Shown: piece by piece, positions 1 to 60,610 of the stretch
Numbering within the stretch: the first letter of the stretch is position 1
Layout of the letters: every line of letters begins with the position of its first letter
DNA from: Escherichia phage Pondi
Direction: 5' to 3' (one strand)
Length of the DNA stretch: 60,610 nt
Sequence record: OP136151.1
Notes under the pieces: model-generated
Database searches by the model: none
The model's input: only the letters and a program-made list of their open reading frames with translations
What the model was told of the DNA's origin: nothing
Made by a program: the position numbers and the translations under genes

Positions 1-77
1 GCGCCGGACGTTGGTCCTGTGATAACGTCACCCGGTAGCAGACCTGTAACATCGTCCGTCATGTTGAGGCTGTACAC
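1..77. repeat. 77-bp terminal direct repeat, exact copy of 60534..60610 (circular or terminally redundant genome closed by the assembly)
   Basis: First 77 nt of window are identical to the last 77 nt; a minus-strand reading frame is continuous across the junction. Confidence 0.9.
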
Positions 78-257
78 CACAGTCTCGCTCGGTGCTGGCT
101 GACCGTCGAAACGTTCGTAACCAGCCTCAAGCGCATAGCCGCCATCCGTCTCAGGGGAGAAGTTTGTGGCGGCAGTCAGCGTACCGGGCTGGCGGCTGAG
201 ATAAGGAGTGGCCGTGTCGAGGCCACCTTGCAATGCAAAGCGATCATAATTAGCCAT
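1..257 (-). CDS. Large virion/tail structural protein, N-terminal 85 codons; gene continues through the junction into 58520..60610 (about 756 aa in total)
   Basis: ATG at 257-255 (MANYDRFALQGGLDTATPYLS...); frame stays open to position 1 and is in phase with ORF 58520..60610 through the 77-bp overlap. Confidence 0.7.
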   Translation of the reverse strand, partial: MANYDRFALQGGLDTATPYLSRQPGTLTAATNFSPETDGGYALEAGYERFDGQPAPSETVVYSLNMTDDVTGLLPGDVITGPTSG

Positions 258-260
258 GAT

Positions 261-923
261 TTAGCTCGCTGAAATAGAGAAGAAGTTACCGGACGACTGA
301 TTGGTTGGGAAACCGTCAGGACGTTGGTCAGCTTCAAGCAGGCGCAGGTATTTGTCGTATTCGGCCTGAGACTTAGCTGCCAGTTCCGCCGCGTCGTCGT
401 ACATTGCATACAGCCACAGCGCGTAGGCCACGATTGTGTTGCAGAAGCGCGCGGGTACCAGCGGAGTGTCGGAGTCGTTTACCAACTCTACGGACTCACG
501 GTACCAGGAAAATTGAAAGTTGAATTGCTTGTCAGGGCGCGGGTACATCTGGATGGACGAGTCCGGCATGATGACAAACTGAGTCGGGTATCCCTGTTCC
601 AGCATGGTGCTGTACGGGCTGAAGTTGTGAAATAGTTCCGGGTAGACCAGGTGGTTGTCAAACATGAGACGAGCCTGATCCCAGCGATAATGACCGAGTG
701 GTGGCACGATATGCGTTTCCCCGGTATCGACGGTACCTTCCAGCATACCGCCCCACAGGAAGCGCCAGTCACCCCACAGGTTTTCAATATAAGTGGTGGC
801 GTCCTTCACATACTGCACAATGCGCGCAGCGTCGCCGGACACCACAGCTACCGACTGGATATTGCCGGAATACCCTGCGTCACGGGCAACTCGTTGAGAC
901 ATTCCTAACAGGGTATTCGACAT
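261..923 (-). CDS. Virion structural protein, 220 aa (possible head-tail adaptor or tail protein)
   Basis: ORF in late operon directly upstream of the large tail protein gene; AAGGAG Shine-Dalgarno 6 nt before ATG at 923; function from position only. Confidence 0.5.
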   Translation of the reverse strand: MSNTLLGMSQRVARDAGYSGNIQSVAVVSGDAARIVQYVKDATTYIENLWGDWRFLWGGMLEGTVDTGETHIVPPLGHYRWDQARLMFDNHLVYPELFHNFSPYSTMLEQGYPTQFVIMPDSSIQMYPRPDKQFNFQFSWYRESVELVNDSDTPLVPARFCNTIVAYALWLYAMYDDAAELAAKSQAEYDKYLRLLEADQRPDGFPTNQSSGNFFSISAS

Positions 924-926
924 ATC

Positions 927-1223
927 TTACTCCTTAGTTGGCAGGCCCGGAGGCAGTTGCACTTTTGCTTTCGCTTTCGGCTTCACGGCGGCCACGGGTT
1001 CTTCAACTACCACTGGCACTTCCGGTTCCGGTTCCTTCACAGGGATTACTGGCGCTTCAGGTTCCTTCACAGGAGTAGGATTCAGATCAACATATTCACC
1101 TTTCGGGTCGAAGTAGTGACCGTTCTGATAGAAGGCCAGTTTCACTGCGCCAGTCTGTTGACCACGAATGACACCATACGGTTTGGTTTTATCGAGTTTA
1201 ATAGCCACGTTTCTTTTCTCCAT
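927..1223 (-). CDS. Hypothetical late protein, 98 aa, Pro/Glu/Val-rich C-terminus
   Basis: Internal ATG of ORF 927..1403 (MEKRNVAIKLDK...); overlaps upstream gene by 26 nt; weak RBS. Confidence 0.4.
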   Translation of the reverse strand: MEKRNVAIKLDKTKPYGVIRGQQTGAVKLAFYQNGHYFDPKGEYVDLNPTPVKEPEAPVIPVKEPEPEVPVVVEEPVAAVKPKAKAKVQLPPGLPTKE

Positions 1224-1503
1224 AGCCTTTGTACACAGCCTGCTGATCGTACATCGGTTTGACCGTCGTACCGCAGTCGTCGTGCGGACGGAACGATTCC
1301 AGACCTTTATGCTGCAAATAACCGTCACGAATATTGAAGTTCTCAATATTTGGATGGTCATCTTCAGCGCCGCGAGTACCGTCTGAAGGTGGTAAATAAT
1401 CACCCATGCGACCGTAATCCATTTGGCTGTTCATGGCGTCAACGTCAAACTCTGTACGCTGGCCCCACGAAATCGAATCGTCCTGATTGTATGATGGTTT
1501 CAT
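1198..1503 (-). CDS. Hypothetical late protein, 101 aa
   Basis: Internal ATG of ORF 1198..1557 preceded by GGAGG; protein MKPSYNQDDSISWGQ... Confidence 0.5.
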   Translation of the reverse strand: MKPSYNQDDSISWGQRTEFDVDAMNSQMDYGRMGDYLPPSDGTRGAEDDHPNIENFNIRDGYLQHKGLESFRPHDDCGTTVKPMYDQQAVYKGYGEKKRGY

Positions 1504-1586
1504 AATCACTTCCTCCAGATAGGTCTTCCAATGATACATAATAAAAAGGGGTCGCACAAGGCGACCCCAGTTTGGGATGGTGGCTA

Positions 1587-1988
1587 TTAGTAGCGGCCAA
1601 CGGTGAGTTGCAGACTTGCCAGTACCGCGTCACCGGAGTAGGTCAGCACAAACACCTGCGGGGTGTTGGCTTTGTTGGAAACGCCCATGTGATAACCTTC
1701 TTCAGTCAACACCAGTTTACCCTTCAGTGGGCCGCCAGGTGTAGACGTGCTGTCAACAGTGAACACACCGTAACGGTTAGCGGTAGTACCGTCACCGATA
1801 GCGATGGTACCTGTACCGGAAGTGTAGATGCCGGACAGACCGAGAACTACAGCACCTTCAACCACACGGCTGGCGTCGTGAGACAGTTCAGCGATGGCCG
1901 ATGCAGGCAGAGTGATCGCAGGACTGGATGCGAAGTTCTGTGCACTGTAGTTGTAGTTGGCTAACAGCGGTTTATCGTAAGAGTACAT
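1587..1988 (-). CDS. Virion protein, 133 aa, Gly/Thr/Ser-rich (possible decoration or connector protein)
   Basis: ORF with GGAGG RBS located two genes downstream of the capsid gene. Confidence 0.5.
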   Translation of the reverse strand: MYSYDKPLLANYNYSAQNFASSPAITLPASAIAELSHDASRVVEGAVVLGLSGIYTSGTGTIAIGDGTTANRYGVFTVDSTSTPGGPLKGKLVLTEEGYHMGVSNKANTPQVFVLTYSGDAVLASLQLTVGRY

Positions 1989-2002
1989 TTAGCGAGCCTC
2001 CA

Positions 2003-2203
2003 TTACTGTACGAGTTTGAAGCCGCCACCGACGTCTTCGTTACGCTGACCCGCAGAGAAGCGAGCCTGTTCAGTTACCGGGTATTCTTCCGGTTTGAACT
2101 TTTCCAGACTGGACAGGCCGCATTTTGCGTCGCCAGTGTCTTTTGCGTGTACGCCAGTCGCGCTGTCGTTGATCGGCATACCGTACGCTTTGTTCTGAGC
2201 CAT
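2003..2203 (-). CDS. Hypothetical small late protein, 66 aa
   Basis: ORF immediately downstream of capsid gene; GAAGGAG RBS. Confidence 0.5.
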   Translation of the reverse strand: MAQNKAYGMPINDSATGVHAKDTGDAKCGLSSLEKFKPEEYPVTEQARFSAGQRNEDVGGGFKLVQ

Positions 2204-2221
2204 GTTACTTCTCCTTCAATT

Positions 2222-2237
2222 TGGGGGCCGAAGCCCC
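2222..2237 (-). promoter_or_regulatory. GC-rich stem-loop with UUCG tetraloop (GGGGGC-UUCG-GCCCCC on the transcript) just downstream of the capsid gene
   Basis: Perfect 6-bp GC stem with UUCG loop between capsid stop (2247) and next RBS; no U-tract, so likely an RNA stabiliser or processing site rather than a strict terminator. Confidence 0.5.
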
Positions 2238-2246
2238 CGATTAAAC

Positions 2247-3218
2247 TTAGGACGCTGAGTCCCAACGGATGATGCGGTTCTGAAGTGCCTGCGGATCGTC
2301 AGCCTGAGACTGGTTGTGAACGATACCGAAACCACCCATGTAGTACCACGCAACACCTTTGGAACGACCGTAGTCGGTAGGCAGTTTACCACGAATCTGT
2401 TCAGGATCGGTAACTGCTTCAGTTACGGTATCGCCACCGAAGAAGAACGCTTCGTCAGACTTACCATTGGTCCAGCCTTTGGACGGAATGTTGGTCTGCT
2501 CAACAAAGCGGCAACCTTCGTATTTGCCGATTTCGCCCAGGCGAATGTTACGCCAGCCGCTTTCAACGTACTTAGACAGTTCTTCAATCTCGTTACGAAT
2601 CGGACGGAAAGTCGTCGGACGCGCCAGAGCGAAGTAGTCGTCACCGTCGTAGCCCGGAATGTTACGCTCTTTCATCTCGTCGATGATAGCTTTAACGTGG
2701 TCCAGAGACAGTGCAGCGTCGTTCACAGTCGCAGTATGGTCACCAGCGGCGGCCACAGCTTCGATGTTCACCTGAGTAGCGGAGGTGCCGCTAACCGGGG
2801 AAGCTACCAGACGAGTCTGGTTGAACTGGCTGTACGCTTCGTAGTCGAGGGTCTTAGCACAGTCGTCTTTCAGAGCGGACTGGATAATGTTCTCAACCGG
2901 AACTTTGGACAGGTTGTCCAGTTTTTTGGTGTACGGTACGGAGTTACCGAACTCGTCGATCTGCAAGGAACCCTGGCGGATTTCGAAGTTGGTTTCTGGC
3001 AGAGCCTGACCTTCTTTCAGACGACCGCCCTGGGTACGTACGTTGGTGAAGATGTCCCAATGGAAAATATCACCGCGACCGTAAGTGAACGCTTCTTTCG
3101 CCGAGCAGAACTGGCGGAAACGCATCATCGGCTGTACTTCTTTACGCAGATACTGACTCAGTTGGTCTGAGTACATGAACCCGCCGAGACGCTCAACGCC
3201 CCACAATTGACCTGCCAT
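2247..3218 (-). CDS. Major capsid protein, 323 aa
   Basis: Position directly after the acidic coiled-coil scaffold gene; AAGGAG RBS; followed by stable hairpin; size typical of HK97-fold capsid proteins; no database check. Confidence 0.7.
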   Translation of the reverse strand: MAGQLWGVERLGGFMYSDQLSQYLRKEVQPMMRFRQFCSAKEAFTYGRGDIFHWDIFTNVRTQGGRLKEGQALPETNFEIRQGSLQIDEFGNSVPYTKKLDNLSKVPVENIIQSALKDDCAKTLDYEAYSQFNQTRLVASPVSGTSATQVNIEAVAAAGDHTATVNDAALSLDHVKAIIDEMKERNIPGYDGDDYFALARPTTFRPIRNEIEELSKYVESGWRNIRLGEIGKYEGCRFVEQTNIPSKGWTNGKSDEAFFFGGDTVTEAVTDPEQIRGKLPTDYGRSKGVAWYYMGGFGIVHNQSQADDPQALQNRIIRWDSAS

Positions 3219-3240
3219 AGTGTTACTCTCCTTTCAACGA

Positions 3241-4521
3241 TTAACGTTTAATTGCTGGGGCGGTTCTGCCCTGCGTCAGACCTGAGAAGGCTGCCAACTT
3301 AGCGTCCATTGAAGACGGGCTGCGGCCACCATCCGGTACTGCTGCTTTTTTCGGCGCTTCGCTTTCACGTTGCGCACCGCTACCCAGCACGGTTTGACCT
3401 ACCTGACTCTTACGAGCTTCAACTGCTGCTGCGCGCGAGTTAACCTGCTGCGTTGTGGTAACCTGTTGACCAGTATAACCTAAAGCCGCTGCCAGTTCAC
3501 GAGCTTCGTTACGTGCCATAGTTGCTGCGCGCACCATGATGTCCAGAGGACGGATGTTGTTATCGCGAGCATTACTTTCACGTACCAGTTGCTGAGCGTA
3601 CTGCGCTGCTTTAGCACTGAGTGCCGGGTTACCGACCACATCTGCATATTGCGGATCAGACTCGTAAGCCTGTGCGTCAACTTGCAGGGAGTGATCCCAT
3701 GCTTTACGGTTTTGCTCTACGATTACTTGCTGAACAACCTGAGTGGTATCAACCTGTGGGATGGCCTGTTGGCGTCCTTTTGCCAGGGTATCTACTAGCT
3801 CGTCCAGTGCGCTATCGTCGCCTTCGTTATAAAGGCGTTCAAAACCTTGTCGCAATTTCGCTTTCAGATCAGGGTCAGCGTCCGTACTGGATGGCTGTTG
3901 AGTCTGTTGCGAGGCCAGTCGTAATTGTTCAAGTTCAGCACGTTCGCGTTCTAAACGCTGGCGTTCTTCTGCGGCCTGGCGCAACCGCTCGTCACCTGCT
4001 TCCAGCTTTTGGGCTGCCGCGATAACGCGTGAAGCATCGACTACTTGAACTTTGCCATTTACCAGAAGTTCAACTTTCTGGTTACCGTTGGCGTCGGTGA
4101 AGAAGCGAGGGGCATTGTTATCCACTTGCGGCGCGGCTTCCTGCTGCACCTGAGCTTCCTGCTCTACCTCTGTTCCTTCTTCCTGTACCTGATTGTCCTG
4201 ACTTTCTTCATCGTTGTCAAGACCGTAAAGGTCGAAACCTTCATCTGCACCTTCAGCTAAGTGCTGACGGCGACGTTCGGCGATGCTGGCGAGGAAGTCT
4301 TCGGAATCTTTTGCCTGAGCGGCTTGGTTTTCGCGCACCCGATCAGAGATACTTTTCTTGGCCTCGGCGGTTTGCTCTACGGTATCCAGATTATCACTGG
4401 CTCCATCGATTTCTTGCTGGGTAAATCCAGCGGCCACGGCTGCTGCGTTGTTCTCTTCAATGACCTGTTGCGGCGATACTTCGGTTGCTTTACGGGTCAT
4501 GGCGTCCTGTTGGATAGTCAT
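3241..4521 (-). CDS. Scaffolding protein, 426 aa
   Basis: Highly acidic, Gln/Glu/Ala-rich with predicted coiled coils (ERQRLERERAELEQLRL); lies between portal and capsid genes; ATGA overlap with upstream gene. Confidence 0.65.
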   Translation of the reverse strand: MTIQQDAMTRKATEVSPQQVIEENNAAAVAAGFTQQEIDGASDNLDTVEQTAEAKKSISDRVRENQAAQAKDSEDFLASIAERRRQHLAEGADEGFDLYGLDNDEESQDNQVQEEGTEVEQEAQVQQEAAPQVDNNAPRFFTDANGNQKVELLVNGKVQVVDASRVIAAAQKLEAGDERLRQAAEERQRLERERAELEQLRLASQQTQQPSSTDADPDLKAKLRQGFERLYNEGDDSALDELVDTLAKGRQQAIPQVDTTQVVQQVIVEQNRKAWDHSLQVDAQAYESDPQYADVVGNPALSAKAAQYAQQLVRESNARDNNIRPLDIMVRAATMARNEARELAAALGYTGQQVTTTQQVNSRAAAVEARKSQVGQTVLGSGAQRESEAPKKAAVPDGGRSPSSMDAKLAAFSGLTQGRTAPAIKR

Positions 4522-4916
4522 GCTGTTTCTCCGTCTTCATCTAACTGCTGGTTGTCTAACTGCTGCTTGCTGCTTTCCTTTTCTTCAATCTGAGCGCCAA
4601 TCGTTTCATAGATTTTGATGACGGTCAGGCAGGCAATCTGTGCCTCTACAATTTCGCTAGTGTTCGCCGGGTTAGCTGTGAGTAATTTCTCAAAGCCTGC
4701 GGTGAACTGCTCGCGAAGGCGCACATCGAAATCTGCGCCCAGCAACGTTTGTGTAAAAAAGTGAGCGGCATCCTCACCGATGTTTATCTTACTGTAAAGA
4801 TAATTGACGGGCAAGGTATCCGACATCAAATCGTCTTGCCGCATGTCAATGTGGTTAATGTTGCGCGCATATATTACATGCGCGCTCGTAGGTGATTTAC
4901 TTGACGTTTGACTCAT
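4518..4916 (-). CDS. Hypothetical protein, 132 aa
   Basis: ORF between portal and scaffold; overlaps portal 3' end by 20 nt. Confidence 0.45.
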   Translation of the reverse strand: MSQTSSKSPTSAHVIYARNINHIDMRQDDLMSDTLPVNYLYSKINIGEDAAHFFTQTLLGADFDVRLREQFTAGFEKLLTANPANTSEIVEAQIACLTVIKIYETIGAQIEEKESSKQQLDNQQLDEDGETA

Positions 4917-7278
4917 TGATGACTTCCTGCTGAGTAGGCGTTACCTGCTGGCCGATTTGCTGGGCCTGCTGCATCGCCGTCTGCTGCAATGAGCTTCCGT
5001 GCTGGAGTGCGGTGGTCTGACGCTTGGTCTTGTCCTGTGCTTCGGCAATCCGTAGCCGGGTTTCATTATCCAGCATAGACAGCAACATATCAAGCTGACC
5101 GCGCTTACCTTCCAGTTCTGCGTCGAGTGCCATCTGAATCAGCTTCAGTTCGCGGTCGGCGGCCAGTTGGTTGGCTTGCTTGGTTAACTCCAGTTCAGCT
5201 TTAATCTGCGCTTCCTGCACGCGACCTTTCGCTTCTTCCTGCGCAGCCTGTACCAGCGGATCAACTGGTGGTTCTGACGGAGGCGGCTCCTGGAAGTTCT
5301 TAGCCAGATTCGGGAAGAATTTACTACCGTCGCCCTGACCGAGTGTTGAGAAGATAGCGCTACCGACGGCTTTGCTATCCATGTTGTCAGCCATGCCCGG
5401 TAACTGCATTACCGTCGTAACACCGTACATCAACGTGTTTACACGCTGTACCGGGTCAGTTGCGCCAATACCGGTATCGACTTTCATCTCAAGCTGTTTG
5501 GTCATGAGATCGTCGGTCAGGTCTTCCACGTTGAGGCGCGGGAAGTATGCCGAGTTGTCGACGGCGATGTGCATGATCGTCTCGTCGTTCTCATAATACT
5601 GAACGGTGAGCATGAACAGTTCCAGCACCGGGCGCACGAAGGTGAACACGAAGGTACGGATGTCGAAGTCGTTCACTTTGGTAGCGGCGTTGCTGAGCAA
5701 CTTCATACCACCGACAGTCTCGTTCATCTCGCGGTTGTTGGCTACAGCCTGGCCGCTGAAGGTACCCTGTGCTTCGTTCATCTCCATAGTCAGGCGCTGA
5801 GTTTCCTCATAGCTGCTACTGGTGACGTCGTTCACTTCCTGCGGGATCAGGTCGCCAGCCGGGTCGCTGGTGAAGATTACACCGCCCGGAGTGGAGCGTG
5901 TCAGAGCGGCCAGGTCGATAGATGCACCGCGACGCGCCAGGTAACGCTTGTTCAGTACGAGCTTAACGTTGTCTACGCGCTGGTTGCTGATTTCGTTCAC
6001 TGCGCGCTGCAACTCGCTACCGATATGGGCTTTGGAGTCCGGCACGTTGTTGTGAGATTCAATCATGCAGGTACCGTAGACGAACGGCAGGCGACCGTGG
6101 TGATAGCGGTCCTTCAGTTCTACAGGCTGCTCTAACAGGAACTGAGTACCCATCATGTGATAGGTGTACCAAAGACCATCACGGCGGACGAACACTTCGT
6201 TAACCATTACAGATTCGTAGCGGACATCGGCGTTGTCGTTGTTGATTGGGTCCGGCTTACCTTCACCGCGCTTAGCCTGCTGCGTTGCGTCGTCTTCCAT
6301 CGCCCAGCGGCACGTCAGGATTTCACCTTCGGAAAGCAGGTTCCACTCGCCGCGTTCCATACGCACCATGACGTCATCAACGGACATCATTTTTCTGTGT
6401 ACGAAATACTTGCCAGTACCGACAACATCGTTCGCTTTCGCGGTTGGGTCGAAGATAAAGTTTTCCGGCAGGATCAGGTCGATGTACGGCTCGTCGTGAA
6501 TAACGTTTTCAGTCTTAGTCGTCTCCAGACCAATCAGGTTACCCGCTTCATCGAATACCGGAGTGTCGGTCGTAGTGGTTGTGGTTTCGCGCCACCAGAA
6601 AACTTTAGCGATTGCTGGCCCATTGATGAATGAGTCCTGCGCAGCACCGATACAAATCGGGTACCAGATTTTATCCAGACGAAGGTTTACGATTTCCTTC
6701 AGCACTGCCGCCGCTTTATCCGCATCCTGGTCGGTTACGTTGCGTGGCGAAATGTGCATGTAGTCATCGTTCAGGAAAAGCGCGGTTGCGATGTCTGCTT
6801 CCCAGCTACGGGAGGCCATGCGGGTTAACGGGCGGAAAACTTTCGAGCGGTTGCGGAACGCTTCGCTGTAATATTTGCTGCCCGGTTCGTGGCGACCTTT
6901 GAACAGGTAAGTGTCGTTGATGTGCTGCGTCTGGTAGCCCTGACGATAGAAGGTGCGCCCGGTGTCATAGCAACGACGACCGAGGTCAATCCACTGGGTT
7001 TCAGACATGCCAGCAACGCCGGAGTCGTCCGGTTGATTATAGGTTTGTTCTTCGGCTTGCAGGACATCGCCTTCCTTCTCGAACTGGGAGAATGAGTCCA
7101 TCTCACCGAAGGATGCCTGATTGATGTCCAGTTCAGCGCCGGGGATAATCTGGTTAGCGCGGTACGGGTCGTCGTTTACCTGCGTAATCCCGCGAGCACC
7201 ACCGCCGCCGTAAGGCGACTGGGTGTCCGGCGCGCGACCAACGAGGGAATCACTGATCCCTTTTTGTGCGTTCGGCAT
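4897..7278 (-). CDS. Portal protein (putative), 793 aa
   Basis: Large ORF between terminase and scaffold/capsid genes, the canonical portal position; GAGGA RBS. Confidence 0.6.
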   Translation of the reverse strand: MPNAQKGISDSLVGRAPDTQSPYGGGGARGITQVNDDPYRANQIIPGAELDINQASFGEMDSFSQFEKEGDVLQAEEQTYNQPDDSGVAGMSETQWIDLGRRCYDTGRTFYRQGYQTQHINDTYLFKGRHEPGSKYYSEAFRNRSKVFRPLTRMASRSWEADIATALFLNDDYMHISPRNVTDQDADKAAAVLKEIVNLRLDKIWYPICIGAAQDSFINGPAIAKVFWWRETTTTTTDTPVFDEAGNLIGLETTKTENVIHDEPYIDLILPENFIFDPTAKANDVVGTGKYFVHRKMMSVDDVMVRMERGEWNLLSEGEILTCRWAMEDDATQQAKRGEGKPDPINNDNADVRYESVMVNEVFVRRDGLWYTYHMMGTQFLLEQPVELKDRYHHGRLPFVYGTCMIESHNNVPDSKAHIGSELQRAVNEISNQRVDNVKLVLNKRYLARRGASIDLAALTRSTPGGVIFTSDPAGDLIPQEVNDVTSSSYEETQRLTMEMNEAQGTFSGQAVANNREMNETVGGMKLLSNAATKVNDFDIRTFVFTFVRPVLELFMLTVQYYENDETIMHIAVDNSAYFPRLNVEDLTDDLMTKQLEMKVDTGIGATDPVQRVNTLMYGVTTVMQLPGMADNMDSKAVGSAIFSTLGQGDGSKFFPNLAKNFQEPPPSEPPVDPLVQAAQEEAKGRVQEAQIKAELELTKQANQLAADRELKLIQMALDAELEGKRGQLDMLLSMLDNETRLRIAEAQDKTKRQTTALQHGSSLQQTAMQQAQQIGQQVTPTQQEVINESNVK

Positions 7279-7288
7279 CTCTTAATCC

Positions 7289-7657
7289 TCAGTTTAAACC
7301 AATGATATTACCACGAATGTCGCGCTTGGCTTCTACCAGTTCATGCTCGCGCATACGTCCACGATGCAGCTTAGCGCGTTCCAGGATTTCACCGCCAGCG
7401 CGGAGCACCAGCTTTTTGGCCGCGACAGGTTCTTCCAGATCGGCAATCATCAACGTAGCGCCGGACTCATAGGACACGTCGCCACACAGGATGTTGACGA
7501 TACCACCCTCAATCTCAGCGTTTACACGCCACAGGTAGCCGGAGTATGCGTTATGCAGGCACTCACCAATGATGGAGGCCAGTTCATAGTTTGCAATCTC
7601 GATGGCGTCACTACCTGTACCGCGCGTGTAAATTACTGCATGGTTAACTGTTGTCAT
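7289..7657 (-). CDS. Hypothetical protein, about 122 aa
   Basis: ATG at 7657 (third codon of track ORF, which begins with TTG) with AAGGA upstream. Confidence 0.45.
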   Translation of the reverse strand: MTTVNHAVIYTRGTGSDAIEIANYELASIIGECLHNAYSGYLWRVNAEIEGGIVNILCGDVSYESGATLMIADLEEPVAAKKLVLRAGGEILERAKLHRGRMREHELVEAKRDIRGNIIGLN

Positions 7658-7832
7658 TATCAATATCCTTAGTCCAACGATAGTCGTGACCCGGTAGCGT
7701 CGGCATCTCGGTCTTCACCTTTCCGTTGTCGAAGACGTACACCGCTTCGGGCGTAGTCAGTCGCTTCGGGTCCAGGCGATTCACGATTTCAGTGAAGCTG
7801 CGGGTTGTGTATGAAACTTGACGTCCTGCCAT
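7644..7832 (-). CDS. Hypothetical protein, 62 aa
   Basis: Small ORF with GGAGGT RBS 6 nt upstream of ATG. Confidence 0.45.
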   Translation of the reverse strand: MAGRQVSYTTRSFTEIVNRLDPKRLTTPEAVYVFDNGKVKTEMPTLPGHDYRWTKDIDNDNS

Positions 7833-7864
7833 AGTACACCTCCGTTAATCAGTGCATGATAACA

Positions 7865-9136
7865 TCACTTTAATTTCTCTTCCAGTTCAGCCACGCGCTG
7901 GGTTAACCGCTTGATTGCCGCCAGTGCGTCGAGCAACATTGGTGTCTGGTCCAGATGATAGTAACCGCCGACCTCTTTAACATACTGCGGATCAATGTCT
8001 TTAATCTGCTGGGAAATCACCCCACGACGCGGCGTGACATCCTCATCATCGTTGAACGTAAAGTTCTTGAACTCCATAGCGTTGACATTAGCCAGCGCGA
8101 TGTCCAGGTCAAGATCGCTACCTACAGTCTTCAGTCGGGAGTCAGACGGGGCCGATGTTGTGATTTGTAGCCATGTTCCCCACGACTGGTTGTTGGTCTG
8201 AATACGCGTAAAGATACGGTTTGATGTGTCGAAGAATCGCTGCTGAAACCACTCGCCGGAAACACCTGTCGCCTTAGCATTACCACGACCTACACCCTGC
8301 GTACATTGAGTGAATACCGATCCGTAGCTTGTCCCGGACACAGGAGGGTTAGCGACAGTACCGCCGATTTGCTGCCATCCTTGCGGTACCGTGTTGAAGT
8401 CAGTGGCGTTCGCTGTCGGTACACTGTTCCCGTCGTAGGCCAGACCGCCGTTTAACCCAATGTACGCCGTACCTGTGCGTGAAGGTTTAGTGAGCGAGAT
8501 AGTCCGGCGTGCGGTGTTGTCGGTACCGTTGGCGAAGAAGAACCAAAGCGCCTCACCGTTGCTTTCAATCAGCGCGCGGCGACCGATGTCTGAGATGTTA
8601 AACGGCGTATGGTCCAGCCACAGACCGGGATAACTGGTCGAGATGGTCTGCGTGTTAGTGAACGTGTTGAATGACAGCGACGCGGCGTTGAGATTGGTAC
8701 GTGCATCTACGGCATTGTCTGCACCGGTACCACCGTTGGCGATCGGGAGAACGCCGGACACGCGGGAGTCGAGCGGCAGACTGCCTACAGTATTCGCCAG
8801 GTCGATAGCGGGGCCAGCGGCTACGCCGTCAAGCCATGCGTGCACGTAGAAATTATTGGAGCGTGCGAGCAGTGAGCCGAGCAACACCCAGTTACCGTTA
8901 ACCGGAGGTTTCTTAGGGAAGTAGGGAGTCTTGTCAAGATAACCAGTCGTGAGAGTGTAGTCAGTAGCGCTGCCGCCGTAGCCCAGCACCATTAGCTGAC
9001 TTACCCAACCGCTGGCCTCGTTATACGTCGGGGTACCGTAGGGAACATAGCCGAGTGCGATTAACTCGTTGACCTTATTGATAACTTGAGGCGTCTTGCC
9101 GGGAATGAAGTAGCCGCCAGCGACTGTTAATTCCAT
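7865..9136 (-). CDS. Tail fibre/tailspike protein with C-terminal intramolecular chaperone (peptidase S74-like) domain, 423 aa
   Basis: Fibre-like motif IANGGTGADNAVDARTNLNA; C-terminal SDSRLKTVGSDLDLD resembles the S-D-x-R-x-K autocleavage motif of endosialidase/T5 L-shaped fibre chaperone domains; terminal coiled coil. Confidence 0.65.
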   Translation of the reverse strand: MELTVAGGYFIPGKTPQVINKVNELIALGYVPYGTPTYNEASGWVSQLMVLGYGGSATDYTLTTGYLDKTPYFPKKPPVNGNWVLLGSLLARSNNFYVHAWLDGVAAGPAIDLANTVGSLPLDSRVSGVLPIANGGTGADNAVDARTNLNAASLSFNTFTNTQTISTSYPGLWLDHTPFNISDIGRRALIESNGEALWFFFANGTDNTARRTISLTKPSRTGTAYIGLNGGLAYDGNSVPTANATDFNTVPQGWQQIGGTVANPPVSGTSYGSVFTQCTQGVGRGNAKATGVSGEWFQQRFFDTSNRIFTRIQTNNQSWGTWLQITTSAPSDSRLKTVGSDLDLDIALANVNAMEFKNFTFNDDEDVTPRRGVISQQIKDIDPQYVKEVGGYYHLDQTPMLLDALAAIKRLTQRVAELEEKLK

Positions 9137-9156
9137 GTCATGTACTCCGTGAATAA

Positions 9157-9170
9157 GGGGCCGAAGCCCC
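9157..9170 (-). promoter_or_regulatory. GC-rich UUCG-tetraloop stem-loop (GGGGC-UUCG-GCCCC), second copy
   Basis: Same hairpin as at 2222..2237, between gene 9178..10014 and the S74 fibre gene. Confidence 0.5.
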
Positions 9171-9177
9171 TATGGTA

Positions 9178-10014
9178 TCACAGCGTGGTAATTAACGAGA
9201 ACACCAGGCCAGCGGCTGTAGCGCCACCCAACATAGCCGGGAGTGCGACTAGTCCTACGTTAACCGATGATGTATCGGTCATCTGAGTAATACGGAGGCG
9301 GGTGCCGGACGGGATGTCAACTGCTGATGTCAGCCCGATGACCTGCAAAACGTTGTTACCACCCGCACCGCGAAGGTTGATATAACGTGCGCTCCCGGCT
9401 GTTGGTGTCCACGTTACGCCGTCCGGTGACGTCTCTACCTGAAAACCCCACGTTACCGCAGCGGAACCGCCAGTAGTGCGACGCACCTGACAAGTTATAG
9501 CCAGAGTACCGACAATGCGTCGCGCTGTGGTGAATATACCTGTGGCGTTGTCCAGCGTACCTAGAGCGGCGTTAGGTAATGCCTGAGCATTGAACACCAC
9601 AACCTGCGGGGTGTTGTTGGCGGTAACGTACTGATTCAGCGCAAGACCTGTAGTAGTGAAGGATGCACGAAACACAGCACTTACCGGACGGTTGACATCA
9701 ACGTTATCGCCGTAAGCCTGAATGTAGCGAGCATGTGCATACTGCACGGGTGAAAGGCACACAGCGCCCGGATTAAGGTCGAGTAATTGATTGACGCGCT
9801 GGGTGAACGATACGCTGTCGGCAGCGTCCACGATAAAATAGTTACAGGCGGGAACCTCGGTGGCGTCGGTATCCAGTGTCATTAGCTGAGTGTAGCGAGC
9901 ATTGAAGCAGACCACGCCGCACACAGGGAACCAGCCCATAGCCTGAGCCGCGTTTACAGAGTCGACGAGTTTGTTAGTGGTTTGCTCGGTGATGAGCTTG
10001 ACGGTAACGGTCAT
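9178..10014 (-). CDS. Hypothetical late protein, 278 aa, hydrophobic C-terminus
   Basis: Start moved to internal ATG at 10014, preceded by GGGAGGG; lies between large terminase and tail fibre genes. Confidence 0.5.
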   Translation of the reverse strand: MTVTVKLITEQTTNKLVDSVNAAQAMGWFPVCGVVCFNARYTQLMTLDTDATEVPACNYFIVDAADSVSFTQRVNQLLDLNPGAVCLSPVQYAHARYIQAYGDNVDVNRPVSAVFRASFTTTGLALNQYVTANNTPQVVVFNAQALPNAALGTLDNATGIFTTARRIVGTLAITCQVRRTTGGSAAVTWGFQVETSPDGVTWTPTAGSARYINLRGAGGNNVLQVIGLTSAVDIPSGTRLRITQMTDTSSVNVGLVALPAMLGGATAAGLVFSLITTL

Positions 10015-10073
10015 TAGCTGGCCCTCCCTGGGCGAAGTGGGGCACTCCATGCGCCCCGTGTGATGAGTATATC

Positions 10074-11705
10074 TTAAGCGACATCCGGTTCATAGCTGTC
10101 GTTGTAGCCACCCTCGATAACCGGGAAGGCGAACGTAAGGGCCAGCGCGTCACCAATATCAGGCGAGCGACCGATACGCTTCTTGATTTCGTCCTTCTTC
10201 TCAAGGCGCAGGCGGTCACCATCAAAGCGGTAGGTAGGCGCACAGAGGTCACGGCCCCAGTCATGACCCTGCGGAAGTGAGGCAGCGTTACGCATCCAGT
10301 CACGAATGCGGACCCACATTTCAGCGCGCTTGTTGGCGTACTTGTGTTCCTCGGTAGCCTTCTCTGCAAAGTGTACCATCGTCACATTGTGAGCGGCACC
10401 ACGGGCAGACAGGAGATCATGAACGCCAGTACCGTAACCGCCAGTGCCATCAATGAACGTATGGTTGACGCCGTACAGTTCCCGCAGTACGTGGAGGCGG
10501 TTGGCAATCTCGCCATTGGTCGCCTTGCTCAACTTCTCACAATGCAGGACCACACGACCACGACGCACCACGAAGGCCGTCGAGTCATCGCCCATTGCAG
10601 CAACGTCTACGCCCATAACGGTGGCACCGACAGGATCGAGCTTACCAGATTTCGCCCAGTACAACGCAGAGGCCACCATGTCACCAGTAATAAGCAGGTT
10701 GTCGCCTGTAGCCTGGAAAGCTAGCTCAGCGGTAGCGGGGTAATCTCGGTCAAAGCGTCGGGAGTCGCCATCGAGCAACTTGATTTGCTTACGACGCCAG
10801 AACATCTGGTCACGGTCCAGTCCGTAGAGACGGGCGTACTTTGCTTCCTCGTCGCTGTACACGAAGGAATCAGGAGCCTCGCTGCGGTACTCGTCTTGCC
10901 AGAACCACGGCACGAAGACACGGATAAAGCCGGAGCCGTCCGCATCCGTCAGGCTGTCATTGACCGCAGGTGATGCAAGCATCCACTGGGTATAGAAATA
11001 TCCTGATGCACCGTTGGCGGTTGACTCTAAGTAAACCTCGGTGCCGTCAGCGTTAGGGATGGCCTGCATGATACCTGATGCAATCTCGGCACCGTCATCA
11101 AAGAATCCGACCTCTGACCCGTGGAAGAAGGAAGCAGTAAGGCCACGTCCGGCAGACGTAGAGCCAGCGGTTGCTACTGCGTACTTGCTATCTAACTCAG
11201 GAAAGCTGAGCATCATGCCGTTATCGTGGCCCTTAACAGGCTGCAAGTCTTCCGGGCAATGCTGATGGTAACGCTTGGTCATGTCGAACAGGGCGGAGGA
11301 TGATTTAGCCTGATGCGCCATAATTAGCGAGTGATAAGCCTCGGTGTGAATCGTCTTCCAGTATGCGCGAGCCTGGACCGTGGTACTCATCCCCTGCTGG
11401 CGACCTTTAACGACCACAATACGCACCTTACCCGTGTGGTGCATCTGCCATGCTGCGATTGCATTCATGTATTGCTGAGCTTTGTTAAGCCGGATGGGGG
11501 CGATCGTGTTGTCCTTGCCACGGATAACAAGGCATCGCTCAGCGAAGAATTGGAACTCGGTACGACACTTGAGGAAAAAGGCGTCCATCTCTGAGTCATC
11601 TTCAAAGGTAAAGTTAACGCTATTTGCCTTCTTCTCTAAGTAATCGACCAGCATCCAGACATCGTCATCGGTGTTGGTGAACTCCCATACGTCACGTTTA
11701 GACAT
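10074..11705 (-). CDS. Terminase large subunit, 543 aa
   Basis: Deviant Walker A-like KGRQQGMST near N-terminus, size and domain order typical of large terminases; TAATG overlap with upstream small-terminase candidate. Confidence 0.8.
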   Translation of the reverse strand: MSKRDVWEFTNTDDDVWMLVDYLEKKANSVNFTFEDDSEMDAFFLKCRTEFQFFAERCLVIRGKDNTIAPIRLNKAQQYMNAIAAWQMHHTGKVRIVVVKGRQQGMSTTVQARAYWKTIHTEAYHSLIMAHQAKSSSALFDMTKRYHQHCPEDLQPVKGHDNGMMLSFPELDSKYAVATAGSTSAGRGLTASFFHGSEVGFFDDGAEIASGIMQAIPNADGTEVYLESTANGASGYFYTQWMLASPAVNDSLTDADGSGFIRVFVPWFWQDEYRSEAPDSFVYSDEEAKYARLYGLDRDQMFWRRKQIKLLDGDSRRFDRDYPATAELAFQATGDNLLITGDMVASALYWAKSGKLDPVGATVMGVDVAAMGDDSTAFVVRRGRVVLHCEKLSKATNGEIANRLHVLRELYGVNHTFIDGTGGYGTGVHDLLSARGAAHNVTMVHFAEKATEEHKYANKRAEMWVRIRDWMRNAASLPQGHDWGRDLCAPTYRFDGDRLRLEKKDEIKKRIGRSPDIGDALALTFAFPVIEGGYNDSYEPDVA

Positions 11706-12451
11706 TATTCGCCCCCGTTGCTCTTAAAGTTTGCTTGCAGTCGACGTAAGCGGTCGCGCTGTGTTTCTGCTTCGCCTTGTCCTTGCTCCACGTTATCCCA
11801 GCCTTTGAGGCGTGAGAGTAGCGCACTTGCAGCAATGACCGACTTCGGATCGTATTTACATTGGCCCTCAACTGGTAGACCCGTCAGGTTGTCGAACTCC
11901 TGTTTCAGTTGTAAGCCACGGTCGATGACCTGCCATAGCACGGCTTCGAGATATGCTTTGTTCCTTACAGGTGCGAATAAGCTACGGCCCTTCATGCTCG
12001 CCAGGTAGTCGGCAACGTGAGATGACCGCAATAACTCGGCGGCCTTCTTGTCAGCCAGTTGTTTATTGAATATCTCAAAGCTGGCGGCGGCGGCTGCGGT
12101 GGCGTTCATTCCCCTGAGTACGTTGTTGGCAAAGGATAGCTCGGCGTTATTGAGGTATAGCGCCTTGTTCCTGGCGTCAACAGGCACGGCCTCGGATGAC
12201 TGGAGCGGACTGACCGCCAGATCTTCAGGTTCCAGTGTACTGGTTGCCAGGTGCTGGACTGCGACGGCATGGTTAACACCGCGCTTTAGTCCCCGGTTGA
12301 GTGGTTCCGGCTTGATGATATTCCCGGTTCCGATATGTACGGCGGTCTTAAACTGATAATCATCGAGGCCATACTTTGCAGCCAGTAACGCGTCCGTCAC
12401 TTCGCCATCGAGATAATCAAGAATAAAACTCGCGCGGGTTTCTGGTGTCAT
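11705..12451 (-). CDS. Terminase small subunit (putative), 248 aa
   Basis: First gene of late block, immediately upstream of and translationally coupled to the large terminase; call is positional. Confidence 0.45.
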   Translation of the reverse strand: MTPETRASFILDYLDGEVTDALLAAKYGLDDYQFKTAVHIGTGNIIKPEPLNRGLKRGVNHAVAVQHLATSTLEPEDLAVSPLQSSEAVPVDARNKALYLNNAELSFANNVLRGMNATAAAAASFEIFNKQLADKKAAELLRSSHVADYLASMKGRSLFAPVRNKAYLEAVLWQVIDRGLQLKQEFDNLTGLPVEGQCKYDPKSVIAASALLSRLKGWDNVEQGQGEAETQRDRLRRLQANFKSNGGE

Positions 12452-12550
12452 GGCTTAGTCCCTGCGTAGTTTGTGATCACCTGCATAGCTTAACACTGTG
12501 ATGCAAGTCACACAAATATCGCGCGTCTGCTTAAAAAGGCCAGGTGTCTT

Positions 12551-12836
12551 ACCCTGCTCAACTTTTAGTTTTCGCGTAGCGCTGCGTAGATTGGTTACTT
12601 TTTAACCTGCGAAGGTAGGAATCTAAAAGCTAACGACGAGAACTAAAAGCGCGCGAAGATTTCTCGAAGCCTTCTTGAAGAGGCCACCCGCTAGATATTG
12701 CTTGCAGTCACCCTCAATAATTGAGAAACTAATTCTGTGCTTTTTGACCTTTGAATTATTAACAAGCTTTTAGTTAGTTATTATTTACTTCGCGGGTGAA
12801 AAGTAGTTAGTTAAGTATATAAATCTAACTAAAAGC
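12551..12836. repeat. Iteron-like 9-10 bp motif AACTAAAAGC / GCTTTTAGTT in five copies within the long noncoding region
   Basis: Copies read at about 12551, 12621, 12641, 12766 and 12827 in both orientations in a 451-bp gene-free region. Confidence 0.4.
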
Positions 12837-12878
12837 TTGTAAGTTTAAAGAAGCTCAGAAAGCACAGAATTAGTTTCT
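12724..12878. repeat. Composite imperfect palindrome: 20-bp perfect outer inverted repeat (12724..12743 / 12859..12878) and 15-bp perfect inner inverted repeat (12762..12776 / 12826..12840)
   Basis: Arms verified base by base; ends 10 nt upstream of the RBS of the first early gene; candidate origin, operator or terminus-associated structure. Confidence 0.6.
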
Positions 12879-12902
12879 AAATAACCAAAAGGAGTCTACA
12901 AG

Positions 12903-13583
12903 ATGTCAGACGTAAAAGTGCAGGGTGTAATGTTCCTCGATGAAGCTCGCCGTAGAGGCTTCACAACCTACGACGGGAAAGCGTGCCGTAATTGTGGTGG
13001 AGTGCTTCGCTACGTGTCCAATCGGGGATGCGTGGCGTGCAACCTTGAGCATAAGAAAAGCTATGCTGCGTCGGCTGCATTAAAACGTGAGGCTGCTCGC
13101 CAGGTGCGCAACGATGCAGCGGAAGCCGGGGAGAAGCAATATACCGGATCTCCGTGTAAGAAGTGCAACGGTACAGAGCGCTACACTGTCAATGGTGGTT
13201 GTGTGGCTTGCTCTAAGAAACAGGCAACAACCTTAGATAAAGCAAAGCGCGCTAAATATCACTCAACTGATAGCCTGGTTATGTGGGTAAACGAGCCGCC
13301 AGCGCCCAGCGTTGCACATCTATATAAGCTAATCCCTTTCCTGGCCTCCAACCCGGACGGCGGTAACTGGTCGCTACGTTACACCGATGCTCATCACCTT
13401 GCACCTTCAGGCATGAGATTGTTCACGGGGCGTGATGTCCTGGAGCGTCCGCAAATCATGCAGACCATCCGGGCAGACTACACGCTGAAGGGATACCGGG
13501 GCGGACACTTTGACATCGTTCCGCATATCGGCGAGGCCATGACGCAGGCCATCCGCTTAACTAACCTTGCACGGAGTAAATAA
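12903..13583 (+). CDS. Early protein with duplicated zinc-ribbon motifs, 226 aa
   Basis: Two CxxC-x12-CxxC units (CRNCGG...CVAC and CKKCNG...CVAC); AAGGAG RBS; first gene after the noncoding region. Confidence 0.55.
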   Translation: MSDVKVQGVMFLDEARRRGFTTYDGKACRNCGGVLRYVSNRGCVACNLEHKKSYAASAALKREAARQVRNDAAEAGEKQYTGSPCKKCNGTERYTVNGGCVACSKKQATTLDKAKRAKYHSTDSLVMWVNEPPAPSVAHLYKLIPFLASNPDGGNWSLRYTDAHHLAPSGMRLFTGRDVLERPQIMQTIRADYTLKGYRGGHFDIVPHIGEAMTQAIRLTNLARSK

Positions 13584-13584
13584 A

Positions 13585-13902
13585 ATGACGCAATTATGTT
13601 ACCTGAAGACCAACGTCGGACAGATGTATATTCGCGAGGCGTTGATAATGTCGCCAGATGGTAAAGAGTTTCGCTATACCGGGCGCGAGTGGGTCGACGT
13701 TGAACTGTCAATCGTTAACCTGATCAACATGGGGGCGGTTGAGGTAACAGAGGCAGACGTCAAAGCCTACACCACGATACCCCGCGCCGTGTACAGTACC
13801 GACAAAGGCCGCCACTTTGTGCAGGTTGACGGCAAACACCTGTACGAGTTCAACGACGAGCACGACGCTGTGATCTACGCTAACCGCATTAATGGCTTAT
13901 AA
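13585..13902 (+). CDS. Hypothetical early protein, about 105 aa
   Basis: Internal ATG of track ORF with GGAG upstream; abuts stop of previous gene. Confidence 0.5.
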   Translation: MTQLCYLKTNVGQMYIREALIMSPDGKEFRYTGREWVDVELSIVNLINMGAVEVTEADVKAYTTIPRAVYSTDKGRHFVQVDGKHLYEFNDEHDAVIYANRINGL

Positions 13903-13945
13903 CCTATAGGGGCCATCGCGCCCCACCCTTGACAGGAGACACATC

Positions 13946-14239
13946 ATGACTAATCAAATTATCTACGCTGAAGACGTGCGCTACTTCCGCAAACTTGCAT
14001 TGCGCCCCACCCTGGCCGCTATCTGTCAGCAAATCTTCGACGCTGGTTTTGATTGCCGCAACCAGTTCGCCGCACGCCGGGTATTATCGGCGCGTGACCT
14101 CGGCTACTGGCAGGAGTTCATCGCCTGCGCATTGCCAAGTGACTGGTTAGTTTGGGCGGCTGAGGACGTGAGCCGCAACCTTGAAACTGAAATGATGGAG
14201 TATTACAGTGACGCCATCACTGCTTTGCGCAAAATATAA
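13946..14239 (+). CDS. Hypothetical early protein, 97 aa
   Basis: ORF in early plus-strand array. Confidence 0.45.
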   Translation: MTNQIIYAEDVRYFRKLALRPTLAAICQQIFDAGFDCRNQFAARRVLSARDLGYWQEFIACALPSDWLVWAAEDVSRNLETEMMEYYSDAITALRKI

Positions 14240-14374
14240 CAGTCGGGTAACCACGGTATTTAAAATCACCCTCAACGGCGGGGAGTCCCTCGCCACTGTA
14301 GTCAGCCGCATTAAAGCCCAGCGTGACCGGGCGCGGCTGGTAGGCATTCACTTAGCTATAGAGGATCTCATCAA

Positions 14375-14653
14375 ATGAAAACATTAAAAGAGTTTTACCA
14401 GGCATACGCAGCATGGCTTGACGCTGGCGCACCGGAAGACCAGCCGTTTAGTCGAGCATATGGGTTGTGCGACAACCTTTTTACTCGGGGTTGCTACGAT
14501 ATACTGCGAGAGTTAAAGGGCCATTTCAAAAGTGAAGGTTATGATCCTGCTTACCCGTTTGGTGGGTCGGAAGTGTTCGAAACTGAAATGGATAACGAAG
14601 AGATGCACCTTAACCCTGAGCGCATCAAGTGGGTGAAAGACCATGCAAAATAA
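14375..14653 (+). CDS. Hypothetical early protein, 92 aa, paralogue A
   Basis: Shares FY.AYAAWLDAGAP...QPF...YPF...NPERIKWVKDHA with the next gene; GAGGA RBS. Confidence 0.55.
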   Translation: MKTLKEFYQAYAAWLDAGAPEDQPFSRAYGLCDNLFTRGCYDILRELKGHFKSEGYDPAYPFGGSEVFETEMDNEEMHLNPERIKWVKDHAK

Positions 14654-14939
14654 AACATTACAGCAATTCTATAACGCTTATGCCGCATGGCTTGACGCTG
14701 GCGCGCCACACAAGCAACCATTCTACCGCGATGCGGGATTGTGTCATAACCTGGGCAAGTTCGGCGGCGACCGTGACGCTTATATCGAGATGGGTCGCCA
14801 GTTTGAAGCGGCTGGACTTGATTACAAGTATCCCTTTAATGACGGTGAGGGGGATTATCTCGTTAAGTCATACGAGAGCCATCACCATATCAACCCTGAG
14901 CGAATCAAGTGGGTGAAAGACCATGCAAACAATCAGTAA
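14643..14939 (+). CDS. Hypothetical early protein, 98 aa, paralogue B
   Basis: Tandem paralogue of 14375..14653; 3' ends of the two genes share a near-identical 38-nt stretch. Confidence 0.55.
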   Translation: MQNKTLQQFYNAYAAWLDAGAPHKQPFYRDAGLCHNLGKFGGDRDAYIEMGRQFEAAGLDYKYPFNDGEGDYLVKSYESHHHINPERIKWVKDHANNQ

Positions 14940-15099
14940 CATGAAATTGAAGTTCAGCGGTCGCACTGTAGCTCTGATTACTACATTGATTAACGGTCGC
15001 ACTATATACCAGGTGTTGAGTAACACCTACGAGCCATCGCAGCGTGACATGTGGATTGATGCGGTCATCGCTAAAATACTGGAGGGTAAATTTAAATGA
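14923..15099 (+). CDS. Hypothetical small protein, 58 aa (below ORF-track cutoff)
   Basis: ATG at 14923 inside the repeated 38-nt stretch; fills gap; stop overlaps next start as ATGA. Confidence 0.4.
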   Translation: MQTISNMKLKFSGRTVALITTLINGRTIYQVLSNTYEPSQRDMWIDAVIAKILEGKFK

Positions 15100-15350
15100 C
15101 AGAGTTCGAGAAGTGGATCAACAACGCCCACATGACGGACAAGGACAGCGACCCGACGCAGCGCGATAAGGCCAATCCTTACACGCATCCTTACACTAGC
15201 GGCGCGTTTGACCTGCTCAACAGTGAGTTAGTCAAAGAGCTATTAGTCAACGCGTGGTTTGCAGGTCATGAAACGTCGCAGTATTCGCCCAACGCTTACG
15301 GTGACGCAAAGCGCTACGCCCGTGAGGTCATCGAGGATTTAACCAAATGA
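15096..15350 (+). CDS. Hypothetical early protein, 84 aa
   Basis: GGAGGG RBS; ATGA overlap with downstream gene. Confidence 0.5.
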   Translation: MTEFEKWINNAHMTDKDSDPTQRDKANPYTHPYTSGAFDLLNSELVKELLVNAWFAGHETSQYSPNAYGDAKRYAREVIEDLTK

Positions 15351-15946
15351 AAACGTTAAGCCACTATCAGAAACTGCGTGAAGATTACGCGTGCATCATC
15401 TCTAAGAACGCGCCAGCCTGGGAGCTAATCGAGGCCATCGACGACCTGATCAAGCTGATGACGTCTGATGACGGTCGTAACATGGTGGACGTTGCGCCGG
15501 GTCTGGTAATCGAGATCCCGACAGGTTGGACGCTGAATAAACACGACGTAGGTTATGTGAAGTTCACATTGCACGATCAGGGCGGTGGACGCGGCGGTAT
15601 TAGCGAGCGTGAAAACTGTTTCGTGACAACGTTCGACAATATTACACTGGGTAATTTTTCGAACGCCCGGAGCGCCTTCGATTGCCTGAGTAAGCACGCT
15701 ATGAACTCTGTCAATCAGCCGCACTTTCTCGGCGTACCGGTAAACCTGCCTAAAGGCTGGGGTATCAGTATCCATCACGACAGCAACACGATCAGCCTGC
15801 TCGACCATAACGGCTACAGGGTTGCTGCCGCATACCAGAAAATTAAAGGTAATTACGGGATCTGGTGGGAAGGTAAATATTATACCACTTTGAAAACTCA
15901 GCGAGAGGCCATCGAATGGCTTAACGATAAGGCTAACATATCATGA
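15347..15946 (+). CDS. Hypothetical early protein, 199 aa
   Basis: GAGGA-N9-ATGAAAAC initiation context; C-terminal part loosely similar to next gene (IPxGW...T..L.D). Confidence 0.5.
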   Translation: MKTLSHYQKLREDYACIISKNAPAWELIEAIDDLIKLMTSDDGRNMVDVAPGLVIEIPTGWTLNKHDVGYVKFTLHDQGGGRGGISERENCFVTTFDNITLGNFSNARSAFDCLSKHAMNSVNQPHFLGVPVNLPKGWGISIHHDSNTISLLDHNGYRVAAAYQKIKGNYGIWWEGKYYTTLKTQREAIEWLNDKANIS

Positions 15947-16272
15947 AAACTATTGCAGAGATCCGCGCCGCCCTGGTTGAACTGCTTGCTCAGATTGATG
16001 ATGATAACAACTATTCAATCTTTGAGTATTACGGGCAACAGTTGCGCATCCCTAAAGGCTGGTATATGAAGCGCGAAGGTAAGCACACCGTAACGTATAC
16101 CCTCGTTGACGCCAACAACGTAGCGTACGGCAAGGTGCGCAAGACTACCGAGGGTCACGCGTGGGCCTATGTGGACCGCGATCCGGGTGAAGCAGGGTAT
16201 CACGCTACACAACTGGGAGCGCTGCAAGGACTGATAGATCGCGCCTGGGGGTCACATGACACTACACGCTAA
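15943..16272 (+). CDS. Hypothetical early protein, 109 aa
   Basis: ATGA-coupled ORF. Confidence 0.5.
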   Translation: MKTIAEIRAALVELLAQIDDDNNYSIFEYYGQQLRIPKGWYMKREGKHTVTYTLVDANNVAYGKVRKTTEGHAWAYVDRDPGEAGYHATQLGALQGLIDRAWGSHDTTR

Positions 16273-16462
16273 CCAGCTTAAAGGTGCGCCAGGTTATCGG
16301 CGCTACTCATCCATCCCGGCGGCTATGAGTGCCGCTAAGGCGTGGCAACAATCAACGGGCCGTCACTATGGCCTTGTGCAGACCGCAGGCGATGAGATAG
16401 CGATCCGCGTCCACCGCCCTGATAGCAACCTTAAATTTATGTGGAGTACCCGTTATGCGTAA
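16256..16462 (+). CDS. Hypothetical early protein, 68 aa
   Basis: ORF with G-rich RBS; overlaps upstream gene by 17 nt. Confidence 0.4.
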   Translation: MTLHANQLKGAPGYRRYSSIPAAMSAAKAWQQSTGRHYGLVQTAGDEIAIRVHRPDSNLKFMWSTRYA

Positions 16463-16679
16463 AGTAACCGTTAGTCATGCTGTAAAGCAAAGCCTCAAGT
16501 ATCGCAGCGTGCGCCTGCAATTCACGCCGTTCTCCGTGTACCTGTCTTGTCATAACGATTGGGGGTTAACCGTCAATACCTTTAAGCTGGCGGATCGCTG
16601 CTCGTCATACGTTCCTAAACAGGAGCGCCAGAAGTGGGCCGACAAGGTGCTTAAGGCGTATGGGAGACTGACCAAATGA
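16455..16679 (+). CDS. Hypothetical early protein, 74 aa
   Basis: GGAG RBS; coupled to next gene. Confidence 0.45.
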   Translation: MRKVTVSHAVKQSLKYRSVRLQFTPFSVYLSCHNDWGLTVNTFKLADRCSSYVPKQERQKWADKVLKAYGRLTK

Positions 16680-17011
16680 AAACAGCACGCGCTAATATTA
16701 TCAATGCACTGCACGCCCTGGAGAACGGCAAGTCAGCCGCAGAGGTCACGGCGTGGCTTCAGGATGCTATAGACGAGTTAAAACCTGTAGGGCGCGGCGT
16801 ACGCCTGATGCGCAATCCGGTTATCGAGGGTTACAAACTTACACAGGTGCATAATATCGTGTACGTGGAACACCTGGACGGAGACAAGTTTGCGCACTTC
16901 GTTATCTGTCCTGAGAAGGTGACAATCTATCTCAAGGACCGTACCCCGGTAGACGTCAAGACGCTGGAGGCAGCCATCGACTACATAAAATTGGTAATTA
17001 ATTTAAAATAA
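16676..17011 (+). CDS. Hypothetical early protein, 111 aa
   Basis: GGGAGA-N8-ATGAAAAC initiation context. Confidence 0.5.
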   Translation: MKTARANIINALHALENGKSAAEVTAWLQDAIDELKPVGRGVRLMRNPVIEGYKLTQVHNIVYVEHLDGDKFAHFVICPEKVTIYLKDRTPVDVKTLEAAIDYIKLVINLK

Positions 17012-17015
17012 TTAC

Positions 17016-17044
17016 TTGACGCTAAATCTGTTTAGTAGTATCTT
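17016..17044 (+). promoter_or_regulatory. Sigma70-like promoter candidate (TTGACG-17-TATCTT)
   Basis: -35 and -10 hexamers with 17-nt spacer in the intergenic region upstream of gene 17098. Confidence 0.4.
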
Positions 17045-17053
17045 TAATTCATC

Positions 17054-17073
17054 GGGAGGCAACACCGCCTCCC
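17054..17073 (+). promoter_or_regulatory. Stem-loop in the predicted 5' leader (GGGAGGC-loop-GCCTCCC)
   Basis: 7-bp perfect stem about 10 nt after the predicted -10; possible 5' mRNA-stabilising hairpin. Confidence 0.3.
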
Positions 17074-17097
17074 ACCTCAAATAGAGAGAGAAATAAA

Positions 17098-17337
17098 ATG
17101 CAAACTATCATCACTAAATTCCTGGCTCCTACCAATACCCGTGGCGCTCGCATCGTTGCTAAATGCTGGAACGGTAAAGTGACCATTTCTTACCCTCACA
17201 CTGAGATTAAAGAAGCGCACACCGAAGCGGCCAACGCGCTGGTTGCTGACCTGAAAGCGCGCACCGATATTGAGTGGAACATTATCGCCAGCGGTGAAAC
17301 TCCAGACGGTACCGGATTCGCCTTCATCATCAAGTAA
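17098..17337 (+). CDS. Hypothetical protein, 79 aa, first gene of a promoter-proximal unit
   Basis: ORF downstream of promoter candidate and leader hairpin. Confidence 0.5.
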   Translation: MQTIITKFLAPTNTRGARIVAKCWNGKVTISYPHTEIKEAHTEAANALVADLKARTDIEWNIIASGETPDGTGFAFIIK

Positions 17338-17397
17338 GTAGTTTTATCAGGCATCTTGCGGGGTGCCTTATTAAAACCCCTTAACGGAGAAACAACC

Positions 17398-17712
17398 ATG
17401 AAACAGTTGGAAAATATCGCGGCACTGATGGCGGCAGAAAATATCAACATGCTGGATAGCGAGGCGGTGATCGCTTCCCTCAGAAAAACCGTGTTACCAG
17501 TGCATAACATCCGCGTTTACGAAGACGCGCAGTTGTTCGGTAAGCACATTAGCGCCATCAAGCCGGGCGACACCGTGTTACATAACGGCCAGGTGTGCAC
17601 CGTCACAGCCTCCAACCTGTCACGCGGTGACTTCATGGGCGCGCTGTTGTTCGGCGACTCCTACAGCCTGGGTAACAAGCCCGTAATCGTTATCACTAAC
17701 GTGAGATTTTAA
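17398..17712 (+). CDS. Hypothetical protein, about 104 aa
   Basis: Internal ATG preceded by ACGGAG; ATGAAACA context. Confidence 0.5.
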   Translation: MKQLENIAALMAAENINMLDSEAVIASLRKTVLPVHNIRVYEDAQLFGKHISAIKPGDTVLHNGQVCTVTASNLSRGDFMGALLFGDSYSLGNKPVIVITNVRF

Positions 17713-17714
17713 TC

Positions 17715-17984
17715 ATGACTAACATTAAATACCCAACGCCGCAAGAAGCCCTGGCCTATGCAGAGAACACCGGGCGCGCTAACGTGTTGCCGCTCGGCTG
17801 GGTGATAAAGGCTAATAAAGGTCACTCTATTGAGATTGAATTGTATTATGGCGCTCACCTGATGGCGGTCGCTTACAGCGATCACCTGGTGCGGTTCCGC
17901 AGTAAATATGAAACTGTGCAATGTAAAAGTTTTGATGAAGCAATGGGCCAGATTGTTCATCACGCATGGGAGATGGTGTCATGA
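17715..17984 (+). CDS. Hypothetical protein, 89 aa
   Basis: ORF; ATGA overlap with next gene. Confidence 0.45.
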   Translation: MTNIKYPTPQEALAYAENTGRANVLPLGWVIKANKGHSIEIELYYGAHLMAVAYSDHLVRFRSKYETVQCKSFDEAMGQIVHHAWEMVS

Positions 17985-18244
17985 ATACCTTAATGCGTCA
18001 GGCTCCGGCTGATACCGACTGGTCAATCTTTGTATCAAAGGCCATGCGTCACGCAGTAGCTGACCTGGTGGACCTCGACCGACTGGAGCGTTACGACGAT
18101 AATTTTTTTGCGGCTATCTTCCCGCCGCACCAGTTTACTACGACGCGCCGCCTGTTAGCTATGCACGGCATCAAGTCCACAGTAGCCAACCGCGCTAAGA
18201 TAATGCGCGAGGCTGCCCGGATGGTGAAGGAGGCCAGCCAGTGA
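17981..18244 (+). CDS. Hypothetical protein, about 87 aa
   Basis: ATG at 17981 overlapping upstream stop (ATGA). Confidence 0.45.
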   Translation: MNTLMRQAPADTDWSIFVSKAMRHAVADLVDLDRLERYDDNFFAAIFPPHQFTTTRRLLAMHGIKSTVANRAKIMREAARMVKEASQ

Positions 18245-18299
18245 GCACTACATTAACAATCGGTTTCTATGTAACGCTGGGCTATCTTTCTTTAACGTT

Positions 18300-18674
18300 G
18301 TGGGGGTTCCTGTGAACAACTTGCCGAGATTCATCGCCGCCGTGGCACATATTACCGACTTTCCGATTGAGCGTAGCAAGTACGGCAGTATGCAGGATGA
18401 GATGTACCAGGTGTACACACTCGACGATTTAACGTTAATCGGTTCTACCACGTTTGGCGGCTATCTGATCACTGTTCATAAAGGGCGCAGTGTTCTTTAC
18501 GAACTTCGGGTGTACGGTAACAATGCCATCTATCACCACACGTTACAACGAGCTATCAAGCTGGATAAACGTACCGGTAAATGGGTAACTTACGTTAAGT
18601 TAACCGAAGGCATGGCATTTACTAACCTTTATGATGCAATGATGCACTGCGGGGGTACTCATGGCTGGGTTTAA
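18300..18674 (+). CDS. Hypothetical protein, 124 aa (GTG start)
   Basis: ORF; start uncertain. Confidence 0.4.
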   Translation: MGVPVNNLPRFIAAVAHITDFPIERSKYGSMQDEMYQVYTLDDLTLIGSTTFGGYLITVHKGRSVLYELRVYGNNAIYHHTLQRAIKLDKRTGKWVTYVKLTEGMAFTNLYDAMMHCGGTHGWV

Positions 18675-18969
18675 TGTATTCGCAAGCGCGGCGCTTAAAC
18701 TGTCAATCGCGCTGTTTATTCTGTCGACGCTGTACATCATGACATGTGACTACGGCACCTTTCACGACATCATCACACAGTTAAGGCGGTTGTAATGCAA
18801 GGAATAATTACAGGTCTTGCCTTCTCCCTGACGTTGTGGGTAATGTCAATGGTTGCAGTATGGGCGGTCCTCCGGTTCGTGTTCGGTCTTCCGGTAGACC
18901 TCTGGCGTTAATTTTATGGTCGACGTGGTGGCGGCCTCCTTTCCACTACAAATAATAGGAGCTTCAAAC

Positions 18970-19155
18970 ATGTCTAAATCTATCATCGCTATCATCCTGG
19001 CTACTCTTCTGGCTGGTTGCTCTGCTAACGTCGGGTACAATCCCAACGTATCCGGGCAAACCGGGCGCGCTGAGTCCGACTCACCTAACGCGCAGCAACG
19101 CGCCGAGAACGCTCAGACGTCCCGTGATGCTGCGGCTAAGGGCGGCGAGTGGTAA
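18970..19155 (+). CDS. Small outer-membrane lipoprotein, 61 aa (candidate superinfection-exclusion protein)
   Basis: MSKSIIAIILATLLAGCSANV: signal peptide plus lipobox LAGC with Ser at +2; AGGAG RBS; followed by GC hairpin. Confidence 0.6.
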   Translation: MSKSIIAIILATLLAGCSANVGYNPNVSGQTGRAESDSPNAQQRAENAQTSRDAAAKGGEW

Positions 19156-19163
19156 TGAAGGGC

Positions 19164-19177
19164 GGGGCTTCGGCCCC
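19164..19177 (+). promoter_or_regulatory. GC-rich UUCG-tetraloop stem-loop (GGGGC-UUCG-GCCCC), third copy
   Basis: Same hairpin as at 2222 and 9157, here on the plus strand after the lipoprotein gene. Confidence 0.5.
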
Positions 19178-19182
19178 AAACT

Positions 19183-19377
19183 ATGGCGATCAATTTAAAA
19201 ACCCGTGTGCAATACCTGGCCGAGCGGGAGGCCATAAGTTTATCGGAGGTTGAACGGCGAGCAGGCTGGAAACGTGGCACGCTGTTCATGGTACTAAAAG
19301 CAAACAATCCACGCCTTCAAACGCTGGTATCACTGGCGGCGGCGCTCAACGTAACGGTAGGGGAATTAATATCATGA
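19183..19377 (+). CDS. Helix-turn-helix (XRE/Cro-like) DNA-binding protein, 64 aa
   Basis: LSEVERRAGWKRGTLFMVLKANNPRLQTLVSLAAALNVTVGEL matches the HTH_XRE pattern. Confidence 0.6.
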   Translation: MAINLKTRVQYLAEREAISLSEVERRAGWKRGTLFMVLKANNPRLQTLVSLAAALNVTVGELIS

Positions 19378-19601
19378 TGTCCATCGAGCAAGCATTAGCC
19401 CAAACACCTGGCGGCTTCAAACTGACCAGTTTTGACGGTCGCAACGACTCGGCTGTATGGGAAGACCGCAACGGGAATACGGTCGTTAAGTTTTACGAGG
19501 GGTATTTCGCACGATACAACGGCGAGATGTCGTCAAACTACGACACCATCAACGAGGCTTGCGCCTGGCTGGAATCAAAAAAGAAATGGTGGGGTAAATA
19601 A
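19374..19601 (+). CDS. Hypothetical protein, 75 aa
   Basis: ATGA-coupled ORF. Confidence 0.45.
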   Translation: MMSIEQALAQTPGGFKLTSFDGRNDSAVWEDRNGNTVVKFYEGYFARYNGEMSSNYDTINEACAWLESKKKWWGK

Positions 19602-19602
19602 T

Positions 19603-19788
19603 ATGGCCTGGGCTTACTGTGAGCACTGCGGCGCGCCAGTAGCGCAACCTACCGCACGCGAAATACTGAAAGAAGAAGTCTATTGTTTATCTGGTTGCGG
19701 TAGACCTCAAACCGTACGCGGTGACACACGCAACGATGCTATAGACGAACTGTTCGACCGTCTGGAAAGCCTGGAGAAACGACCGTGA
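19603..19788 (+). CDS. Small zinc-ribbon protein, 61 aa
   Basis: CEHCG...C..GCG (CxxC-x20-CxxxC) pattern. Confidence 0.4.
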   Translation: MAWAYCEHCGAPVAQPTAREILKEEVYCLSGCGRPQTVRGDTRNDAIDELFDRLESLEKRP

Positions 19789-20021
19789 TCGACTTTATGA
19801 AACTGCTGGAAATGGTACACATCGACGGTTTCCGCTGTGAAATCTCAAGCGATGATGATCGTGTTACGTTTGTCTGGCGTGGTTACGATGATGTGCTGGG
19901 TCAAACGTATGGCGTGTCACGCGTTGTCAGTAAGGTAATGATCACTCAGGCGATGGTGCCGGAAGATGTGATCGAACGCCTGGTTGACTGTGCGCGTAAA
20001 GGTCTGGAGAAGATGCAATGA
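19785..20021 (+). CDS. Hypothetical protein, 78 aa (GTG start)
   Basis: GGAG-N8-GTG; GTGA overlap upstream and ATGA overlap downstream. Confidence 0.45.
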   Translation: MIDFMKLLEMVHIDGFRCEISSDDDRVTFVWRGYDDVLGQTYGVSRVVSKVMITQAMVPEDVIERLVDCARKGLEKMQ

Positions 20022-20719
20022 TCCTCTGGTTCCTGTGTGACGGGTCCGGCCTGATGGGTCAGCCGTGGGCGGAGGCGGGTCACACCGTCTACTGCTTCAA
20101 CGCGGACGAGGGCGACCACGGGCCTTATACCCGCTTCGGGTGCCGTGTGGAGCATCCAAACATTCACTACATCAACACCTGGATTGACAGTAAGTTTGTG
20201 ATGAAAGCGATGGCGACCAGTGGCGATAAACCTGATTTAATATTTGCTTTCCCACCGTGCACGGATATTGCCGTATCAGGTGCCCGACACTTCGCCGCTA
20301 AGCTGGCAGCTAACCCAGCGTGTCAGGATGACGCTGTAGCAACTGCGCGCATTGCTGAGCGTTTGGGGCGGTGGTTCAACGTGCCTTACATGATTGAAAA
20401 CCCGGTCAGCGTGATGGCCTCACTGTGGCGCAAACCTGATTTCACTTTCCACCCGTGGGAGTTCTCCGGGTATCTGCCGGAAGGAGATATGCACCCGTTT
20501 TTCCCGGACCTGATTGCAGGTCGGGATCAGTACCCGAAAAAGACTTGCCTGTGGACTGGTAACGGCTTTAAGTATCCGAAGAAACTCCCGGTACCCATTC
20601 CGCCAGGGTACAGCGATCAGTTCCACAAGCTGGGCGGCAAGTCTGCAAAGACAAAAACCATCCGATCACTAACCCCGCGCGGCTTCGCACTCGCGGTATA
20701 TCAAGCAAATAAGGATTAA
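20018..20719 (+). CDS. Putative DNA (cytosine-5)-methyltransferase-like protein, 233 aa
   Basis: Motif I-like WFLCDGSGLMG, catalytic Pro-Cys motif FAFPPCTDIAVSG, ENV-like YMIENPV and GNG motif in the order expected for C5-MTases; short target-recognition region. Confidence 0.45.
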   Translation: MILWFLCDGSGLMGQPWAEAGHTVYCFNADEGDHGPYTRFGCRVEHPNIHYINTWIDSKFVMKAMATSGDKPDLIFAFPPCTDIAVSGARHFAAKLAANPACQDDAVATARIAERLGRWFNVPYMIENPVSVMASLWRKPDFTFHPWEFSGYLPEGDMHPFFPDLIAGRDQYPKKTCLWTGNGFKYPKKLPVPIPPGYSDQFHKLGGKSAKTKTIRSLTPRGFALAVYQANKD

Positions 20720-20722
20720 ACC

Positions 20723-21370
20723 ATGAAACAATCAATTGTAGACGCTATCTTACGCAACGCTGAGCACAAATCCGGTATCGTCGAACGTGACAAGACCATT
20801 TGCGCCCGTCGATCTGCGGTGGCTGTGCGTATCCGTGATTACTTCCTGAAGCAATCCGGTCTGAGCATTGAGGAAATTTTAGCATTAAAGCGTGACGCCG
20901 ATCATATCAATGACAAGCTGAAAGCGTTCGGCTGTGTCAACGCTCAGGTAACAAGCGATTACTTTTATGTAAACGTATGCGGTCACAGCCATAACATTCG
21001 CATTGACGGCCTGCGCTACGGTGGCACGTATGATGATGCGCGTTCATTGTTTGCTGATAGCGGCGCTGACATCGAGCATTGCATCGTACCCGCCTGGCCT
21101 GTTGGTGAAGGTCTGGTGTACCCGTATGAATCCGCACGCGATGAGCTTATGGCGATTGATGCCGACGCTAAGGCGCTGCGCAAGGACTACGACAACCTTC
21201 ACGCCACGCTGAAAGCCCAGCTTAAGCCGTTCCGCACGGTTGCCGCACTGCTGAAAGCCTGGCCGGAAGCGGCTGAATTAATCCCGGCGACCGAGAAACC
21301 GCAGTCAACCGAGATTGCGCTTGATGTGTCCACGCTTAACGCGCTGTGTGGGGTACCATCTGGTAAATGA
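20723..21370 (+). CDS. Hypothetical protein, 215 aa
   Basis: AAGGA RBS; no recognisable motif. Confidence 0.5.
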   Translation: MKQSIVDAILRNAEHKSGIVERDKTICARRSAVAVRIRDYFLKQSGLSIEEILALKRDADHINDKLKAFGCVNAQVTSDYFYVNVCGHSHNIRIDGLRYGGTYDDARSLFADSGADIEHCIVPAWPVGEGLVYPYESARDELMAIDADAKALRKDYDNLHATLKAQLKPFRTVAALLKAWPEAAELIPATEKPQSTEIALDVSTLNALCGVPSGK

Positions 21371-21375
21371 TTTAC

Positions 21376-21404
21376 TTGACGGCATGGAAGCCATCAATTA
21401 TATT
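21376..21404 (+). promoter_or_regulatory. Sigma70-like promoter candidate (TTGACG-17-TATATT)
   Basis: Good -35/-10 match with 17-nt spacer just after the stop of gene 20723..21370. Confidence 0.4.
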
Positions 21405-21435
21405 TAGTTCACCAACAACACAGAGGGCTAATCGA

Positions 21436-21702
21436 GTGAACGTAAACGAAGCACTGAGTATCGCACCGGAAGGCTGGGAACTGATCAGCTTTGACAATAT
21501 GGGCGCTTGTCAATACAAACGCGAGTCGCATTTATTGAAGCGTTATCGTAACGGTACATGGGTATGCGTTGCTCGCGCTAACGATGAGCGTGAGTACGAA
21601 AGTAACGCATACCTGACAGCACAAGACGCGATCGACGACTGTCGCCGGGCGTTTGAGTCGCGCCGCGAAAAACTTTTCATATCACTGAGGAATTTAAAAT
21701 GA
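21436..21702 (+). CDS. Hypothetical protein, about 88 aa (GTG start)
   Basis: GTG preceded by AGAGGG; the longer upstream extension would contain the promoter candidate. Confidence 0.4.
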   Translation: MNVNEALSIAPEGWELISFDNMGACQYKRESHLLKRYRNGTWVCVARANDEREYESNAYLTAQDAIDDCRRAFESRREKLFISLRNLK

Positions 21703-21986
21703 AATATATCACCTGGATTCTCGCAGCATACGCCGCACTGGCTATCGGTATGAACGTAGCGCACGCGGCTGTACTCAAGACTCACACCTACAGTTTCACC
21801 ACAACCTACATCGTGACGGATACTGACAAGATCCCGGCGTGCATTATCTATGGCGGCGGTATGCCACTGGTCACACCAAACGCCTGTGATCGTGCCGTAC
21901 GCGTCATGGCTGAGCTTATCCGCAAGGATGACCCGACGGCACTCCTTGACTTCACTCTGGATGGTCTGGAGTTAAGCAAGTCATGA
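21699..21986 (+). CDS. Predicted secreted/periplasmic protein, 95 aa
   Basis: N-terminal signal peptide MKYITWILAAYAALAIGMNVAHA with an AxA cleavage site. Confidence 0.55.
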   Translation: MKYITWILAAYAALAIGMNVAHAAVLKTHTYSFTTTYIVTDTDKIPACIIYGGGMPLVTPNACDRAVRVMAELIRKDDPTALLDFTLDGLELSKS

Positions 21987-22252
21987 TGCGCGGCTATGTG
22001 CTGACGGTCGAGCTTAAAGCGGGTGCGAAGCTGTACCACTACCCGCAGCAAGTAGGCGGCCACCGCTGGGCGCTGACAGGGGCGAAGGTTGTCCCCGCCA
22101 GTCTTGATGAAACGTGCGACCAACTGGTTAAAGAAGGCTGGCTGGTACCGGGCGATGAGAGAAACGAGTGGGTACTATGGCAGACGGCATCATCAAATTC
22201 AAAATCTACCCCGGAAAACTCCGGGTCTACTTCAGCCTTGAAAAATACCTGA
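21983..22252 (+). CDS. Hypothetical protein, 89 aa
   Basis: ATGA-coupled ORF; 3' end overlaps next gene by about 76 nt, so C-terminus uncertain. Confidence 0.35.
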   Translation: MMRGYVLTVELKAGAKLYHYPQQVGGHRWALTGAKVVPASLDETCDQLVKEGWLVPGDERNEWVLWQTASSNSKSTPENSGSTSALKNT

Positions 22253-22509
22253 AGGACTTCCCGGACCGCAAAAGCGATGAGTACGCGTTAACAAACGCTT
22301 TTGCTACCGTTGAGCACATAGGGCCATGCGTGGTGTATATCAGGGAGCCTTCACCGTCGCTGGTGATGCACGAAGCTATACACTCAGCATGGGATGTTTT
22401 AAATCACGTAGGGATCAAGGTTGAATATGACAACCACGAAGCATTAACCTACCTGGCCGAGTATATTTTTACGGAGACTTTAAAGCTATGGACTCGCTAT
22501 TCGCGTTAA
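22177..22509 (+). CDS. Small protein with HExxH zinc-metallopeptidase-like motif, about 110 aa
   Basis: VMHEAIHSAWD contains HExxH; start set at internal ATG. Confidence 0.4.
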   Translation: MADGIIKFKIYPGKLRVYFSLEKYLKDFPDRKSDEYALTNAFATVEHIGPCVVYIREPSPSLVMHEAIHSAWDVLNHVGIKVEYDNHEALTYLAEYIFTETLKLWTRYSR

Positions 22510-22564
22510 TAGTTTTTATCGTACTGTGCTACGGGTTCTATAAAATACTGGAGATGATACTGAA

Positions 22565-23059
22565 ATGATTTACATCTGTGATTTGGACGGTACCTTGTAC
22601 GACAATCGCCACCGCGCGCACCTGATGCCGACTGGCGACAAACGCAACGACACCGAAGCCTGGGCGCAGTTTAACGGGGCGTGCCGTGGTGATAAGCCGA
22701 TCCCTAATATGCTGGCTATCATCAAGCAACTGTTGGCTAGTGGTGAATATGTGCGATTCCTCACCGGGCGCGGCAAGTCTGCCTACCTGCCGACGATGGA
22801 CCGCCTGCATAACGATCTGGAGTTAAGCCGCACGCTTATCGAATTACAGATGCGCCCTATGGATGACCACCGAAGCGCGGCTGAGTTCAAGTGTGATATA
22901 CTGCGCCGCCTGCTGAAGACCTACGGAACTGAAAAGTTTACGTGCTTTGAGGATGACCCTGAAGTTTGCGCAGCATTCGAAGCGCTTTCAGACCGGGTGA
23001 TCGTGGTGCAGGTTGATAGCCTGTGCGCTGCTGTACTGGATGGGGATAGTAATAAGTGA
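22565..23059 (+). CDS. HAD-superfamily phosphatase, 164 aa (polynucleotide 3'-phosphatase/nucleotidase-like)
   Basis: Motif I ICDLDGTL (DxDGT), motif II LTGR, conserved Lys, motif IV FEDD. Confidence 0.65.
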   Translation: MIYICDLDGTLYDNRHRAHLMPTGDKRNDTEAWAQFNGACRGDKPIPNMLAIIKQLLASGEYVRFLTGRGKSAYLPTMDRLHNDLELSRTLIELQMRPMDDHRSAAEFKCDILRRLLKTYGTEKFTCFEDDPEVCAAFEALSDRVIVVQVDSLCAAVLDGDSNK

Positions 23060-23292
23060 AAACAGTTGAATACTTTGGTTACGCGGTGGACGTACCGAAT
23101 AGAGCCACACACCTGGCGGCTGACGGTGACGGAACGGTTTACGCGTTTGTCGGTAAACCGTTCATTTTAGCTTACGTATGGTGGCCTCGAAACGGTTATG
23201 GTGCTGTCGAAACCTGTTACGTTACCGACTGCCCGAAACTCGATACACAAGCTATCGACTGGCGCGACTCACTGAAGGAGATTAAATCGTGA
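23056..23292 (+). CDS. Hypothetical protein, 78 aa (GTG start)
   Basis: GTGAAAAC context; coupled to neighbours. Confidence 0.45.
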   Translation: MKTVEYFGYAVDVPNRATHLAADGDGTVYAFVGKPFILAYVWWPRNGYGAVETCYVTDCPKLDTQAIDWRDSLKEIKS

Positions 23293-23918
23293 GCAATATT
23301 CACGTAATGGCAGACGTTGAGAACCTCAGCGTCGAGCCAAACGGACCTGTACTGACCATCGGCCTGGTAGCGTTCGACATTACCAGCGGTGAGATTGTGG
23401 CGGAGTTTTACGAGCGCATGGATCGCAATCTGGCGCAGAAATACGGCACGCCCAGCCTTTCTACCCTGAAGTGGTGGGAAGGTCAGGACGAGGCGGCCAG
23501 GGCTGAAGCGTACAACGGTACCAGCGACCCGCGCAACGTGGCGCGTAGCCTGCGTGAGTGGTTCGTCAAATACAACCTGGGTAACTCCGGCATTTGGGGC
23601 AACGGATCTGTAATGGACATCGCCCAGCTTGAATGGTGGCTACGTCAAACCAACCCTGTGATCGGTAAGTACGGGCAGGAATACCCGTGGAAATACAGGA
23701 ATATCTACGACATGCGCACAATCATGATGCTTGCAGGTATGCAGATGCCCCGCACGCGCCCGGCGCACATCCAGTATCATAACGCGCTGCATGATGCCCG
23801 GTACCAGGTTGAGTGGGTGTGCAAGGCTTACGCCAAACTCAATAACAAACCTGCCGTAATGCAGCAACAGCCGGACACGTGGCCGCCGGATGTAGATTCA
23901 TTCATTACTGCTGATTAA
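23289..23918 (+). CDS. DEDDh-family 3'-5' exonuclease (DnaQ-like), 209 aa
   Basis: Exo I MADVENL (D-x-E), Exo II GNGSVMDIAQL, Exo III YHNALHDARY (Y-x3-H-D). Confidence 0.7.
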   Translation: MSNIHVMADVENLSVEPNGPVLTIGLVAFDITSGEIVAEFYERMDRNLAQKYGTPSLSTLKWWEGQDEAARAEAYNGTSDPRNVARSLREWFVKYNLGNSGIWGNGSVMDIAQLEWWLRQTNPVIGKYGQEYPWKYRNIYDMRTIMMLAGMQMPRTRPAHIQYHNALHDARYQVEWVCKAYAKLNNKPAVMQQQPDTWPPDVDSFITAD

Positions 23919-23922
23919 TTAC

Positions 23923-23951
23923 TTGACAGTCAGGGACGACTATACTAAATT
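23923..23951 (+). promoter_or_regulatory. Sigma70-like promoter candidate (TTGACAGTCAG... -10 TAAATT)
   Basis: -35 TTGACA, 17-nt spacer; shares the extended TTGACAGTCAG with the candidate at 25852. Confidence 0.3.
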
Positions 23952-23986
23952 CATTATTCTACAAACGCGACAATAGGAAAATCAAA

Positions 23987-24169
23987 ATGAGCTTATTTGA
24001 CTTAGTATTCAATGCTTTCCAACCTGCGCCTGAAATCGGTAACACGTACCACGGTACCCGCACCGAGATCGTAACGTACACGAAGCGCTATACCCGTAAA
24101 GGTGTTCGCATCATTCCTTTAGAAGTCCGTGCGCTCCCTGGCAATAGCCGTGGTAAGGCGCGTCGCTAA
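23987..24169 (+). CDS. Hypothetical basic protein, 60 aa
   Basis: AGGAAAA RBS; TAATG coupling downstream. Confidence 0.4.
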   Translation: MSLFDLVFNAFQPAPEIGNTYHGTRTEIVTYTKRYTRKGVRIIPLEVRALPGNSRGKARR

Positions 24170-24660
24170 TGGCGATCACCTGTAACACACTGGACGAGGC
24201 CATCAAGCAGGCTGAACGCATGTCTGCGGTACTCGGTAAACCTTATTGCGTCGTGACGTATAAGGGGAAATACCGGGCAGTCCAGCGCGTTAACAAGCTG
24301 TACAGGCTGCGGGTAGTCTGGCAGAACTGGGAGCCTATCGAACGGTATCGCGTCCCAGTAGCCAACACGCCGATGAACAGAATGATTGTCGAGCGTAAAC
24401 CACGTGTTGAAGCTGCCGAATTACTGGGGATTCTCCCGCGACAGCTTGATACTGTGCGCAAGAAATACGGCTGGAAAAGTCCTGAGAAGGGCGTAAAGAT
24501 TGACCTTAATCATCTGCGTCACGCGATGCTAACCATGACCGCCAGCGATTACGCTGGTGAGATTGGGGTGTACCCTGAACGCATTTACAAGCTGTGCAAA
24601 CAGCATAACATCACGCGTCACGTCACGCGGCCACGGGGGAGTCGTAAAAATGGCAATTAA
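24169..24660 (+). CDS. Putative DNA-binding protein with two HTH-like segments, 163 aa
   Basis: AAELLGILPRQLDTVRKKYG and ASDYAGEIGVYPERIYKLCKQH resemble helix-turn-helix units. Confidence 0.4.
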   Translation: MAITCNTLDEAIKQAERMSAVLGKPYCVVTYKGKYRAVQRVNKLYRLRVVWQNWEPIERYRVPVANTPMNRMIVERKPRVEAAELLGILPRQLDTVRKKYGWKSPEKGVKIDLNHLRHAMLTMTASDYAGEIGVYPERIYKLCKQHNITRHVTRPRGSRKNGN

Positions 24661-24904
24661 TATTGAAGCTACAGCAACGAGTGTAGAGGTGGGTACGTCT
24701 ACCTACAACGAGATCAGCGTTAATATCGTACACTTGAACCTGGCCGAGTATGTGAGCGCTGAGGCAATTGTCGCTGAATACAGTGCATCTTCGCTACTAG
24801 ATGCGATCGGCGGCTTTGACGACTGGGTAGAAGAGGGGCGCGTCCGTGAATCAGACGTTGCTGAATGGCTGGCAGAACGTGGTTATAAAGTGGAGAAAGA
24901 ATAA
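24650..24904 (+). CDS. Small strongly acidic protein, 84 aa
   Basis: Internal ATG with GGGGGAG RBS; net charge about -12. Confidence 0.45.
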   Translation: MAINIEATATSVEVGTSTYNEISVNIVHLNLAEYVSAEAIVAEYSASSLLDAIGGFDDWVEEGRVRESDVAEWLAERGYKVEKE

Positions 24905-25104
24905 TGGGTAAGTTATCAGGTATCATTGCAATAGGTGCAATTTGGGGTGTTATTCTGGCTGGTATCACAGGCTGGTTCTTGAACCTGGCGCACTGCCTGT
25001 CGTATATTGGTGGAGGCCATCCAGATGATACCACCGCCGAAGTAGTGATGCGCATCGTAGGAATTTTCACCTTCTTACCTGGCGCGATTGCTGGCTGGCT
25101 GTAG
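24904..25104 (+). CDS. Small membrane protein, 66 aa, two predicted TM helices
   Basis: Two hydrophobic stretches; TAATG coupling. Confidence 0.45.
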   Translation: MGKLSGIIAIGAIWGVILAGITGWFLNLAHCLSYIGGGHPDDTTAEVVMRIVGIFTFLPGAIAGWL

Positions 25105-25150
25105 TAAATGATGGGCGCAATTCCGCGCCCCTCTCAAACGAGGTGCCTTT

Positions 25151-25846
25151 ATGAGTAAGAAACGTAATACCGCCGAAGTTGTCGAACTCAACACCACACC
25201 ATCCCCCGTTATCCGCGCAGATAAATCGCCCATTGAACCACGCACCGCAAACCAGGAATCGTATCTCGAAGCCATCCGAACCAAATCCCTTATTTTCGCC
25301 AGCGGTGAAGCCGGATGCGGGAAGACATTTATCGCGGCATGTAAAGCGGCTGAGTATTTATCTGACAAAGTTGTCGAACGGATCGTCGTCACCCGACCTG
25401 TACTCAACGCGGATGAAGACATGGGCTTCTTGCCTGGCGGACTTGCTGAAAAGTTCGACCCCTACTTCAGACCAGTCAAAGACACCTTAATCAAACGCCT
25501 GGGTGAGACGCACTTCAAATACTGCATGGACCACGGCAAGATTGAGATTGCACCGTTCGCCTACATGCGGGGCCGCAGCTTTGACAACGCGTTCATCATC
25601 CTCGACGAAGCGCAGAACGTCACACCTAAGCAAATGAAACTCTTCCTGACGCGTATCGGTGATAACTGCATCGTGGTCGTCAACGGTGACATCACTCAGT
25701 GCGACTTACCGAAGGGGACTCAAGACGGACTCAGCGATGCGTTAGCCCGTTTCCCCGACTCCGATGACGTGGCCGGGATTCTCTTCCACAAAAATGATTG
25801 CGTTAGATCACATATTTGTAGACTTGCATTAGAAGCCTACGAATAA
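25151..25846 (+). CDS. phoH: PhoH-like ATPase, 231 aa
   Basis: Walker A GEAGCGKTFIA and the PhoH-family FIILDEAQN...GD.TQCDLP motif. Confidence 0.8.
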   Translation: MSKKRNTAEVVELNTTPSPVIRADKSPIEPRTANQESYLEAIRTKSLIFASGEAGCGKTFIAACKAAEYLSDKVVERIVVTRPVLNADEDMGFLPGGLAEKFDPYFRPVKDTLIKRLGETHFKYCMDHGKIEIAPFAYMRGRSFDNAFIILDEAQNVTPKQMKLFLTRIGDNCIVVVNGDITQCDLPKGTQDGLSDALARFPDSDDVAGILFHKNDCVRSHICRLALEAYE

Positions 25847-25851
25847 ATCTA

Positions 25852-25880
25852 TTGACAGTCAGATTTAACTAACCTATATT
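25852..25880 (+). promoter_or_regulatory. Sigma70-like promoter candidate (TTGACA-17-TATATT)
   Basis: Strong -35/-10 match between phoH stop and next gene. Confidence 0.45.
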
Positions 25881-25915
25881 TACCCTATCGCTAACGAGCA
25901 ATGGGGTAAATAGTC

Positions 25916-26182
25916 ATGTTCAGATTCCAAATCAATATCCTGCGTGAAGCAGAAGCAACCTACCACATCAAACGTGAAGCCGCTGGCTACTACGTTGTCG
26001 ATGACAATCACCGTCGTATCACTCAAACCACACCTGATAAGGAGCAAGCCGTGATCTGGTTGCGCGTAATGGTCGTGCGCCTGGCATTGAAGAAACTCAA
26101 ATTACCTGCATCACCTACCGCCGGACTGCTGGCGGCCAACACCTACTCAGCATTTGCCTACGAAGTGGAGCGTATTAAATGA
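25916..26182 (+). CDS. Hypothetical protein, 88 aa
   Basis: ORF downstream of promoter candidate. Confidence 0.45.
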   Translation: MFRFQINILREAEATYHIKREAAGYYVVDDNHRRITQTTPDKEQAVIWLRVMVVRLALKKLKLPASPTAGLLAANTYSAFAYEVERIK

Positions 26183-26850
26183 AAACTATCACCCTTACAT
26201 CAAACGAAGCACTGGTCCTGATTGCCGAAGGTATGACGATGAATAACGTCAAGTCGCTGGCTAACAAGCTGCGTAACGCTGACGCACCTGTCGCGGCTAC
26301 CAATACTCAGTTCACGCAGTATGACAACGAAGTTGTAAAGCAAAACCTGAAGTTAGCAAATCAACAGGTGTACGACTACGAGCGTGCACTGGAGAAAACC
26401 AAAGCCCAGTCGAAAACATGGGAGCAGTCTTATCACGACGCTATGGTAAACCTGGAGAAAGCCAAACAGACTGAAAGCACACTGCGGAAAGCATTGGCTG
26501 AAGAAGGTGAACGCTTAAGCAGAATGACATCAAAAATTCGCGACCTGGAAAACGACGCCCGACAGGATGCCGAATCACTGACGTATTTCCGCAAGTGGGT
26601 GGAAGATTTCCGTATCAAGGCGGGTTACGCTGAAGGTGTGACACCTGCAACGGTGTTCAGTGATGTTATGGAATCCCTTAAACAGAACAAAGAAGCCTGT
26701 AAGCGTGCCGCTGACCTGGAATCCAAACTGGTGAAAGCCAACGACGTGATCGCTAACGTCAAAGGTGTTTATGATTCTGCACATGATTACGCTGAAATCA
26801 TGGTTGATAACATCAAGGTGCACGTGGAGGCTTACTACCGTGGCAATTAA
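26179..26850 (+). CDS. Coiled-coil protein, 223 aa
   Basis: GGAG-N8-ATGAAAAC start; long heptad-like helical segments. Confidence 0.5.
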   Translation: MKTITLTSNEALVLIAEGMTMNNVKSLANKLRNADAPVAATNTQFTQYDNEVVKQNLKLANQQVYDYERALEKTKAQSKTWEQSYHDAMVNLEKAKQTESTLRKALAEEGERLSRMTSKIRDLENDARQDAESLTYFRKWVEDFRIKAGYAEGVTPATVFSDVMESLKQNKEACKRAADLESKLVKANDVIANVKGVYDSAHDYAEIMVDNIKVHVEAYYRGN

Positions 26851-26878
26851 GGTGTTCACACCAGGCGAAGATTACCAG

Positions 26879-27091
26879 ATGGCGCAGCACAAGATTAACG
26901 TGTTCGGTCGTTACCTGCTATGCTGTATAGCATCGGCTGACGCACCTGTAACGTTCGATGAACTGGCCTCCTATACCGGCTACGACAAAGAGCATGTGCG
27001 CAAGGCGGTAAAGAAACTTGAAACGGCTGGAGTCGTTACTATTCACAAACCGCATCGTAAGGAGGCTCAAATTGTCGCAACATTTATTTGA
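26879..27091 (+). CDS. Small winged-helix-like DNA-binding protein, about 70 aa
   Basis: DELASYTGYDKEHVRKAVKKLETAGVV resembles a wHTH; start uncertain (weak RBS). Confidence 0.35.
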   Translation: MAQHKINVFGRYLLCCIASADAPVTFDELASYTGYDKEHVRKAVKKLETAGVVTIHKPHRKEAQIVATFI

Positions 27092-27560
27092 GCATCATTT
27101 CAGATACGACCCCGTTACCGGGAAACTGTTCTGGAAAAGGCCAACGGCGAATTGCATGAAGCCGGGTGATGAGGTAGGCGCTGTAAACTTTGACGGTTAT
27201 CGCCAGTGTTATTTCAAGTGTAAGCAGTATAAAGTTCATCGCATAATATGGGAGATGTGTCACGGTACGGCACCCGATGGATTCATCGACCATATCAACG
27301 GTATACGTGATGACAATCGTATTGAAAATTTAAGAATCGCAACATCCGCTGACAACGGGAGGAATAGAGAACGTTTATATCGAAACAAGCTGGGTGTTAA
27401 AGGGTTGTGTGTAGGTAACGGATCGTACTGCGCTTATGTGTGCGACAATCGAAAATACTTCCCTTTAACTGAAGAAGGTAAACGCCTCGCCGTGGAATGG
27501 TTACAGGCTCAACGACTGGCACATGGAGAATTTGCCAACCACGGAGAACACAAAGCATGA
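27072..27560 (+). CDS. HNH homing-type endonuclease, about 162 aa (TTG start)
   Basis: RYDPVTGKLFWKR and HRIIWEMCHG...IDHINGIRDDNRIENLR match the HNH motif; AGGAGG 6 nt upstream of TTG. Confidence 0.7.
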   Translation: MSQHLFEHHFRYDPVTGKLFWKRPTANCMKPGDEVGAVNFDGYRQCYFKCKQYKVHRIIWEMCHGTAPDGFIDHINGIRDDNRIENLRIATSADNGRNRERLYRNKLGVKGLCVGNGSYCAYVCDNRKYFPLTEEGKRLAVEWLQAQRLAHGEFANHGEHKA

Positions 27561-27868
27561 TTTTATTAATCGACGGGCCGCGAGTAGGTGATCGCGTTAC
27601 CAATTTACCTAAAGGATACAGGTGTTGCTTTCATCTTGATAACCACCCGGACATCGCCAGCTTTAACCGGGAGTATGACCGCCACAAATTCATCGTCGAC
27701 CTGATTGACGGCGTGGAAGTGATGACGGATGAGAACACCGCGATTAACGTGGTGAACCAGGCGCGACACGGTAATCTGACCGTACTCGCAAAGCATGTGG
27801 TGGATCTCATTGTCGCCACAAATGAAGCAATCATTGACGCACAGGAGGCCAGCCGCCATGTCAAATGA
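27557..27868 (+). CDS. Hypothetical protein, 103 aa
   Basis: ATGA-coupled to HNH gene. Confidence 0.45.
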   Translation: MILLIDGPRVGDRVTNLPKGYRCCFHLDNHPDIASFNREYDRHKFIVDLIDGVEVMTDENTAINVVNQARHGNLTVLAKHVVDLIVATNEAIIDAQEASRHVK

Positions 27869-28109
27869 ACCTAAACATATTGATCTTTGCGTTAACCCAA
27901 ACGGGCTGGGAGACGTGCTGAGCGACATGCTCAGTATCGTAAACAGTGACCGCAGTCAGGGAGTCTTTGCTGTACTGGGTGTGGTTGACGGTGTGCAACT
28001 GGTGCTGGCGGCGAGTGATGTCGATGAGTATCAGGTACATGATGAAGAACTGGAGATTCAGCTTGATGATCCGGTAATCTTTGAGCAACTCAAACTAACG
28101 TTTCACTAA
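27858..28109 (+). CDS. Small strongly acidic protein, 83 aa
   Basis: AGGAGG RBS; about 17 Asp/Glu versus 3 Lys/Arg. Confidence 0.5.
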   Translation: MSNEPKHIDLCVNPNGLGDVLSDMLSIVNSDRSQGVFAVLGVVDGVQLVLAASDVDEYQVHDEELEIQLDDPVIFEQLKLTFH

Positions 28110-28118
28110 GAGGTAATT

Positions 28119-28313
28119 ATGTTTTCTGTAGCCATAATTTTATCGTCGTTCGCGTGCCTGATGTTCAGTGTAGTGGCTTACATCCTGGCTGAAACATTCG
28201 AGAGTGTTAGCTGGCGTGAGCGTACATTGGGTGCGATCAGTGGGTCATTCATTGGAATACTAACCGGACTGGGCGTTGCAGCAATTCAAGTGTTGATACA
28301 CCTGGCATCATAA
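28119..28313 (+). CDS. Small membrane protein, 64 aa
   Basis: Two hydrophobic helices; AAGAGG RBS; last gene before terminator. Confidence 0.45.
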   Translation: MFSVAIILSSFACLMFSVVAYILAETFESVSWRERTLGAISGSFIGILTGLGVAAIQVLIHLAS

Positions 28314-28342
28314 AAACTAAGGGCGCTTATGCGCCCCTTTTT
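28313..28342. terminator. Bidirectional rho-independent terminator between convergent genes
   Basis: A-tract, stem GGGCGC/GCGCCC with TTAT loop, then T5 tract; lies between plus gene ending 28313 and minus gene ending 28327. Confidence 0.65.
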
Positions 28343-28515
28343 GCAACCTCACGTAACAACCGCAGTGTCCCGTCGTCTTCCTCCAGCACAAACGTAGCGC
28401 CCTTCACTTTGTTCAAAGCAAACGACAGGTTTTGTTTTGGAACGTCGAGCACTTCAGCCGCAGCCGTTAACGAGCGGTGACCTTCAATCCATTCCTTCAG
28501 TGGTGTGATTTTCAT
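28327..28515 (-). CDS. Small HTH DNA-binding protein (Cro-like), 62 aa
   Basis: RSLTAAAEVLDVPKQNLSFALNK resembles an HTH; GGAGG RBS. Confidence 0.45.
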   Translation of the reverse strand: MKITPLKEWIEGHRSLTAAAEVLDVPKQNLSFALNKVKGATFVLEEDDGTLRLLREVAKRGA

Positions 28516-28542
28516 ACATCCTCCTTTGTCAAGTAATCCATT

Positions 28543-29037
28543 CTACTTGGTTCCTTTGAAAGTGCCAATTCTTTTTTCGCCCAGCTTACCCGGTTCAAAC
28601 ACAAACAGCACTTGTCCCAGGTTGTTTCCGGCTACACGCTTTCCGGTAACGGGGTGAATGAAGGCCACACGCCCGATACTAAACCTGGCCTCTGAGCAAG
28701 CCTCCAGCGCCTTGTGAAACCAGCGAGCACCAGTCTGTGCGTTGACGATTGACACCACGCCACGGTCCGATTCGCTGCACTGTATCCACTGATCCACCCA
28801 CGGGTCCACGAAGGAGAACGGCGGGTTGTTCCATACCCATTTACCTTCCGGGCAGAAGTCCGCCCAGTTAAAACCTAACCCCTGCTTAAAATACAGGGGG
28901 AACTTTCTGTTGTGCTCATCTGCCGCCGCGTCGATTGCGAAATCGAACTCCAGCGACAGGCGATCAATCAACCACTGGGGCGTACCCCAGCAATCGCGTA
29001 ACTCCTTTGGTGTCTTGCTTGCGTAGAAAGGTTTCAT
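28543..29037 (-). CDS. DNA N6-adenine methyltransferase, phage Dam family (T1-type), 164 aa
   Basis: CWGTPQWL...FDFAIDAAA...WVWNNPPFS matches the compact phage Dam-family signature with NPPF catalytic motif; ATGA-coupled to primase-helicase. Confidence 0.7.
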   Translation of the reverse strand: MKPFYASKTPKELRDCWGTPQWLIDRLSLEFDFAIDAAADEHNRKFPLYFKQGLGFNWADFCPEGKWVWNNPPFSFVDPWVDQWIQCSESDRGVVSIVNAQTGARWFHKALEACSEARFSIGRVAFIHPVTGKRVAGNNLGQVLFVFEPGKLGEKRIGTFKGTK

Positions 29038-31445
29038 TCGTACAGTATCCCGTTGTCTGGTTCTTCAATCGGTCGAATAAACGCACCACGCAGTACGCGA
29101 GTATCACCCTCGTATCCGACTTCAATTTCGTCCATAGCATCAATCATACGGGCGAATGCGCCGAGACTACGGGTACCGCCGCCGTCATTATCAGCCGCCC
29201 AGTCACGGTAGCGTTTGAAGACGTCAGACAATGGTGCCCAGGTACCTTCACGAACAATCAGCGCTGACTGCACGAACACGTCAAGTGGAGACGTTGCCGC
29301 TTTGAATACGCGGATGCGTTCTTCCATACATTCGTGATTCTTCAGGCGCTTAACTTCACGCAGCTTTTTAAGACCTGCAATAGCCCAGTTGATGATACCC
29401 GGCATTTCCGCACGCAGCTTTTCAGTAAGGTCTGAATCTTCACGACCTTTAAATGAGCGCGGCGTGTGGAAGAACAGACCACGCTCGACCATTGCTGACG
29501 ATGACTCTGACAGGTTAGGGATGGCGTTACATGTCATGTTCAGACGACAGCGCATCGTAACTTCAATCGTTGACTGATATTTACGGTTGATGCGCACGTC
29601 GTCCTGGCCGACGATGTTTTTGATACGGTTGACCACGGCTGTACGGTTAGCCGGAGACGGATCGGATACGTCGTTCAGGAACGCGCCGAGTTTATCGTAC
29701 ATACCTTGCAGGTGCGCTTCGTTGGTCAGGTTGTCCAGCGTAGGCGACGCGCAGTTGTGGCTACCTAACATGGCGTGAAGGATACGCATCATTGTCGACT
29801 TACCGGAACGGGCCACGCCTGACATAATAAGCATCTTCTGCTGGGAAATATCATCCGTAAGCATGTAACCGAACCACATCTGCAACTGTTCAATGAGCGG
29901 TTCATATTTAGACTGGCCCCATACGCGATACAGGAACGCTTCCCACTGCGGACATGTCGCGGTAGGGTCGTAAGAGTACGGCAGGTGTGCACGAATACGG
30001 ATGTCCGGGCTATGAGCGATCATAGTGTTGCCATTGTTGATGTCCAGGATACCGTTGTCGAATGCTATCAAACCGGAAGTGTCGCGGTCAGGATCGTTCT
30101 TAAACTCAGGCCATTTAGCCGGAGCCTGTACGATGAGATGGTTTTTAATCATGCTCACTGTACCTTTAACGTCGGAGTCGCTCGGTGCTACCAGTTCCAT
30201 CTCACGGGCAACCATACCGTTAATCCAGCCGGGGGCCACGCTTTTGAATACTTTACCGTCGAACATGTAGAACTGATCTTCGCAGATGATGATCTCACCT
30301 TGTGCCGAGTTCTCAAGCAAGAATTTCTGAGCGTTCGTTGTATGGTTTTTGCTGTAGTCGATAGTGTCAACCAGCACCTTACCACTTTTACGCGCTTCAA
30401 CCACTGCGGCAGAAATGTCGGCAGCTTTCGGTGCTACTGCGGTTACGGTTTCCGGCACATAGATAGCCTGCTCAACTGGAGTCAGTGACATACCCGGCAG
30501 TATTGCGGCCTGCTCAGTGAGACGTGCAGCAAACGAGCGTGCACCCACACCATTCTGGCTGTACTTGTAAACGTTCTGGACGGTCGGCCACATCTCATCG
30601 CCCCACGGCGGTTCGTTGTTAGCGTCCCAGTAGTCAATCATTAACTCGTAGGTTTTCTGCGGTGACAGTTGGTAGTCACGTCCGGCTGCGGCAGTCTTAA
30701 ACAGCACATGGTTACCACCCTGGCCGCTAATGGATTGCTCGGCGCGCTCCTTCAGGTAGGTGATAAACTGTTTGCAGTTGTGATCGTTGTCGTCGAAGTC
30801 ATCCATCCCGCCCACGTACTGAGCGCTGCGCTGGCGTACCCACTCGCCCATCTTCATCATCTTCTCGTCGGTCAACGTGAAGCGTGAGATAACGTCGCGC
30901 AGTTTGTAGCGTGGTATGTCAGCGTGGAGTTCCGCCAGTTCGTAGAGAACGCGGTTGTCCAGTGACTTCTGGTGCATGAATCCCGGTACACGCATAACGC
31001 GGTCAGGGTTTACCATTGACTCGTCGCTACCGAAGTGCAGAGCGATCTGCTTCTGTGCGATCATCCACTCCATAGCAGAGCAGTCGCCGTCGATAAACCA
31101 GTAAGCGTGGAAGTGCGTGTCGTCGCGCTTGACGATAGCGTGTGGCGGAATAGGCCACTGGTCCGGGAACGGAGCACCGTCACTGTCCATGAAGACAGCG
31201 CGGAAGATGTCGATGTCATTCTTACCACGACCGCCTGTAGTCGAACCATTGACAGACGTGAACACGCCACAGCCGCGAGCCTGAAGGTCAGCCAGCTTTG
31301 TCGGATTCATATACGCGTATTCCCAGCCAGCCAGGTCGCGTCGGTCTTTGTCATAGTCACAGAACCACTGCCATACAAGCGGCGGGTTTTGCATTCCAGT
31401 TAGCGCGGCATAAAACAACTGCGCCTGTTCAGGCTTATAGGTCAT
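29034..31445 (-). CDS. Bifunctional DNA primase / SF3-type helicase (prim-pol N-terminus, D5/P4-like C-terminus), 803 aa
   Basis: N-terminal Asp- and His-rich primase-like region; C-terminal Walker A GVARSGKST and P-loop NTPase architecture. Confidence 0.65.
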   Translation of the reverse strand: MTYKPEQAQLFYAALTGMQNPPLVWQWFCDYDKDRRDLAGWEYAYMNPTKLADLQARGCGVFTSVNGSTTGGRGKNDIDIFRAVFMDSDGAPFPDQWPIPPHAIVKRDDTHFHAYWFIDGDCSAMEWMIAQKQIALHFGSDESMVNPDRVMRVPGFMHQKSLDNRVLYELAELHADIPRYKLRDVISRFTLTDEKMMKMGEWVRQRSAQYVGGMDDFDDNDHNCKQFITYLKERAEQSISGQGGNHVLFKTAAAGRDYQLSPQKTYELMIDYWDANNEPPWGDEMWPTVQNVYKYSQNGVGARSFAARLTEQAAILPGMSLTPVEQAIYVPETVTAVAPKAADISAAVVEARKSGKVLVDTIDYSKNHTTNAQKFLLENSAQGEIIICEDQFYMFDGKVFKSVAPGWINGMVAREMELVAPSDSDVKGTVSMIKNHLIVQAPAKWPEFKNDPDRDTSGLIAFDNGILDINNGNTMIAHSPDIRIRAHLPYSYDPTATCPQWEAFLYRVWGQSKYEPLIEQLQMWFGYMLTDDISQQKMLIMSGVARSGKSTMMRILHAMLGSHNCASPTLDNLTNEAHLQGMYDKLGAFLNDVSDPSPANRTAVVNRIKNIVGQDDVRINRKYQSTIEVTMRCRLNMTCNAIPNLSESSSAMVERGLFFHTPRSFKGREDSDLTEKLRAEMPGIINWAIAGLKKLREVKRLKNHECMEERIRVFKAATSPLDVFVQSALIVREGTWAPLSDVFKRYRDWAADNDGGGTRSLGAFARMIDAMDEIEVGYEGDTRVLRGAFIRPIEEPDNGILYE

Positions 31446-31454
31446 GAGATAACC

Positions 31455-31649
31455 TTATTTATTAGAGTTCAGTACCGTGATAGCAATGTTCAGGCGCGCG
31501 TCAGGGATAACACCGCAATGGCCTTTCATGTATACCGCCAACGTGCTGATCTTATATCCGGTAGCGGCCATCACTTTTTCAAAGCCAAACTCTTCGATAA
31601 GTTCAGCCAGCTTCTGGTTGTTCGGGTGTAACTCTTTATTACTTGCCAT
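31455..31649 (-). CDS. Hypothetical small protein, 64 aa (possible HTH)
   Basis: ORF between VRR-NUC-like and primase genes. Confidence 0.4.
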   Translation of the reverse strand: MASNKELHPNNQKLAELIEEFGFEKVMAATGYKISTLAVYMKGHCGVIPDARLNIAITVLNSNK

Positions 31650-32049
31650 TTTTAAATTCCTGAATGTAGTAGTCGATATGGGTTACGTCGGTTACGAAGC
31701 CTGCGATACCACCTGCCTGTCGCCAGTCGAGGATGCAGGCGTGCTGGGCTTTCGCTCGTTTGTCTCCCGGTGTCATGTGCCAGCCTGGTTTCTTAAATTC
31801 GAATCCGGTTAACACAAGAAACGTGCGACCTACCATCTCAGGCGTAATGGTGATTGGCGTGCCGCCGATGGAGTCGGGTGACTTCCACACTTCGTTGAGT
31901 TGCTTGGAGTCATTGCCGAGTCCAAAGCGAACAAGCGTACCGTTGCGGTCTGGCAATGCACCGGAGTTGTTGCGATACAACAAACCCTTGTACTCGCGCT
32001 GCATCTTCATCGCGCTGTGGTCGAATAGCTTTTTCTCTGCTTGTGACAT
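31639..32049 (-). CDS. PD-(D/E)XK nuclease, VRR-NUC-like, 136 aa
   Basis: PD...FEFKK (PD-ExK) followed by QHACILDWRQAGG (Q-x3-L-x3-G) typical of VRR-NUC; GGAGG RBS. Confidence 0.4.
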   Translation of the reverse strand: MSQAEKKLFDHSAMKMQREYKGLLYRNNSGALPDRNGTLVRFGLGNDSKQLNEVWKSPDSIGGTPITITPEMVGRTFLVLTGFEFKKPGWHMTPGDKRAKAQHACILDWRQAGGIAGFVTDVTHIDYYIQEFKNGK

Positions 32050-32177
32050 GGTAATTCCTCCAGTGAGAAACCGAGCATACAGTATTTAAAATACTTTGAA
32101 AAGAATTTTATAAGCCGTAAAGTAAATCAATCACGAAACATGCGATGACCGTACTGACAAACACCCACTCCCATAAT

Positions 32178-34046
32178 TTACGCATAGGTCAAGCCTCCTT
32201 TGGCATGAATCTCTTCGAGGTGTGCTTTGATTTTCTCAATCAGTTCAAAGCACTCTTTAGGTTTCAGCACCTGCGCATAGTAGACGTTGATGCCGAAGCG
32301 GTTTAAGAAAAGCTGTTGTGCGGCTTCCTTAGTTACATCACCTTTCTGGTGGTGCTCCATCCATTCGTCCTGTAATAGTTGACGAGTAGCGTGCATTGCG
32401 CGCCAGCGGCGATGGTTATTGATCTGAGTGTTCTTAGCGATAGCTGGTACGTGCATCCGGGTTACGTATTCTTCGGGTGACATCTTCAGTTTGAGTAAAT
32501 CTTCCTGAATCTCCTGACGCCACACCGCAGCCTGGTCGCTGATGGACTCGTCACCCGCTCGCATCTTTGCCAGTTCTTCCGCCGACACTTCTACTAATTG
32601 ACCTTTAACCATGACGGGTTCACCACGCGGGGCCAGAGGCTGTCGGCAGCCGCAATCAGGACAGCGTGACTCGGTAATTTCGTAGATATATCCACACGGT
32701 CGAATCCCGTTGTTAAATTGTTCGTCAGCCGACATAACTGCACATTGCTCAGGTGTGAACCTGCCGGACTTGTCGACAGGGACACGACAACGGGTAACCG
32801 GAACTGTGTCATCATCGCTGCTCGAAGACTTGCCACCTTTTCGGTCTGCCATTGACCAGACGCGGGGCTTATCGGGAAGGCCATGCTCCCGCCAGTTTCC
32901 CACATGGTCGAGTATAATCGCATAATCTTTACCGGGCGAAGGGCGAAGCACCCTGCCGAACGCCTGCATGAACCAGGATAAAGACATTGTGCGTCGCAGA
33001 AATTGTGCTGCCTCAATTGCAGGTAAGTCGAACCCTTCTGAGACAAGATCAACGGTAACGAGCACAAGTATTTCACGGCGCTCGAAAGCCTGGAGGGTCT
33101 TGAAACGTGTAGATTCATCATCGCCTCCGTGGAGTACGGCGGCTGGTATCCCTGCTCGCTGGTAAGCATTGGCCACAGACTGAGCGTGGGAGATGTCACA
33201 GCAAAATACAATTGTGAGTTTTCCATTGATGAGTTCCTGGTAGTGGCGCACTACATCGCCAGTGATTTTAGCCTTGTCCATCTCACGCGCCTGGTCCTGC
33301 TGGTTGTAGTCACCTCCAGCCGTCACACGCACCTTAGTAAAGTCCGCCTGTTCCGTAGGTGGCTCATAAATTTTATAGTCGCACAAGTTTCCTTCGTCAA
33401 TCAGCCAGCGCATCTCTGGCCCTTTGATTACCACGTCGACGATTCCGCTACCGTTGAGCGCTACACTCCCCATACCTTTACCGTCGGCACGTTCCGGTGT
33501 TGCAGTCACCAGCAAATAGCGCGCTTGAGGATTCATATATTGCAGAGGGCGACCGAAGGTGTTGTCGCGTGTCAGGTGGTGCGACTCATCGAACACACCA
33601 AAGGTGCAGCGCATTAATAACCGAAGCGTGGCCTCGCGCATGGCTTTGCGCTGTGGGGTAGCCTTCGGATTTTCTTTCAGTCGGGCGTTGACGGTCTGCA
33701 CAGAGGCCACGATCACTGGTGCACCTGGGCGATAGAATGTACGTCCGAACTTTGCCTGCTGTACGTTACCGCAGATAGCGCGAGTCTTCTCACTGCATAT
33801 AAAGTCGTGATGCAAATCTTGTGTCGCCAGACTTTCTGATATTTGACGCACCAGTTCCGAACGGTGACAGAAGATGATGCACATGTGACCAGCGTTGACC
33901 ATCTGTTCTACTATGCTGGTGAAGCAAAAAGTTTTACCTGCGCCCGTACTCATTATGATGACAGGTGCCTTATAGCCTGAGTGTAGGCAGGTGAAATACT
34001 CATTGATAACCTTCGCCTGATAGGGGCGCGCGGTACGTTTTGCCAT
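32178..34046 (-). CDS. SF2 DExH-box DNA helicase with C-terminal Cys-rich zinc-finger region, 622 aa
   Basis: Motif I MSTGAGKT, motif II DESHH, motif VI QAFGRVLR; C-terminal CRVP...CPDCGC. Confidence 0.8.
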   Translation of the reverse strand: MAKRTARPYQAKVINEYFTCLHSGYKAPVIIMSTGAGKTFCFTSIVEQMVNAGHMCIIFCHRSELVRQISESLATQDLHHDFICSEKTRAICGNVQQAKFGRTFYRPGAPVIVASVQTVNARLKENPKATPQRKAMREATLRLLMRCTFGVFDESHHLTRDNTFGRPLQYMNPQARYLLVTATPERADGKGMGSVALNGSGIVDVVIKGPEMRWLIDEGNLCDYKIYEPPTEQADFTKVRVTAGGDYNQQDQAREMDKAKITGDVVRHYQELINGKLTIVFCCDISHAQSVANAYQRAGIPAAVLHGGDDESTRFKTLQAFERREILVLVTVDLVSEGFDLPAIEAAQFLRRTMSLSWFMQAFGRVLRPSPGKDYAIILDHVGNWREHGLPDKPRVWSMADRKGGKSSSSDDDTVPVTRCRVPVDKSGRFTPEQCAVMSADEQFNNGIRPCGYIYEITESRCPDCGCRQPLAPRGEPVMVKGQLVEVSAEELAKMRAGDESISDQAAVWRQEIQEDLLKLKMSPEEYVTRMHVPAIAKNTQINNHRRWRAMHATRQLLQDEWMEHHQKGDVTKEAAQQLFLNRFGINVYYAQVLKPKECFELIEKIKAHLEEIHAKGGLTYA

Positions 34047-34104
34047 CTCGATGTTCTCTTATATGTGTGTTGACGATGAGGATAATAAAATTTTTAAAAA
34101 AGTA

Positions 34105-34134
34105 TTGCAATCGGTTTTTGGTTGAGTGTATGAT
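34105..34134 (+). promoter_or_regulatory. Promoter candidate in divergent intergenic region (TTGCAA-18-TATGAT)
   Basis: AT-rich 140-bp region between divergently transcribed helicase and gene 34187. Confidence 0.3.
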
Positions 34135-34186
34135 TCATTCCGTCAACACGACACAGCAAAACTTTAATCAACCTGGAGTAATACAA

Positions 34187-34951
34187 ATGTCTGGAATCTT
34201 TGAATCTATCGCATCGAACAACGAGAAAACTGTAGGTGTTCTGGAAGCGCTCGTAGAACAAAACACCAAAATCATTTCTCTGCTGGAAGTCATCGCTGGC
34301 GCTTACGGTAAACAATCTTACAACGGTCCGTTAACTGGCAACCAACAGTCATTCGCTGATGCGGCTGACGAAGTTGCTGAAGAAGTAGCTCAGTTAATCG
34401 GCCAGGAAACGGATGCTACCACGCTGGATAAGAACGGTCTACCGTGGGACTCCCGTATTCACTCTGCCGCTAAGACCTTCAACGCAGACGGCACCTGGAA
34501 ATATCTGCGTGGTGTTGATCGTGAAGTGCTGGTACCGCAGGTTGAAGCTGAACTGCGTGGTGATAAAGAGCGTGAAGATTACGCTACCGAAATCGAAGCC
34601 GGGATGAATGCACCAGTAGTACCTGCCGTTGAAGCGCCACAGGCACCTGTTGCACCGCAACCGGGTTTACCGCCGCTGACTGGTGTAGGTCTGCCGCCGC
34701 TGGTACCACAAATGCCTGTTGCGATCGACTTCCCGGCAATCGATGATGAGTCCGGTGCTACCGACGAAGCGATGGAACAGACCGCTGCGGCGCTGGCCCA
34801 TAAGCATGGTGCCGATGCACTGGAAAAACTGTATGGCCTGTTTGGTATCGCTGGCGGTAAGACTGCGAAAGACATCCAGGCTGGTTATAAATTTACCTTC
34901 TGGCGGTACGCCACCAACGATGACTTCCTGCGCAGCCAGTCAGTTATCTAA
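34187..34951 (+). CDS. Hypothetical replication-module protein, 254 aa, Pro-rich C-terminal segment
   Basis: Internal ATG with GGAG RBS; PQPGLPPLTGVGLPPLVPQMP low-complexity region. Confidence 0.5.
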   Translation: MSGIFESIASNNEKTVGVLEALVEQNTKIISLLEVIAGAYGKQSYNGPLTGNQQSFADAADEVAEEVAQLIGQETDATTLDKNGLPWDSRIHSAAKTFNADGTWKYLRGVDREVLVPQVEAELRGDKEREDYATEIEAGMNAPVVPAVEAPQAPVAPQPGLPPLTGVGLPPLVPQMPVAIDFPAIDDESGATDEAMEQTAAALAHKHGADALEKLYGLFGIAGGKTAKDIQAGYKFTFWRYATNDDFLRSQSVI

Positions 34952-34963
34952 GGGGATCACTCG

Positions 34964-36139
34964 ATGGAACACTTTATAACCGGACCGTCGAGTGCCGAAT
35001 TGTGGTCGAACTGTAAAGCCTATCTCCAGATGCGCCGCAACTGCCCGGAAGAAGAATCCGGGTACGCGGCCCAGGAAGGTACTACCGCTCACCACTTTTC
35101 AGAAGAAGCAATCAAGCGCGGTCATTACGATGTTCATCAATTTGTTGGACAAGTCTATGACCGCACAGGGATAGAATGCACTGAGGAAATGGCAGAGTTC
35201 TGCAACGTGTACACTGGCCGCGTCAAGCAACTAGTCGACATGTGTAGCGCTTTGGATGTTCCGGTCGACATTAGATCGGAGTATCGGGTCGACCTGACCC
35301 ACATTCACCCAGGCTTCTTCGGCACCCGAGATTTACATGCGATTGCGATACACAGTAACTGGGCCATTGTTGCGGATCTAAAATTCGGCAGGACGTTTGT
35401 GTCGGCTGAAGATAACCGCCAGCTAATGTGCTATGCGCTGGACATCGTATTGCGTTACCCGAACGTGGAGGAAGTACGCTTTGAAATCATCCAGCCACGC
35501 TGCCTCGGCGCAACGGGAGCAATACGCACAGCAACGTATACGCGTGCTGAACTGGAGTTATTTGCAGGTGTGGCGGCAGAATATCAAACCGCTAACCACA
35601 GCAACGAAATCCAGTTAGCAACCGCTGGCCCACACTGTATCTGGTGTGAAGCTATCGGTCGGTGCCGCGCTAATGCTGAGTATGTCATGAGCATGGCTGA
35701 GCCAGTGAAGTTTAACCCGAACCTGCTGTCGTCGGACGAAGTTCAGAAAATCATCAAACAATCAAAATTGGTGAAGAATTTTATTGACGGGGCGTACCAG
35801 TGGGGATTACAGTTAGCGCGTCAAGGCACGGTGATGAAAGACCTGAAGATGGTCAAAGTAAAATCCAGGGAAGCGCCTAAGAAAAACATCACGGTCGAGG
35901 AAGCGGCCAAAGCAATTAAGCTGGTGACCGGGATGGAACCAGACATGGACAAGATAGCACCGCGTAAGATTGGGGCGCTGTCAGAAATAAGGAAGACGTA
36001 CGGTGACGCCGTGGCTAAGATGCTGAGCGAACCGAAAACCGAAACGTTGGCGCTACGTGGTATCGAAGAAGCTGGTACCCCGGAACAAAGCCCGATGATG
36101 ATTGCACTAAACCAACCTATTACAAAACTGGAGAAGTAA
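34964..36139 (+). CDS. PD-(D/E)XK exonuclease, Cas4/RecB-like with Fe-S cluster cysteines, 391 aa
   Basis: Nuclease motifs GTRDLHAI and IVADLKFG (D...D-x-K); one N-terminal Cys plus CIWCEAIGRC as in Cas4/AddB Fe-S domains. Confidence 0.6.
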   Translation: MEHFITGPSSAELWSNCKAYLQMRRNCPEEESGYAAQEGTTAHHFSEEAIKRGHYDVHQFVGQVYDRTGIECTEEMAEFCNVYTGRVKQLVDMCSALDVPVDIRSEYRVDLTHIHPGFFGTRDLHAIAIHSNWAIVADLKFGRTFVSAEDNRQLMCYALDIVLRYPNVEEVRFEIIQPRCLGATGAIRTATYTRAELELFAGVAAEYQTANHSNEIQLATAGPHCIWCEAIGRCRANAEYVMSMAEPVKFNPNLLSSDEVQKIIKQSKLVKNFIDGAYQWGLQLARQGTVMKDLKMVKVKSREAPKKNITVEEAAKAIKLVTGMEPDMDKIAPRKIGALSEIRKTYGDAVAKMLSEPKTETLALRGIEEAGTPEQSPMMIALNQPITKLEK

Positions 36140-36142
36140 TTA

Positions 36143-37183
36143 ATGGCTATTCAAAACTCTGCTGATCAATTCCTGACTGGTACTGGCATCCTGGTATCCG
36201 GCGACCCGTTCCGCGCTAACACCACTGGCTTCCAGGGCGTTGCGCTGAAGGACGGTCGTGAGGAATATTTTTGCGCAGTGGCCTTCCCGAAAGACCAGCC
36301 AGCGGCCACGCGCTTTGATGAACTGTATGCGCTGATGCAACAGGAAGCGGCTAAGCATAAATACGCTGCGTCATATCAGGCGACTCAGTGGGTAGGTTTC
36401 CACTGGAAGATGGAAGATGGCGACGCTCCGCAAAACGTGAACAAGCCTGGTTGGAAAGGTTGCTGGGTTATCAAATTCAAGAACGGCTTCCAGCCACAGG
36501 TGTTCGACGTCGATCAGTCTGCGGTACCGTCTCCGTACAACGACACCGTTGGTCCTGACGGTAAGAAAGTGCAACAGCTTAAAGGCGCTCACACTTTCCC
36601 GTGCGGCCACTATGTTCGCGTGCTGTGCTCTATCAAGTGCAACGACTCAGCACCACCGCAGTCCGGCATCTACATTAACTTCCACATGATTCAGCGTGTG
36701 GGTTACGGTACGCCGATCGTGAGCGGTCCTGACTACACCAGCATTCTGAATCAGGCACCTGCGGCATCACTGGCTGGCATGAGCACTATGCCTGTAGGCG
36801 GTACTACTCCGGCGATGAGTGCACAACCGGGTATGCCTCCGGCTGCTGGCGGGATGCCTGGTTTACCTGGCGCTGGTATGCCTCCGGCAACTCCCGCTGC
36901 TCCGGTTGTTCCGGGTGCTGGTCTACCTCCTGCTGCTCCTGCACCTGCCGCCGCTCCTGCTGTACCTCCTGCTGCGCCTGTAGCACCGACGCCGCAGAGC
37001 CGCATGATTGCGACTGATTACACTTACGATCAGTACATCTCAAGCGGCTGGACAGAAGAAGCCCTGGTCGCTAACGGTAAGATGCAACCTGCGGCAGCCG
37101 CAGCACCGATGGCACCTCCGGCAGCACCGATGGCACCTCCGGCTGCACCTGCTGCACCTGGCGGACACCCTTACAACGCGTAA
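36143..37183 (+). CDS. Putative ssDNA-binding protein (DUF2815-like), 346 aa, Pro/Ala-rich C-terminal tail
   Basis: Sits immediately after the Cas4-like exonuclease, a pairing recalled from other phages; long PAAGGMPGLPGAGMPP tail; assignment from memory. Confidence 0.35.
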   Translation: MAIQNSADQFLTGTGILVSGDPFRANTTGFQGVALKDGREEYFCAVAFPKDQPAATRFDELYALMQQEAAKHKYAASYQATQWVGFHWKMEDGDAPQNVNKPGWKGCWVIKFKNGFQPQVFDVDQSAVPSPYNDTVGPDGKKVQQLKGAHTFPCGHYVRVLCSIKCNDSAPPQSGIYINFHMIQRVGYGTPIVSGPDYTSILNQAPAASLAGMSTMPVGGTTPAMSAQPGMPPAAGGMPGLPGAGMPPATPAAPVVPGAGLPPAAPAPAAAPAVPPAAPVAPTPQSRMIATDYTYDQYISSGWTEEALVANGKMQPAAAAAPMAPPAAPMAPPAAPAAPGGHPYNA

Positions 37184-37229
37184 CCAACCCACGGCCCCGC
37201 AAGGGGCCAACACTGAAGAGGAAAACACC

Positions 37230-37541
37230 ATGTACAACGAGAAAGAATTGAAAGCTGCTTTAGAATCACAATACAACGATCAAGCTAAAGTCAAGCAGAC
37301 CCTGACCGATGAACTTCAGGATCATCTGAATAACATCTCTATGAGTCAGGACCGTATCGAATGTCTGCTTGATGCTGTGTACGGTCGTATCTTCGGCAAC
37401 AATCCGACAACGGCTGGGACAGTCGGAGAACCTGTAGCTGATGGTACAAGTCTCGTCAGTCTGAACCGTCAAGCACGCGATCTGTCGGTCAAGCTGAACG
37501 AAATGGGCGACAAACTGACGTACCTGCTTAATAGCCTGTAA
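37230..37541 (+). CDS. Hypothetical protein, 103 aa
   Basis: Internal ATG with GAAGAGGAAAA upstream. Confidence 0.45.
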   Translation: MYNEKELKAALESQYNDQAKVKQTLTDELQDHLNNISMSQDRIECLLDAVYGRIFGNNPTTAGTVGEPVADGTSLVSLNRQARDLSVKLNEMGDKLTYLLNSL

Positions 37542-37568
37542 CAATCCCCACGCCACGGATGGCGTTTT

Positions 37569-38249
37569 ATGGAATCCGAAATCATGGCACAACGAATCGC
37601 TGCAATACACCTCATCCCCGCCAACTCTGCATTAGGTTCCCCCATTATCGCTGCATCCATCTCAATCTTCGGTGAAGAGAAACACCGCTACGATTACGTG
37701 TTGCAGGACTGGGAGAAAGTTACAGACCACTACGGTGATGACGTTTTCAAAAAGTTCATTTACTCCAACGTGCAGACGCTGGTAAACTCCGGGGCCGAAT
37801 TGATTGGTGCCAATATGATGGCCTCCCGCATCGTCGGTCGCCAGACTCAGCACCAGTGCAACGCTACCATCTGGCAGAATCACTACGAGTCACACGTCAG
37901 CCACTACGCTTATCTGTACGCGGTGACGAATGACAAGAAGCAACTGATGCTGAAGGGTCACAACTTTGACGGCTCGACACTTAACGCGGCCAACCGTTTT
38001 GTGGCTGAGCAAGAACGCAGTATCCCGACGATGACCGATAGCCCGGACAAAGGTCTGATGATGTTGGAAGAACTTTTCTACAAAGCTAAGAAGCTGCTGG
38101 GGCATGACGTTGACAGTCCGAACGTGAAGATCCTGAAGACTGCCGCACCGTCACTGGCGACACCATCGTTACCACCGAAGCTACCGGGCGCACCAGGTTT
38201 ACCACCACTGCCGGGCGCACCAGGTTTACCACCGCTGCCGAAAATGTAA
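37569..38249 (+). CDS. Hypothetical protein, 226 aa, C-terminal LPGAPGLPPLP repeats
   Basis: ORF directly upstream of DNA polymerase; tandem LPGAPGLPPLP x2 at C-terminus. Confidence 0.5.
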   Translation: MESEIMAQRIAAIHLIPANSALGSPIIAASISIFGEEKHRYDYVLQDWEKVTDHYGDDVFKKFIYSNVQTLVNSGAELIGANMMASRIVGRQTQHQCNATIWQNHYESHVSHYAYLYAVTNDKKQLMLKGHNFDGSTLNAANRFVAEQERSIPTMTDSPDKGLMMLEELFYKAKKLLGHDVDSPNVKILKTAAPSLATPSLPPKLPGAPGLPPLPGAPGLPPLPKM

Positions 38250-38258
38250 GGACTTAAA

Positions 38259-40466
38259 ATGGATGCTCGCGATTACACCTACGACATAGAGACGTACCCG
38301 AATACGTTTACCTTCAGTGCTCGTCACGTTGCGACAGGTAACCGTTATCGCTACGAAATCTCTGACCGCCGCGATGACCGGGAGAAGATGTTCTACTTCC
38401 TGAACTACCTGCGGAATAACGATCAGCGTATGGTGGGATTCAACAACCTGTGGTTCGACTGGGAAGTGGTCCAGTGGATCTATGAGAATCCCTGGTGTTC
38501 AGTCGCGGGTATCTACAATAAGGCCATGTCCCGCATCAAAGGTGATAACGCTTATCCGATGTGGGCCGACGCTCGACTCGTCAAGCAGATTGACCTACTG
38601 AAGATTCACCACTATGACAACAAGGCGAAGGCTACCAGCCTGAAGTCGCTTGAGATTGCCATGCGCATGAAGCAGGTGGAAGACCTGCCGTTCCCGGTCG
38701 GTACCCATCTCACCAACGAACAGAAAGATATTCTGTGGGCTTACAACGACCACGATGTTGATGCCACCACCGACTTCTACATCAAGTCCTACGACATGAT
38801 TGCGTTCCGTGAAGAACTGTCCGAGAAATATGGGTCGGACTTCATGAACCTGAACGATACGAAGATCGGCAGTGAGGTATTGATTCACGCCCTGGAGAAA
38901 GCCGGGGTGCAGTGCTACGGCAAACTCGGTGGTAAGCGTGTGCCGCGCCAGACTCCGCGCTCACAAATCGCACTGGCCGAGTGCATCCTGCCTTACATCC
39001 GCCTGGAACATCCGGCATTCCAGATGGTGCAGAAATACCTGATGGAGCAGACCATCAAGGAAACTAAAGGTGTGTTCTCCGACATCCGGTGTACACCTGA
39101 GATGGTCAAGTGGATGGACCCGAAGCGTGTGAAGGTCTGGCTGAAGGGTGTTAAGAAGCCACGCCGCCTGGCGCATATTCCGGCTGACGCTGACCTGACA
39201 GGGGCGAAGTTTGTGGCGGTCAGCTTGCATTGTCGCATCGACGGCTTTAACTATGACTTCGGTACCGGGGGATTGCACGCATCCCTCCACCGTCAGATTG
39301 TGCGTACCGGTAATGGTTTTACCATCGTCGACCTGGACGTGGCAAGTTACTATCCGAACCTGTCAATCAAGAACCGCATCTTCCCGGCGCACCTGTCAGA
39401 AGTTTACTGCGACGTATCGGAGTTCTTGTTTGACGAACGTAACCGCGTAGGTAAAAAGACAATGATGGGTGGCGCGTACAAGCTGGCCCTCAACGGTACG
39501 TATGGTAACAGCAACAACGAATACAGCGTGTTCTATGACCCGATGTACACCATGAAGATCACAATCAACGGGCAGCTTTCTCTGTGTATGCTGGTTGAGC
39601 AATTGCTGAAGGTACCGGGGTTACAGATGATTCAGTGTAACACTGACGGTATCACCTTCCATTGCCCTGACCAGTACCTGGAGCACGCCAACAATCTGCG
39701 CGTGTGGTGGGAGCAGGTTACCAAACTGGAACTGGAAGAGAACCGCTATGACCGCTTCTTTATCCGTGACGTGAACTCATACATCGCCGAGTACAGTGAA
39801 GGCTACTACAATCCTGAGAAGCCAGACAGCCGCTACAAGCGTAAGGGCGCATACGAATACAAACGTGAGTGGCATAAAGATCACTCCGCCCTGGTGGTGC
39901 AGAAGGCGGTTGAAGCGCGCATGGTCCACGGTGCTGACATGACGTCATTCATTATCAACCACCGTGACGAGTTTGACTTTATGATCCGTGGTAAGGTCAA
40001 CCGTGACTCGTCGCTGCATCTGGTTTACCCGGACGGCCACGAAGAGAAGTTGTCCAACACTATCCGGTATTACGTCACGCAGTCCGGCGGCACACTGATT
40101 AAGCGCACGGCACCGAAGGGTACGCCCGGAACGTGGAAGCGTAAGAACAAACTGACGGACCAGTATTACGACAGCGTGGTTGCGGAACTACAAGCGTCAG
40201 TACGGGACACCACCACGTACGCGGGTAAAGCCGGGATATTGAATGACGGGCGTATGGTTGCTATTGACGCTGCCGGGGTACCGCACGACGAGCGCATCCA
40301 CACGAAGAATAAAAGTCAGTGGGGCCTGGTAACTGAGTCCAACATGTGTTCCGGTCAGACCGTGGCCGACTGTAGCGACTTCAGCAAGTTCGACTGGAGC
40401 AAGGTTAACTATCTGTGGTACGTGTTTGAAGCGTGCAAATTATTAATTGTCGACAAAAAGACTTGA
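38259..40466 (+). CDS. Family B DNA polymerase with N-terminal 3'-5' exonuclease domain, 735 aa
   Basis: Exo I YDIETY, Exo II FNNLWFDWEVV, motif A DVASYYPNLSI, motif B KLALNGTYGN, motif C CNTDGI; motifs closest to phi29-type PolB. Confidence 0.8.
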   Translation: MDARDYTYDIETYPNTFTFSARHVATGNRYRYEISDRRDDREKMFYFLNYLRNNDQRMVGFNNLWFDWEVVQWIYENPWCSVAGIYNKAMSRIKGDNAYPMWADARLVKQIDLLKIHHYDNKAKATSLKSLEIAMRMKQVEDLPFPVGTHLTNEQKDILWAYNDHDVDATTDFYIKSYDMIAFREELSEKYGSDFMNLNDTKIGSEVLIHALEKAGVQCYGKLGGKRVPRQTPRSQIALAECILPYIRLEHPAFQMVQKYLMEQTIKETKGVFSDIRCTPEMVKWMDPKRVKVWLKGVKKPRRLAHIPADADLTGAKFVAVSLHCRIDGFNYDFGTGGLHASLHRQIVRTGNGFTIVDLDVASYYPNLSIKNRIFPAHLSEVYCDVSEFLFDERNRVGKKTMMGGAYKLALNGTYGNSNNEYSVFYDPMYTMKITINGQLSLCMLVEQLLKVPGLQMIQCNTDGITFHCPDQYLEHANNLRVWWEQVTKLELEENRYDRFFIRDVNSYIAEYSEGYYNPEKPDSRYKRKGAYEYKREWHKDHSALVVQKAVEARMVHGADMTSFIINHRDEFDFMIRGKVNRDSSLHLVYPDGHEEKLSNTIRYYVTQSGGTLIKRTAPKGTPGTWKRKNKLTDQYYDSVVAELQASVRDTTTYAGKAGILNDGRMVAIDAAGVPHDERIHTKNKSQWGLVTESNMCSGQTVADCSDFSKFDWSKVNYLWYVFEACKLLIVDKKT

Positions 40467-40491
40467 CGGTGAATTGCTGGCGGGGTACATT
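40463..40491 (+). promoter_or_regulatory. Promoter candidate (TTGACG-17-TACATT) inside an 8-bp inverted repeat (CTTGACGG...CCGTCAAG)
   Basis: -35 overlaps the polymerase stop codon; inverted repeat 40462..40469 / 40496..40503. Confidence 0.3.
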
Positions 40492-40642
40492 AGCCCCGTC
40501 AAGTAAACCAGTTAGGAAAATACAATGGCTATCTTATGGCTTAACGATTTACGGAAGTGTGGCGAGCACGGTCATTACAGTGCTAAACGGTGGGGTGAAG
40601 ATTGCCCTGTATGTAGTGGTAAAATCGGTCGTAAAAAGGGGA

Positions 40643-41092
40643 ATGAAAAAGATGAGCATTAATCCGATCAAAGCTGAAGATGGGAAAGTGGAAGTTGAGT
40701 CTGAAGTGATGGGTTGCAAGCGTGTCGAGTCGGCCAGCACCGAACTGTACCGCAGTATCCCGTTCGCTATCCTGCAACGTCGCATCCACCGTCAGAATCG
40801 TCAGATGGGTTGGTGGGATAAGCCGCGTGAAATGGGTACCCTGTTGTGCCTGGTGCACAGCGAGATCTCTGAAGCGATGGAAGGTGCACGTAAGAACCTG
40901 ATGGATGACCACCTGCCACACCGCTCCATGATGGAAGTGGAACTGGCCGACGCAATCATCCGCATTCTCGACATCGCCGAAAGCGAAAACCTGGATGTGA
41001 TCGGGGCCATCATTGAGAAGGTTGCTTACAACCGTAAGCGTGCCGACCATCAACCTGGCGCTCGCGCTGAAGCACATGGGAAGAAATTCTGA
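40643..41092 (+). CDS. mazG: MazG-like nucleoside triphosphate pyrophosphohydrolase, about 149 aa
   Basis: LVHSEISEAMEGARK...EVELADAIIRILDIAESENLDVIGAIIEKVAYNRKRA matches the all-alpha MazG/dimeric dUTPase motif. Confidence 0.6.
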   Translation: MKKMSINPIKAEDGKVEVESEVMGCKRVESASTELYRSIPFAILQRRIHRQNRQMGWWDKPREMGTLLCLVHSEISEAMEGARKNLMDDHLPHRSMMEVELADAIIRILDIAESENLDVIGAIIEKVAYNRKRADHQPGARAEAHGKKF

Positions 41093-41610
41093 TGGCTGAC
41101 CAAACTTTAACAAGTTGGTGTGCTGGTTGCGGTACATTTCACAAAGCTGACGAATGTCCGTGGAAGCCTGCGGTCAGTGGTATATATGAACACTACGCGC
41201 CGCACGTTGTTGCACCTAACGTTAACCCGCATCACCATGAAATTACTAAAGGATGTACGCTGTGCGGCGGACCACATTCGGTAATGTTCTGTCCGCTCAC
41301 ACCACCTTATGTCCACAACGGTGGGTCCGTCAGTACGGCGGTGTTCAAAGCAGATCCTGCGGTCGAACATGTACCGCTGAAAGACACGCCTGTCAATCCG
41401 TGGGATAACCAGGTGGGCGGCCAGCACTATAAGAAAGGTATTCAGCCTTTCGAATATGCAATGGCGAATAACCTGAGTAGCCTGGAGTTCAGCGTGGTTA
41501 AATACCTGCGCAAGACAGGCGACAAGGCGAAGCGTCTGGAAGATTTGAACAAGGCGAAAGACTGCCTGGAAAAATTAATCTGGTGGGAAGAACATGACGG
41601 CAAAATTTAA
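41092..41610 (+). CDS. Cys/His-rich protein with C-terminal DUF3310-like domain, 172 aa
   Basis: C-terminal QHYKKGIQPFEYAMANNL...VVKYLRKTGDKAKRLEDLNKAKDCLEKLI resembles DUF3310 (HYK...KY..R...DL.KA); N-terminal CxxC/CxxC/His cluster. Confidence 0.5.
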   Translation: MADQTLTSWCAGCGTFHKADECPWKPAVSGIYEHYAPHVVAPNVNPHHHEITKGCTLCGGPHSVMFCPLTPPYVHNGGSVSTAVFKADPAVEHVPLKDTPVNPWDNQVGGQHYKKGIQPFEYAMANNLSSLEFSVVKYLRKTGDKAKRLEDLNKAKDCLEKLIWWEEHDGKI

Positions 41611-42448
41611 AGTCACCGCGTTCACGGTCGAGAAGGAACTCGACCTGTCGAAGCCGAATGAGGATGCGTACTTCAAACCGTGCACTGCCGGGAACGAAGA
41701 AAGCATTGGCCTCATCGCGGCTAACCCTATGCAGGATGAGATGACCTGGATACACAAGGGTATCACCTTCCTACAGTTCCAGTACCAGAAACGCAAGGTA
41801 CCAGACAAATGGTTGCGTGCTGAGTTCGCTCGCCGCACCAAAGATAAAACCTTCAACCGGGATGAGGCCAATACCATTTATGAACAAGTTAAAGCGGAAA
41901 TGTGGGAGAATGTACTGCCTTCTAACGACTACGGCTGGGTGGCGTATGATCCAGATCGAGATGCTCTTTTTGTGGGCGCTTCTCCCCGTGTGGTTGAAAA
42001 GGTCACGCAACTCTTACGCCAGGCGTTTAACAGCCTGCCGATCGAAAGTTATCTCCAACCTACGGCGTTTTGTCAAATGGTACGAGCTACGCTGAATATC
42101 GACCGGGAAGATGAGCACCCGCTGGAACTGGGCGACAGTCTGGACCTGTACGGTGCTTTCAAAGCTACAGCAACCTTCCGCAAAATGGACAACCTGTCAG
42201 GTAACGATAAGGTGTTTTCCACGCTGAAGGACTTCCCGAATGTGCAGGCGGCCAACTTCACGTACGCTGGTGACGAAGGTTATTTTGCGTGTACCCGGTA
42301 CACCGACATGGTGATCCCGTACGAAAAGGATAAGGAAGCTGATGACTGCGGCGACATCCTGTTGCAGTACGACAAGGCCAGTCAGTATCTTGACATACTC
42401 GCTGAAGTTTGCGAGCCATACGTAACTGAAAAAGGAGCGAAGCTATGA
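41594..42448 (+). CDS. rdgC: RdgC-like recombination-associated protein (putative), 284 aa
   Basis: N-terminal pattern MTAKFKVTAF...FKPCTAGNEE and a C-terminal DREDE segment recall E. coli RdgC; from memory. Confidence 0.35.
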   Translation: MTAKFKVTAFTVEKELDLSKPNEDAYFKPCTAGNEESIGLIAANPMQDEMTWIHKGITFLQFQYQKRKVPDKWLRAEFARRTKDKTFNRDEANTIYEQVKAEMWENVLPSNDYGWVAYDPDRDALFVGASPRVVEKVTQLLRQAFNSLPIESYLQPTAFCQMVRATLNIDREDEHPLELGDSLDLYGAFKATATFRKMDNLSGNDKVFSTLKDFPNVQAANFTYAGDEGYFACTRYTDMVIPYEKDKEADDCGDILLQYDKASQYLDILAEVCEPYVTEKGAKL

Positions 42449-42975
42449 CAAGTATAAATGAAATTATCGACGAGATTATTCGCGTTGAAGGTGGATATGT
42501 AGACCATCCGAATGATCCGGGCGGTGCTACCAAATATGGCATCACTGAAAAGGTTGCCCGTGCTGCTGGGTATAAAGACCATATGAAAGACTTACCGTAT
42601 GGTATCGCACGTAACATCTACTACACTGACTATGTGGTTAAACCGGGTTTCGACAAGCTGGCTGAGATCAACGCTGACATCGCGGCTGAAGTGGTAGACA
42701 CTGGCGTGAACATGGGTCCGACGGTGGCTGGTAAATTCCTCCAGCGTGCACTCAACGCTGTGTCAGGCGCTGGCCTCGTAGTGGACGGTGCTGTCGGTAA
42801 GCGTACAGTGAATGCCCTCGCAGACTTCCTGCGTTCACGCGGTAGCGTTGGCGCTAAAGTATTACTGAAAATGCTTAACAGTCTCCAGTGCGTACGGTAT
42901 ATTGAGCTTACCGAAAGTAACGCCAAAAACCGCTCATTCATTTATGGATGGGTCGCCAACCGCGTGAACATCTAA
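42445..42975 (+). CDS. Endolysin: glycoside hydrolase family 108 domain plus peptidoglycan-binding domain, 176 aa
   Basis: N-terminal EGGYVDHPNDPGGATKYGIT is the GH108 signature; C-terminal PG_binding_3-like region; AAAGGAG RBS. Confidence 0.8.
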   Translation: MTSINEIIDEIIRVEGGYVDHPNDPGGATKYGITEKVARAAGYKDHMKDLPYGIARNIYYTDYVVKPGFDKLAEINADIAAEVVDTGVNMGPTVAGKFLQRALNAVSGAGLVVDGAVGKRTVNALADFLRSRGSVGAKVLLKMLNSLQCVRYIELTESNAKNRSFIYGWVANRVNI

Positions 42976-43031
42976 GCGGCCAGTCGAGGTCGTCAATCCC
43001 GGCAAGGACGCCAATGTAAGGAGCTTAACAG

Positions 43032-43265
43032 ATGGACAAATCCAAAGCGCTGCACGACGCTGGTATCACTATCGGTATCGCTGTGACCACCGTGTTAACC
43101 ACGGTACCGGACGCCGCGTTAGTAGTGTGGCAGACTGCCCCGCATTTATTCCAGGCTGTGGTACCGGAAGAATATCTCCCGGTCGTGTCTGGTGTCATTA
43201 CTTTACTGGTGGCAATCAGTCGCGTCATCAAAGCTAAGAAAGCTAAGGCGGAGAAGAATGGCTAA
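43032..43265 (+). CDS. Holin (class II-like, two TM helices), 77 aa
   Basis: Two hydrophobic helices and Lys-rich C-terminus, immediately downstream of endolysin. Confidence 0.55.
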   Translation: MDKSKALHDAGITIGIAVTTVLTTVPDAALVVWQTAPHLFQAVVPEEYLPVVSGVITLLVAISRVIKAKKAKAEKNG

Positions 43266-43458
43266 GGGACTCCGTATTACCAGACGTGAAGGTCAGAGCG
43301 TCTACATCGGTAACGATATTGTCGTGACGGTAGAGAACTCCGAGAACGGTAACGTCGGTCTACGCATTTCCGCACCGTCGGATGTAGGTATTCACCGCGA
43401 TCCTGACCGTGTACCTGTGCAGTTAAAAATTGCAGCGAGTATTAAAAAGGGGCGTTAA
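43258..43458 (+). CDS. csrA: CsrA/RsmA-like RNA-binding protein (carbon storage regulator homologue), 66 aa
   Basis: MAKGLRITRREGQSVYIGNDIVVTVEN...GNVGLRISAPSDVGIHRD aligns with E. coli CsrA [25 protein letters not shown]...VRIGVNAPKEVSVHRE; GGAG RBS; overlaps holin 3' end. Confidence 0.65.
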   Translation: MAKGLRITRREGQSVYIGNDIVVTVENSENGNVGLRISAPSDVGIHRDPDRVPVQLKIAASIKKGR

Positions 43459-43470
43459 GCCCCTTTGTTT
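43444..43470. terminator. Bidirectional rho-independent terminator
   Basis: A5, stem GGGGC/GCCCC with GTTAA loop containing the csrA-like stop codon, then TTTGTTT; sits between convergent genes. Confidence 0.65.
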
Positions 43471-43688
43471 ACTAAGCGTTCCACTTCTTCCCTCAAGTGC
43501 TCGATAGTCTGTTCCGCCCTCGCCAGTTTAGCCGACAGCAAAACAATCCTTTCGTTCGTGGCCTCTTCCGCAGCTTCCTTCTTACGTTCGTTGTGAAGAT
43601 TCAACGCATGGCGCACCAGGTTGAATAACACAGCGATGGCAATGAAAGGTAACGGCGCATCCACAGGAATTGAACTAAGTTCGAACAT
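43455..43688 (-). CDS. Membrane-anchored coiled-coil protein, 77 aa (i-spanin-like)
   Basis: N-terminal TM helix PFIAIAVLFNLV followed by charged helical ERKKEAAEEATNERIVLLSAKLARAEQ. Confidence 0.4.
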   Translation of the reverse strand: MFELSSIPVDAPLPFIAIAVLFNLVRHALNLHNERKKEAAEEATNERIVLLSAKLARAEQTIEHLREEVERLVNKGA

Positions 43689-44049
43689 GAGCCAACTCCC
43701 ATAAAGTGACGCCAGCGGTAGACCAGAAAATCAGGATGGGAACTACTCCGACTGCGGCGGCTTGTGCGGCCATGCCGAGATAACACCAGAAGATACAACT
43801 GAAGAACGCTACACACCAGTGGCTGAATGTTCCCATCCATCGCTCAGGGTTGCGGGAGATATAGATCTGAGCGCCACCGATCACAATGCCTGAGAATACC
43901 CACCATGCGCCAGGCATGATACCAGTTAACTCATCAATAATGACTGGCTGTTTGAATACTGCCGCCACGATTGACCACGTTAATGTCACCATGCCGACAA
44001 GCATTTCCACTCTAATCTGCTTGTTCATGTTGTAATATCCCATGTCCAT
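43675..44049 (-). CDS. Integral membrane protein, 124 aa, 3-4 TM helices (holin/antiholin-like or exclusion protein)
   Basis: Multiple hydrophobic helices; GGAG RBS; downstream of the terminator that ends the giant gene. Confidence 0.45.
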   Translation of the reverse strand: MDMGYYNMNKQIRVEMLVGMVTLTWSIVAAVFKQPVIIDELTGIMPGAWWVFSGIVIGGAQIYISRNPERWMGTFSHWCVAFFSCIFWCYLGMAAQAAAVGVVPILIFWSTAGVTLWELAHVRT

Positions 44050-44094
44050 ATGAAATGCTCCATGCCCTTAGAACTCCCACCAAAAGCATAGCAC

Positions 44095-44125
44095 AAAAAA
44101 AAGCCCTAACCAAAGTGGAAAGGGC
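44095..44125 (-). terminator. Rho-independent terminator after the giant virion gene
   Basis: On the minus-strand transcript: interrupted stem GCCCT...AGGGC followed by U8; 40 nt after stop at 44166. Confidence 0.5.
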
Positions 44126-44165
44126 GCGCTATCAATCTACAGGGAATGTCATCGAGATCTAAATA

Positions 44166-47100
44166 TTAAAACAACATCCAATATTTGTCACTCAATTCTT
44201 TCGCCAGTTCGTTCTTCTTGACCTGCAAGGCATCCAGTTCTGCACGCTTCGCTTCAGGTGACATACCGTCGTTCGCGTAAATCTCTTTCGTCTGGCGGTT
44301 GTACTTCTGCATCCGGGCAACGCCTTTCTCAATTGACTTACGGGCAGACAACACGCTGGCCTTCTCGGTCTTAAACTCCCGATACGCCTGCATGTTCTTC
44401 TGGTCTTTGTACGCCTTCAGGGTACCGTACGTTTGACCAGCCTTCTCGCTCATCTGGTACAGACGGTCGGTGTATTTGTCGCCGGACACACCGCCACGTA
44501 CGAAAGTTTTTACCACCGGGTAATCAAAATCCTTTTTAGCCGGGGCAACTTTTTCGGTACCCGTTCCTTTGCGATAGGCCACGTCCGTTACACCGACGAT
44601 GTACTGACCGACTGTCCCGGTGTAACCCTCAATCATATGCTGGAGACGCAGCGGACTACGCATCCATTCCGGGGCAGCTTCAGGTAACGCCTTGCTCATA
44701 TCCTTAATCCACTCAGGCGTCGTGGTGCTGTGCTGCTGGTTAGCTTCCAGACGTTGCAGTGACTGCGGTACGATTGGACGCTGAGTAAAGCTATTCATGT
44801 TGGTCTGGTCTTCGTAGATCGGCTTGAAGAACTGAGGCCAGTCTGCCGCAAACGTGTTAGACAACATGAAGCCCAGGCGTGCACCAAACATACGGTCGTC
44901 ACGGTACAGCGCTTCGAATGCACGCTCAGGAATAGTGCCGAACAGTGCGCCCAGTTCGAACGGTTTCGGGATACGGTAGCGAGTGTCGCCAGCGAAGATG
45001 ATCCAGAAGGAATCACGCTCATGTTCTGGCAGCGCCCAGTAACGTTCGTCGTCCGCGTTCATTGCCATAAGGGCCATCGTTGCACCAACAAGTAGAGCAC
45101 CTTTCAGCATGAACGCTTTCGGGTTCTCTTTACCACCACGTACCATACGGTCCAGACCCTGCACACGGGCATTCAGGAACGGTATCATCGCCATCGCTGC
45201 TTTGGTTACACGGCTGCTACCACGGCGGCTGAAGTTCAGCACATCGTTAGACTGGTATGCAGCTTCCACCGGATCGCCAGTGTGCTTCAGGACGTCTTCG
45301 TACACACCCATGCGAGTGGCCTGTTCGGATGCCGTCAGCAACTTACTGTACATTTCCCACAGCTTCTTAGGTGAGTTAACGATGGTGCCGCCTTTCTCCA
45401 GCTTGCGCAGGTTTTTGGCAACCGACTCAGGACGGGAGTTATCGTAACCGCCCATCATGCCGCCAGCGACGTGGTAGTCGACAGCCATCGAGTCGTTGCG
45501 GATGGAACGCATCGCACCCTGGAACGCTTTGAAGAACGGGCGGAACGTCAGGACGTCTTTAGTGATAGCAGACATTCCGTTGCGGCCAGCGGCTTTAGTC
45601 ATCTGCACATAGTTACCCATTACGTCACGCACGAAGTTGGTCATAACGAAGTTAGGCGTTGACGTCACGGCTGCTGTGAATACACGTTTAGGCCAGCCGA
45701 GAATGTTGATGAGGGTATCGACGGCTTCCGGGCCAACACCTGCGATTGCTTCCAGCAACTGCGGGTCGGTCACTTCGTAATACTTCGCCTTGCCACCTTC
45801 ACGCACGGAGATAATGTTAGCGCCCTGCGGTGCTACTGCGGTGAACAGGTTGGAGTATTGCGCCATCTGCTCAGCGGTCATACCTTCAACCTTCAGGCCC
45901 AGGTTGGTCAGCGCACGTTTCATCTGCTCGTTGCTGATACCGACAGGCTTGAAGTTGTGCGGCACTTCTTCCAGCGCTGCGTTGATGGTAATGTCGCGCA
46001 CCTTCTGCATGGCCGCGTTCTTGTAGCCGGACGAGATCATGTGGTTAACGTTACGCGCCATGTTCTCCAGGATGTCCATTTTACCAGCGCCACCCTTCAG
46101 ACGGCGGATGCCGGAAGACTGATCAGCGAGGCCACGTTTTCCAGACGGTGCTGTTACACGGTCCACTTCCTCATCCACACGGTAGAACGGAACGTAGTCG
46201 TCGGATTCGAACAGTTTACGCTGCTCAGGATCTACGATGCCAGTTTGCTCACCGAAGTCGAGGATGGCTTTGTTAAACTCACGCCAGTCTTTGTGCGCCT
46301 GGTTGAATACCTTACGCATTTCCGGGCGACGGTTAACATAGTCGATGATGTCTTTAATCTGCTTCTCGGTGTACAGGTTTTCGCGGCCTTCTTCCATCAA
46401 GCGTTTGGCACGCACAGCACCCGCCCAGTATTCCCACACTGGCAGCATATTACCTTTCATCTCCAGCACTGGATTGAAGATTTCAGTGAAGCCTTTGGTG
46501 TTCTTGTTCAGGCTGATGCCACCGTCTTTGTATACCGGAGCGCCGTGGTTCATTGCGACGGCCACGGTGCTGTTCACGTTCTTCGCCAGCATTGCCATCT
46601 TGTACGCCGACTCTTTACCCTGACGCAGTTCACCGTTGTTACCAGCCTTCTCATATTTGGCGATGGTGTACAGGTCATCCACGCCTTTCTGATACAAGCC
46701 TTCCATCGTCAGACCGTTGTCTTTCATGATGTCTTTGATGCGCTGGAACAGAGAGCGGTCATCGCGGTACATGGTGTCACGCATACCCTGCTTGATGTCT
46801 TCGTCCACTTCCGCAGACTCGATGTCGTTTTTCTTTTTCAGGCTGGCGGCAAAGTTACGCGGCGCGCTGTACTGCATCGGCGGCAGAGATTTACGCACGT
46901 CGTCACGGTTGACAGTGTTGTCACGCAGGTACTGAGCATTGGCCTGAATAAGCTGGCGTACAGACTCCATGCTGGCGCGACCGTCAATCAGCTTGGCTTT
47001 AATCATCAACTGACGCAGAGCTTCCAGCACGCGGGTAATGACGTTGGACTTCTCCAGGATAGCTGGGTTTTCCGCAGCCAGCGCTAGGACTTCTTCAGCC

Positions 47101-50100
47101 ATCATACGCTGCGCGTCAGGTGACGACATGTCGTACAGTTCGCTGTAGCTCTCGCGCACTTCTTTGAAATACTTCGCCAGCGCCGGGGACTTATCGGCGG
47201 CCAGGATTTTATCCATCTCAGCGTCGTATTCCGGTTTAGACAGGCGAGCACGCAGACCGTAGTGTACGACAATCTCATGACGCAACAGAGCTTCCACTTC
47301 TTCCTTGCTGGTCAGGTTTTCGGAGATCAGTTTAGCGCTCACGTTGCCAGCGTCATAGAAGCCGAGCAGGACGCTACCTTCCGGCAGGTCGATACCCATA
47401 TCTTCCTGACGCTGCATGACGGTCATGTCTACAGCCTGCGCGCCTTTGAACTTCTTCAGGAAGTCGGCGGCAACCACAGCCACATCTTCCGGTGACATAC
47501 CTTGCTTATCAGACGCAGGTTTAACGCTGGCAGCACCGGACTGTTTGTCAATCTTACGCTTAGCGTAGTCCTTACCGAAAATCTCACGACGACCTTTTGA
47601 GTCTTCAGTAGCCAGGTACGTGTCGTGGATAGACTTAACGGTGAACGTCTCGCCGTCTTCCTCGAAAGTCTTACCTACCAGCGTGTGATAGTCGACATTA
47701 GGGGTAACGTCCGGCTTGTCAGTCTTCTTCGGTACGCGAGCTTCTTTGTAGGCCACGTAATGTTTGGCTGGCGCTGACATGTCACGGGAGTCAACCTTAT
47801 CACCACGGGCATACGCGCGGTCGATGGTTTCCTTCAGTGTGATACCGTCAGGTTGCATCTTCTCCAGGGCGCGGACGTAGTTGCGACGTACCAGTGGCTT
47901 CATACCACGTGTGAAATCTTCCAGTGACTTCTCGAAAGATTCAGTGCGCGCGGCAGACTTCTCACGCAGACGGTCAGCCGTCGCCTGACTTTCTTTACTC
48001 AGACCTTTCGGTGACGGTTCAGCGATACTGGACATGCGTTCTTCCAGTTCCTTACGCATGGTCGCGCGAGTCTTACCTTTCAGTGGCGCGTACAGATGAC
48101 GGTCGGATTCCGGTACCTGCGTTTCCATAGCGGCCAGGGTCTCACGCACTTTGTTCAGCGGACGCTTGGTATCGTTGACTTCATGCAGCACACCTTGCAG
48201 CGTATTAGCGTTGACACGGCTTTCCGAAGACATCCCTAAACGATCACCTTTGCCCGGCGCGTCCATCACGTTGCTGTCACCACCGCGACGAATCATGACA
48301 TCGCCGTTGTCCAGCACGAAGCGACGACCTTGCACACCAGTGATCTTGCGGACTTCACCGTGGGAGTCTTTCGCATACTTCCCGTCCAGGTCGGTACCTT
48401 CCACTGGCCCAAAACCAACACGACCTTCAACGTCGGTAACGCGAGTAGACTCACCTTCGATTGCGGCGTTATCCTTTTCCTTCTCTGCGATCATCTCACC
48501 CAGGTCACGCTGGACTTCGGCAGACTGCGCCAGTACATCGTCGGTCGCCTGCTGTGCATCGGTAACCATCTCACCCAGGTTGCGCTCGTCTTCGAACTCT
48601 ACAGGGGCTAGGTCATAACGCTCACGGGCATCTTTGGTTTCCTGAGACACACGCTTCATACCTTCCGGTACCACAGACGGCACGTTGATTTCACGGGCGT
48701 CGACAATGTGACCGTTGCCGTTCTCATCAACCAGACGTACAGCGCGGCCCTGGAATTTATCGACGGAATACTCCTTGCCGTTCCAGTTCACTTTGTTGCC
48801 GACGTCAACGCCACGCTCGTTGGCTTCCTTCAGGATCTTGTTGGTAACCTGAATAGCTGGCTGCTTCTTGCCAGGTAACGCCGGACGCACAGATTCACGC
48901 TCGATGTATTTCGCTACAGCCTCGTCACCTTTCGCCTTTAGTTCTGCCTGACGTGCTTCTTCGGCGGCCAGCGCTTCTGTATCGACTTCTGGCGCGGCTT
49001 TCTTTTTGGTACGGGCAAACAGTGCTGACTTCGGTTTAACCTCGGCAGCGGCTGGCTCAGCGGCGGGAACGGTCGGTTCCAGTGCAGCGGCTACGTCAAT
49101 CTGCGGCAGCGGCGGTGGAGTCACTTTATCTTTCGGCGGCAGTGCTGGCGGTACCACAGCTTCGGTAACCTGCGGTAATGCTGGCGCTTCCAGTTTCTGC
49201 TGTACTGCTGCCAGTACCGGAGACTCTTCAGCGACACCGCGTGGATTGTAACCAGTGGCCTCTTTAACCTGCGCAACTGGACCGGGCATAGCGATGGTGG
49301 AAGTTTGCCCCGGAGACGGCAGACCTTTAGTTTCACCCGGCAGCGGACCGACGTCACCCTGCGCTACCTGCTGCTGTACCATCTGAGCTACAGACTGCGG
49401 TGCGTTAGTGGCGCTCGCCTTGTTCGCATAGTAGATAGAGTCCGGGGAGTCGAATAGTTCGCTGACCATCTGATCCATAGCGTCGACTTCACCGACATCA
49501 CGGGATGCGGCCATCGCTTCAGCCGGAGACATACCCTGAGCGCGCGCTTCCATGTAGGCAGACTTGCGAGCTTCAGTGATTGCAGGAGACGCCTGTTCAA
49601 CCATCTGGTCCAGCACGTCACCGCCGCCCATCTCAGCACGCACAGCGTCGTATTCGTTCGGGTCCACACCTTCAACAGCCTGACCGGACTCAGCCGCAGC
49701 GTCACCGATAGCGTTGTTAACAGAGCGGTTATCCTTCCAGTCTTTGACCATGCCGGGAGCTTGCACCGCGCCATGCAGAGTAGCACCTACGCCAGCACCA
49801 GTTACACCGGAGAACGCCACGTCATTCAGGAACTGGCCTACCGTCATGTCTTCGTCGAGCACGCCGATGTCGTAACCATTCTGGATAGCCTGGGTAGCGG
49901 ATTCCTGAATACCTTCAGCTATTGCAGATTTGCCGAGATCAGTAAGGCTGTGGGCACCTTTCTTCATGATGAGGCCCAGCGGTACCGCTTCAGTAATCGG
50001 TTCCAGTGCGGCGAACATGGTTGCGCGGTTGTCGGCTTCTGCCGGAGACAGACCTTTGTCGATTGAGTCCTGATAGTAGGAACCGTACGCCTGACCAGTC

Positions 50101-50744
50101 ATCTCAGCGAGGCCAGCGACCGGGCGCTTCAACAGGATGGACGTCAGGATTGCCGGAGACATGTCCTGCGCGCCCGTGAGGATTGTGGATACCAGGTTTT
50201 TAGCTGACCACTCGTCGCCAGTCTTCGGTGCAGTTTTGGCAATTTCGTTTGACAGGCGAAGACCTTCGTCACGCGCGGCAACAAAGTCGGCATCCTTATT
50301 CAGTTCTGCGGCCTTCGCTTTATCAATAGCGGCGTAGAGAGCTTTATTCTTTTGCAGTTTGGTCGCATACGTGTCGCCTTCGGCAGCGGTAAAGGTAGCT
50401 GGGTCAATCCCCAGTTCGGCAGCATATGACGGATCGTTACGCAGGCGTTCAGCCAGCACCCCGTCAGTCAGGTCTTGACCTTTGACGGCCACGCCTTGTT
50501 TGATACCCTGCCATGAACGTTGCATACGCTCAGGCATCGCGGCGAGAGATTTGTAAATTACGTCGCCCCAACTATCTTCTTTTGCTGGTTCTGTGACGGC
50601 TGTCTCACTTCCGATACCGGAAAAGTCTACGTCACCCAGGTCGAAGTTAACTGTCGACAGGTCGATGTCAGATTTAGGTTTTGATGCAGGTTGTTGATTT
50701 GGCTGGGATAAGTCCAGTCCAGAAAGGTCGATGTTGCTTGCCAT
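44166..50744 (-). CDS. Giant virion-associated protein, about 2192 aa (putative internal/ejection protein; function unknown)
   Basis: Start at ATG 50744 preceded by AGGGGGAG (track ORF extends 13 codons further); last gene of the late operon; no Walker A, RNA polymerase or peptidase motif recognised by eye. Confidence 0.6.
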   Translation of the reverse strand: MASNIDLSGLDLSQPNQQPASKPKSDIDLSTVNFDLGDVDFSGIGSETAVTEPAKEDSWGDVIYKSLAAMPERMQRSWQGIKQGVAVKGQDLTDGVLAERLRNDPSYAAELGIDPATFTAAEGDTYATKLQKNKALYAAIDKAKAAELNKDADFVAARDEGLRLSNEIAKTAPKTGDEWSAKNLVSTILTGAQDMSPAILTSILLKRPVAGLAEMTGQAYGSYYQDSIDKGLSPAEADNRATMFAALEPITEAVPLGLIMKKGAHSLTDLGKSAIAEGIQESATQAIQNGYDIGVLDEDMTVGQFLNDVAFSGVTGAGVGATLHGAVQAPGMVKDWKDNRSVNNAIGDAAAESGQAVEGVDPNEYDAVRAEMGGGDVLDQMVEQASPAITEARKSAYMEARAQGMSPAEAMAASRDVGEVDAMDQMVSELFDSPDSIYYANKASATNAPQSVAQMVQQQVAQGDVGPLPGETKGLPSPGQTSTIAMPGPVAQVKEATGYNPRGVAEESPVLAAVQQKLEAPALPQVTEAVVPPALPPKDKVTPPPLPQIDVAAALEPTVPAAEPAAAEVKPKSALFARTKKKAAPEVDTEALAAEEARQAELKAKGDEAVAKYIERESVRPALPGKKQPAIQVTNKILKEANERGVDVGNKVNWNGKEYSVDKFQGRAVRLVDENGNGHIVDAREINVPSVVPEGMKRVSQETKDARERYDLAPVEFEDERNLGEMVTDAQQATDDVLAQSAEVQRDLGEMIAEKEKDNAAIEGESTRVTDVEGRVGFGPVEGTDLDGKYAKDSHGEVRKITGVQGRRFVLDNGDVMIRRGGDSNVMDAPGKGDRLGMSSESRVNANTLQGVLHEVNDTKRPLNKVRETLAAMETQVPESDRHLYAPLKGKTRATMRKELEERMSSIAEPSPKGLSKESQATADRLREKSAARTESFEKSLEDFTRGMKPLVRRNYVRALEKMQPDGITLKETIDRAYARGDKVDSRDMSAPAKHYVAYKEARVPKKTDKPDVTPNVDYHTLVGKTFEEDGETFTVKSIHDTYLATEDSKGRREIFGKDYAKRKIDKQSGAASVKPASDKQGMSPEDVAVVAADFLKKFKGAQAVDMTVMQRQEDMGIDLPEGSVLLGFYDAGNVSAKLISENLTSKEEVEALLRHEIVVHYGLRARLSKPEYDAEMDKILAADKSPALAKYFKEVRESYSELYDMSSPDAQRMMAEEVLALAAENPAILEKSNVITRVLEALRQLMIKAKLIDGRASMESVRQLIQANAQYLRDNTVNRDDVRKSLPPMQYSAPRNFAASLKKKNDIESAEVDEDIKQGMRDTMYRDDRSLFQRIKDIMKDNGLTMEGLYQKGVDDLYTIAKYEKAGNNGELRQGKESAYKMAMLAKNVNSTVAVAMNHGAPVYKDGGISLNKNTKGFTEIFNPVLEMKGNMLPVWEYWAGAVRAKRLMEEGRENLYTEKQIKDIIDYVNRRPEMRKVFNQAHKDWREFNKAILDFGEQTGIVDPEQRKLFESDDYVPFYRVDEEVDRVTAPSGKRGLADQSSGIRRLKGGAGKMDILENMARNVNHMISSGYKNAAMQKVRDITINAALEEVPHNFKPVGISNEQMKRALTNLGLKVEGMTAEQMAQYSNLFTAVAPQGANIISVREGGKAKYYEVTDPQLLEAIAGVGPEAVDTLINILGWPKRVFTAAVTSTPNFVMTNFVRDVMGNYVQMTKAAGRNGMSAITKDVLTFRPFFKAFQGAMRSIRNDSMAVDYHVAGGMMGGYDNSRPESVAKNLRKLEKGGTIVNSPKKLWEMYSKLLTASEQATRMGVYEDVLKHTGDPVEAAYQSNDVLNFSRRGSSRVTKAAMAMIPFLNARVQGLDRMVRGGKENPKAFMLKGALLVGATMALMAMNADDERYWALPEHERDSFWIIFAGDTRYRIPKPFELGALFGTIPERAFEALYRDDRMFGARLGFMLSNTFAADWPQFFKPIYEDQTNMNSFTQRPIVPQSLQRLEANQQHSTTTPEWIKDMSKALPEAAPEWMRSPLRLQHMIEGYTGTVGQYIVGVTDVAYRKGTGTEKVAPAKKDFDYPVVKTFVRGGVSGDKYTDRLYQMSEKAGQTYGTLKAYKDQKNMQAYREFKTEKASVLSARKSIEKGVARMQKYNRQTKEIYANDGMSPEAKRAELDALQVKKNELAKELSDKYWMLF

Positions 50745-50785
50745 TAGAAATGCTCCCCCTTGTTGATAGGGGAAGCATAGCATAT

Positions 50786-51637
50786 TTATTTGAACATTGG
50801 TGCATATTGCGGATTAGAGCGAATGGCCGCTGCAATCTGATCGTCTGACGCGTCAGGGTACTTCTCTTTCACGCGAGCAATCATGGCTTGCTGGTTAGCG
50901 GTGTATCCTTTCTCAGCTTCCTTAGTCGCCAGATCTGCGCCCTCCTGGAACTTAGGACCGCTGCCCGGTAACTCTTCATCGCTGCCACCTTTGTTCTTGT
51001 TGAGGTACTCAGCTTTGTAGGCTTCCTTCGCTTTCGTGCGGCTACCACCGTAGTCTTTAAAGTCTTCAGCGTCAGTAGACAGGAGGCCAGCTTTTTCGTT
51101 GATACGTTTATCAGCGTAAGTGTTAGCTTCAGTTTCACGCTGCGCCTTGCTGGCTTTGGTATCAGCTTCGCCACCCGGCAGATCGTCAATAGCTTTAACC
51201 TGCACGGTACCGTCACGGTAGGTAAAGATCATACGGCCCGTCATGTTGCCGTCTTCATCTTTCTCCATCTGCGGTGTGCCTTGCAGACGCTTACCGTTAG
51301 GACCAACACCGTCCTTACCTTCAGTCGCAGCGCGTGACTTAGCGTTCTCACCAGCCTGGAAGGACTGAGAAGCCTGACGCTCGGACGACTGGAAGTCACG
51401 GTCTTTCTGCTTCTCGGCAGAGTCGTAAACCTGAGTATCCTTGCGCTCGGACGTACCGTAAGCCTGACTGGCCTCGCGCTCGGACGTCTGGTACTTCTGC
51501 TGGAGTGCCATCATTTTCAGTTCGCGTGCTTCTGCCAGACGAGCTTTTTCTTCGTCACGGATTTCAGTAGCACGGTTACCCGCCGCTTCGCCTGCCGCAC
51601 CTGCAAACATTGAAGCCAGTGCTTCACCGATACTCAT
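50786..51637 (-). CDS. Hypothetical virion protein, about 283 aa, charged and Lys/Glu-rich
   Basis: ATG at 51637 overlapping upstream stop (TGATG). Confidence 0.5.
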   Translation of the reverse strand: MSIGEALASMFAGAAGEAAGNRATEIRDEEKARLAEARELKMMALQQKYQTSEREASQAYGTSERKDTQVYDSAEKQKDRDFQSSERQASQSFQAGENAKSRAATEGKDGVGPNGKRLQGTPQMEKDEDGNMTGRMIFTYRDGTVQVKAIDDLPGGEADTKASKAQRETEANTYADKRINEKAGLLSTDAEDFKDYGGSRTKAKEAYKAEYLNKNKGGSDEELPGSGPKFQEGADLATKEAEKGYTANQQAMIARVKEKYPDASDDQIAAAIRSNPQYAPMFK

Positions 51638-52323
51638 CACATGCCTCCCATTGCAGCGGTCATGCCCTGCTGTTTCTCTGCCATATCAACATCGGTCTGC
51701 GCTTCCATCTCTTCAGCGCTGTCGTCCGGTGCACCCATCTCTTCAACTTCTTCGATGGCATCCTCGGCACCTTCCTCAGCGATTTCCTGAGCGTTCGGTG
51801 ATGCGTTGATCACAGCCTTAACGATGTCGGCATATTCCTGTTTCTCTTCAGGTGCCATCTGGCTACCGCCCTGGGCGATGAGAACTTCCAGACCGATCAG
51901 TGCGCCAGCGTCTGCGGTATCGTCCGCTTCTTCCGGGGAGATCAGTTTCAGCATAAGCGCCAGGTCAGTAAGCTGACTCGACGTCTCTGCGGCAGCACCA
52001 ACGATAACCACAGGCGGGAACGAGCCGCCGCTAGTTTTAGCGGCAGCGGTAGCCATCATGAGATAGAAGCCTGTGAACTTACCGACAACCTCGGCAGGTT
52101 CAGAGTCATCTTCCATCAACTGTTGAGATACCATGTCGGCACCCTGACCTTCCCAAATCTCAGAAGAGATCAGCGCCATAACTTTATTATATAGCTTCTC
52201 CATTTCCGCCGGGTCATCACCGCCCATACGCAAAGTTTGCTGGTTCATTGGTTGAGTTTCAGGTGCCTGCATTTCCTGCTGCGGAGGCTGGCCGCCCATA
52301 CTCATTGCATCCATCATTGACAT
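51637..52323 (-). CDS. Acidic virion protein, 228 aa
   Basis: Strongly acidic (many E/D); AAGGGG RBS. Confidence 0.5.
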   Translation of the reverse strand: MSMMDAMSMGGQPPQQEMQAPETQPMNQQTLRMGGDDPAEMEKLYNKVMALISSEIWEGQGADMVSQQLMEDDSEPAEVVGKFTGFYLMMATAAAKTSGGSFPPVVIVGAAAETSSQLTDLALMLKLISPEEADDTADAGALIGLEVLIAQGGSQMAPEEKQEYADIVKAVINASPNAQEIAEEGAEDAIEEVEEMGAPDDSAEEMEAQTDVDMAEKQQGMTAAMGGM

Positions 52324-52338
52324 AATTCGCCCCTTAAT

Positions 52339-52896
52339 TTATTGACCGATAGACTTTAACACACGTTGCTGTACGGAAGCCAGATTAACCGGAGTCCGGT
52401 TTCCCTGCCACGCGTTCTGTTTGGAGGCCACGGGTTTTACGTCACTGGAGTCAGCGAACTGTTTACCTGTGGCACTCTTCATTGCGGCAGCCATACCTTT
52501 GTCCGTGTTACCCATACCCTGACCAGCTTGTGACGCTTCGGTACCGCCACGCACGCGGGTATCGGTACCCACGCGAGTCTGTGATGTCGAACCACGGTAG
52601 CGCACAGCTTCAGTAGAGTTGCCGCTGCTATTGCTGCCGGAACTTGCTGTGTTGATGGGGGTGCCATCTTCGTTACGCTGTGACGCCGGGACAACACCCT
52701 GTGTTGCTTTGGTGTCAGCGTTCTGAGGCTTGTAACCTGTGGTGTCAGCGTTCCGGGCAACGTTACGTTCGCCTGCGGCCCAGTCAGCTTCCGCCTTTTT
52801 CCAGGCTGCATTGTGGCTCATACCGTTGGCTTTGTATGCCTGTACTGCGTCAGCGTAGTATTTCTGCTGATCGATATATTCCTGACTAACGCCCAT
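52339..52896 (-). CDS. Hypothetical virion protein, 185 aa
   Basis: TAATG coupling with upstream gene. Confidence 0.5.
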   Translation of the reverse strand: MGVSQEYIDQQKYYADAVQAYKANGMSHNAAWKKAEADWAAGERNVARNADTTGYKPQNADTKATQGVVPASQRNEDGTPINTASSGSNSSGNSTEAVRYRGSTSQTRVGTDTRVRGGTEASQAGQGMGNTDKGMAAAMKSATGKQFADSSDVKPVASKQNAWQGNRTPVNLASVQQRVLKSIGQ

Positions 52897-53852
52897 TAGA
52901 TGATGCCCCCTAAGTTGAGGTTGTCCACTTTACGCTGCTCACTGAAATCGTCAGCCGACTGGAAGCCTGCGCCCGGTTGAGCGGCGGCGCTCATGGATGA
53001 CATCATGTTGCTGCTATTGTTGGTACCGGAACTAGCACCAGTCGCATCGTACTGATCGGAACTGCTGGTACCCGCCTGCTGACCGAACGTAGCGCGGTTG
53101 GCAATCTGCTGTGGTGTAGCGGCCATCGCTTGTGGGTTAGCTGCTTTGGCCGCCTGGTCATTAGCGATACCCAGCGCAAAACCAGCCAGCGCGGAACCGA
53201 TAGGACCACCGAGAATACCGCCAGCCAGGCTTGCCGCCATACTCACAGTTTTGCTGGGACCGACGCTGTTAGCCCACGCCTTACCAACGTTGTGGTTAGC
53301 GCTCAGGTCACTACCTTCAGTTGGTGCAGCACCAGCCGTCAGGTTGCTTGCCACGCCGCCAACGGCAGCACCAATACTACCGAGGCCACCCATTGTTGCT
53401 GCGGTGGTTTTGGCGTTAGCTGTGTCACGGAAGCCCTGGTCACGCGCGGCAATGTTTGCTGCTGCTGAATGGCTTTCCGAGTCAATACCAGCAACGTCGG
53501 ACGCCGACAAGGCACCTTGCGGTGCGCTGGTTGACGGTGCGGCTGCTGCGGTGCGTGAAGAACGTGCGCTATCCACCGCCGACTTCAGGCCGCCCATGAG
53601 GCTGCCGCCAGTCTGCTTAGAGTCACCTGCCGCTGCTGCCGTTGCACCTGCCGCTGCTGCGCCTGCTGAAGCCCCACTGGCCGCATTGCTCGACGTAGCG
53701 TTACCTTTGCTGTTACCCGCGTTATTGCTGCCGCCGTTGCTACCACCGAGGCCGCCGCCTAAGCCGCCGCCACGCGAAGATGCGTCAGCACCCAGGCTAC
53801 CGTTGCCACGGGTTGATGAGCTACCTGCGGTACCGCCTTCTGCTTGTGCCAT
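52896..53852 (-). CDS. Gly/Ala/Ser-rich low-complexity virion protein, 318 aa
   Basis: GGGLGGGLGGSNGGSNNAGNSKGN...; TAATG coupling. Confidence 0.5.
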   Translation of the reverse strand: MAQAEGGTAGSSSTRGNGSLGADASSRGGGLGGGLGGSNGGSNNAGNSKGNATSSNAASGASAGAAAAGATAAAAGDSKQTGGSLMGGLKSAVDSARSSRTAAAAPSTSAPQGALSASDVAGIDSESHSAAANIAARDQGFRDTANAKTTAATMGGLGSIGAAVGGVASNLTAGAAPTEGSDLSANHNVGKAWANSVGPSKTVSMAASLAGGILGGPIGSALAGFALGIANDQAAKAANPQAMAATPQQIANRATFGQQAGTSSSDQYDATGASSGTNNSSNMMSSMSAAAQPGAGFQSADDFSEQRKVDNLNLGGII

Positions 53853-54154
53853 TATTGCGCTCCTTGTTTCATTGCGTCGGCCATGCTGCCTGACAGTAAA
53901 GCTGAGTTAGCCTGCTGCCCCGGAGGGATGGAGTTGTCGTAGCTGTCGATAACACCGTGCGTGTCATCCCAGCGACGCTGCTCATTCTCCTGCTGCTTCT
54001 GCATCAATTTCATCTGCTGGTTACCCTGCTTGTACTGCATGTAAGCGCCGTAACCTTTCGCAGCACCAGAGATTAAATCCAGTGCCGCCTTGTTGTTACC
54101 CAGCCAGTTGAAGGCGCTGGAAGCGGTGTCAAGAAAACTACCGAAGAAACTCAT
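53852..54154 (-). CDS. Hypothetical virion protein, 100 aa
   Basis: AAGGAG RBS; TAATG coupling downstream. Confidence 0.5.
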   Translation of the reverse strand: MSFFGSFLDTASSAFNWLGNNKAALDLISGAAKGYGAYMQYKQGNQQMKLMQKQQENEQRRWDDTHGVIDSYDNSIPPGQQANSALLSGSMADAMKQGAQ

Positions 54155-54163
54155 AGCTGCTCC

Positions 54164-55282
54164 TTATTTCAGTTTGTCGGACCAGGTGGTAACACTACCA
54201 TAAAGTGACTGCAAATACTTCAGGTCGTTGTTACGGTTGCTCAGTTCCTGTGAGATCAACTTGTTCTTCTGGTCCGTGGTTAAGTCCGGGTTAGAAGAGA
54301 TGTTGTTGATGTTCACTGAACTGTTGTTTAACAGGTTGTTCACCGAGTCCGTATAACTACCACGGGCGTTGGCCTGAATAGACGTTGCGAACTGTGCGGC
54401 GTCCTGCTTCAGCTTGGCGTTCTCCAGACCGAGGTTGGCGTTGAACTCAAACTGTTGTTGCTTCAGGGAATCTTTAAACTGCGACGCCTGATTCTTAATC
54501 TGCTCGGCAGCCTGCGCTTCTGTCACTTTACCGGAGCGGATTTGCTCGGCCAGGCTTTGGCTGAACTGTGACGCCTGGTTGTTGATCTGCTGCTGGGCTT
54601 GCTGCTCGCTGACCTTACCGGAACGAATCTGTTCTTCTAAAGACTTTGCGAACTGTGACGCCTGGTTGGTGATTTGCTGTTGTCCTTGCCCTTCTTGCAC
54701 CAGGGCGGCACGTTCGGCTTCTGTCAATTGACGATCCGTCTGACCTTCCTTTACCTGTGTGGCGCGTTCAGCTTCCGTCTGGCTGCGATTGTACTGCGCT
54801 TGACCTTGCGACTGGGTAGCCATCTGCGACGCCATGTTTTGTGCAGCCGCATCCGTGGCCGCCTGACCCATGCCTACAGCCATAGACGAGTTACCCATAC
54901 CTCGACGTGCTGCCTGACGCTGTGCAGTAGCTGCCGCCTGCTGCATCATCGGACTGTTCTGCGCCGTCAACTGATTGTACGCCTGATCCACAGTCTGGTA
55001 ATTGTTGGCAGCGTTGGCGTTATTGTTGTTTGCTACGGCACCATTGGTCACCTGCTGCGGTGCTGGCTGTGACGCAACGGGTACCGCCTGCTGCTGCTGC
55101 TGCTGAGCCTGTGCCGCCTGCGCCATTGACGAGGCCACATTCGACTGCTGTGACGCGTCGTTCTGAATGTTGCTCGCACCCAGCGCACCGGACGTGGACG
55201 AAGGGGTGCTCGTAGCGAGCACCTGATCCGGCTGGTTAGTAGTGGTGCTATCCGACTGTGCCGGGTTAGTTAATCCTGACAT
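54164..55282 (-). CDS. Gln-rich virion protein with internal repeats, about 372 aa
   Basis: Start at ATG 55282 (TAATG overlap with fibre stop); repeats QASQF(A/S)(K/Q)SL(E/A)EQIRSGKV x2-3; poly-Q tract. Confidence 0.5.
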   Translation of the reverse strand: MSGLTNPAQSDSTTTNQPDQVLATSTPSSTSGALGASNIQNDASQQSNVASSMAQAAQAQQQQQQAVPVASQPAPQQVTNGAVANNNNANAANNYQTVDQAYNQLTAQNSPMMQQAAATAQRQAARRGMGNSSMAVGMGQAATDAAAQNMASQMATQSQGQAQYNRSQTEAERATQVKEGQTDRQLTEAERAALVQEGQGQQQITNQASQFAKSLEEQIRSGKVSEQQAQQQINNQASQFSQSLAEQIRSGKVTEAQAAEQIKNQASQFKDSLKQQQFEFNANLGLENAKLKQDAAQFATSIQANARGSYTDSVNNLLNNSSVNINNISSNPDLTTDQKNKLISQELSNRNNDLKYLQSLYGSVTTWSDKLK

Positions 55283-56898
55283 TATGCGCTCCTGTACCAT
55301 GCAACTAAGATTAGAGACGATTCTACCACGCCAAAGGACGTACCGGAACCAGTGTTGCTTAACGACAATGTGGCACTATGTCCGTGACTGCCGTAAGCCA
55401 CTGTGTGGCTGTGCGCTCCCAAAGCTACAGTGTGCGTGTGACTGCCGACCGGGAAGGTGTGAGTGTGCGCACCTAAAGCTACAGTGTGCGTGTGCGCACC
55501 GAGGTCGAGTGTATGCGTGTGGTTATCAGCACTTGATGTGGTGACGTTACCCGCTGACGTAGAGTCGTTTGCTGCTGCGCGTAATCTCGCTCCCGGTCCG
55601 TCGACTGTATACGCAGTGAACGTGTGATTGTGACCGCCAGCACCACTGGTGGTGATAGCACTAGGATCGTAACCTGATGTGGTTTTGGTACCGTAGTCGA
55701 AGCTGGATGTGGTTTTCGCTGCGATGGTAGTGTTATCCAGAGTGTCGGTACCCAGGTCAACAGATGCCAGAGTGTCGGTACCCAGGTCGGTGCTGCTCAC
55801 GGTACCCATTGTCACTGAATGGTTGTGCGAGGCCAGGTTGTTTGTCGAAAGCGTCACACTGTCAGCGCCTGTCGTTCCGTTAACGTCACTGCCCGTGGCG
55901 TTGGACATACGTAATGATGTCGACGCTGGTAAGCGTACCCATGTGGTACCCGGATACTTAACGTTAGGATCGATGTCAGCGTCAAAGAACTCGGTACAGC
56001 CGGGGAACAGTTCCAGTTCAAGAATAGCCGCCTGCACGCGGTCGAGAAAGTTCGGCGCGTTAACGATGTCGATAGCTTCCTGCGCGTAAGTTGCCGCGTC
56101 CGCCGCACTACCTGCCGCTGCCGTTGCGGAGTTTGCCGCTGCCGTTGCGCTGGCGTCGGAAGCCGTAGCAGAGTTCGCCGCTGCCGTCGCAGAGTTCGCC
56201 GCTGCCGTGGCGCTGCTGGCGGCGTTACCCGCAGATGTGTTTGCCGCAGACGCAGAGTTTGCCGCTGCCGTGGCGCTGCCGGACGCTGCCGTGGCGCTGC
56301 CGGACGCTGCCGTGGCGCTACCTGCTGCTGAATCTTTGGACGCGGTGATAGCGTTTGCTGACGCTAGAGCATTCGCTGCTGACGCCGCTGCTACGTTACG
56401 CTCACTCAGTGCCGTAGCTTCACTGGCCGCCGCGAGCGCTGCCTTAGCCTGGGCAATTGAAAGCTGCTCAAAGGCGGTAGTGTAATAGCGTGCACCCATC
56501 TCCAGAATCTGGAAACGCTCACCGTTATAGACGAATGTGTAGACACCTTCGGCAAACAGGTCACCTGCTGCCACCGCACCAAACACTGACAGCGTGACAT
56601 TTTTAGCGGCCAGGTCGTTTACGCTCAGGGTAGACGGTCCGGTAGACGCATCGTTGATTCGGAGCGCAACGTTACTCCCGGCAACATAGTCGGTATCAAA
56701 GTCATCCAGCGTGGCGATGTGATCGTTCCCGGTACCCGTATCCGTTGAGTAGTTCAGGGTACCGGAAGTTAACTGGGAAGCAGGCGGGACCACCGAGAAA
56801 GCCTCGGTGATCTTTTCCATCTCACGGTTGTAGTCGAACGGGTCGACAATCGTACCCGCTTCAGCCGGATTAATAAAGTTGTAATATTCGTTACTCAT
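55282..56898 (-). CDS. Tail fibre protein 2, 538 aa, Ala/Ser-rich repeats and C-terminal HxH repeats
   Basis: Paralogue of 56895..58520; NHTHTLDLGAHTHTVALGAHTHTFPVGSHTHTVALGAHSHTV recalls metal-binding HxH motifs of fibre tips; ATGA coupling. Confidence 0.65.
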   Translation of the reverse strand: MSNEYYNFINPAEAGTIVDPFDYNREMEKITEAFSVVPPASQLTSGTLNYSTDTGTGNDHIATLDDFDTDYVAGSNVALRINDASTGPSTLSVNDLAAKNVTLSVFGAVAAGDLFAEGVYTFVYNGERFQILEMGARYYTTAFEQLSIAQAKAALAAASEATALSERNVAAASAANALASANAITASKDSAAGSATAASGSATAASGSATAAANSASAANTSAGNAASSATAAANSATAAANSATASDASATAAANSATAAAGSAADAATYAQEAIDIVNAPNFLDRVQAAILELELFPGCTEFFDADIDPNVKYPGTTWVRLPASTSLRMSNATGSDVNGTTGADSVTLSTNNLASHNHSVTMGTVSSTDLGTDTLASVDLGTDTLDNTTIAAKTTSSFDYGTKTTSGYDPSAITTSGAGGHNHTFTAYTVDGPGARLRAAANDSTSAGNVTTSSADNHTHTLDLGAHTHTVALGAHTHTFPVGSHTHTVALGAHSHTVAYGSHGHSATLSLSNTGSGTSFGVVESSLILVAWYRSA

Positions 56899-58520
56899 GC
56901 TGTACGTCTCCAGCCGACGAGGATAGTAGATTTTGCCACGATGCTGAAAGCCTGATCAATACCCGTGTTACCGATGCTGGCTGTCACTGTATGGTTGTGA
57001 CTTCCCACCGCTACCGTGTGAGTGTGGCTTCCCACATCTACCGTGTGACTGTGTGTACCCAGCGACACAGTGTGTGTATGTGCACCGATACCAACAGTGT
57101 GGTTGTGTGACGGTAGGTCGAACGTATGCGTGTGGTTACCAACGCTGGATGTGGCGACGTTACCCGCAGACGATGAGTCGTTTGCTGCTGATTTAAGTTT
57201 TGCCGTAGTACCGGTACCGTTAATAGCGGGTACGGTATGACTGTGACTGCCTGCGGCACTTGATGTGGCGTTGGCGTAATCATAGCTGGATGACGTAAGG
57301 TCACCGTAGTCAAAGCTGGATGATGTCAGGTTACCGTAGTCTTTGCTGCTGGATGTTTTGGTACCGTAGTCAAAGCTGGTTGACGTCTTGTTACCTAAAT
57401 CCGTATTGGCAATTGTCGCGGTACCAGTATGGTTGTGCGATGGTAGGTTGGCTGTTACCAGTGTCACAGTGTCAGAGCCTACCGTGGTCATGACGTCGCT
57501 TGCTGTGGCGTTGGATGTGCGGATGCTTTGCGATACCGGGAGACGTACCCAGGTGGTGCCGGGGTATTTGGTGTTAAGGTTAATGTTCAGCGCATAGAAT
57601 TTGACGACACCCACGTCCAGCGTACTGGTTAACAGGACACCCATTACCGCCGCCTTAAACGACGCGTCACCGATAGCGTTGAGCGCAGTCTGAGCGCTGG
57701 CCGCCGCTGCCGTTGCTGAGTTTGCCGCTGCCGTTGCTGAGTTTGCCGCTGCCGTGGCACGAGTGTTAGCCGTACTGGCGCTACCTGCCGCTGCCGTGGC
57801 GCTACCTGCTGCTGACGTGGCGCTGCCGGACGCTGCCGTGGCGCTGCTGGCGGCGTTACCCGCAGATGTGTTTGCCGCAGACGCAGAGTTTGCTGCATTG
57901 GTTGCAGACGTCGATGCGGCGCTGGCAGAGTTTGCTGCGGTTGTCACACCCGAAGCTGCGGCGCTGGCGCTGCTGGCTGCATTACTCGCGCTTGTCGCTG
58001 CGGCGCTGGCGCTATTGGCTGCGTTGGTGGCGGATGTGCCAGCGTTTGTGGCGGCGGTAGTCGCTTGGGTAGCTGCGGTCTGCGATGCGTTTACCGCACC
58101 GGAAACAGTGTTGACTACCTGGAAACGGGTACCGTCATAACGGATGGAATAGATGGTGCCTGCACGCAGATCGTTAGCCACCAGTGGACCGAGCGCTGTA
58201 GTCAGGTTGACGAGCGGCTTAGGGCCGAGTCCGTTAATGTTGAGCGTGGCCTCCCCGGTGTTATTAACGTGAATATTGAGCAACACCTGCATACCCGTGA
58301 TATAACCGAACCTGCCGTCGAAGCGCGGTAGAGTTACGGTGTACGCCGTAGATGTACCCTGCGAACGGGCATAGTTTCCGGTGTTGGAGGCCAGTGCATC
58401 TGGCGACGGCAGGATGTCGAAAGCACGGGCAATCGCGGAGAAGTCGCCGTTGTATTTTGTTGACTCCAGACGGTCGCCCGGTTCCACCGGGTCCATGTAG
58501 TTGAAATAAGTGTTAGCCAT
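56895..58520 (-). CDS. Tail fibre protein 1, 541 aa, Ala/Ser-rich repeats and C-terminal HxH repeats
   Basis: Ala/Ser/Thr/Asn-rich repeats; GAHTHTVSLGTHSHTVDVGSHTHTVAVGSHNHTV; TAATG coupling with upstream large tail protein. Confidence 0.65.
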   Translation of the reverse strand: MANTYFNYMDPVEPGDRLESTKYNGDFSAIARAFDILPSPDALASNTGNYARSQGTSTAYTVTLPRFDGRFGYITGMQVLLNIHVNNTGEATLNINGLGPKPLVNLTTALGPLVANDLRAGTIYSIRYDGTRFQVVNTVSGAVNASQTAATQATTAATNAGTSATNAANSASAAATSASNAASSASAAASGVTTAANSASAASTSATNAANSASAANTSAGNAASSATAASGSATSAAGSATAAAGSASTANTRATAAANSATAAANSATAAAASAQTALNAIGDASFKAAVMGVLLTSTLDVGVVKFYALNINLNTKYPGTTWVRLPVSQSIRTSNATASDVMTTVGSDTVTLVTANLPSHNHTGTATIANTDLGNKTSTSFDYGTKTSSSKDYGNLTSSSFDYGDLTSSSYDYANATSSAAGSHSHTVPAINGTGTTAKLKSAANDSSSAGNVATSSVGNHTHTFDLPSHNHTVGIGAHTHTVSLGTHSHTVDVGSHTHTVAVGSHNHTVTASIGNTGIDQAFSIVAKSTILVGWRRTA

Positions 58521-60610
58521 TATCGTACCTTTCTACGTGGTGACCATTCGAATGATAAATCCTCTGCGGTAAACTGCGGATGGATTCGTGACCGGATGTA
58601 CAGCATCGTGCTGACGTCAAAACCTAAGCCGTCAATGTCAGATGAGATTGTCGGGTTTTCCGTGGCATCCCAGTAGACCTGCCCCCACAGCGACAAATCC
58701 CAGCGACCGCCGCCGGACACTAACAGGCCAGATTCGACCGATGCCTGCGGAGTGGATGCGCCTTTATTGTACGAGAAAACGACACGCGCGTTAAGGTAAG
58801 ATTGTGCGCGGATACTCATGTCCATACGGCGGTACCGCTTACGGGTATCCGGGTCACCCTGGTTGGCGAAGGAAGTACGGAATACTGATGACCGTTCACC
58901 GCCATCGTTACTGGCCCCTACGGAATCCTGATAGACGTATCCGGTATCCGAGATGAAGAAGATACGACCGTACGGGTTGACCGCAGCACGCACCGTCAGA
59001 CCGCCGTAGTCAAACATCGAGAAGCCGATCACATTCCCCTGATTAGTGGAAAGGGCGATGTTGACGTCTCCCTCAAAGTGGAGTCGGTACTGCCCTCGAC
59101 TCTTCCTTGCCATTGCGCAAGTGCAGCGAGAATAGTTAGGTACGATGGTGTCTCTGATGACGTCGCTGATAGTACCGTCGCTAAAGTTACCAAATTGGTC
59201 AGTCCGGTCGATACTAATGATGCCTGCCTGGGCGAGTACGAGTGATTGAGACTGGTACACCCCAGTAAATTTAGAGATACCAGTATGCTGAGTAATAACC
59301 TCTTTTTGCCAGTCATCAATGCTGCTCCCCTCAAGACTTTGGATGTCTTTATCTGTACAAATAATAAGCGATTTTGGTGCCGGAATCAGTGAAGAGATTT
59401 CCGAACCTACGCCGACCGCCAGTGCGCCGAGGCCACCGCTCCAGTCCATCGGGCTACCCAGCACGCTGTGTTGCAGGCTACCTTTCGGGAACGCGAAGAA
59501 CAGATGGTCTTTGTATTCCACTACATCGAACGGGGTATCCGTGTCAGCCTGCGTCGGGATAAAGGAGAAGCCATGCGTCTCGTCGTAAACGAAGCCGTTG
59601 CTCACACCGTTCACGCCGTACATTGCGAACGTGTTCATACCGCCGAAAAAGTTGTGGTTGGTGAAGCGGTACAGACCGTTAGCCGGGAGAACGTTAGGCG
59701 TGGCCGCCGCCGTCACTTCACCGATGTCAACGTTATACGTATCGTTGTGAATCACTTCGCCAGCCTGGAACGTTCCGGTCACGTCAGTGAACGTCAGGTA
59801 ACCGGACGAGTGGTCCTGAGCGATGTAACCTACCCAGCCGACGGTTGCCGTAGCGCCGGACGTCACACCACGGATTGTATCGCCCGGACCGAGTTCGTCG
59901 TCAGTGGTGGTAGACGGGCGCGTATCCCATCCCATCGTAAAGCCCAGGTCGACTTCCTGCCAGCCTGTCACCGTACTGCGATACATTTTAGTGCTGTTGG
60001 CGTCAGCGTCACGGAACGAGTACACGACACCTTCCAGATCCCATACACCGCGCACACTGTTGATACCCGGCACCACGCCAATCTTAGCGCGACGTAATTC
60101 ACTCAGGTAGAAGAAGACACCTGCGGGAGTATCCGGGGAGGCCAGCATCGGTTCCACTTCATACTCACCGTTGACCTTATACTCGGTACCGTCACCCTTC
60201 ACCATAGTCTCGCCAACCTGCACCGCACCAGCCAGCGTGGACACGTACACCCACATGTCAGCGTTGGTAACTTTGATGATGTTCACTTCCACTGTAGCGG
60301 CTGAGGATAAGCCCAGTAACGCATTGCCGACTTCCAGCGTGTTAGCCGCCAGCGGTGACATCAACAGAATCGTAGTGCGTGTAGCTGTCGGACTGTAGCT
60401 GCGTTGGTCAATAGCTTCCGTCGAGAGGTACTCGATAACGTTAGCGCCGATATTCTCACCCGGCATGAATGTGACACCATTAGTGACATCACACCAGATT
60501 TCTTTACCGAAAACCGCGCCGACAGTTGCTACCGCGCCGGACGTTGGTCCTGTGATAACGTCACCCGGTAGCAGACCTGTAACATCGTCCGTCATGTTGA
60601 GGCTGTACAC
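58520..60610 (-). CDS. Large virion/tail structural protein, C-terminal 696 codons of the junction-spanning gene (5' end is 1..257)
   Basis: Track ORF runs to window edge and begins with an internal GTG; in frame with 257..1 across the 77-bp overlap; lies between adaptor-like gene and the fibres. Confidence 0.65.
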   Translation of the reverse strand: MYSLNMTDDVTGLLPGDVITGPTSGAVATVGAVFGKEIWCDVTNGVTFMPGENIGANVIEYLSTEAIDQRSYSPTATRTTILLMSPLAANTLEVGNALLGLSSAATVEVNIIKVTNADMWVYVSTLAGAVQVGETMVKGDGTEYKVNGEYEVEPMLASPDTPAGVFFYLSELRRAKIGVVPGINSVRGVWDLEGVVYSFRDADANSTKMYRSTVTGWQEVDLGFTMGWDTRPSTTTDDELGPGDTIRGVTSGATATVGWVGYIAQDHSSGYLTFTDVTGTFQAGEVIHNDTYNVDIGEVTAAATPNVLPANGLYRFTNHNFFGGMNTFAMYGVNGVSNGFVYDETHGFSFIPTQADTDTPFDVVEYKDHLFFAFPKGSLQHSVLGSPMDWSGGLGALAVGVGSEISSLIPAPKSLIICTDKDIQSLEGSSIDDWQKEVITQHTGISKFTGVYQSQSLVLAQAGIISIDRTDQFGNFSDGTISDVIRDTIVPNYSRCTCAMARKSRGQYRLHFEGDVNIALSTNQGNVIGFSMFDYGGLTVRAAVNPYGRIFFISDTGYVYQDSVGASNDGGERSSVFRTSFANQGDPDTRKRYRRMDMSIRAQSYLNARVVFSYNKGASTPQASVESGLLVSGGGRWDLSLWGQVYWDATENPTISSDIDGLGFDVSTMLYIRSRIHPQFTAEDLSFEWSPRRKVR
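60534..60610. repeat. 77-bp terminal direct repeat, exact copy of 1..77
   Basis: Identical to the first 77 nt of the window. Confidence 0.9.

Follow-up and report, generated by a model that had tools for sequence, protein, structure and literature searches.

The identical ends of the Pondi record

The deposited genome of Escherichia phage Pondi begins and ends with the same 77 bases, which raises the question of whether these identical ends belong to the packaged DNA or to the way in which the sequence was put together. The window analysed here is the whole record of 60,610 nt; it is the complete, already published Pondi genome (OP136151, genus Xuquatrovirus), and as such ordinary and already known. 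The twelve window proteins that were looked up each match exactly a protein named Pondi_000xx, among them Pondi_00001 and Pondi_00086. A prefix/suffix comparison confirmed that positions 1-77 equal 60534-60610 (77/77 identity) and that no longer prefix of the window equals a suffix; by chance alone, 77 nt would agree with a probability of about 4^-77. The overlap is the sole long exact repeat within the window (repeat family D8), and removal of the 77 redundant bases brings the unique sequence down to 60,533 bp, the length that had been given in a preliminary description of the sequence. The same description had regarded the window as an entire phage genome that closes on itself, and we find support for this in its collinearity with the 61.6-kb genome of phage PTXU04, which extends along the full length and is continuous over the junction. 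The 77-bp ends, on the other hand, were left behind by the assembly software and have no biological meaning. Taken together, the observations are in all probability best explained by a complete Pondi genome, a 77-bp overlap produced by the assembler, and fixed ends of the virion DNA near the gene for the terminase small subunit (TerS), at 12687/12688. The features on which this reading is based are collected in Table 1.

Table 1. Features of the Pondi window that bear on its identical and its predicted physical ends
Feature	Position	Strand	Basis
Left overlap copy	1..77	.	Inside junction-gene coding sequence; exact identity to 60534-60610
Junction gene, N-terminal 85 codons, ATG at 257-255	1..257	-	Frame after circularising
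Head-to-tail adaptor, SU10 type, Pondi_00001 (UVD31642.1)	261..923	-	Pfam PF24175, E 2.9e-11; exact match
Major capsid protein	2247..3218	-	Sequence identical to PTXU04 capsid protein
Portal protein, SU10 type	4897..7278	-	Pfam PF23899, E 4e-33
Terminase large subunit (TerL), Pondi_00014	10074..11705	-	PHROG 2, tblastn, exact look-up; 97.8% identity to PTXU04 TerL
Putative terminase small subunit (TerS), Pondi_00015	11705..12451	-	Weak PHROG 51 match, position, BLASTP 86% to PTXU04_00001
Divergent intergenic region, late (-) vs early (+) genes	12452..12902	.	Contains predicted terminus
GTGGCCTCTTC, predicted Pondi terminus, break 12687/12688	12677..12687	-	Equals first 11 nt of PTXU04 record
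Junction gene, C-terminal 671 codons + stop	58520..60533	-	Homologue of PTXU04_00016
Junction gene as publicly annotated, Pondi_00086, UVD31727.1, 691 aa	58520..60595	-	Exact sequence look-up
Right overlap copy	60534..60610	.	Redundant; both copies align to a single continuous stretch of PTXU04 (12806-12882)

A structural gene is cut by the record

After circularising, a single minus-strand frame runs through the junction, complement(join(58520..60533, 1..257)), with 2,271 nt coding for 756 aa plus the stop codon; the 756-aa gene noted earlier at this position is thereby confirmed. The other members of the junction-gene cluster are all of this length (12/12 with 756 aa). As the ends of the record fall within this gene, Pondi_00086, the last gene of the deposited record, is annotated 65 aa short (691 vs 756), and the adaptor gene Pondi_00001 becomes both the first gene of the record and the first ORF of the window. 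Pfam and PDB searches with the junction gene product gave no match, and a PHROG family labelled 'amidase' was its sole family match. As it follows the gene for the SU10-type adaptor, we guess that it probably encodes the tail nozzle. The biological weight of these observations is small, but their practical value is clear: the public record holds 77 redundant bases and its last gene lacks 65 codons.

Origin of the 77-bp overlap

The reads for Pondi were NovaSeq PE150 and were assembled de novo (PMC9888219). For SPAdes assemblies of Salmonella phages, identical 77-bp contig ends have been reported as an artefact (PMC9409062), and these assemblies resemble that of Pondi both in their identical 77-bp ends and in the presence of genes that span the ends. 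There, the authors trimmed the extra copy before annotation, whereas it was kept in the Pondi record, at the cost of the 65 codons mentioned above. The two Pondi copies are exactly identical and lie at the extreme ends of the contig; their length corresponds to an assembler k value for PE150 reads; and the cut between them is arbitrary, falling inside the 756-aa gene at a place where PTXU04 is unbroken (12806-12882 of its sequence). The overlap probably originates from SPAdes with k = 77, an attribution that rests on the coincidence of lengths and on the read length, the assembler being unnamed in PMC9888219.

In terms of mechanism, a de Bruijn-graph assembler would find a circular path from the 150-bp paired reads and would write it out as a linear contig with an arbitrary start and with its largest k-mer (77 nt) repeated at both ends. 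Such an arbitrary cut, falling in the 756-aa structural gene, would account for the shortening of the public annotation to 691 aa. The circle itself may close as reads bridge the virion ends, which a short terminal repeat, the annealing of cohesive ends or the presence of replicative concatemers would each allow. The preliminary description had offered circular permutation, terminal redundancy and assembly as a circle side by side; of the three, assembly as a circle accounts for the 77 bp, as a k = 77 overlap.

Comparison with the type phage PTXU04

According to the ICTV genus criterion, members share a whole-genome nucleotide similarity of at least 70% with the type species. Pondi aligns to the type phage PTXU04 (Xuquatrovirus PTXU04, MK373772 / NC_048193) over a fraction of 0.94 at 90.6% identity, which corresponds to an overall similarity of ~85% and places it in the genus Xuquatrovirus, but in a species different from PTXU04 (species limit 95%). 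A similar value (83.8%) was obtained by Humolli et al., who treated Pondi as a Xuquatrovirus. Gene order is shared by the two phages throughout their genomes; the segments replaced in Pondi include positions 7898-8810 of the window (fibre) and 12598-13682 (first early genes). Like the phages of the T7, SP6, phiEco32 and N4 types, Pondi is a podovirus, with an N4-like capsid and an SU10-like portal and adaptor. As PTXU04 runs unbroken over the junction, the window is closed by a genuine adjacency rather than by a chimeric join. The two records differ in how they were opened: that of PTXU04 was linearised at experimentally supported ends, that of Pondi was cut arbitrarily inside a gene.

Predicted physical ends of Pondi DNA

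The PTXU04 contig was linearised where the reads stopped abruptly; by BAL-31 digestion the genome was not circularly permuted, and a 'predicted and degraded end' band was seen with BAL-31/BglI (PMC6563267). The validated PTXU04 ends map to 12687/12688 of the window, 12.7 kb from the overlap and upstream of the TerS gene. The 11-mer with which the PTXU04 record begins, GTGGCCTCTTC, is found upstream of TerS in Pondi as well as in PTXU04 and is invariant in five lineages, in which it precedes the TerS ATG by 226-245 nt, with diverged flanks (only 13/80 and 16/80 columns invariant among the five lineages).

The real ends of Pondi are therefore most likely situated about 12.7 kb from the overlap, adjoining the packaging genes, with their position transferred from PTXU04. 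Since TerL and TerS are 97.8% and 86% identical, respectively, to their PTXU04 counterparts, we infer that Pondi shares the packaging mode of this phage. Packaged Pondi DNA would then be linear with fixed, non-permuted ends, as judged from PTXU04, and these ends would lie ~236 nt upstream of TerS at 12687/12688, starting with GTGGCCTCTTC. The preliminary description had stated that the physical ends cannot be deduced from the sequence; this holds for the Pondi sequence by itself, but no longer once PTXU04 and four other lineages are compared, as the comparison predicts 12687/12688.

We regard it as evenly balanced whether GTGGCCTCTTC is the terminase cutting site that fixes the ends in all Xuquatroviruses, in which case it would either form the left edge of a short direct terminal repeat overlooked until now or belong to a new cohesive-end site. 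With the sister phage PTXU04 having fixed ends, a short repeat starting from the conserved 11-mer would fit the short-terminal-repeat pattern of podoviruses. To our knowledge, the packaging mode of Xuquatroviruses has never been described, and we know of no short direct terminal repeat demonstrated for any of them. Short terminal repeats are present in the genus Kuravirus. In Table S4 of Korf et al., no terminal repeat is listed for PTXU04, nor for a Kuravirus. Within the PTXU04 record itself, a comparison of the first with the last 3 kb gave no similarity beyond chance that could represent a terminal repeat. In independent assemblies (IMG/VR scan; ENA and Logan look-ups) contig ends did not accumulate at the predicted terminus, a result that we consider neutral: the longer contigs all pass through this position, and the shorter ones start at least 548-868 nt upstream of TerS, not ~236 nt. 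The predicted terminus at 12687/12688 provides a testable entry to DNA packaging in Xuquatroviruses.

Alternative explanations

Headful packaging, in which the virion DNA of Pondi would be permuted, terminally redundant and devoid of fixed ends, would yield a circular assembly as well, since permuted genomes always assemble as circles, and 77-bp ends were indeed observed on permuted genomes (PMC9409062). TerL gave no Pfam match, and its PDB matches were remote ones to the ATPase of T4 gp17 (E 3e-5, ~26% over the ATPase domain), a headful enzyme; its tblastn relatives are mixed, comprising Vibrio podoviruses, epsilon15/phiV10-like nuclease domains and T4-like ATPase domains. The closeness of the ATPase domain to gp17 and the matches to T4-like phages speak for headful packaging, but the likeness is too remote to be predictive of a packaging mode. 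BAL-31 and BglI treatment revealed defined ends and no permutation in PTXU04, with its nearly identical TerL, a result that also disfavours the circular permutation considered in the preliminary description (PMC6563267), and the end sequence forms a conserved island in five lineages. Headful packaging of Pondi is thus improbable.

Still less credible is that the virion DNA truly ends in the 77 bp as a direct terminal repeat, in which case the window would represent the complete physical molecule. A terminally redundant genome would be expected to show exact direct repeats at the two ends of its contig, and short terminal repeats (100-400 bp) are common in podoviruses. However, the repeat sits in a conserved gene of 756 aa, of which 12 other genomes have an intact copy, and a terminus within an essential structural gene would leave this gene split on the infecting DNA. 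A direct terminal repeat lies at the physical ends, whereas the validated ends of PTXU04 map 12.7 kb away from the overlap; and 77 is an assembler k-mer length, with the same 77-bp ends having been called a SPAdes artefact (PMC9409062). The overlap of Pondi thus falls outside the definition of a podovirus short direct terminal repeat, and the terminal redundancy suggested in the preliminary description does not apply to the 77 bp themselves. Automated genome-length and 'DTR = complete' calls on such records mirror the behaviour of the assembler and not the structure of the virion.

A mis-join between two distinct molecules, or a genome that has been rearranged, has nothing in its favour beyond the general possibility raised in the preliminary description and can be dismissed almost entirely, as a single 30-kb PTXU04 alignment passes continuously through the junction (which excludes the joining of two molecules), the rebuilt junction gene is of full length and clusters with its 756-aa homologues, the remaining adjacencies are likewise collinear with those of PTXU04, and both the window and independent contigs (L027-L040) bridge the ends of the PTXU04 record.

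The region around the predicted terminus

We are left with the assembler overlap at the contig ends and a predicted terminus in the intergenic region upstream of TerS. This region also contains an inverted repeat with 58-nt arms (12720-12777 / 12825-12882); its motif CTAACTAA has 2 matches genome-wide compared to 1.04 expected, an enrichment that is not significant. Adjoining TerS, a block of ~150 nt is conserved. Escherichia phage HelliStehle (Bas95, PQ850607), whose structural module is collinear with that of Pondi (TerL 80% identity), shares this non-coding block. Its record is uninformative with regard to the ends because it was declared circular and, by convention, opened at TerS. The terminal motif is partly kept in HelliStehle, in the form of GTGGGTCTTC.

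Overlap at the record ends and closure of the map

Bases 1-77 of the window recur without a mismatch as its last 77; no longer prefix equals a suffix, and this pair is the sole long exact repeat of the window (repeat family D8). A random origin of such an identity is effectively impossible. Removal of one copy leaves a unique sequence of 60,533 bp; both the overlap and this genome length, given in the preliminary description, thus hold. Against the 60,610 bp of the deposited contig, the Pondi paper gives a genome size printed as '6,1061 bp'.

The overlap is an assembler artefact. It lies inside a conserved structural gene, devoid of any genome-terminus feature, and 77 is the largest default k of SPAdes for 150-bp reads. 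For Pondi, a sewage podovirus (Sidi Mabrouk et al. 2023), a service company assembled NovaSeq PE150 reads de novo (PMC9888219); as the assembler is not named there, we infer the use of one with k = 77. Of the options proposed initially, assembly as a circle therefore gains from the k-mer length and the cut inside a gene, whereas terminal redundancy loses: as a biological terminal repeat the 77 bp fail, since the closest relative has its ends at a different place. As an assembler signature, such an overlap is well known and nothing new in kind.

This relative was found by megablast against phage records, which matched Escherichia phage PTXU04 (Xuquatrovirus, 61,600 bp), with HelliStehle/Bas95 as a more distant match. 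The window is reverse-complemented and rotated relative to PTXU04 and collinear with it throughout (aligned fraction 0.94, mean identity 90.6%, ~85% overall); the overall value agrees with the published 83.8% (Humolli et al. 2025). Exact protein look-ups identified the large and small terminase subunits (TerL, TerS), capsid, portal, fibre and helicase as Pondi_00014, _00015, _00006, _00009 and others, with Pondi_00001 as the first and Pondi_00086 as the last ORF of the window. The window is therefore the genome deposited for Pondi (OP136151); this published isolate belongs to a named genus, as a species other than PTXU04.

PTXU04 42995-12806 is matched by window 30450-60610, and PTXU04 12882-4977 by window 1-7897. 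In PTXU04 these alignments share exactly the 77 bases, so that PTXU04 is uninterrupted through the junction. In turn, both the window and independent contigs from ENA and Logan run across the point where the PTXU04 record ends meet. Judged from these comparisons, the circular closure of the Pondi map is real, as first described. With an independent assembly behind every adjacency, a mis-join of two different molecules is excluded by PTXU04 continuity, the bridging contigs and the 756-aa homologues of the junction gene.

On the circularised sequence one minus-strand frame spans the junction (ATG 257-255, stop 58520; 2,271 nt, 756 aa), in line with the gene reported initially. It is homologous to PTXU04_00016, all other members of its 90% cluster (12/12) have 756 aa, and an SU10-type adaptor gene (Pfam PF24175) lies directly upstream. 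The annotated start is an internal ATG, the true gene crossing the record ends; the shortened annotation (Table) is the visible cost of the artefact, and a correction of the public Pondi record is one useful output of this analysis.

Features of the Pondi window
Feature	Position	Strand	Remarks
Junction gene, public annotation (Pondi_00086 / UVD31727.1)	58520-60595	minus	691 aa vs true 756 aa
Inverted repeat, 58-nt arms	12720-12777 / 12825-12882		arms 81% complementary, 47 nt apart
Paralogous adjacent tail-fibre genes	55282-56898 and 56895-58520	minus	538 and 541 aa
2,205-aa ORF	44166-50783	minus	homologue of PTXU04 gp25
Three small tandem paralogous early genes	14372-14929		spacing 274-280 nt; repeat families D10 and D14; = PTXU04_00085 to _00087

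Predicted physical ends

PTXU04 is not circularly permuted, as shown by time-limited BAL-31 followed by BglI digestion (Korf et al. 2019, PMC6563267). The same authors linearised contigs where most reads stopped abruptly, and their Figure S4 legend refers to a band marked 'predicted and degraded end'. The PTXU04 record ends are therefore experimentally supported. They map to the divergent intergenic region 12452-12902, between the TerS gene and the first early gene, where PTXU04 position 1 (GTGGCCTCTTC...) falls on the minus strand at window 12687-12677.

The alignment of the terminus region comprised PTXU04, Pondi, HelliStehle and three more lineages taken from ENA and Logan assemblies. The 11-mer GTGGCCTCTTC is invariant in 5/5 Xuquatrovirus lineages (HelliStehle excluded), 226-245 nt upstream of the TerS ATG; in these lineages only 13/80 preceding and 16/80 following columns are invariant. 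HelliStehle, in contrast, carries GTGGGTCTTC in its place. The exact coincidence of this conservation island with the validated terminus gives good comparative support for a putative conserved terminase cutting site. Given the identity between the Pondi and PTXU04 terminases (TerL 97.8%, TerS 86%), Pondi very likely shares the fixed ends of PTXU04, a concrete and testable terminus prediction for a phage group with unstudied packaging.

As the Pondi assembly is smooth through 12687/12688, reads bridge the ends. A short direct repeat would be collapsed in assembly and should give this picture; cohesive ends or contaminating concatemers could also do so. Kuravirus relatives carry short terminal repeats, and the ~236 nt between motif and TerS would leave room for a repeat as long as is typical of podoviruses. 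Neither for PTXU04 nor for a Kuravirus is a terminal repeat listed by Korf et al. (PMC6563267). Contig ends in metagenome assemblies (ENA and Logan contigs) do not pile up at the predicted terminus. We consider a short terminal repeat and cohesive ends roughly equally likely for Pondi. Headful packaging, at odds with fixed ends, is very improbable. TerL typing does not point to one packaging mode: the similarity of its ATPase domain to T4 gp17 is remote, and its nuclease domain has counterparts in various podovirus enzymes.

Other elements of the window

A second copy of the 11-mer (window 43558-43568, plus strand; PTXU04 29881-29891, minus strand) is inverted relative to the first and lies inside a small PTXU04_00027-homologous gene near the transcription convergence point. 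The chance expectation is ~0.03 per genome; this copy may be a coincidence kept by coding constraint.

A non-coding block of ~150 nt (about 12452-12600), directly upstream of the TerS gene, shows almost no variation across six lineages, the distant HelliStehle among them. Within it lie the inverted copies TTTGTGTGAC / GTGATCACAAA; candidate roles of the block are late promoter, operator or terminase recognition site. AT-rich sequence preceding the first early gene holds the inverted repeat (Table). In PTXU04 an inverted repeat occupies the same place but differs in sequence; the motif CTAACTAA common to both shows no genome-wide enrichment (2 matches vs 1.04 expected).

PTXU04 gp25 is a putative polyvalent protein, essential by CRISPRi-ART (PMC11879866); PHROG matches of its 2,205-aa Pondi homologue are limited to the last ~550 residues and belong to families of unknown function. 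In the tail-fibre pair, repeats with periods of 21 nt and 30 nt form arrays, and a 201-nt segment is common to both genes (73% identity). The main segments lacking similarity to PTXU04 are 7898-8810 (part of the fibre genes) and 12598-13682 (first early genes). In independent Pondi-like ENA/Logan contigs (L027-L034), TerL is followed by a 512-aa endonuclease-like gene, and a 757-aa Tail_spike_N-domain protein replaces the Pondi fibre genes, which suggests that receptor-binding proteins are exchanged as modules.

Follow-up and report, generated by a model that had tools for sequence, protein, structure and literature searches.

The C(UUCG)G type of intercistronic hairpin was originally reported from phage T4 (Tuerk et al. 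1988, PNAS 85:1364; cited in PMC3972237). In E. coli, 3' protective structures setting the stoichiometry of operons, for example those of malE-malF and menBCE, have been documented (Dar & Sorek 2018, PMC5927463), and phage phiX174 possesses weak terminators, T_J, T_F, T_G and T_H, which produce nested transcripts (bioRxiv 10.1101/2020.03.05.979765).

The window considered here, that is, the whole stretch of 60,610 nt that was analysed, belongs to the Xuquatrovirus-like E. coli podophage Pondi, which shows 94% identity to PTXU04. It contains three exact copies of the 14-mer GGGGCTTCGGCCCC, at 2224-2237 (minus strand), 9157-9170 (minus strand) and 19164-19177 (plus strand), each the core of a hairpin lying between two genes. 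The elements of these sites, together with a terminator serving as internal contrast, are as follows.

2223..2238, minus strand: hairpin 1, GGGGGC-UUCG-GCCCCC, 6 bp, all G-C, dG -12.9 kcal/mol
9156..9171, minus strand: hairpin 2, AGGGGC-UUCG-GCCCCU, 6 bp, dG -11.2 kcal/mol
19164..19177, plus strand: hairpin 3, GGGGC-UUCG-GCCCC, 5 bp, dG -9.6 kcal/mol
2247..3218, minus strand: gene of the major capsid protein, preceding hairpin 1, with Phage_capsid and PHROG major head protein matches
2003..2203, minus strand: gene for 66 aa that follows hairpin 1, orthologous to gp11 of PTXU04, a virion protein
9178..10014, minus strand: fibre-like gene preceding hairpin 2, with tail-fibre PHROG matches in the C-terminal part
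7865..9136, minus strand: tail fibre gene downstream of hairpin 2, with a Peptidase_S74 chaperone domain
18970..19155, plus strand: lipoprotein gene (61 aa), upstream cistron of hairpin 3, with lipobox LLAGC and SD AGGAG
19157..19162, plus strand: SD-like GAAGGG immediately 5' of hairpin 3 (AAAGGG in PTXU04)
19183..19377, plus strand: Cro/C1-type HTH gene (64 aa), downstream of hairpin 3
1548..1568, minus strand: canonical intrinsic terminator, an 8-bp stem with UUUUUAUUAU, located two genes beyond hairpin 1 in the direction of transcription

A sequence-only reading had proposed a GC-clamped UUCG hairpin present in three copies at gene boundaries, each in the sense orientation of the local transcript, and both parts of this proposal are borne out. 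Exact matches to the 14-mer number three in the window and zero in 100 dinucleotide-preserving shuffles; the pattern SSSS-CTTCGG-SSSS finds the same three sites alone (shuffle mean 0.23), and when up to two mismatches to the 14-mer are allowed the shuffle mean is 0.37, at least three matches being reached in 2 of 100 shuffles. The UUCG is on the coding strand of the local block at all three sites, across a strand switch, and RNA folding, which had been suggested as a check, places all three hairpins in both the minimum-free-energy and the centroid folds of their 100-nt contexts. The ranges given earlier for two of the hairpins (9157..9170 and 19164..19177) are exact and the remaining one (2222..2237) is displaced by 1-2 nt from the stem at 2223-2238. 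The identities assigned to the capsid, S74 fibre and lipoprotein genes are likewise upheld, by Phage_capsid and PHROG matches, by Peptidase_S74 and by the lipobox LLAGC, respectively. The capsid protein has 100% amino acid identity to PTXU04 gp10, the protein assigned to the major band of the virion (PMC6563267). The true start of the lipoprotein gene is the ATG at 18970.

The layout of the three sites is compact, the intergenic spacers housing the hairpins being only 27-43 nt long. At site 1 the capsid stop codon TAA (2249-2247) is followed by a gap of 8 nt, hairpin 1, a further 6 nt, the SD AAGGAG (2216-2211) and the ATG at 2203; at site 2 the order is TGA (9180-9178), a 6-nt gap, hairpin 2, 7 nt, GGAG (9148-9145) and the ATG of the S74 fibre gene at 9136; and at site 3 the lipoprotein TAA (19153-19155) is followed by 8 nt, hairpin 3, 5 nt and the ATG at 19183. 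Strong hairpins are in general 6-8 times denser in the intergenic 3.6% of the genome (p about 2e-5 to 7e-5). Outside the hairpin the three copies have no mutual similarity, so that the repeated unit is just the hairpin of 14-16 nt, and a REP/BIME-like or other mobile repeat was rejected since the likeness stops at the stem-loop and the flanks are unrelated.

Despite diverged flanking spacers, PTXU04 retains all three hairpins and Bas95 two of them. Hairpin 1 is identical in PTXU04 and, at 16 of 16 positions, in Bas95, although 6 of the 8 spacer positions between stop codon and hairpin differ there. Hairpin 2 together with its SD forms an island of identity with Bas95 (all but one position) next to a non-homologous upstream gene. 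Hairpin 3 is present in PTXU04 and missing in Bas95, as is the lipoprotein gene. At the capsid locus the comparison extends to 23 related contigs, 14 of which have a GC-rich hairpin (-10 to -22 kcal/mol) that begins 4-22 nt past the stop codon; the stems are unrelated and the loops are UUCG (five contigs), GAAA, GUAA, GCAG, UUAG or, in several cases, of 5-8 nt. That a structure is retained at this site with unrelated stems, many of the loops being UUCG or GNRA, points to selection on RNA structure rather than on sequence. In the relative L046 the UUCG is kept, a G-C pair is flipped to C-G and a G-U pair is possible on the sense strand only. Covariation among the five alignable sequences is slight, amounting to one compensatory pair and one G-U pair, a level equalled in 92 of 500 shuffles. 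The other nine of the 23 relatives have no hairpin after the capsid gene, and the element is thus dispensable.

With a UUCG loop, a C-G closing pair and a Watson-Crick stem at all three sites, the Pondi hairpins belong to the intercistronic C(UUCG)G class that is classical for T4-type phages, an affiliation the sequence-only reading had not drawn; they are real and conserved, yet ordinary, the type having long been known in T4. In that phage a UUCG terminator follows gene 23, tetraloop hairpins lacking U-tracts follow genes 18 and 19, and AAGGGGC-UUCG-GCCCCUU follows hoc; in Acj9 the gp18 stop codon is followed by UGGGGCUUCGGCCCCU, an SD and gp19. The Pondi hairpins have in common with the T4 type the loop and closing pair, the G-C-rich stem and the sense-strand position after the stop codons of structural genes, and with T4 hoc and Acj9 gp18/gp19 also an identical GGGGC-UUCG-GCCCC core, the order stop-hairpin-SD-AUG and the lack of a U-tract. 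They differ in that Pondi, a Xuquatrovirus podovirus, is of an unrelated lineage and uses one 14-mer three times. The function of the T4 examples lacking a U-tract is itself only partly established. The 14-mer GGGGCTTCGGCCCC is widespread in viral contigs, and among independent contigs the UUCG strand is the coding-sense strand in 41 against 7 (p 6e-7).

One question then is how such hairpins would be met by the transcribing polymerase. No phage RNA polymerase was recognisable, no polymerase domain being found in the 2205-aa protein or in the other proteins tested, and none was detected according to PMC6563267 and PMC11879866 either; Pondi appears to rely on the host enzyme. An N4-type hairpin promoter for a virion RNA polymerase was rejected on the grounds that no polymerase domain was found, that the loop has 4 nt and not 3, and that two of the sites are in the late module. 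All three hairpins are G-C-rich stem-loops, and a U-rich tract directly 3' of the stem, as an intrinsic terminator would have, is absent from them. The tails are AAAUUGAAGG, UAUUCACGGA and AAACUAUGGC for hairpins 1, 2 and 3, with U-tract scores of 0.33, 1.65 and 0.17; the canonical terminator at 1548-1568, annotated as such in PTXU04, scores 4.12. The early observation that a U-tract is wanting was therefore correct. None of the three hairpins was listed by a consensus terminator scan of the window or called in the ARNold-based annotation of PTXU04, and none of the 14 capsid-site hairpins of the related contigs has a strong U-tract.

To the reading that the hairpins, short G-C stems with a C(UUCG)G tetraloop of exceptional stability, are RNA elements marking and protecting the 3' end of the upstream cistron, which seems to us the best one, we would assign a probability of roughly 0.55. 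Since they have no U-tract, host RNA polymerase would mostly read through them, with weak termination at most; the polycistronic mRNA would be cut further downstream, and the host 3'-5' exonucleases PNPase and RNase II would degrade it back and stall at the hairpin, such that the upstream message would outlive the downstream one and yield more of the upstream protein. A stable structure does lie directly after each of the presumptively favoured cistrons, 6-8 nt past the stop codon, and its conservation extends beyond sequence (14 of 23 capsid loci; the identity island at site 2). By analogy, the Pondi hairpins could do what 3' protective structures do in E. coli: as in malE-malF, with its REP, in menBCE and in other differentially decaying operons, a stable structure is found just downstream of the cistron expected to accumulate, relatives conserve it, and a single transcription unit has several of them (PMC5927463). 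The bacterial stem-loops are often longer (REP) or inside the next ORF, whereas those of Pondi are minimal tetraloop hairpins of 14-16 nt in spacers. From the work of Spickler and Mackie in 2000, stems of 5-6 bp are reportedly at the low end for stalling PNPase and RNase II in vitro. Moreover, the genes downstream of hairpin 1 correspond to gp11 and gp12, which in PTXU04 are virion proteins (PMC6563267), so that a large expression step at this point is not obviously needed. Nor is it evident that the lipoprotein at site 3 is needed in large amounts, which counts against the reading as well. As to the RNase E sites raised from the sequence, RN|WUU-like pentamers are found close to hairpin 1 and to neither of the others, and motifs this short are frequent. 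The suggestion that these are RNA elements setting differential expression, for example mRNA stabilisers, is thus supported in part: sense-specificity, conservation, the capsid-site structures and the lack of a U-tract are all consistent with it, and the difference in expression is what stalling or weak termination would be predicted to cause. A role in decoupling, another of the options raised there, is conceivable.

The same stems could also be leaky intrinsic terminators, or attenuators, halting a minority of host RNA polymerases and so producing a stepwise drop after the capsid, fibre and lipoprotein genes, an account that we regard as possible though on balance unlikely. A G-C stem with a UUCG cap is typical of terminators (PMC3972237, citing Tuerk 1988 and d'Aubenton Carafa 1990), the tails of GGGGCTTCGGCCCC in viral contigs range continuously from long U-tracts to none, those at the capsid site of relatives are partly U-rich (L055 ACUUUUAAC, L046 UUCCUUCCUC, L053 UGUUUUGG), and hairpin 2 is followed by UAUUCAC. 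The terminators after the structural genes of phiX174, which block only 20-40% of transcription (bioRxiv 10.1101/2020.03.05.979765), or 20-70% as the range measured for T_J, T_F, T_G and T_H, would be the precedent, being weak 3' signals after capsid-type genes read by host RNA polymerase; Pondi sites 1 and 3, by contrast, are essentially without a U-tract. Indeed AAAUUG and AAACUA follow these two sites, whose scores fall far below that of the phage's terminator, and both terminator surveys passed over all three hairpins. Efficient release of E. coli RNA polymerase requires a U-tract. Processing by RNase III had been among the options raised from the sequence. Sites akin to the R sites of T7 would suit a location between the cistrons of a lytic coliphage; the E. 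coli enzyme requires a helix of roughly two turns, about 20 bp. The T7 sites offer a duplex of about that length, often with an internal loop, whereas the Pondi stems have only 5-6 bp and gain no long duplex from their surroundings when the 100-nt contexts are folded, which makes this option extremely improbable. The hairpins had no Rfam match of any kind. Nor is it at all likely that they are by-products at the DNA level, either palindromes of recombination at module junctions or protein-binding or cruciform sites devoid of RNA function. A recombination-junction role has been proposed for the stem-loop cassettes of T4-type phages, hairpin 2 is situated exactly at the junction where Bas95 has a non-homologous upstream gene, and hairpin 3 is gained or lost together with the lipoprotein cassette; but the TTCG centre is non-palindromic and nonetheless on the coding strand, in 3 of 3 cases here and 41 against 7 in unrelated contigs, G-U substitutions preserve pairing in the sense RNA only, and at the capsid site relatives retain a structure whose sequence has been replaced, the reverse of what is expected for a recombination or protein-binding site.

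An effect on translation, in which the hairpin organises the downstream ribosome-binding site, is a rather doubtful alternative overall, although at site 3 it takes a specific form. There hairpin 3 may bridge a split ribosome-binding site of the Cro-like gene, connecting the SD-like GAAGGG to the ATG at 19183: the two are 20 nt apart in linear sequence and separated by 6 unpaired nt when the hairpin is folded, no SD is found at the normal distance, and the hairpin ends only 5 nt before the ATG, so that a distant SD, none at the usual place and a hairpin that would restore the spacing are found together. The HTH gene of Bas95, which lacks the hairpin, has a normal GGGAG SD before a GTG, and the start codon is fixed by conservation of the N-terminus between the two phages. 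In T4 a hairpin shortens the SD spacing of gene 38 from 22 to 5 nt and that of gene 25 from 27 to 11 nt (PMC3014915), and site 3 alone of the Pondi sites resembles these genes, in that a far SD-like element would be brought to within 6 unpaired nt. Unlike the T4 hairpins, hairpin 3 is a predicted bridge and also lies where the upstream gene ends; it co-occurs with the lipoprotein gene and not with the HTH gene, and a 3'-end role fits equally well. Since the arrangement is found in two closely related genomes only, its conservation says little. At sites 1 and 2 the hairpin could insulate the downstream SD from upstream sequence or uncouple the translation of the neighbours, consistent with its ending 6-7 nt before the SD and with the conservation of hairpin and SD as a block in Bas95; against this, the distance from hairpin to SD at the capsid site of relatives varies widely, and it is the position after the stop codon that is kept.

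Protection of the upstream 3' end could in principle be one half of a broader RNA-turnover strategy, in which host and low-priority phage mRNAs would undergo faster 3'-end decay and the capsid, fibre and SSB cistrons would be shielded, an extension that we hold to be highly unlikely. Pondi does encode an Rv2179c-like 3'-5' exoribonuclease-domain protein (23289..23918), a PNKP-like phosphatase, PhoH and a CsrA homologue. On such a scheme the shields would be minimal UUCG- or GNRA-capped stems impassable to the phage nuclease. 

Apart from this scheme, the genome has three further sense-strand hairpins.

37193..37208, plus strand: hairpin GGCCCC-GCAA-GGGGCC with a GNRA loop, otherwise of one kind with the three UUCG hairpins and lacking a U-tract, directly behind the Gp2.5-like SSB gene (36143..37183)
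17054..17073, plus strand: intergenic hairpin GGGAGGC-AACACC-GCCUCCC, conserved, no U-tract
25113..25130, plus strand: intergenic hairpin GGGCGC-AAUUCC-GCGCCC, conserved, no U-tract, upstream of the PhoH gene

The hairpin at 37193..37208 is identical in PTXU04 and Bas95, its flanks having diverged, and that at 17054..17073 is maintained in relatives via G-U changes that pair on the sense strand only.

The 14-mer GGGGCTTCGGCCCC occurs in exactly three copies in the window and not once in shuffled sequence, and the looser pattern S4-CTTCGG-S4 recovers the same three matches only, against a shuffle mean of 0.23:

2224-2237, minus strand: GGGGCTTCGGCCCC copy 1, full stem-loop 2223-2238
9157-9170, minus strand: GGGGCTTCGGCCCC copy 2, full stem-loop 9156-9171
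19164-19177, plus strand: GGGGCTTCGGCCCC copy 3, full stem-loop 19164-19177

All three hairpins lie on the coding strand of their own block, the ORFs of the window being arranged in five strand blocks:

1-12451, minus strand: block 1, packaging, fibre and head genes
12903-28313, plus strand: block 2, small early genes
28327-34046, minus strand: block 3
34040-43458, plus strand: block 4, replication, lysis and a CsrA homologue
43455-60610, minus strand: block 5, tail genes and a 2205-aa LPD38 polyvalent protein

Between the capsid stop (TAA, 2249-2247) and hairpin 1 there are 8 nt, and a further 6 nt separate this hairpin from the Shine-Dalgarno (SD) sequence AAGGAG of gene 2003..2203. For hairpin 2 the distances are 6 nt from the stop of the upstream fibre-like gene (9178..10014) and 7 nt to the S74 fibre gene's GGAG. 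For hairpin 3 they are 8 nt from the stop of the gene for a 61-aa lipoprotein (lipobox LLAGC) and 5 nt to the start codon (ATG) of the gene for a 64-aa Cro/C1-type HTH protein. A U-tract follows at none of the three sites, and both the MFE and the centroid folds of the 100-nt contexts contain all three stem-loops, at -9.6 to -12.9 kcal/mol. The sequence-only reading was thus right in describing identical hairpins at gene boundaries, in sense orientation and without a U-tract; its coordinates hold for sites 2 and 3 and are offset by 1-2 nt at site 1. An Rfam scan of the whole window gave no matches.

The first 20 kb of the window share 94% identity over the structural module with PTXU04, a 61.6-kb podovirus of the genus Xuquatrovirus, and an 82% match with phage HelliStehle_Bas95 (Bas95). 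At the orthologous positions PTXU04 keeps all three hairpins and Bas95 two. At site 1 the Bas95 stem-loop is identical at 16 of 16 positions, and of the 8 nt that separate it from the stop 6 are different; at site 2, downstream of a gene without detectable homology to that in the window, the hairpin belongs to an island of identity that takes in the SD region behind it (one position differs) amid diverged sequence; at site 3 hairpin and lipoprotein gene are both missing, and a normal GGGAG SD precedes the HTH gene of Bas95. The capsid site could be followed further, through capsid-gene relatives gathered from IMG/VR and metagenomes (23 distinct loci), 14 of which carry a hairpin that starts 4-22 nt past the capsid stop and folds at -10 to -22 kcal/mol. 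The stems at these loci are unrelated (GGGGGC, GGGCGC/GUGCCC, GCGGGG, GGGGCG, GGCCGG, GGCGGG, GCCCCC and others), the loops include UUCG (5 loci), GAAA, GUAA, GCAG, UUAG and several of 5-8 nt, and in no case (0/14) does a strong U-tract follow; at the other nine loci the next SD lies directly past the stop. At the capsid site it is therefore structure and position that are conserved, and not sequence, and positional conservation of the post-capsid hairpin extends across a whole clade.

In L046, one of the contigs of these relatives, the UUCG loop is kept, one pair has flipped from G-C to C-G, and a G-U pair is present; the G-U pair, like comparable changes elsewhere among the hairpins of the window, permits pairing in the sense RNA only. 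Among five alignable capsid-site sequences all positions of the stem are paired (100%), with one compensatory pair, a result equalled by 92 of 500 shuffles, so that this formal count is weakly informative and positional conservation with unrelated stems is the stronger evidence. The density of strong hairpins in intergenic DNA (3.6% of the window) is 6-8 times that in coding DNA. For site 2, a TerL-based IMG/VR search returned PTXU04 and distant phages only, with no close relatives usable for comparison, and a capsid query with 10-kb flanks found no UUCG hairpin at the corresponding position in L046 or L055, a second such contig; what follows the fibre gene in L046 is an ordinary U-tract terminator.

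The window contains at least three to four further conserved intergenic hairpins on the sense strand without a U-tract, as well as ordinary terminators:

37193-37208, plus strand: GGCCCC-GCAA-GGGGCC with a GNRA tetraloop, directly after the Gp2.5-like SSB gene 36143..37183
17054-17073, plus strand: G-C-rich hairpin without U-tract, in PTXU04 and Bas95 with G-U changes or loop substitutions
25113-25130, plus strand: G-C-rich hairpin without U-tract, in PTXU04 and Bas95 with G-U changes or loop substitutions
13909-13924, plus strand: G-C-rich hairpin without U-tract at a gene boundary, kept in PTXU04
10039-10057, minus strand (sense): G-C-rich hairpin without U-tract at a gene boundary, kept in PTXU04
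1548-1568: ordinary U-tract terminator
28319-28338: bidirectional terminator (A-tract, stem, T-tract), exactly at a convergent junction of strand blocks
43446-43466: bidirectional terminator (A-tract, stem, T-tract), exactly at a convergent junction of strand blocks

The clearest of the further hairpins, 37193-37208, is identical in PTXU04 and Bas95 within differing flanks; in kind it matches the three UUCG hairpins. The three terminators show that the phage does possess normal U-tract signals; the UUCG hairpins are a signal of a different grade. A d'Aubenton-Carafa-type d-score, which we implemented, was positive for only one of three obvious phage terminators, and for this reason only its U-tract term was used, as a relative measure.

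We found no RNA polymerase in the window and none figures in two published PTXU04 annotations (PMC6563267, PMC11879866), so that transcription by the host RNA polymerase is assumed. The 2205-aa protein (44166-50783, minus strand) has a C-terminal LPD38 domain as its sole domain, and the solved structures (PDB) include no relative of it by sequence; its PTXU04 homologue, gp25, is reported to be essential.

The hairpins are stable, sense-specific, conserved and placed immediately 3' of particular cistrons, and they lack the U-tract required for efficient intrinsic termination. We infer that their role is to set the 3' end of the message upstream of them and to shield it. The host polymerase would mostly read through the hairpin, the transcript would be cleaved endonucleolytically downstream of it, and the stem would halt 3'->5' exonucleases, such that the upstream cistron persists. 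A spacing of 6-8 nt from the stop would put the stem just outside the footprint of a terminating ribosome. The same protective logic operates in the malE-malF and menBCE operons of E. coli (PMC5927463). A minor co-transcriptional contribution by leaky termination, as at T_J/T_F/T_G of phiX174, is plausible, most so at site 2 and those relatives with partly U-rich tails; to the 3'-end model with this component included we give a probability of roughly 0.55. Of the roles proposed by the sequence-only reading, message stabilisation and differential expression stay plausible, and RNase III processing falls, the stems being far too short. A scan for RNase E motifs gave no informative signal, and a literature search found no transcriptomics of PTXU04-like phages.

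Pure attenuation, in which the hairpins would act solely by partial termination, draws on the same leakiness and has to contend with the missing U-tracts; we consider it unlikely. Somewhat more doubtful still is a role in translation, suggested by analogy with T4 genes 38 and 25, whose split ribosome-binding sites have the same geometry as site 3 (PMC3014915). The start of the HTH gene (19183..19377, plus strand) is fixed by N-terminal conservation with Bas95, and no SD lies at a normal distance before its ATG; an SD-like GAAGGG just 5' of the hairpin 3 stem is 20 nt away in the linear sequence, and folding would bring it to within 6 unpaired nt. However, hairpin 3 is present or absent together with the lipoprotein gene that precedes it, which suits a 3'-end role just as well.

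Several other readings were discarded. N4-type hairpin promoters are at odds with a loop of 4 nt and with the lack of a detectable virion RNA polymerase, CsrA binding sites with a loop without GGA, a mobile repeat with the mutually unrelated flanks of the three copies, and purely DNA-level sites with the strand polarity and the G-U changes. Readthrough or bypassing of the capsid stop meets a second in-frame stop at once (TAA GTT TAA), and gp11, the PTXU04 ortholog of the product of gene 2003..2203, is a separate virion protein. The window also encodes candidate RNA-metabolism functions:

23289-23918, plus strand: Rv2179c-like 3'-5' exoribonuclease domain (E 5e-35)
22565-23059, plus strand: PNKP-like HAD phosphatase
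25151-25846, plus strand: PhoH
43192-43458, plus strand: CsrA homologue

That the hairpins are functionally tied to the putative exoribonuclease-domain protein, the substrate of which could be RNA or DNA, and to these other genes seems to us highly improbable.

Beyond this group of phages, the exact 14-mer is found in more than 120 IMG/VR stretches. Among the matches listed, U-tracts in the tails vary from long to absent, many are of the type 'stop codon - hairpin - AAGGA', and in a crude ORF-coverage test UUCG falls on the locally coding strand 41 times and on the opposite strand 7 times (p 6e-7). A similarity search with the site-2 region led to the T4-type Acinetobacter phage Acj9, in which UGGGGCUUCGGCCCCU lies 4 nt past the stop of gp18 (tail sheath) and before the gp19 SD, without a U-tract (L199, Acj9 record 111028-111063). 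In T4 itself AAGGGGC-UUCG-GCCCCUU directly follows hoc (L200, T4 sequence, 25165-25182; T4 record about 110165), gene 23 (major capsid) has a UUCG-capped terminator behind it, and genes 18 and 19 have tetraloop hairpins without U-tracts. The core GGGGC-UUCG-GCCCC of the window recurs unchanged at the Acj9 site and after T4 hoc, a case of convergent use of one minimal hairpin after structural genes. The hairpins belong to the class of Tuerk et al. (1988), as relayed in PMC3972237, which also credits E. coli terminators with a preference for UUCG and GNRA loops (d'Aubenton Carafa 1990). Tetraloop hairpins after phage structural genes have been known since 1988, and the copies in the window are new, unannotated examples.

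No new mechanism is opened by these hairpins, and the value of documenting regulatory features that had gone unannotated in a coliphage genus with little study behind it is modest. The existing PTXU04 and Bas95 annotations contain U-tract terminators only, or none, and as PTXU04 is now a model of functional genomics (CRISPRi-ART), a hairpin map is useful for guide design, start-codon annotation and the reading of polar effects. PTXU04_00070 is annotated from 53755, apparently through hairpin 3 (PTXU04 record 53504-53755), and its start is likely ATG 53698, just past the hairpin. In the window the real start of the lipoprotein gene is ATG 18970 (SD AGGAG), as against 18916 for the longest ORF, and the gene ends at 19155.

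Hairpins 2 and 3 lie at module boundaries. Between window 9120-9200 and Bas95 4700-4900 a non-homologous 'head fiber' gene replaces the gene upstream of hairpin 2, and Bas95 has an extra small gene after the hairpin; as the only conserved stretch there, the hairpin-plus-SD island shows where one module of the fibre region meets the next. At the lipoprotein position Bas95 (about 50395-50568) has a different small gene with a lipobox-like FALIGC product and no trailing hairpin, which looks like a swap of small envelope-protein cassettes upstream of the conserved HTH gene. The notion of a lipoprotein cassette common to other phages was dropped, as it was found only in PTXU04. Elsewhere, TGCCGCTGCCGTGGCG and GTGGCGCTGCTGGCGGCGTTAC recur in two adjacent minus-strand tail genes, 55282..56898 and 56895..58520 (repeats at 56197-56275 and 57744-57859, in plus-strand coordinates), which suggests that the two genes are tandem paralogues or have a domain in common.

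Follow-up and report, generated by a model that had tools for sequence, protein, structure and literature searches.

A conserved interrupted palindrome with phage-specific repeats in the spacer between the terminase and early genes of Escherichia phage Pondi

Introduction

What is the function of the one long spacer that separates the terminase genes from the early genes of Escherichia phage Pondi? The spacer (12452-12902) lies between the start of a gene resembling the small terminase gene terS (11705-12451, minus strand) and the first early gene (12903-13583, plus strand) in the window analysed here, which is the whole stretch of 60,610 nucleotides in record OP136151.1. An earlier note on this DNA had proposed that the region is a replication origin, a packaging (pac) site or a switch of early transcription. 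Pondi is related to PTXU04 (Xuquatrovirus), and little is understood about the Xuquatrovirus-like podophages, a group made up of PTXU04, Pondi, Bas95 and about 50 uncultured relatives. Of the 17 essential genes of PTXU04, 12 lack a known function, and an origin, promoter or packaging site had yet to be mapped in the group. The analysis described below places a likely genome end, a predicted late promoter block and a candidate early/origin cassette found family-wide in one 450-bp spacer, and ties the cassette to the sole essential gene of the early block. This provides direct experimental targets, and the region would also be useful for engineering phages of this type if an origin function is confirmed.

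Results and Discussion

The spacer as a composite region

The spacer was found to be gene-free as claimed, the only open reading frames in it being two unconvincing ones of 32 and 35 aa. Its description as the only long non-coding stretch is reasonable, given that the gaps at 28.1-28.5 kb and 43.0-43.7 kb hold small open reading frames. No repeat clusters were found in these two gaps, and no further repeat or inverted-repeat (origin-like) clusters were detected elsewhere in the 60.6-kb genome. GC skew was uninformative as an indicator of the origin, as it tracks the direction of transcription. The spacer is best read as a composite control region of three modules, i.e. the terS side, a palindrome cassette and the first early gene. 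The threefold functional proposal was thereby supported in part, in that separate modules of the region touch all three roles.

A single large interrupted palindrome

The perfect 20-bp inverted repeat described earlier (12724-12743 and 12859-12878) was recovered, as was a perfect inner repeat (12762-12777 and 12825-12840), which is 16 bp long and not 15 bp as first given. Both are parts of a single 58-nt inverted repeat (81% complementary), whose left arm at 12720-12777 and right arm at 12825-12882 are separated by a 47-nt centre. In a genome-wide scan this was the sole large inverted repeat of the 60.6 kb, and its longest perfect arm measures 20 nt as compared to 11-14 nt in 10 shuffled genomes. 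Folded as single-stranded DNA the palindrome has an energy of -38.4 kcal/mol (z = -8.2).

A cruciform of 155 bp in duplex DNA, as had been envisaged, is unlikely because the centre separating the arms is too long. Cruciform extrusion requires a short spacer, with few unpaired bases between the arms, and the centre is 47 nt here and 29-129 nt in relatives. A protelomerase target (telRL) was also considered and rejected, since the centre of the palindrome is non-palindromic, and no protelomerase gene was found among the proteins scanned, which were a subset of the open reading frames.

The palindrome is conserved but its arm sequences are not

An interrupted palindrome is located directly upstream of the zinc-ribbon gene (the family of the first early gene) in 15 of 15 relatives with readable sequence, with a span of 111-189 bp, arms of 15-69 nt and a centre of 29-129 nt. 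In 3 more relatives the palindrome was decayed or the contig was broken within it. It is retained even in a relative whose terS is just 47% identical. In two relatives (L016 and L020) it stays with the early gene at a distance of 1.0-1.2 kb from terS, with other genes in between. For a fine-scale comparison of the arms two close relatives of Pondi were sought out, and in both of them the contig ends fall within the palindrome; a search of IMG/VR for relatives returned PTXU04 and two distant relatives only.

The best resolved comparison of arms was that of Bas95 with L023, in which the arms are 60% identical, as against 89-95% for the spacer outside the arms and 75% for the third codon positions of terS. 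By this measure the arms turn over at the rate of synonymous sites or faster. Yet 92% of the aligned cells are paired and both sides have changed in 10 of 33 pairs, and therefore it is the pairing and not the sequence that seems to matter; slid alignments gave 0-2 double-changed pairs, and none of 500 shuffles reached the observed value. Similarly, three other relatives (L017, L018 and L024) have a near-identical core and different arms. As judged from these alignments, the pattern shows arms that are under constraint for pairing, not for sequence, and they make a clear natural case of covariation in a non-coding phage element. Template switching, i.e. mechanical homogenisation, could also hold the arms complementary without selection for a stem.

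A co-varying stem with a conserved "loop" is the classic signature of a structured RNA, and the predicted RNA folding energy is -67.5 kcal/mol. One candidate is a long hairpin whose apical region is conserved. It might be the 5' leader of the early mRNA or a site in it for RNase III, or else a short leftward run-off RNA with its promoter just to the right of the right arm; in PTXU04 and L023 a promoter-like site directed leftward lies there, 8-16 nt beyond the arm. We find an RNA improbable. The wobble-compatible mismatches showed no strand bias (11 for the plus strand and 8 for the minus strand, with 33 transversions), no promoter is consistently placed outside either arm across the relatives, and in most relatives the left arm would be missing from the early mRNA because the best early promoter lies downstream of or inside the right arm. 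The Rfam matches were to generic plant microRNA-precursor models only, at 20-37 bits against thresholds of 56-230, and the spacing of the central repeats described below suggests protein binding to duplex DNA.

Identical inverted repeats of arbitrary sequence are also both the need and the product of recombination-driven inversion. Recombination between the arms could flip the centre, in which promoter-like sites are present, and redirect a promoter from the early to the late genes; three independent contigs are broken within the palindrome. Such breaks are as well a routine assembly artefact at inverted repeats, all 17 relatives have the core oriented alike with respect to the early gene, and a recombinase was not detected in the set of proteins scanned, which makes an invertible promoter very improbable.

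An AT-rich centre flanked by opposed iterons

The centre (12778-12824) is AT-rich with 26% GC, and its core is kept in 17 relatives despite unrelated arms. It carries a -10-like TATTAT (12779-12784), a conserved TTCGCGGG (12789-12796) and a purine tract, and two direct repeats of TAGTTAGTTA start at 12771 and 12804, 33 bp apart. In general form the conserved core is TATWNT-TCGCG-purine, flanked by phage-specific repeats that face one another, and in the relatives the GC content of the centre is 23-36% versus 44-57% in the flanks. The core sits between two direct copies of a phage-specific repeat. These central copies are about 31-33 bp apart, corresponding to three helical turns, and this spacing suggests binding of a protein to duplex DNA.

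Five copies of a 10-mer repeat had been reported, and all five were found, three of them exact and two with one mismatch. Allowing at most one mismatch, AACTAAAAGC occurs 8 times in the 60.6 kb (2.9 expected) and 5 of these occurrences are within 12452-12902. The copies are at 12561-12570 (minus strand, AACTAAAAGT), 12621-12630 (plus strand, ATCTAAAAGC), 12641-12650 (plus strand, AACTAAAAGC), 12766-12775 (minus strand, inside the left arm) and 12827-12836 (plus strand, inside the right arm), and they form two inverted pairs. The last two face each other across the centre with the three further copies leftward, so that Pondi has a single copy on the right side of the centre. In L013 the repeat is TGATTAG, with 8 forward and then 3 reverse copies, and in PTXU04 it is GATTAAG, with 3 forward and then 2 reverse copies. 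The repeats are thus phage-specific, polar and restricted to the region.

Predicted early and leftward promoters

In 9 relatives a strong sigma-70-like promoter was predicted at the outer edge of the right arm, with scores of 10.5-13.7 (the 99th percentile of the genome being 11.7), and in relatives the reverse repeat copies cover the -35, the spacer or the -10 of this early promoter. In Pondi, CAGAAT in the right arm (12865-12870) occupies the position aligned to the -10 (TATAAT) in the early promoter of PTXU04, and the downstream early promoter is weak by consensus with a score of 7.6 at best. The best internal match in Pondi is TTATTA-17-TATTAT (score 10.0, a consensus match), and a -10-like hexamer adjoins the TCGCG core in 16 of 17 relatives, where a good -35 is usually absent. 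As to the suggested early switch, most relatives have a good predicted early promoter with overlapping repeats, and the homologous site of Pondi is weak. A leftward sigma-70-like promoter (TTACAA-17-TATACT) was predicted across the centre and right arm (12814-12843, minus strand). Of 15 relatives, 11 had a comparable leftward site that starts near the centre of the palindrome and scores at least 8.8; chance matches are likely because the region is AT-rich.

Given these sites, the cassette might be a purely transcriptional early promoter/operator without origin function. The repeats would then be operators for a phage repressor or autoregulator acting on divergent promoters, the candidate regulators being the zinc-ribbon protein and a Cro/C1-type HTH protein encoded at 19183, and the symmetry of the arms would be a by-product of a mirrored operator/promoter layout or of sequence homogenisation. 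The promoter-like sites have fixed positions relative to the palindrome and are overlapped by the repeats, the cassette always accompanies the first early gene as any promoter would, the conserved core resembles a -10 with a GC-rich discriminator, and the repeat motif is missing from other promoter regions, as expected of a local autoregulator. However, operators are constrained in sequence, whereas the arms, over 25-69 bp, change at the rate of synonymous sites or above it and keep only their complementarity; a protein half-site as long as an arm and of arbitrary sequence is implausible, and the weak consensus of the Pondi early promoter also counts against this explanation. We consider it a serious possibility, although on the unlikely side.

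The first early gene and the primase-helicase

The first early gene (Pondi_00016, 12903-13583, plus strand) encodes two zinc-ribbon repeats and a conserved 115-aa C-terminal domain, and its ortholog in PTXU04 (gp92) is essential. Genes of this family are always linked to the palindrome, and the protein is a candidate for binding to the region. Pfam and PDB searches gave no match for it, no known fold matched its confidently modelled C-terminal domain, and it showed no recognisable membership of a family of initiators, nucleases or DNA-binding proteins. A model of the full-length protein was of low quality (pLDDT 57), and Foldseek returned nothing for that model. The literature has a weak HHpred "endonuclease" call for the zinc-ribbon gene; a nuclease role of the family was rejected, given the empty Pfam and PDB searches and the lack of a catalytic His/Asp set that is invariant in the family. 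The family is tiny, with 13 clusters among 1.8 billion proteins.

A D5-like primase-helicase is encoded at 29034-31445, about 16 kb from the palindrome, and its N-terminus matches the RepB_primase family (E = 8.5e-7). The primase domains are 96-100% identical between phages with unrelated arm sequences. The helicase/C-terminal half is diverged in Pondi and near-identical in PTXU04 and Bas95, both of which, unlike Pondi, have the repeat core ATTAAGT, a correlation between repeat and helicase that comprises three genomes only. An N4-like virion or phage RNA polymerase with hairpin promoters was dropped as an idea because the 2205-aa protein has an LPD38 domain only and no PDB sequence match.

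A proposed early promoter/operator and replication origin

Our preferred explanation, held tentatively and with somewhat less than even confidence, is that the cassette (12720-12882) is an early promoter/operator combined with a replication origin, with a packaging cut site adjoining it. The opposed repeats on the two sides of the AT-rich centre would be recognised by a phage-specific protein, for which the zinc-ribbon protein and the C-terminal portion of the D5-like primase-helicase are candidates, and repeats that overlap promoter elements would allow this protein to switch early transcription off. When the centre is unwound, the arms could pair within each single strand, and the paired arms might keep the bubble open for loading of helicase and primase. 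Iterons opposed across an AT-rich centre, together with complementary arms, fit an origin by analogy with known systems. The distance to the primase-helicase gene, 16 kb, speaks against an origin, since the origins of SaPIs and plasmids adjoin the rep gene; origins may also sit within genes.

A bolder version of this explanation is that the arms are a sequence-free, pairing-only frame around a protein-binding centre that is recognised as duplex, i.e. a stem-clamped origin bubble in a tailed phage. Arms that act by pairing only, around a duplex centre, would mean that the region must become single-stranded to function. We regard this version as quite unlikely. If it is true, the fast concerted turnover of the arms would reflect selection for new specificities, for example in incompatibility of the origin or early region between co-infecting relatives, or in the evasion of a host factor by which the arms are recognised.

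The closest known systems resemble the cassette in different respects. In the origins of SaPIs, opposed iterons on either side of an AT-rich centre are bound by self-loading Rep/Pri-Rep helicases (PMC9371898). Pondi shares with these the short, element-specific and opposed iterons flanking an AT-rich centre, a fused primase and SF3-type (D5-like) helicase, and a specificity that varies among close relatives. In contrast, the SaPI origin is immediately downstream of rep whereas the Pondi primase-helicase is 16 kb away, and SaPI iterons are 5-6 nt with no long complementary arms described; on the Pondi side the likeness is one of sequence. If an origin is confirmed, the layout of SaPI and plasmid origins would extend to a lytic coliphage, with an added stem.

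The oriV of RSF1010 (IncQ) combines iterons, an AT-rich segment and two inverted repeats on complementary strands that are functional once unwound (PMC8567376). The Pondi arms likewise constitute two inverted repeats on complementary strands, and the N-terminus of the Pondi primase matches RepB_primase. The ssiA and ssiB of RSF1010 differ in being conserved 40-nt sequences with a hairpin each of their own. Such hairpins were absent from the Pondi arms, which alone fold at -2.3 and -3.3 kcal/mol (z about +0.4), and the arms are not primase signals of the RSF1010 type because they are without internal hairpins and are not conserved in sequence.

In iteron plasmids (F RepE, pSC101 RepA and R6K pi) the origin consists of direct repeats, and the neighbouring initiator gene is autoregulated through inverted copies that lie over its promoter. 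L013 is arranged in a similar way: after 8 forward copies come 3 in reverse, which cover the predicted -35 and -10. Pondi_00016, however, is not similar to Rep initiators, and the long arms have no counterpart in these plasmids. The palindromic origins oriL and oriS of HSV are thought to act, once unwound, as a hairpin recognised by the origin-binding helicase, and they share with Pondi a large AT-centred palindrome between divergent genes; HSV is a eukaryotic virus with unrelated proteins, and its palindromes are continuous, without a long non-palindromic centre.

The terS side and a probable genome end

The gene at 11705-12451 (minus strand) is a 248-aa open reading frame with a weak PHROG match to the terminase small subunit, and it is followed by the large terminase gene (10074-11705). 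Its ortholog in PTXU04 (gp01) is a small terminase by HHpred and was scored as essential. A non-coding block next to terS (12468-12600) is about 90-95% identical among Pondi, PTXU04, Bas95, L013/L014 and L023, which is more than the third codon positions of terS (75% identical). The block holds a TGTGA-N6-TCACA palindrome (12497-12512) that matches the CRP core consensus, has its single occurrence in the 60.6 kb here and is kept in close relatives; distant relatives have 2-3 copies, with a distance of exactly 96 bp between two of these. It also holds a predicted sigma-70-like terS/late promoter (12487-12515, minus strand, with -35 TTGTGT at 12515-12510 and -10 TAAGCT at 12492-12487), which is a consensus match; 10 relatives have a predicted promoter in the same place, with transcription starting about 30 nt ahead of terS. 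The first GGCCAG/GGCCAC motif (AAAAAGGCCAG, 12538-12543, plus strand) is likewise in the block, and two purine-rich GGCCA(C/G) motifs, 57-152 bp apart, were present in most relatives. From this conservation we infer a late promoter and/or terminase recognition, and a packaging or late-promoter role suits this block better than it does the palindrome.

A GAGGCCAC motif is located at 12680-12687 (plus strand), and the boundary of the linear PTXU04 record, which starts with GTGGCCTC and ends with GCGCCAACCC, aligns to 12687|12688. No direct terminal repeat was found in that record; a further idea was that the two GGCCA(C/G) motifs might delimit a short one. According to the PTXU04 paper, contigs were linearised at points of abrupt read end, and BAL-31 digestion indicated that the genome is not circularly permuted. 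Taken together with the record boundary, these methods make 12687|12688 a probable physical genome end and terminase cut site. The position is 32 bp left of the Pondi palindrome (36 bp from its own palindrome in PTXU04), and in every relative the GAGGCCAC motif precedes the left arm by 30-87 bp; in L016 and L020 it also remains with the palindrome, away from terS. As regards the pac-site option, a probable genome end is within the region, at a position outside the palindrome.

The palindrome itself could still be part of a cos/pac structure, in which the repeats would be terS binding sites flanking the cut and the palindrome a termination signal, or a hairpin that processes or protects the end near the cut. 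The closeness of the PTXU04 boundary to the palindrome at a conserved GAGGCCAC, the non-permuted genome, the repeats on either side of the boundary and the adjoining terS all agree with this, and a hairpin intermediate near the concatemer junction was reportedly proposed in the older literature on T7 packaging. Nevertheless, we judge it unlikely. PTXU04, Bas95 and L013 differ in their palindromes and repeats yet have an almost identical terS N-terminus (the DNA-binding part), and terS was rejected as the binder of the repeats as this part does not co-vary with repeats and arms; it is the block at 12468-12600 that co-occurs with a conserved terS. The palindromes of L016 and L020, as described, are with the early gene and not with terS, and the Pondi assembly is circular with a 77-bp overlap. 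Packaging, moreover, gives no reason for the complementarity of the arms because it acts on duplex DNA.

In lambda-type cos regions, cosN and cosB adjoin the small terminase gene. In Pondi the candidate cut site is about 240 bp upstream of terS with the conserved block in between, and in PTXU04 the genome ends are defined and non-permuted; this likeness, drawn from sequence, covers 12452-12690 and not the palindrome.

Genome layout and relatives

The sequence record of Pondi is a circular assembly left untrimmed, positions 1-77 being identical to 60534-60610, which gives a true length of 60,533 bp; a different size, "6,1061 bp", is printed in the Pondi paper. The spacer at 12452-12902 is the single point of transcription divergence: the late genes, among them those for the large terminase (10074-11705) and a small-terminase-like protein (terS, 11705-12451), run leftward away from it, and the rightward early genes begin at 12903. 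Relatives were gathered with the small-terminase protein as query, which gave 51 protein clusters whose loci (numbered with the prefix L) were then fetched. PTXU04 (genus Xuquatrovirus) is about 94% identical to Pondi over the structural genes, and HelliStehle/Bas95 is the other known relative. No description of this region was found in the PTXU04, Pondi and Bas95 papers.

An interrupted palindrome with maintained pairing

The outer 20-bp inverted repeat reported in the earlier note is perfect (12724-12743 / 12859-12878), and the inner arms are also perfectly matched, over 16 bp instead of the 15 bp given there. Outer and inner arms together form a 58-nt inverted repeat (12720-12777 / 12825-12882) that is 81% complementary and encloses a 47-nt centre (12778-12824). 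Scanning of the whole Pondi genome revealed no comparable inverted repeat elsewhere, and the longest perfect arm in shuffled genomes was only 11-14 nt, as compared with 20 bp for the outer arms in Pondi. In every relative with readable sequence, the ortholog of Pondi_00016, the first early gene, is immediately preceded by an interrupted palindrome particular to that phage; the 15 palindromes measured span 111-189 bp in total, with arms of 15-69 nt and centres of 29-129 nt. The palindrome has decayed in L018, and the contigs of L015 (at the contig start), L021 (1-72) and L022 (1-70) stop inside it, which may be either an artefact of assembling an inverted repeat or a sign of heterogeneity there. 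Two palindrome-broken contigs, NCBI GCA_027494755.1 and Logan SRR17237133, carry the same protein despite their different sources, and their ends lie within 2 nt of each other, about 70 bp short of the early gene. L010 has, besides the early-gene palindrome, a second inverted repeat (perfect over 19 bp, CCGTGCATACGTCACACTT / AAGTGTGACGTATGCACGG, 69-nt spacer) located 95-201 bp upstream of terS.

The arms of different phages are unrelated in sequence. The spacers of Bas95 and L023 are 89-95% identical throughout except for two blocks of about 35 bp, corresponding to the outer arms, where identity is 60%. Given that the third codon positions of terS are 75% identical between these two phages, the spacer outside the arms is strongly constrained and the arms are changing at the neutral rate or faster. 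Nevertheless, 92% of the arm positions are paired in both phages, with double-sided changes in 10/33 pairs; when the partner was slid by 1-3 columns only 0-2 double-changed pairs were seen, and none of 500 shuffles reached the observed values. In another branch (L017, L018 and L024) the same is seen: the core is near-identical and the arms are different. As judged from these alignments, this means that pairing is the property maintained in the arms, and the kept complementarity could come either from selection for a stem or from sequence homogenisation of the two arms.

The earlier note had suggested a cruciform, but its extrusion from duplex DNA is unlikely with a centre of 47-129 nt; the arms can pair easily only once the centre is already single-stranded. 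Pairing of the arms as an RNA hairpin is quite improbable: among the arm mismatches there was no strand-specific wobble bias (counts of 11 and 8, plus 33 transversions), no promoter consistently positioned to transcribe both arms was found across the relatives, and Rfam returned only generic long-hairpin matches far below threshold, which together make the RNA model weak.

The centre, the repeats and the predicted promoters

An AT-rich centre is common to all 17 relatives (23-36% GC, versus 44-57% in the flanks). Its conserved core consists of a -10-like TATWNT followed by T(T)CGCG or TCACR and a purine-rich tract, and the orientation of this core is the same in 17/17 relatives, which makes an invertible switch very improbable. 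On either side of the core stands one copy of a phage-specific motif, the two in direct orientation and about 31-33 bp apart; this distance of three helical turns suggests that a protein binds one face of the DNA duplex. The cluster of five repeat copies claimed for the spacer was recovered, since the 60.6 kb contain eight near-matches to AACTAAAAGC (2.9 expected genome-wide), five of which fall within 276 bp here, and no competing repeat cluster was found elsewhere in the genome. The repeats are phage-specific and polar: the five Pondi copies form two inverted pairs, L013 has eight forward and then three reverse copies of TGATTAG(G/A)T, and PTXU04 has three forward and then two reverse copies of GATTAAG. 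The repeats continue leftward beyond the probable genome end.

Promoters were predicted by a simple position-weight scan, for which the genome-wide 99th percentile was 11.7 for 80-nt windows. In nine relatives (PTXU04, Bas95, L023, L007, L009, L011, L013, L014 and L020) a strong rightward promoter was predicted with its -35 at or in the outer end of the right arm (scores 10.5-13.7), and the reverse repeat copies overlie this predicted promoter. In Pondi and L027, the most distant relative, only 13-20 nt separate the right arm from the start codon, and the homologous -10 of Pondi (CAGAAT) is weak and lies within the arm. The best internal Pondi sites, both matches to consensus in AT-rich DNA, are TTATTA-17-TATTAT, from which rightward transcription would start near 12790 at the conserved core, and TTACAA-17-TATACT, from which leftward transcription would start near 12807.

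A proposed link to replication and comparison with known origins

Pondi_00016 (12903-13583, rightward) encodes two C-x2-C-x12-C-x2-C zinc ribbons (the number varies from two to four in relatives) and, C-terminally, a conserved domain of 115 aa whose confident model matches no known fold. In a published knock-down screen of PTXU04, its ortholog gp92 alone among the early-block genes scored as essential; it carried a weak "endonuclease" guess there. Pfam and PDB sequence searches gave no match, the family lacks an invariant catalytic set, and it is tiny (13 related clusters among 1.8 billion proteins) and confined to this phage group. We infer that the ribbons bind DNA.

Pondi also encodes a D5-like primase-helicase with a RepB-primase-like N-terminus (29034-31445), an SF2 helicase, a DNA polymerase, a DUF2800 exonuclease and a gp2.5-like single-strand-binding protein. 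Over the primase domain, Pondi, PTXU04 and Bas95 are 96-100% identical. Beyond about residue 300 Pondi shares only 28-82% identity with PTXU04 and Bas95, and these two remain 96-100% identical to each other; the protein is a mosaic, indicating that the helicase/C-terminal half was swapped by recombination. The repeat core ATTAAGT is common to PTXU04 and Bas95 and the Pondi repeat is different; this fits a helicase half that would read the repeats in the manner of a SaPI Rep, although three genomes are too few to carry much weight.

We tentatively suggest that the region may be an early promoter/operator doubling as a replication origin, with a packaging cut site and a terminase/late-promoter block immediately to its left. 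The cassette (12720-12882) would then serve both functions at once, with iterons facing each other across the AT-rich centre and arms that matter through pairing alone. The iterons, the pairing-only arms, the promoter overlap, the linkage to an essential gene, the position at the divergence point and the lack of a rival cluster are best explained in this way. A purely transcriptional role would account for the centre but leaves the arms unexplained, and we consider it rather doubtful; like the packaging, RNA and inversion readings, it is less well supported than a combined promoter/operator and origin.

In its working, such an origin would most closely resemble those of SaPIs, whose Rep proteins read the origin repeats (PMC9371898); however, the SaPI origin adjoins the helicase gene and the Pondi cassette is not adjacent to the primase-helicase gene. 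RSF1010 oriV (PMC8567376) likewise has inverted repeats exposed by unwinding, but the Pondi arms have neither its internal hairpins nor its conserved sequences. Lacking the defining features of both, the Pondi region should not be assigned to either class.

The probable genome end and the terS-proximal block

The PTXU04 GenBank record is linear, and no terminal repeat was present when looked for. Its authors linearised contigs at points where most reads stopped abruptly and concluded from BAL-31 digestion that the DNA is not circularly permuted. The record boundary falls immediately after GAGGCCAC, aligned to 12680-12687 in Pondi. This literature on the sister phage and the alignment place the terminus, and hence the terminase cut site, probably in the spacer but outside the palindrome. 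If so, the early genes and terS would lie at opposite ends of the genome. To judge by lambda and T7, the early-gene end would be the last to be packaged and the first to be ejected, and the palindrome would thus enter the cell with the earliest DNA. That the palindrome itself has a packaging or genome-end role is unlikely, given that in L016 and L020, where extra genes separate terS from the cassette, the palindrome and the neighbouring GGCCAC motif remain with the early gene and not with terS.

In every relative this purine-rich GGCCAC motif is found 30-87 bp to the left of the left arm, usually with a second copy of the type 57-152 bp further left. The Pondi GGCCA(G/C) pair (12538-12543 and 12680-12687) is spaced 144 bp, the right motif being the one at the PTXU04 record boundary. 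The block at 12468-12600 is highly conserved among close relatives. Within it lie a leftward promoter, predicted about 30 nt ahead of terS and seen again in 10 relatives, and a perfect TGTGA-N6-TCACA palindrome (12497-12512). The latter equals the CRP core consensus; it occurs nowhere else in the 60.6-kb genome and is retained in relatives, the distant ones carrying 2-3 copies, of which two are spaced exactly 96 bp. PTXU04, Bas95 and L013 differ in their palindromes and repeats, although the N-terminal regions of their terS proteins are almost the same, and terS therefore fits the conserved block better than the variable repeats. In its layout only, the left part of the spacer is similar to a lambda-type cos region.

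TGTGA-N6-TCACA overlaps the -35 of the predicted terS promoter, a repressor-like and not an activator-like position, and in distant relatives a GGCCAC motif follows each copy by about 41-61 bp. The distant relatives L007, L009, L011, L012, L017 and L018 have a small called gene (34-72 aa), in the same orientation as terS, in the stretch from terS to the palindrome (about 100-260 bp upstream of terS); Pondi has no ORF at this place.

Other genes

Four early-region genes (20723-21370, 23289-23918, 25151-25846 and 27018-27560) encode an Nmad5 (nucleotide-modification-associated) protein, an Rv2179c-like 3'-5' exoribonuclease, a PhoH-like ATPase and an HNH endonuclease. The 2205-aa protein encoded at 44166-50783 has a C-terminal LPD38 as its sole domain and no PDB sequence match; its PTXU04 ortholog, gp25, is essential. 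The adjacent small early genes at 14375-14653 and 14643-14939 are paralogs representing a tandem duplication, sharing ...F/Y-x-AYAAWLDAGAP... and both terminating with NPERIKWVKDHA.

Follow-up and report, generated by a model that had tools for sequence, protein, structure and literature searches.

What do the very short open reading frames (ORFs) in the gaps of a densely packed phage operon encode, if they encode anything at all, and what might a cluster of hydrophobic peptides do in the envelope of an infected cell? This question is raised by four micro-ORFs of Escherichia phage Pondi (sequence record OP136151.1), here called p24, p44, p38 and p26 after the number of amino acids in their products, and we addressed it for the whole stretch of 60,610 nucleotides, hereafter the window. 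The window shares ca. 89% nucleotide identity with Escherichia phage PTXU04 (Xuquatrovirus; MK373772) and ca. 91% with HelliStehle_Bas95 (PQ850607), which belong to a group of podoviruses with genomes of ca. 60 kb. The biology of these phages was termed "enigmatic" in the BASEL-II paper, and Bas95 was found to strictly require the O-antigen (PMC11990801). All four micro-ORFs are housed in a plus-strand operon of ca. 50 small genes (12.9–28 kb) that follow each other head to tail with overlaps of 1–4 nucleotides. This operon is presumed to be the early, host-takeover region of a virulent coliphage, and we call it early because the gene order alone says so. Small hydrophobic proteins are a known kind of product of phage early regions.

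The original prediction for this locus had listed 4 strongly hydrophobic single-helix peptides encoded by translationally coupled ORFs, with 3 of them just upstream of a lipoprotein gene, and all 4 ORFs are indeed present (Table 1). The 24-residue peptide at 18241..18315 and its GTGA overlap with the upstream stop codon (18242–18244) were found as described, and so were the 26-residue peptide at 22488..22568 and its ATGA overlap with the gene of the predicted HAD phosphatase. Two sets of coordinates required correction: The peptide proposed to have 45 residues (about 18660..18797) has 44 and is encoded at 18661–18795, and the 38-residue peptide proposed at about 18796..18912 is encoded at 18795–18911. 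Downstream of p38 there is indeed a lipoprotein gene, the sole lipobox ORF of the window, and the geometry of starts and stops (GTGA, TAATG, ATGA) is consistent with the translational coupling that had been suggested. At its 3' end, p24 forms a second GTGA overlap with the GTG of the downstream gene at 18312 and contains the G-rich ribosome-binding site for this gene. That GTG is the true start of the downstream gene, in agreement with the annotated N-terminus (MSNLPR) of PTXU04_00073. The p44 start in turn overlaps the last 14 nucleotides of the upstream ORF (ending at 18674). The Shine-Dalgarno sequence of p24 is kept, or present as GGAGG, in all p24-bearing lineages that we examined. We also considered whether −1 frameshifting fuses p24 to the gene before it and rejected this, the stop having no slippery heptamer in front of it (GCCAGCCAGTGA).

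Table 1. Positions of the micro-ORFs, their neighbors and the lysis genes in the window.
Feature	Position	Strand	Remarks
Upstream 87-aa gene	17981..18244	+	Orthologue of PTXU04_00074; its TGA stop and the p24 GTG start overlap
Shine-Dalgarno AAGGAGG	18227..18233	+	Perfect; 7 nt upstream of the p24 GTG
p24	18241..18315	+	24 aa, MSTTLTIGFYVTLGYLSLTLWGFL; GTG start
120-aa gene between p24 and p44	18312..18674	+	Orthologue of PTXU04_00073
p44	18661..18795	+	44 aa; ATG start, GGGGG 5 nt upstream
p38	18795..18911	+	38 aa; start shares one base with the p44 stop (TAATG)
Lipoprotein gene	18970..19155	+	61 aa; lipobox LLAGC at residues 13–17; own AGGAG
XRE/Cro-type HTH protein	19183..19377	+	64 aa; Pfam HTH_26 3.5e-6, HTH_3 6.7e-6
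p26	22488..22568	+	26 aa, hydrophobic; ATGA overlap with the HAD/PNK gene
HAD-family polynucleotide kinase/phosphatase-like (HAD/PNK) gene	22565..23059	+	164 aa; annotated in PTXU04 and Bas95
Endolysin	42445-42975		GH108/PG_binding_3
Holin	43032-43265		phrog_1356 match

The predicted hydrophobic, single-helix character of the peptides held up in hydropathy profiles for all four and in structure models for p38 and p44. Best 19-residue Kyte-Doolittle means were 1.35 for p24, 2.00 for p44, 2.10 for p38 and 2.22 for p26; among all 567 ORFs of 20–50 codons in the six frames of the window, 2.1% reach a value of 2.0 and 11.5% reach 1.3. AlphaFold, run on single sequences, predicted one continuous helix for p38 (residues 2–37, pLDDT 93) and likewise for p44 (residues 2–43, pLDDT 91). 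While p24 is free of any charged residue, p44 combines an N-terminal hydrophobic helix with a polar, charged C-terminal tail, and the layout of p38 is a transmembrane (TM) helix followed by the conserved tail FVFGLPV(E/D)LWR. The micro-ORFs also occupy exactly the gaps of a plus-strand operon that is otherwise packed with overlaps. Their hydrophobicity and gap filling exceed chance expectation, and comparative data settle the point.

These data come from 11 lineages, comprising the window, the 2 GenBank phages (PTXU04 as L001 and Bas95 as L002) and metagenome contigs, i.e., ERZ808028 NODE-206 (L012), one lineage represented by at least 26 assembly blocks (L015–L025) and 6 further contigs found via homologues of the upstream 87-aa gene (L026–L031). 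p24 is found in 7 of the 11 lineages and absent from the other 4. Wherever it occurs, its uncharged core of residues 5–24 (LTIGFYVTLGYLSLTLWGFL) is invariant, with all 10 variable nucleotide sites being synonymous, and amino acid changes are restricted to residues 2–4 in 2 lineages. Pairwise comparisons gave dN = 0 at a dS of 0.17–0.28 and, thus, a dN/dS of 0, and p24 is more strongly conserved than every neighboring product (51–99% identity), such as those of the upstream 87-aa gene (88–99% amino acid identity across lineages) and the 120-aa gene (51–85%). p38 is present in all 11 lineages with identities as low as 58% and a dN/dS of 0.12–0.42. Its tail is nearly fixed across lineages, and 15 residues are invariant (M1, Q2, T6, L8, L12, W15, W23, L26, F28, V29, P33, V34, L36, W37 and R38); a permutation test for a concentration of conserved residues on one side of the helix gave no more than a suggestive result (P = 0.06). 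p44 occurs in 6 lineages and as a divergent allele in 2 more (dN/dS 0–0.16), and p26 is shared by 2 lineages, the window and PTXU04, with 69% amino acid identity and a dN/dS of 0.28.

If the same DNA is read in the two alternative frames, nearly every variable codon alters the amino acid. Chance ORFs as well as uORFs that merely provide a spacer are therefore excluded, because the alternative frames are unconserved and the amino acid sequence of the micro-ORFs is under purifying selection. A regulatory uORF or leader peptide would be expected to show an unconstrained sequence at a conserved position, and what we found is a dN/dS of 0–0.42 and an invariant p24 core. The idea that these ORFs are nothing but coupling devices with irrelevant peptide sequence, or chance ORFs after all, would readily explain the GTGA, TAATG and ATGA overlaps at nearly every boundary and the ribosome-binding site of the next gene inside the end of p24. 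It is largely refuted by the substitution pattern, however, and hydrophobic character even survives the replacement of one peptide by an unrelated cassette (see below), so that we give it next to no credence. A spacer also appears unnecessary because the two flanking genes directly follow each other in lineages without p24. We are thus highly confident that the four micro-ORFs are real genes. At the RNA level, a scan of positions 17500–23200 against Rfam returned no family at gathering score; the sole match, a eukaryotic lncRNA model with 20.4 bits (gathering score 70; E = 0.11), was taken as chance, and an RNA element was rejected.

Relatives of the four peptides were sought widely. Neither the peptides nor the alleles of related phages belong to any family in Pfam, PHROGs, NCBIfam or PADLOC; in the PHROGs and Pfam searches, p24, p44 and p26 had no match and p38 matched only phrog_20640 (unknown function) at E = 0.19. 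A word-indexed search with p44 and p38 as query found no relative outside the clade among 5.8 billion proteins, and among 1.84 billion representatives a full HMMER search returned only the orthologues P0001 and P0003 as genuine hits, besides 2 repetitive proteins that we judged spurious. Searching 50,697 phage records with the concatenated peptides by tblastn retrieved only PTXU04 and Bas95, pattern scans of IMG/VR gave only PTXU04 and chance matches to WAVL(R/S)FVF, and neither a plasmid collection nor, at the DNA level, 5,426 complete E. coli genomes contained a relative or copy of the peptides. By sequence similarity, the peptide family thus appears confined to this phage clade, without relatives outside.

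Some of these genes had already been deposited, each as "hypothetical protein": p38 as PTXU04_00072 and Bas95_0075, and p44 as Bas95_0076, with p44 being unannotated in PTXU04. p24 and p26 are annotated in neither of the two GenBank relatives. What is new is therefore that p24 and p26, and in PTXU04 also p44 and a 32-aa ORF (see below), are recognized as unannotated genes, together with the exceptional conservation of p24 and the architecture of cassette slots around p38 that is described in the following. Two of the four genes have thus been overlooked by gene callers and curators of the GenBank relatives, although no other coding element in this part of the genome is as conserved as p24.

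Comparing the gene order across lineages revealed slots with exchangeable contents, in particular on both sides of p38. The slot before p38 is occupied by p44 in 6 lineages, by a divergent 52-aa allele with the same TM part in 2 (L027 and L031), and by an unrelated 38-aa TM peptide in ERZ808028 that retains only the overlap-forced MAGF start; it is empty in the remaining 2 (L028 and L030). The slot after p38 contains the 61-aa lipoprotein gene of the window in just 3 of the 11 lineages, so that it is absent from 8; in 6 lineages, an unrelated gene is instead ATGA-coupled to p38 and encodes a 57-aa protein (type B) with the lipobox LIGC, 1 lineage has a 32-aa TM peptide and 1 has nothing. The 61-aa protein of the window displays a signal peptide and lipobox (Pfam LPAM_1, E = 0.029), and a search for its homologues found clade members only. 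Its gene is not overlap-coupled to p38, given a 58-nucleotide spacer and an AGGAG of its own. A small lipoprotein of one of the two unrelated types accompanies p38 in 9 of the 11 lineages, and p38 persists without any lipoprotein in L030. PTXU04 has an additional 32-aa TM ORF after p24, and both ORFs end in an identical WGFL-stop/GTGA junction. Further downstream, the slot of p26 has the same start and end junctions in different lineages, yet Bas95 and the L015 lineage have nothing there and ERZ808028 has a 77-aa soluble ORF. All other slot occupants are predicted to be targeted to the envelope. The XRE-type HTH gene is the constant downstream neighbor of the module in all lineages examined, and the HAD/PNK gene after p26 shows Pfam matches to Acid_phosphat_B and HAD_PNKP in related loci. 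From this distribution, p38 appears to be the invariant core element of the module, with p24 proposed as its extremely conserved yet optional partner, and p44, p26 and the lipoproteins appear to be cassettes that are exchanged at conserved gene junctions.

How might such a module work? Ribosomes would reach the micro-ORFs via the overlapping stop/start junctions and their own Shine-Dalgarno sites, and we infer from the sequences that the micropeptides are translated and inserted into the inner membrane, where they would reside as lone TM helices. They would then act by helix–helix binding to a larger membrane protein, because a lone helix of 24–44 residues without catalytic capacity can do little else. 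Such partner binding is suggested by what is known about small bacterial membrane-protein regulators like AcrZ, MgtS, MgrB, KdpF, CydX and YohP, which are single TM helices of 25–50 residues that bind to larger membrane proteins and frequently escape annotation (PMC12648545; for YohP, PMC7549839). In contrast to these bacterial regulators, the peptides of the window are encoded by a phage and match no NCBIfam or Pfam family. As the leading explanation, to which we assign even chances when taken as a whole, the micropeptides and the lipoprotein form an accessory, exchangeable module of the inner membrane and envelope, possibly for superinfection exclusion.

An accessory role is in line with published CRISPRi-ART data for PTXU04, obtained in E. 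coli BL21 by a transcriptome-wide screen that used guides directed to GenBank start codons, scored genes above −1.1 as "Fit" and, according to its authors, suffered from no major polar effects (PMC11879866). The p38 orthologue PTXU04_00072 (score −1.36, P = 0.55) and the lipoprotein gene PTXU04_00071 (score −1.11) were both called "Not Fit" (PMC11879866, supplement 16), as was their 120-aa neighbor PTXU04_00073 (−2.05; PMC11879866). From these calls, lytic growth in BL21 requires neither the p38 orthologue nor that of the lipoprotein. This result agrees with an accessory role and names no target; it speaks to dispensability in one laboratory host and not to function. Because they are unannotated in PTXU04, p24, the 32-aa ORF, p44 and p26 were outside the set of targeted genes.

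With regard to its purpose, the module would close the envelope of the infected cell to further phages by superinfection exclusion or by blocking receptors or entry. Exclusion systems are made early and pair a hydrophobic protein of the inner membrane with a lipoprotein of the outer membrane. The likeness of our locus to superinfection- and entry-exclusion modules lies in the lipoprotein that accompanies p38 in 9 of 11 lineages, in the dispensability that it shares with exclusion proteins (PTXU04_00072 and PTXU04_00071, "Not Fit"; PMC11879866) and in the turnover of alleles at a fixed locus. Like the components of the proposed module, T4 Imm and Sp, HK97 gp15, T5 Llp, Cor of phi80 and T1 as well as TraS and TraT of the F plasmid are small, located in the envelope, non-essential and variable among related genomes. 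However, these proteins have no sequence relationship to the micropeptides, which are far smaller than Imm (83 aa) or TraS. None of the micropeptides matched an exclusion protein; the PHROG of Cor (phrog_1119) was hit at E = 0.11 on the signal peptide only, and TrbK matched at E = 0.055. By analogy with T4 Imm/Sp, T5 Llp and F TraS/TraT, we tentatively suggest superinfection exclusion or receptor/entry blocking as the most likely role of the module, while considering this specific assignment somewhat doubtful. In particular, the invariant core of p24 would fit better to a highly conserved host machine than to a variable receptor, which counts against exclusion.

Such a host machine is at the center of the reading favored by the original prediction, which had named host transporters, divisome proteins and receptors as possible targets. 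The peptides would then be host-physiology or anti-defense effectors that inhibit conserved inner-membrane machinery, such as a transporter, the divisome or elongasome, a component of respiration or of the Sec/YidC pathway, the assembly of O-antigen, or an abortive infection system anchored in the membrane. They would benefit the phage's own replication instead of keeping other phages out. The evidence for real membrane peptides, i.e., purifying selection and the AlphaFold helices, applies here just as well, and the invariant p24 core together with the 15 invariant residues of p38 suggests a conserved target. The O-antigen machinery is a conceivable candidate due to the O-antigen dependence of Bas95 (PMC11990801) and the analogy to small Iap inhibitors: Iap of epsilon15 (gp22) and of phage D3 is likewise a small hydrophobic phage peptide, blocks the host's O-antigen polymerase and is encoded by phages that use the O-antigen as receptor. 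Yet epsilon15 Iap differs in having 66 residues and two TM segments, in adjoining a gene for an O-antigen ligase or polymerase and in belonging to a temperate phage. BLASTP of epsilon15 Iap against the four window peptides gave E values of 0.46 or worse, and no wzy or gtr domains were found in the neighboring genes; we thus rejected a seroconversion inhibitor of the Iap type, for which there is neither sequence support nor a wzy-like neighbor. Against effectors in general speak the lack of a fitness cost upon p38 knockdown (PMC11879866), the absence of p24 from 4 of 11 lineages and of p44 from 2, and the lack of PADLOC and NCBIfam matches, and we rate this explanation as rather unlikely.

In a further, improbable variant of the module explanation, the locus would be a modular and rapidly reshuffling "membrane micropeptide array" in which p38 as anchor, p24 and interchangeable peptides and lipoproteins assemble into a trans-envelope complex on a conserved host machine, and alleles would be swapped at the short stop/start junctions to track host variation. 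If true, phages would have a type of envelope takeover or exclusion that has not been described before, built almost entirely from peptides of fewer than 50 residues. Independently of this variant, the predicted envelope-targeted cassettes around the invariant 38-aa core point to one tractable locus for learning how this phage group manipulates or seals the E. coli envelope. These phages are poorly understood and O-antigen-dependent, and the peptides are short enough for synthesis.

Alternatively, the peptides could be toxin-like and perturb membranes, i.e., oligomerize and depolarize the inner membrane for host shut-off or the timing of lysis as accessory of a holin or antiholin. Their size and hydrophobicity resemble those of TisB, Hok, Ibs, ShoB or YohP, p24 is uncharged, and p38 contains a G/SxxxGxxxS motif of small residues. 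Holins, pinholins and antiholins are likewise small hydrophobic phage membrane proteins, though the micropeptides are smaller than known holins. The window encodes a separate pair of holin and endolysin 24 kb away from the micro-ORFs (at 18.2–18.9 kb and 22.5 kb), and we rejected a role as holin, antiholin or spanin because of this separate lysis cassette. None of the peptides matched a holin profile, and NCBIfam models of type I toxins (Hok, Ldr, Ibs, TisB, ShoB, etc.) gave no hit to p24, p44, p38 or p26 even at E values up to 5. A spanin pair, in which an i-spanin extends from its N-terminal TM segment into a long coiled coil in the periplasm and is encoded next to or around an o-spanin lipoprotein, was also dismissed given that p38 has only ca. 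11 residues outside its helix and that 8 of 11 lineages lack the 61-aa lipoprotein, to which Rz-like PHROGs gave only weak matches (E = 0.05–0.13). Considering also that early depolarization of the membrane would starve the phage and that p38 knockdown was neutral (PMC11879866), we regard membrane-perturbing toxins as very improbable.

We consider it equally improbable that the peptides serve neighboring phage proteins, as subunits or assembly factors in a membrane complex encoded by the phage, instead of acting on host proteins. They would then, for example, anchor the soluble products of the 87-aa and 120-aa genes or aid the lipoprotein. The tight translational coupling of the micro-ORFs to neighboring genes and, in 6 lineages, of p38 to the type-B lipobox protein would be expected from such partners. 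However, p38 is kept in L030, which lacks a lipoprotein, and in lineages that lack p24 or p44, and the 120-aa neighbor diverges while p24 is invariant. In favor of such a complex is the strong conservation of the gene upstream of p24, whose orthologue PTXU04_00074 was scored as Semi-Fit (−1.03; PMC11879866). The same call was obtained for PTXU04_00060 (−0.60), located just upstream of p26, so that both are among the 7 genes of 47 (PTXU04_00046 to PTXU04_00092) that were Fit or Semi-Fit, calls that were made without statistical significance (PMC11879866). A link of these two scores to the unannotated p24 and p26 just downstream is a weak lead.

Directly downstream of p38, a hydrophobic micro-ORF encoding 38 amino acids, we found three mutually unrelated envelope proteins that differ by lineage: a lipoprotein in the window, a member of another lipobox family in HelliStehle_Bas95, and a TM peptide in a metagenome contig. 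The lipoprotein of the window shows weak similarity to alanine-zipper lipoproteins of the Lpp/OprI type (NF040598), with E = 1.8e-5 and without reaching the cut-off of that family. Within the lysis region, we recognised no spanin pair that included a lipoprotein. The downstream neighbour of the membrane-peptide module is invariant: an XRE/Cro-type HTH gene adjoins it in all lineages examined.

Coordinates of features in the phage Pondi window, PTXU04, Bas95 and contig ERZ808028 NODE-206
Feature	Location	Remarks
61-aa lipoprotein	window 18970-19155	LLAGC lipobox; post-p38 slot
57-aa LIGC-lipobox protein	Bas95 4985-5158	Bas95_0074 family; ATGA-coupled to p38
32-aa TM peptide	ERZ808028 NODE-206 6156-6254	post-p38 slot
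XRE/Cro-type HTH protein, 64 aa	window 19183-19377	downstream neighbour of module
Second TM micro-ORF, VKDHFVAVLSACMTLIAISATVKYICEMWGFL	PTXU04 4583-4681	unannotated; equivalent position, window 18315
PTXU04_00060 ORF	PTXU04 8723-9061	counterpart, window 22168-22509
95-aa protein	window 21699-21986	signal-peptide-like N-terminus
66-aa two-TM protein	window 24904-25104	phrog_6006, E = 2.4e-8
64-aa two-TM protein	window 28119-28313	no family matched
GH108 endolysin	window 42445-42975	lysis region 42445-44049
Holin	window 43032-43265	lysis region
77-aa TM and coiled-coil protein	window 43455-43688, - strand	lysis region
124-aa multi-TM protein	window 43675-44049, - strand	lysis region

Immediately 3' of the lipoprotein stop lies a GGGGC-UUCG-GCCCC hairpin (window 19164-19177) that is also kept in PTXU04. 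It lacks a U-tract and so does not resemble a terminator. The 61 nt around it fold no better than shuffled sequence.

PTXU04 carries a 95-nt insertion directly 3' of p24, the 24-residue micro-ORF, that encodes an additional TM micro-ORF (VKDHFVAVLSACMTLIAISATVKYICEMWGFL). This ORF closes with a WGFL-stop/GTGA junction identical to the end of p24, and the insert looks as if recombination had placed it at this 15-nt junction.

In a CRISPRi-ART knockdown screen of PTXU04, both PTXU04_00074 and PTXU04_00060 were classified as Semi-Fit while most of their neighbours were Not Fit (PMC11879866, supplement 16). The unannotated p24 and p26 (26 residues) immediately follow these two genes, respectively. 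The two Semi-Fit calls may be coincidental, or the coupled micro-ORFs may have been affected. For PTXU04_00060, the guides were based on the deposited start (PMC11879866), which probably lies too far downstream because the annotated product has 59 aa while conservation of the ORF across the window, Bas95, and ERZ808028 extends over around 110-113 aa.

The + strand operon that harbors the micro-ORFs is preceded by a divergent intergenic region, which contains five clustered copies of AACTAAAAGC (window 12561-12836; 0-1 mismatch, both orientations), and the whole window holds 8 matches vs 2.9 expected. These copies may be operator or promoter-associated repeats. The same operon also encodes three more small envelope-directed products, i.e., two two-TM proteins and the 95-aa protein.
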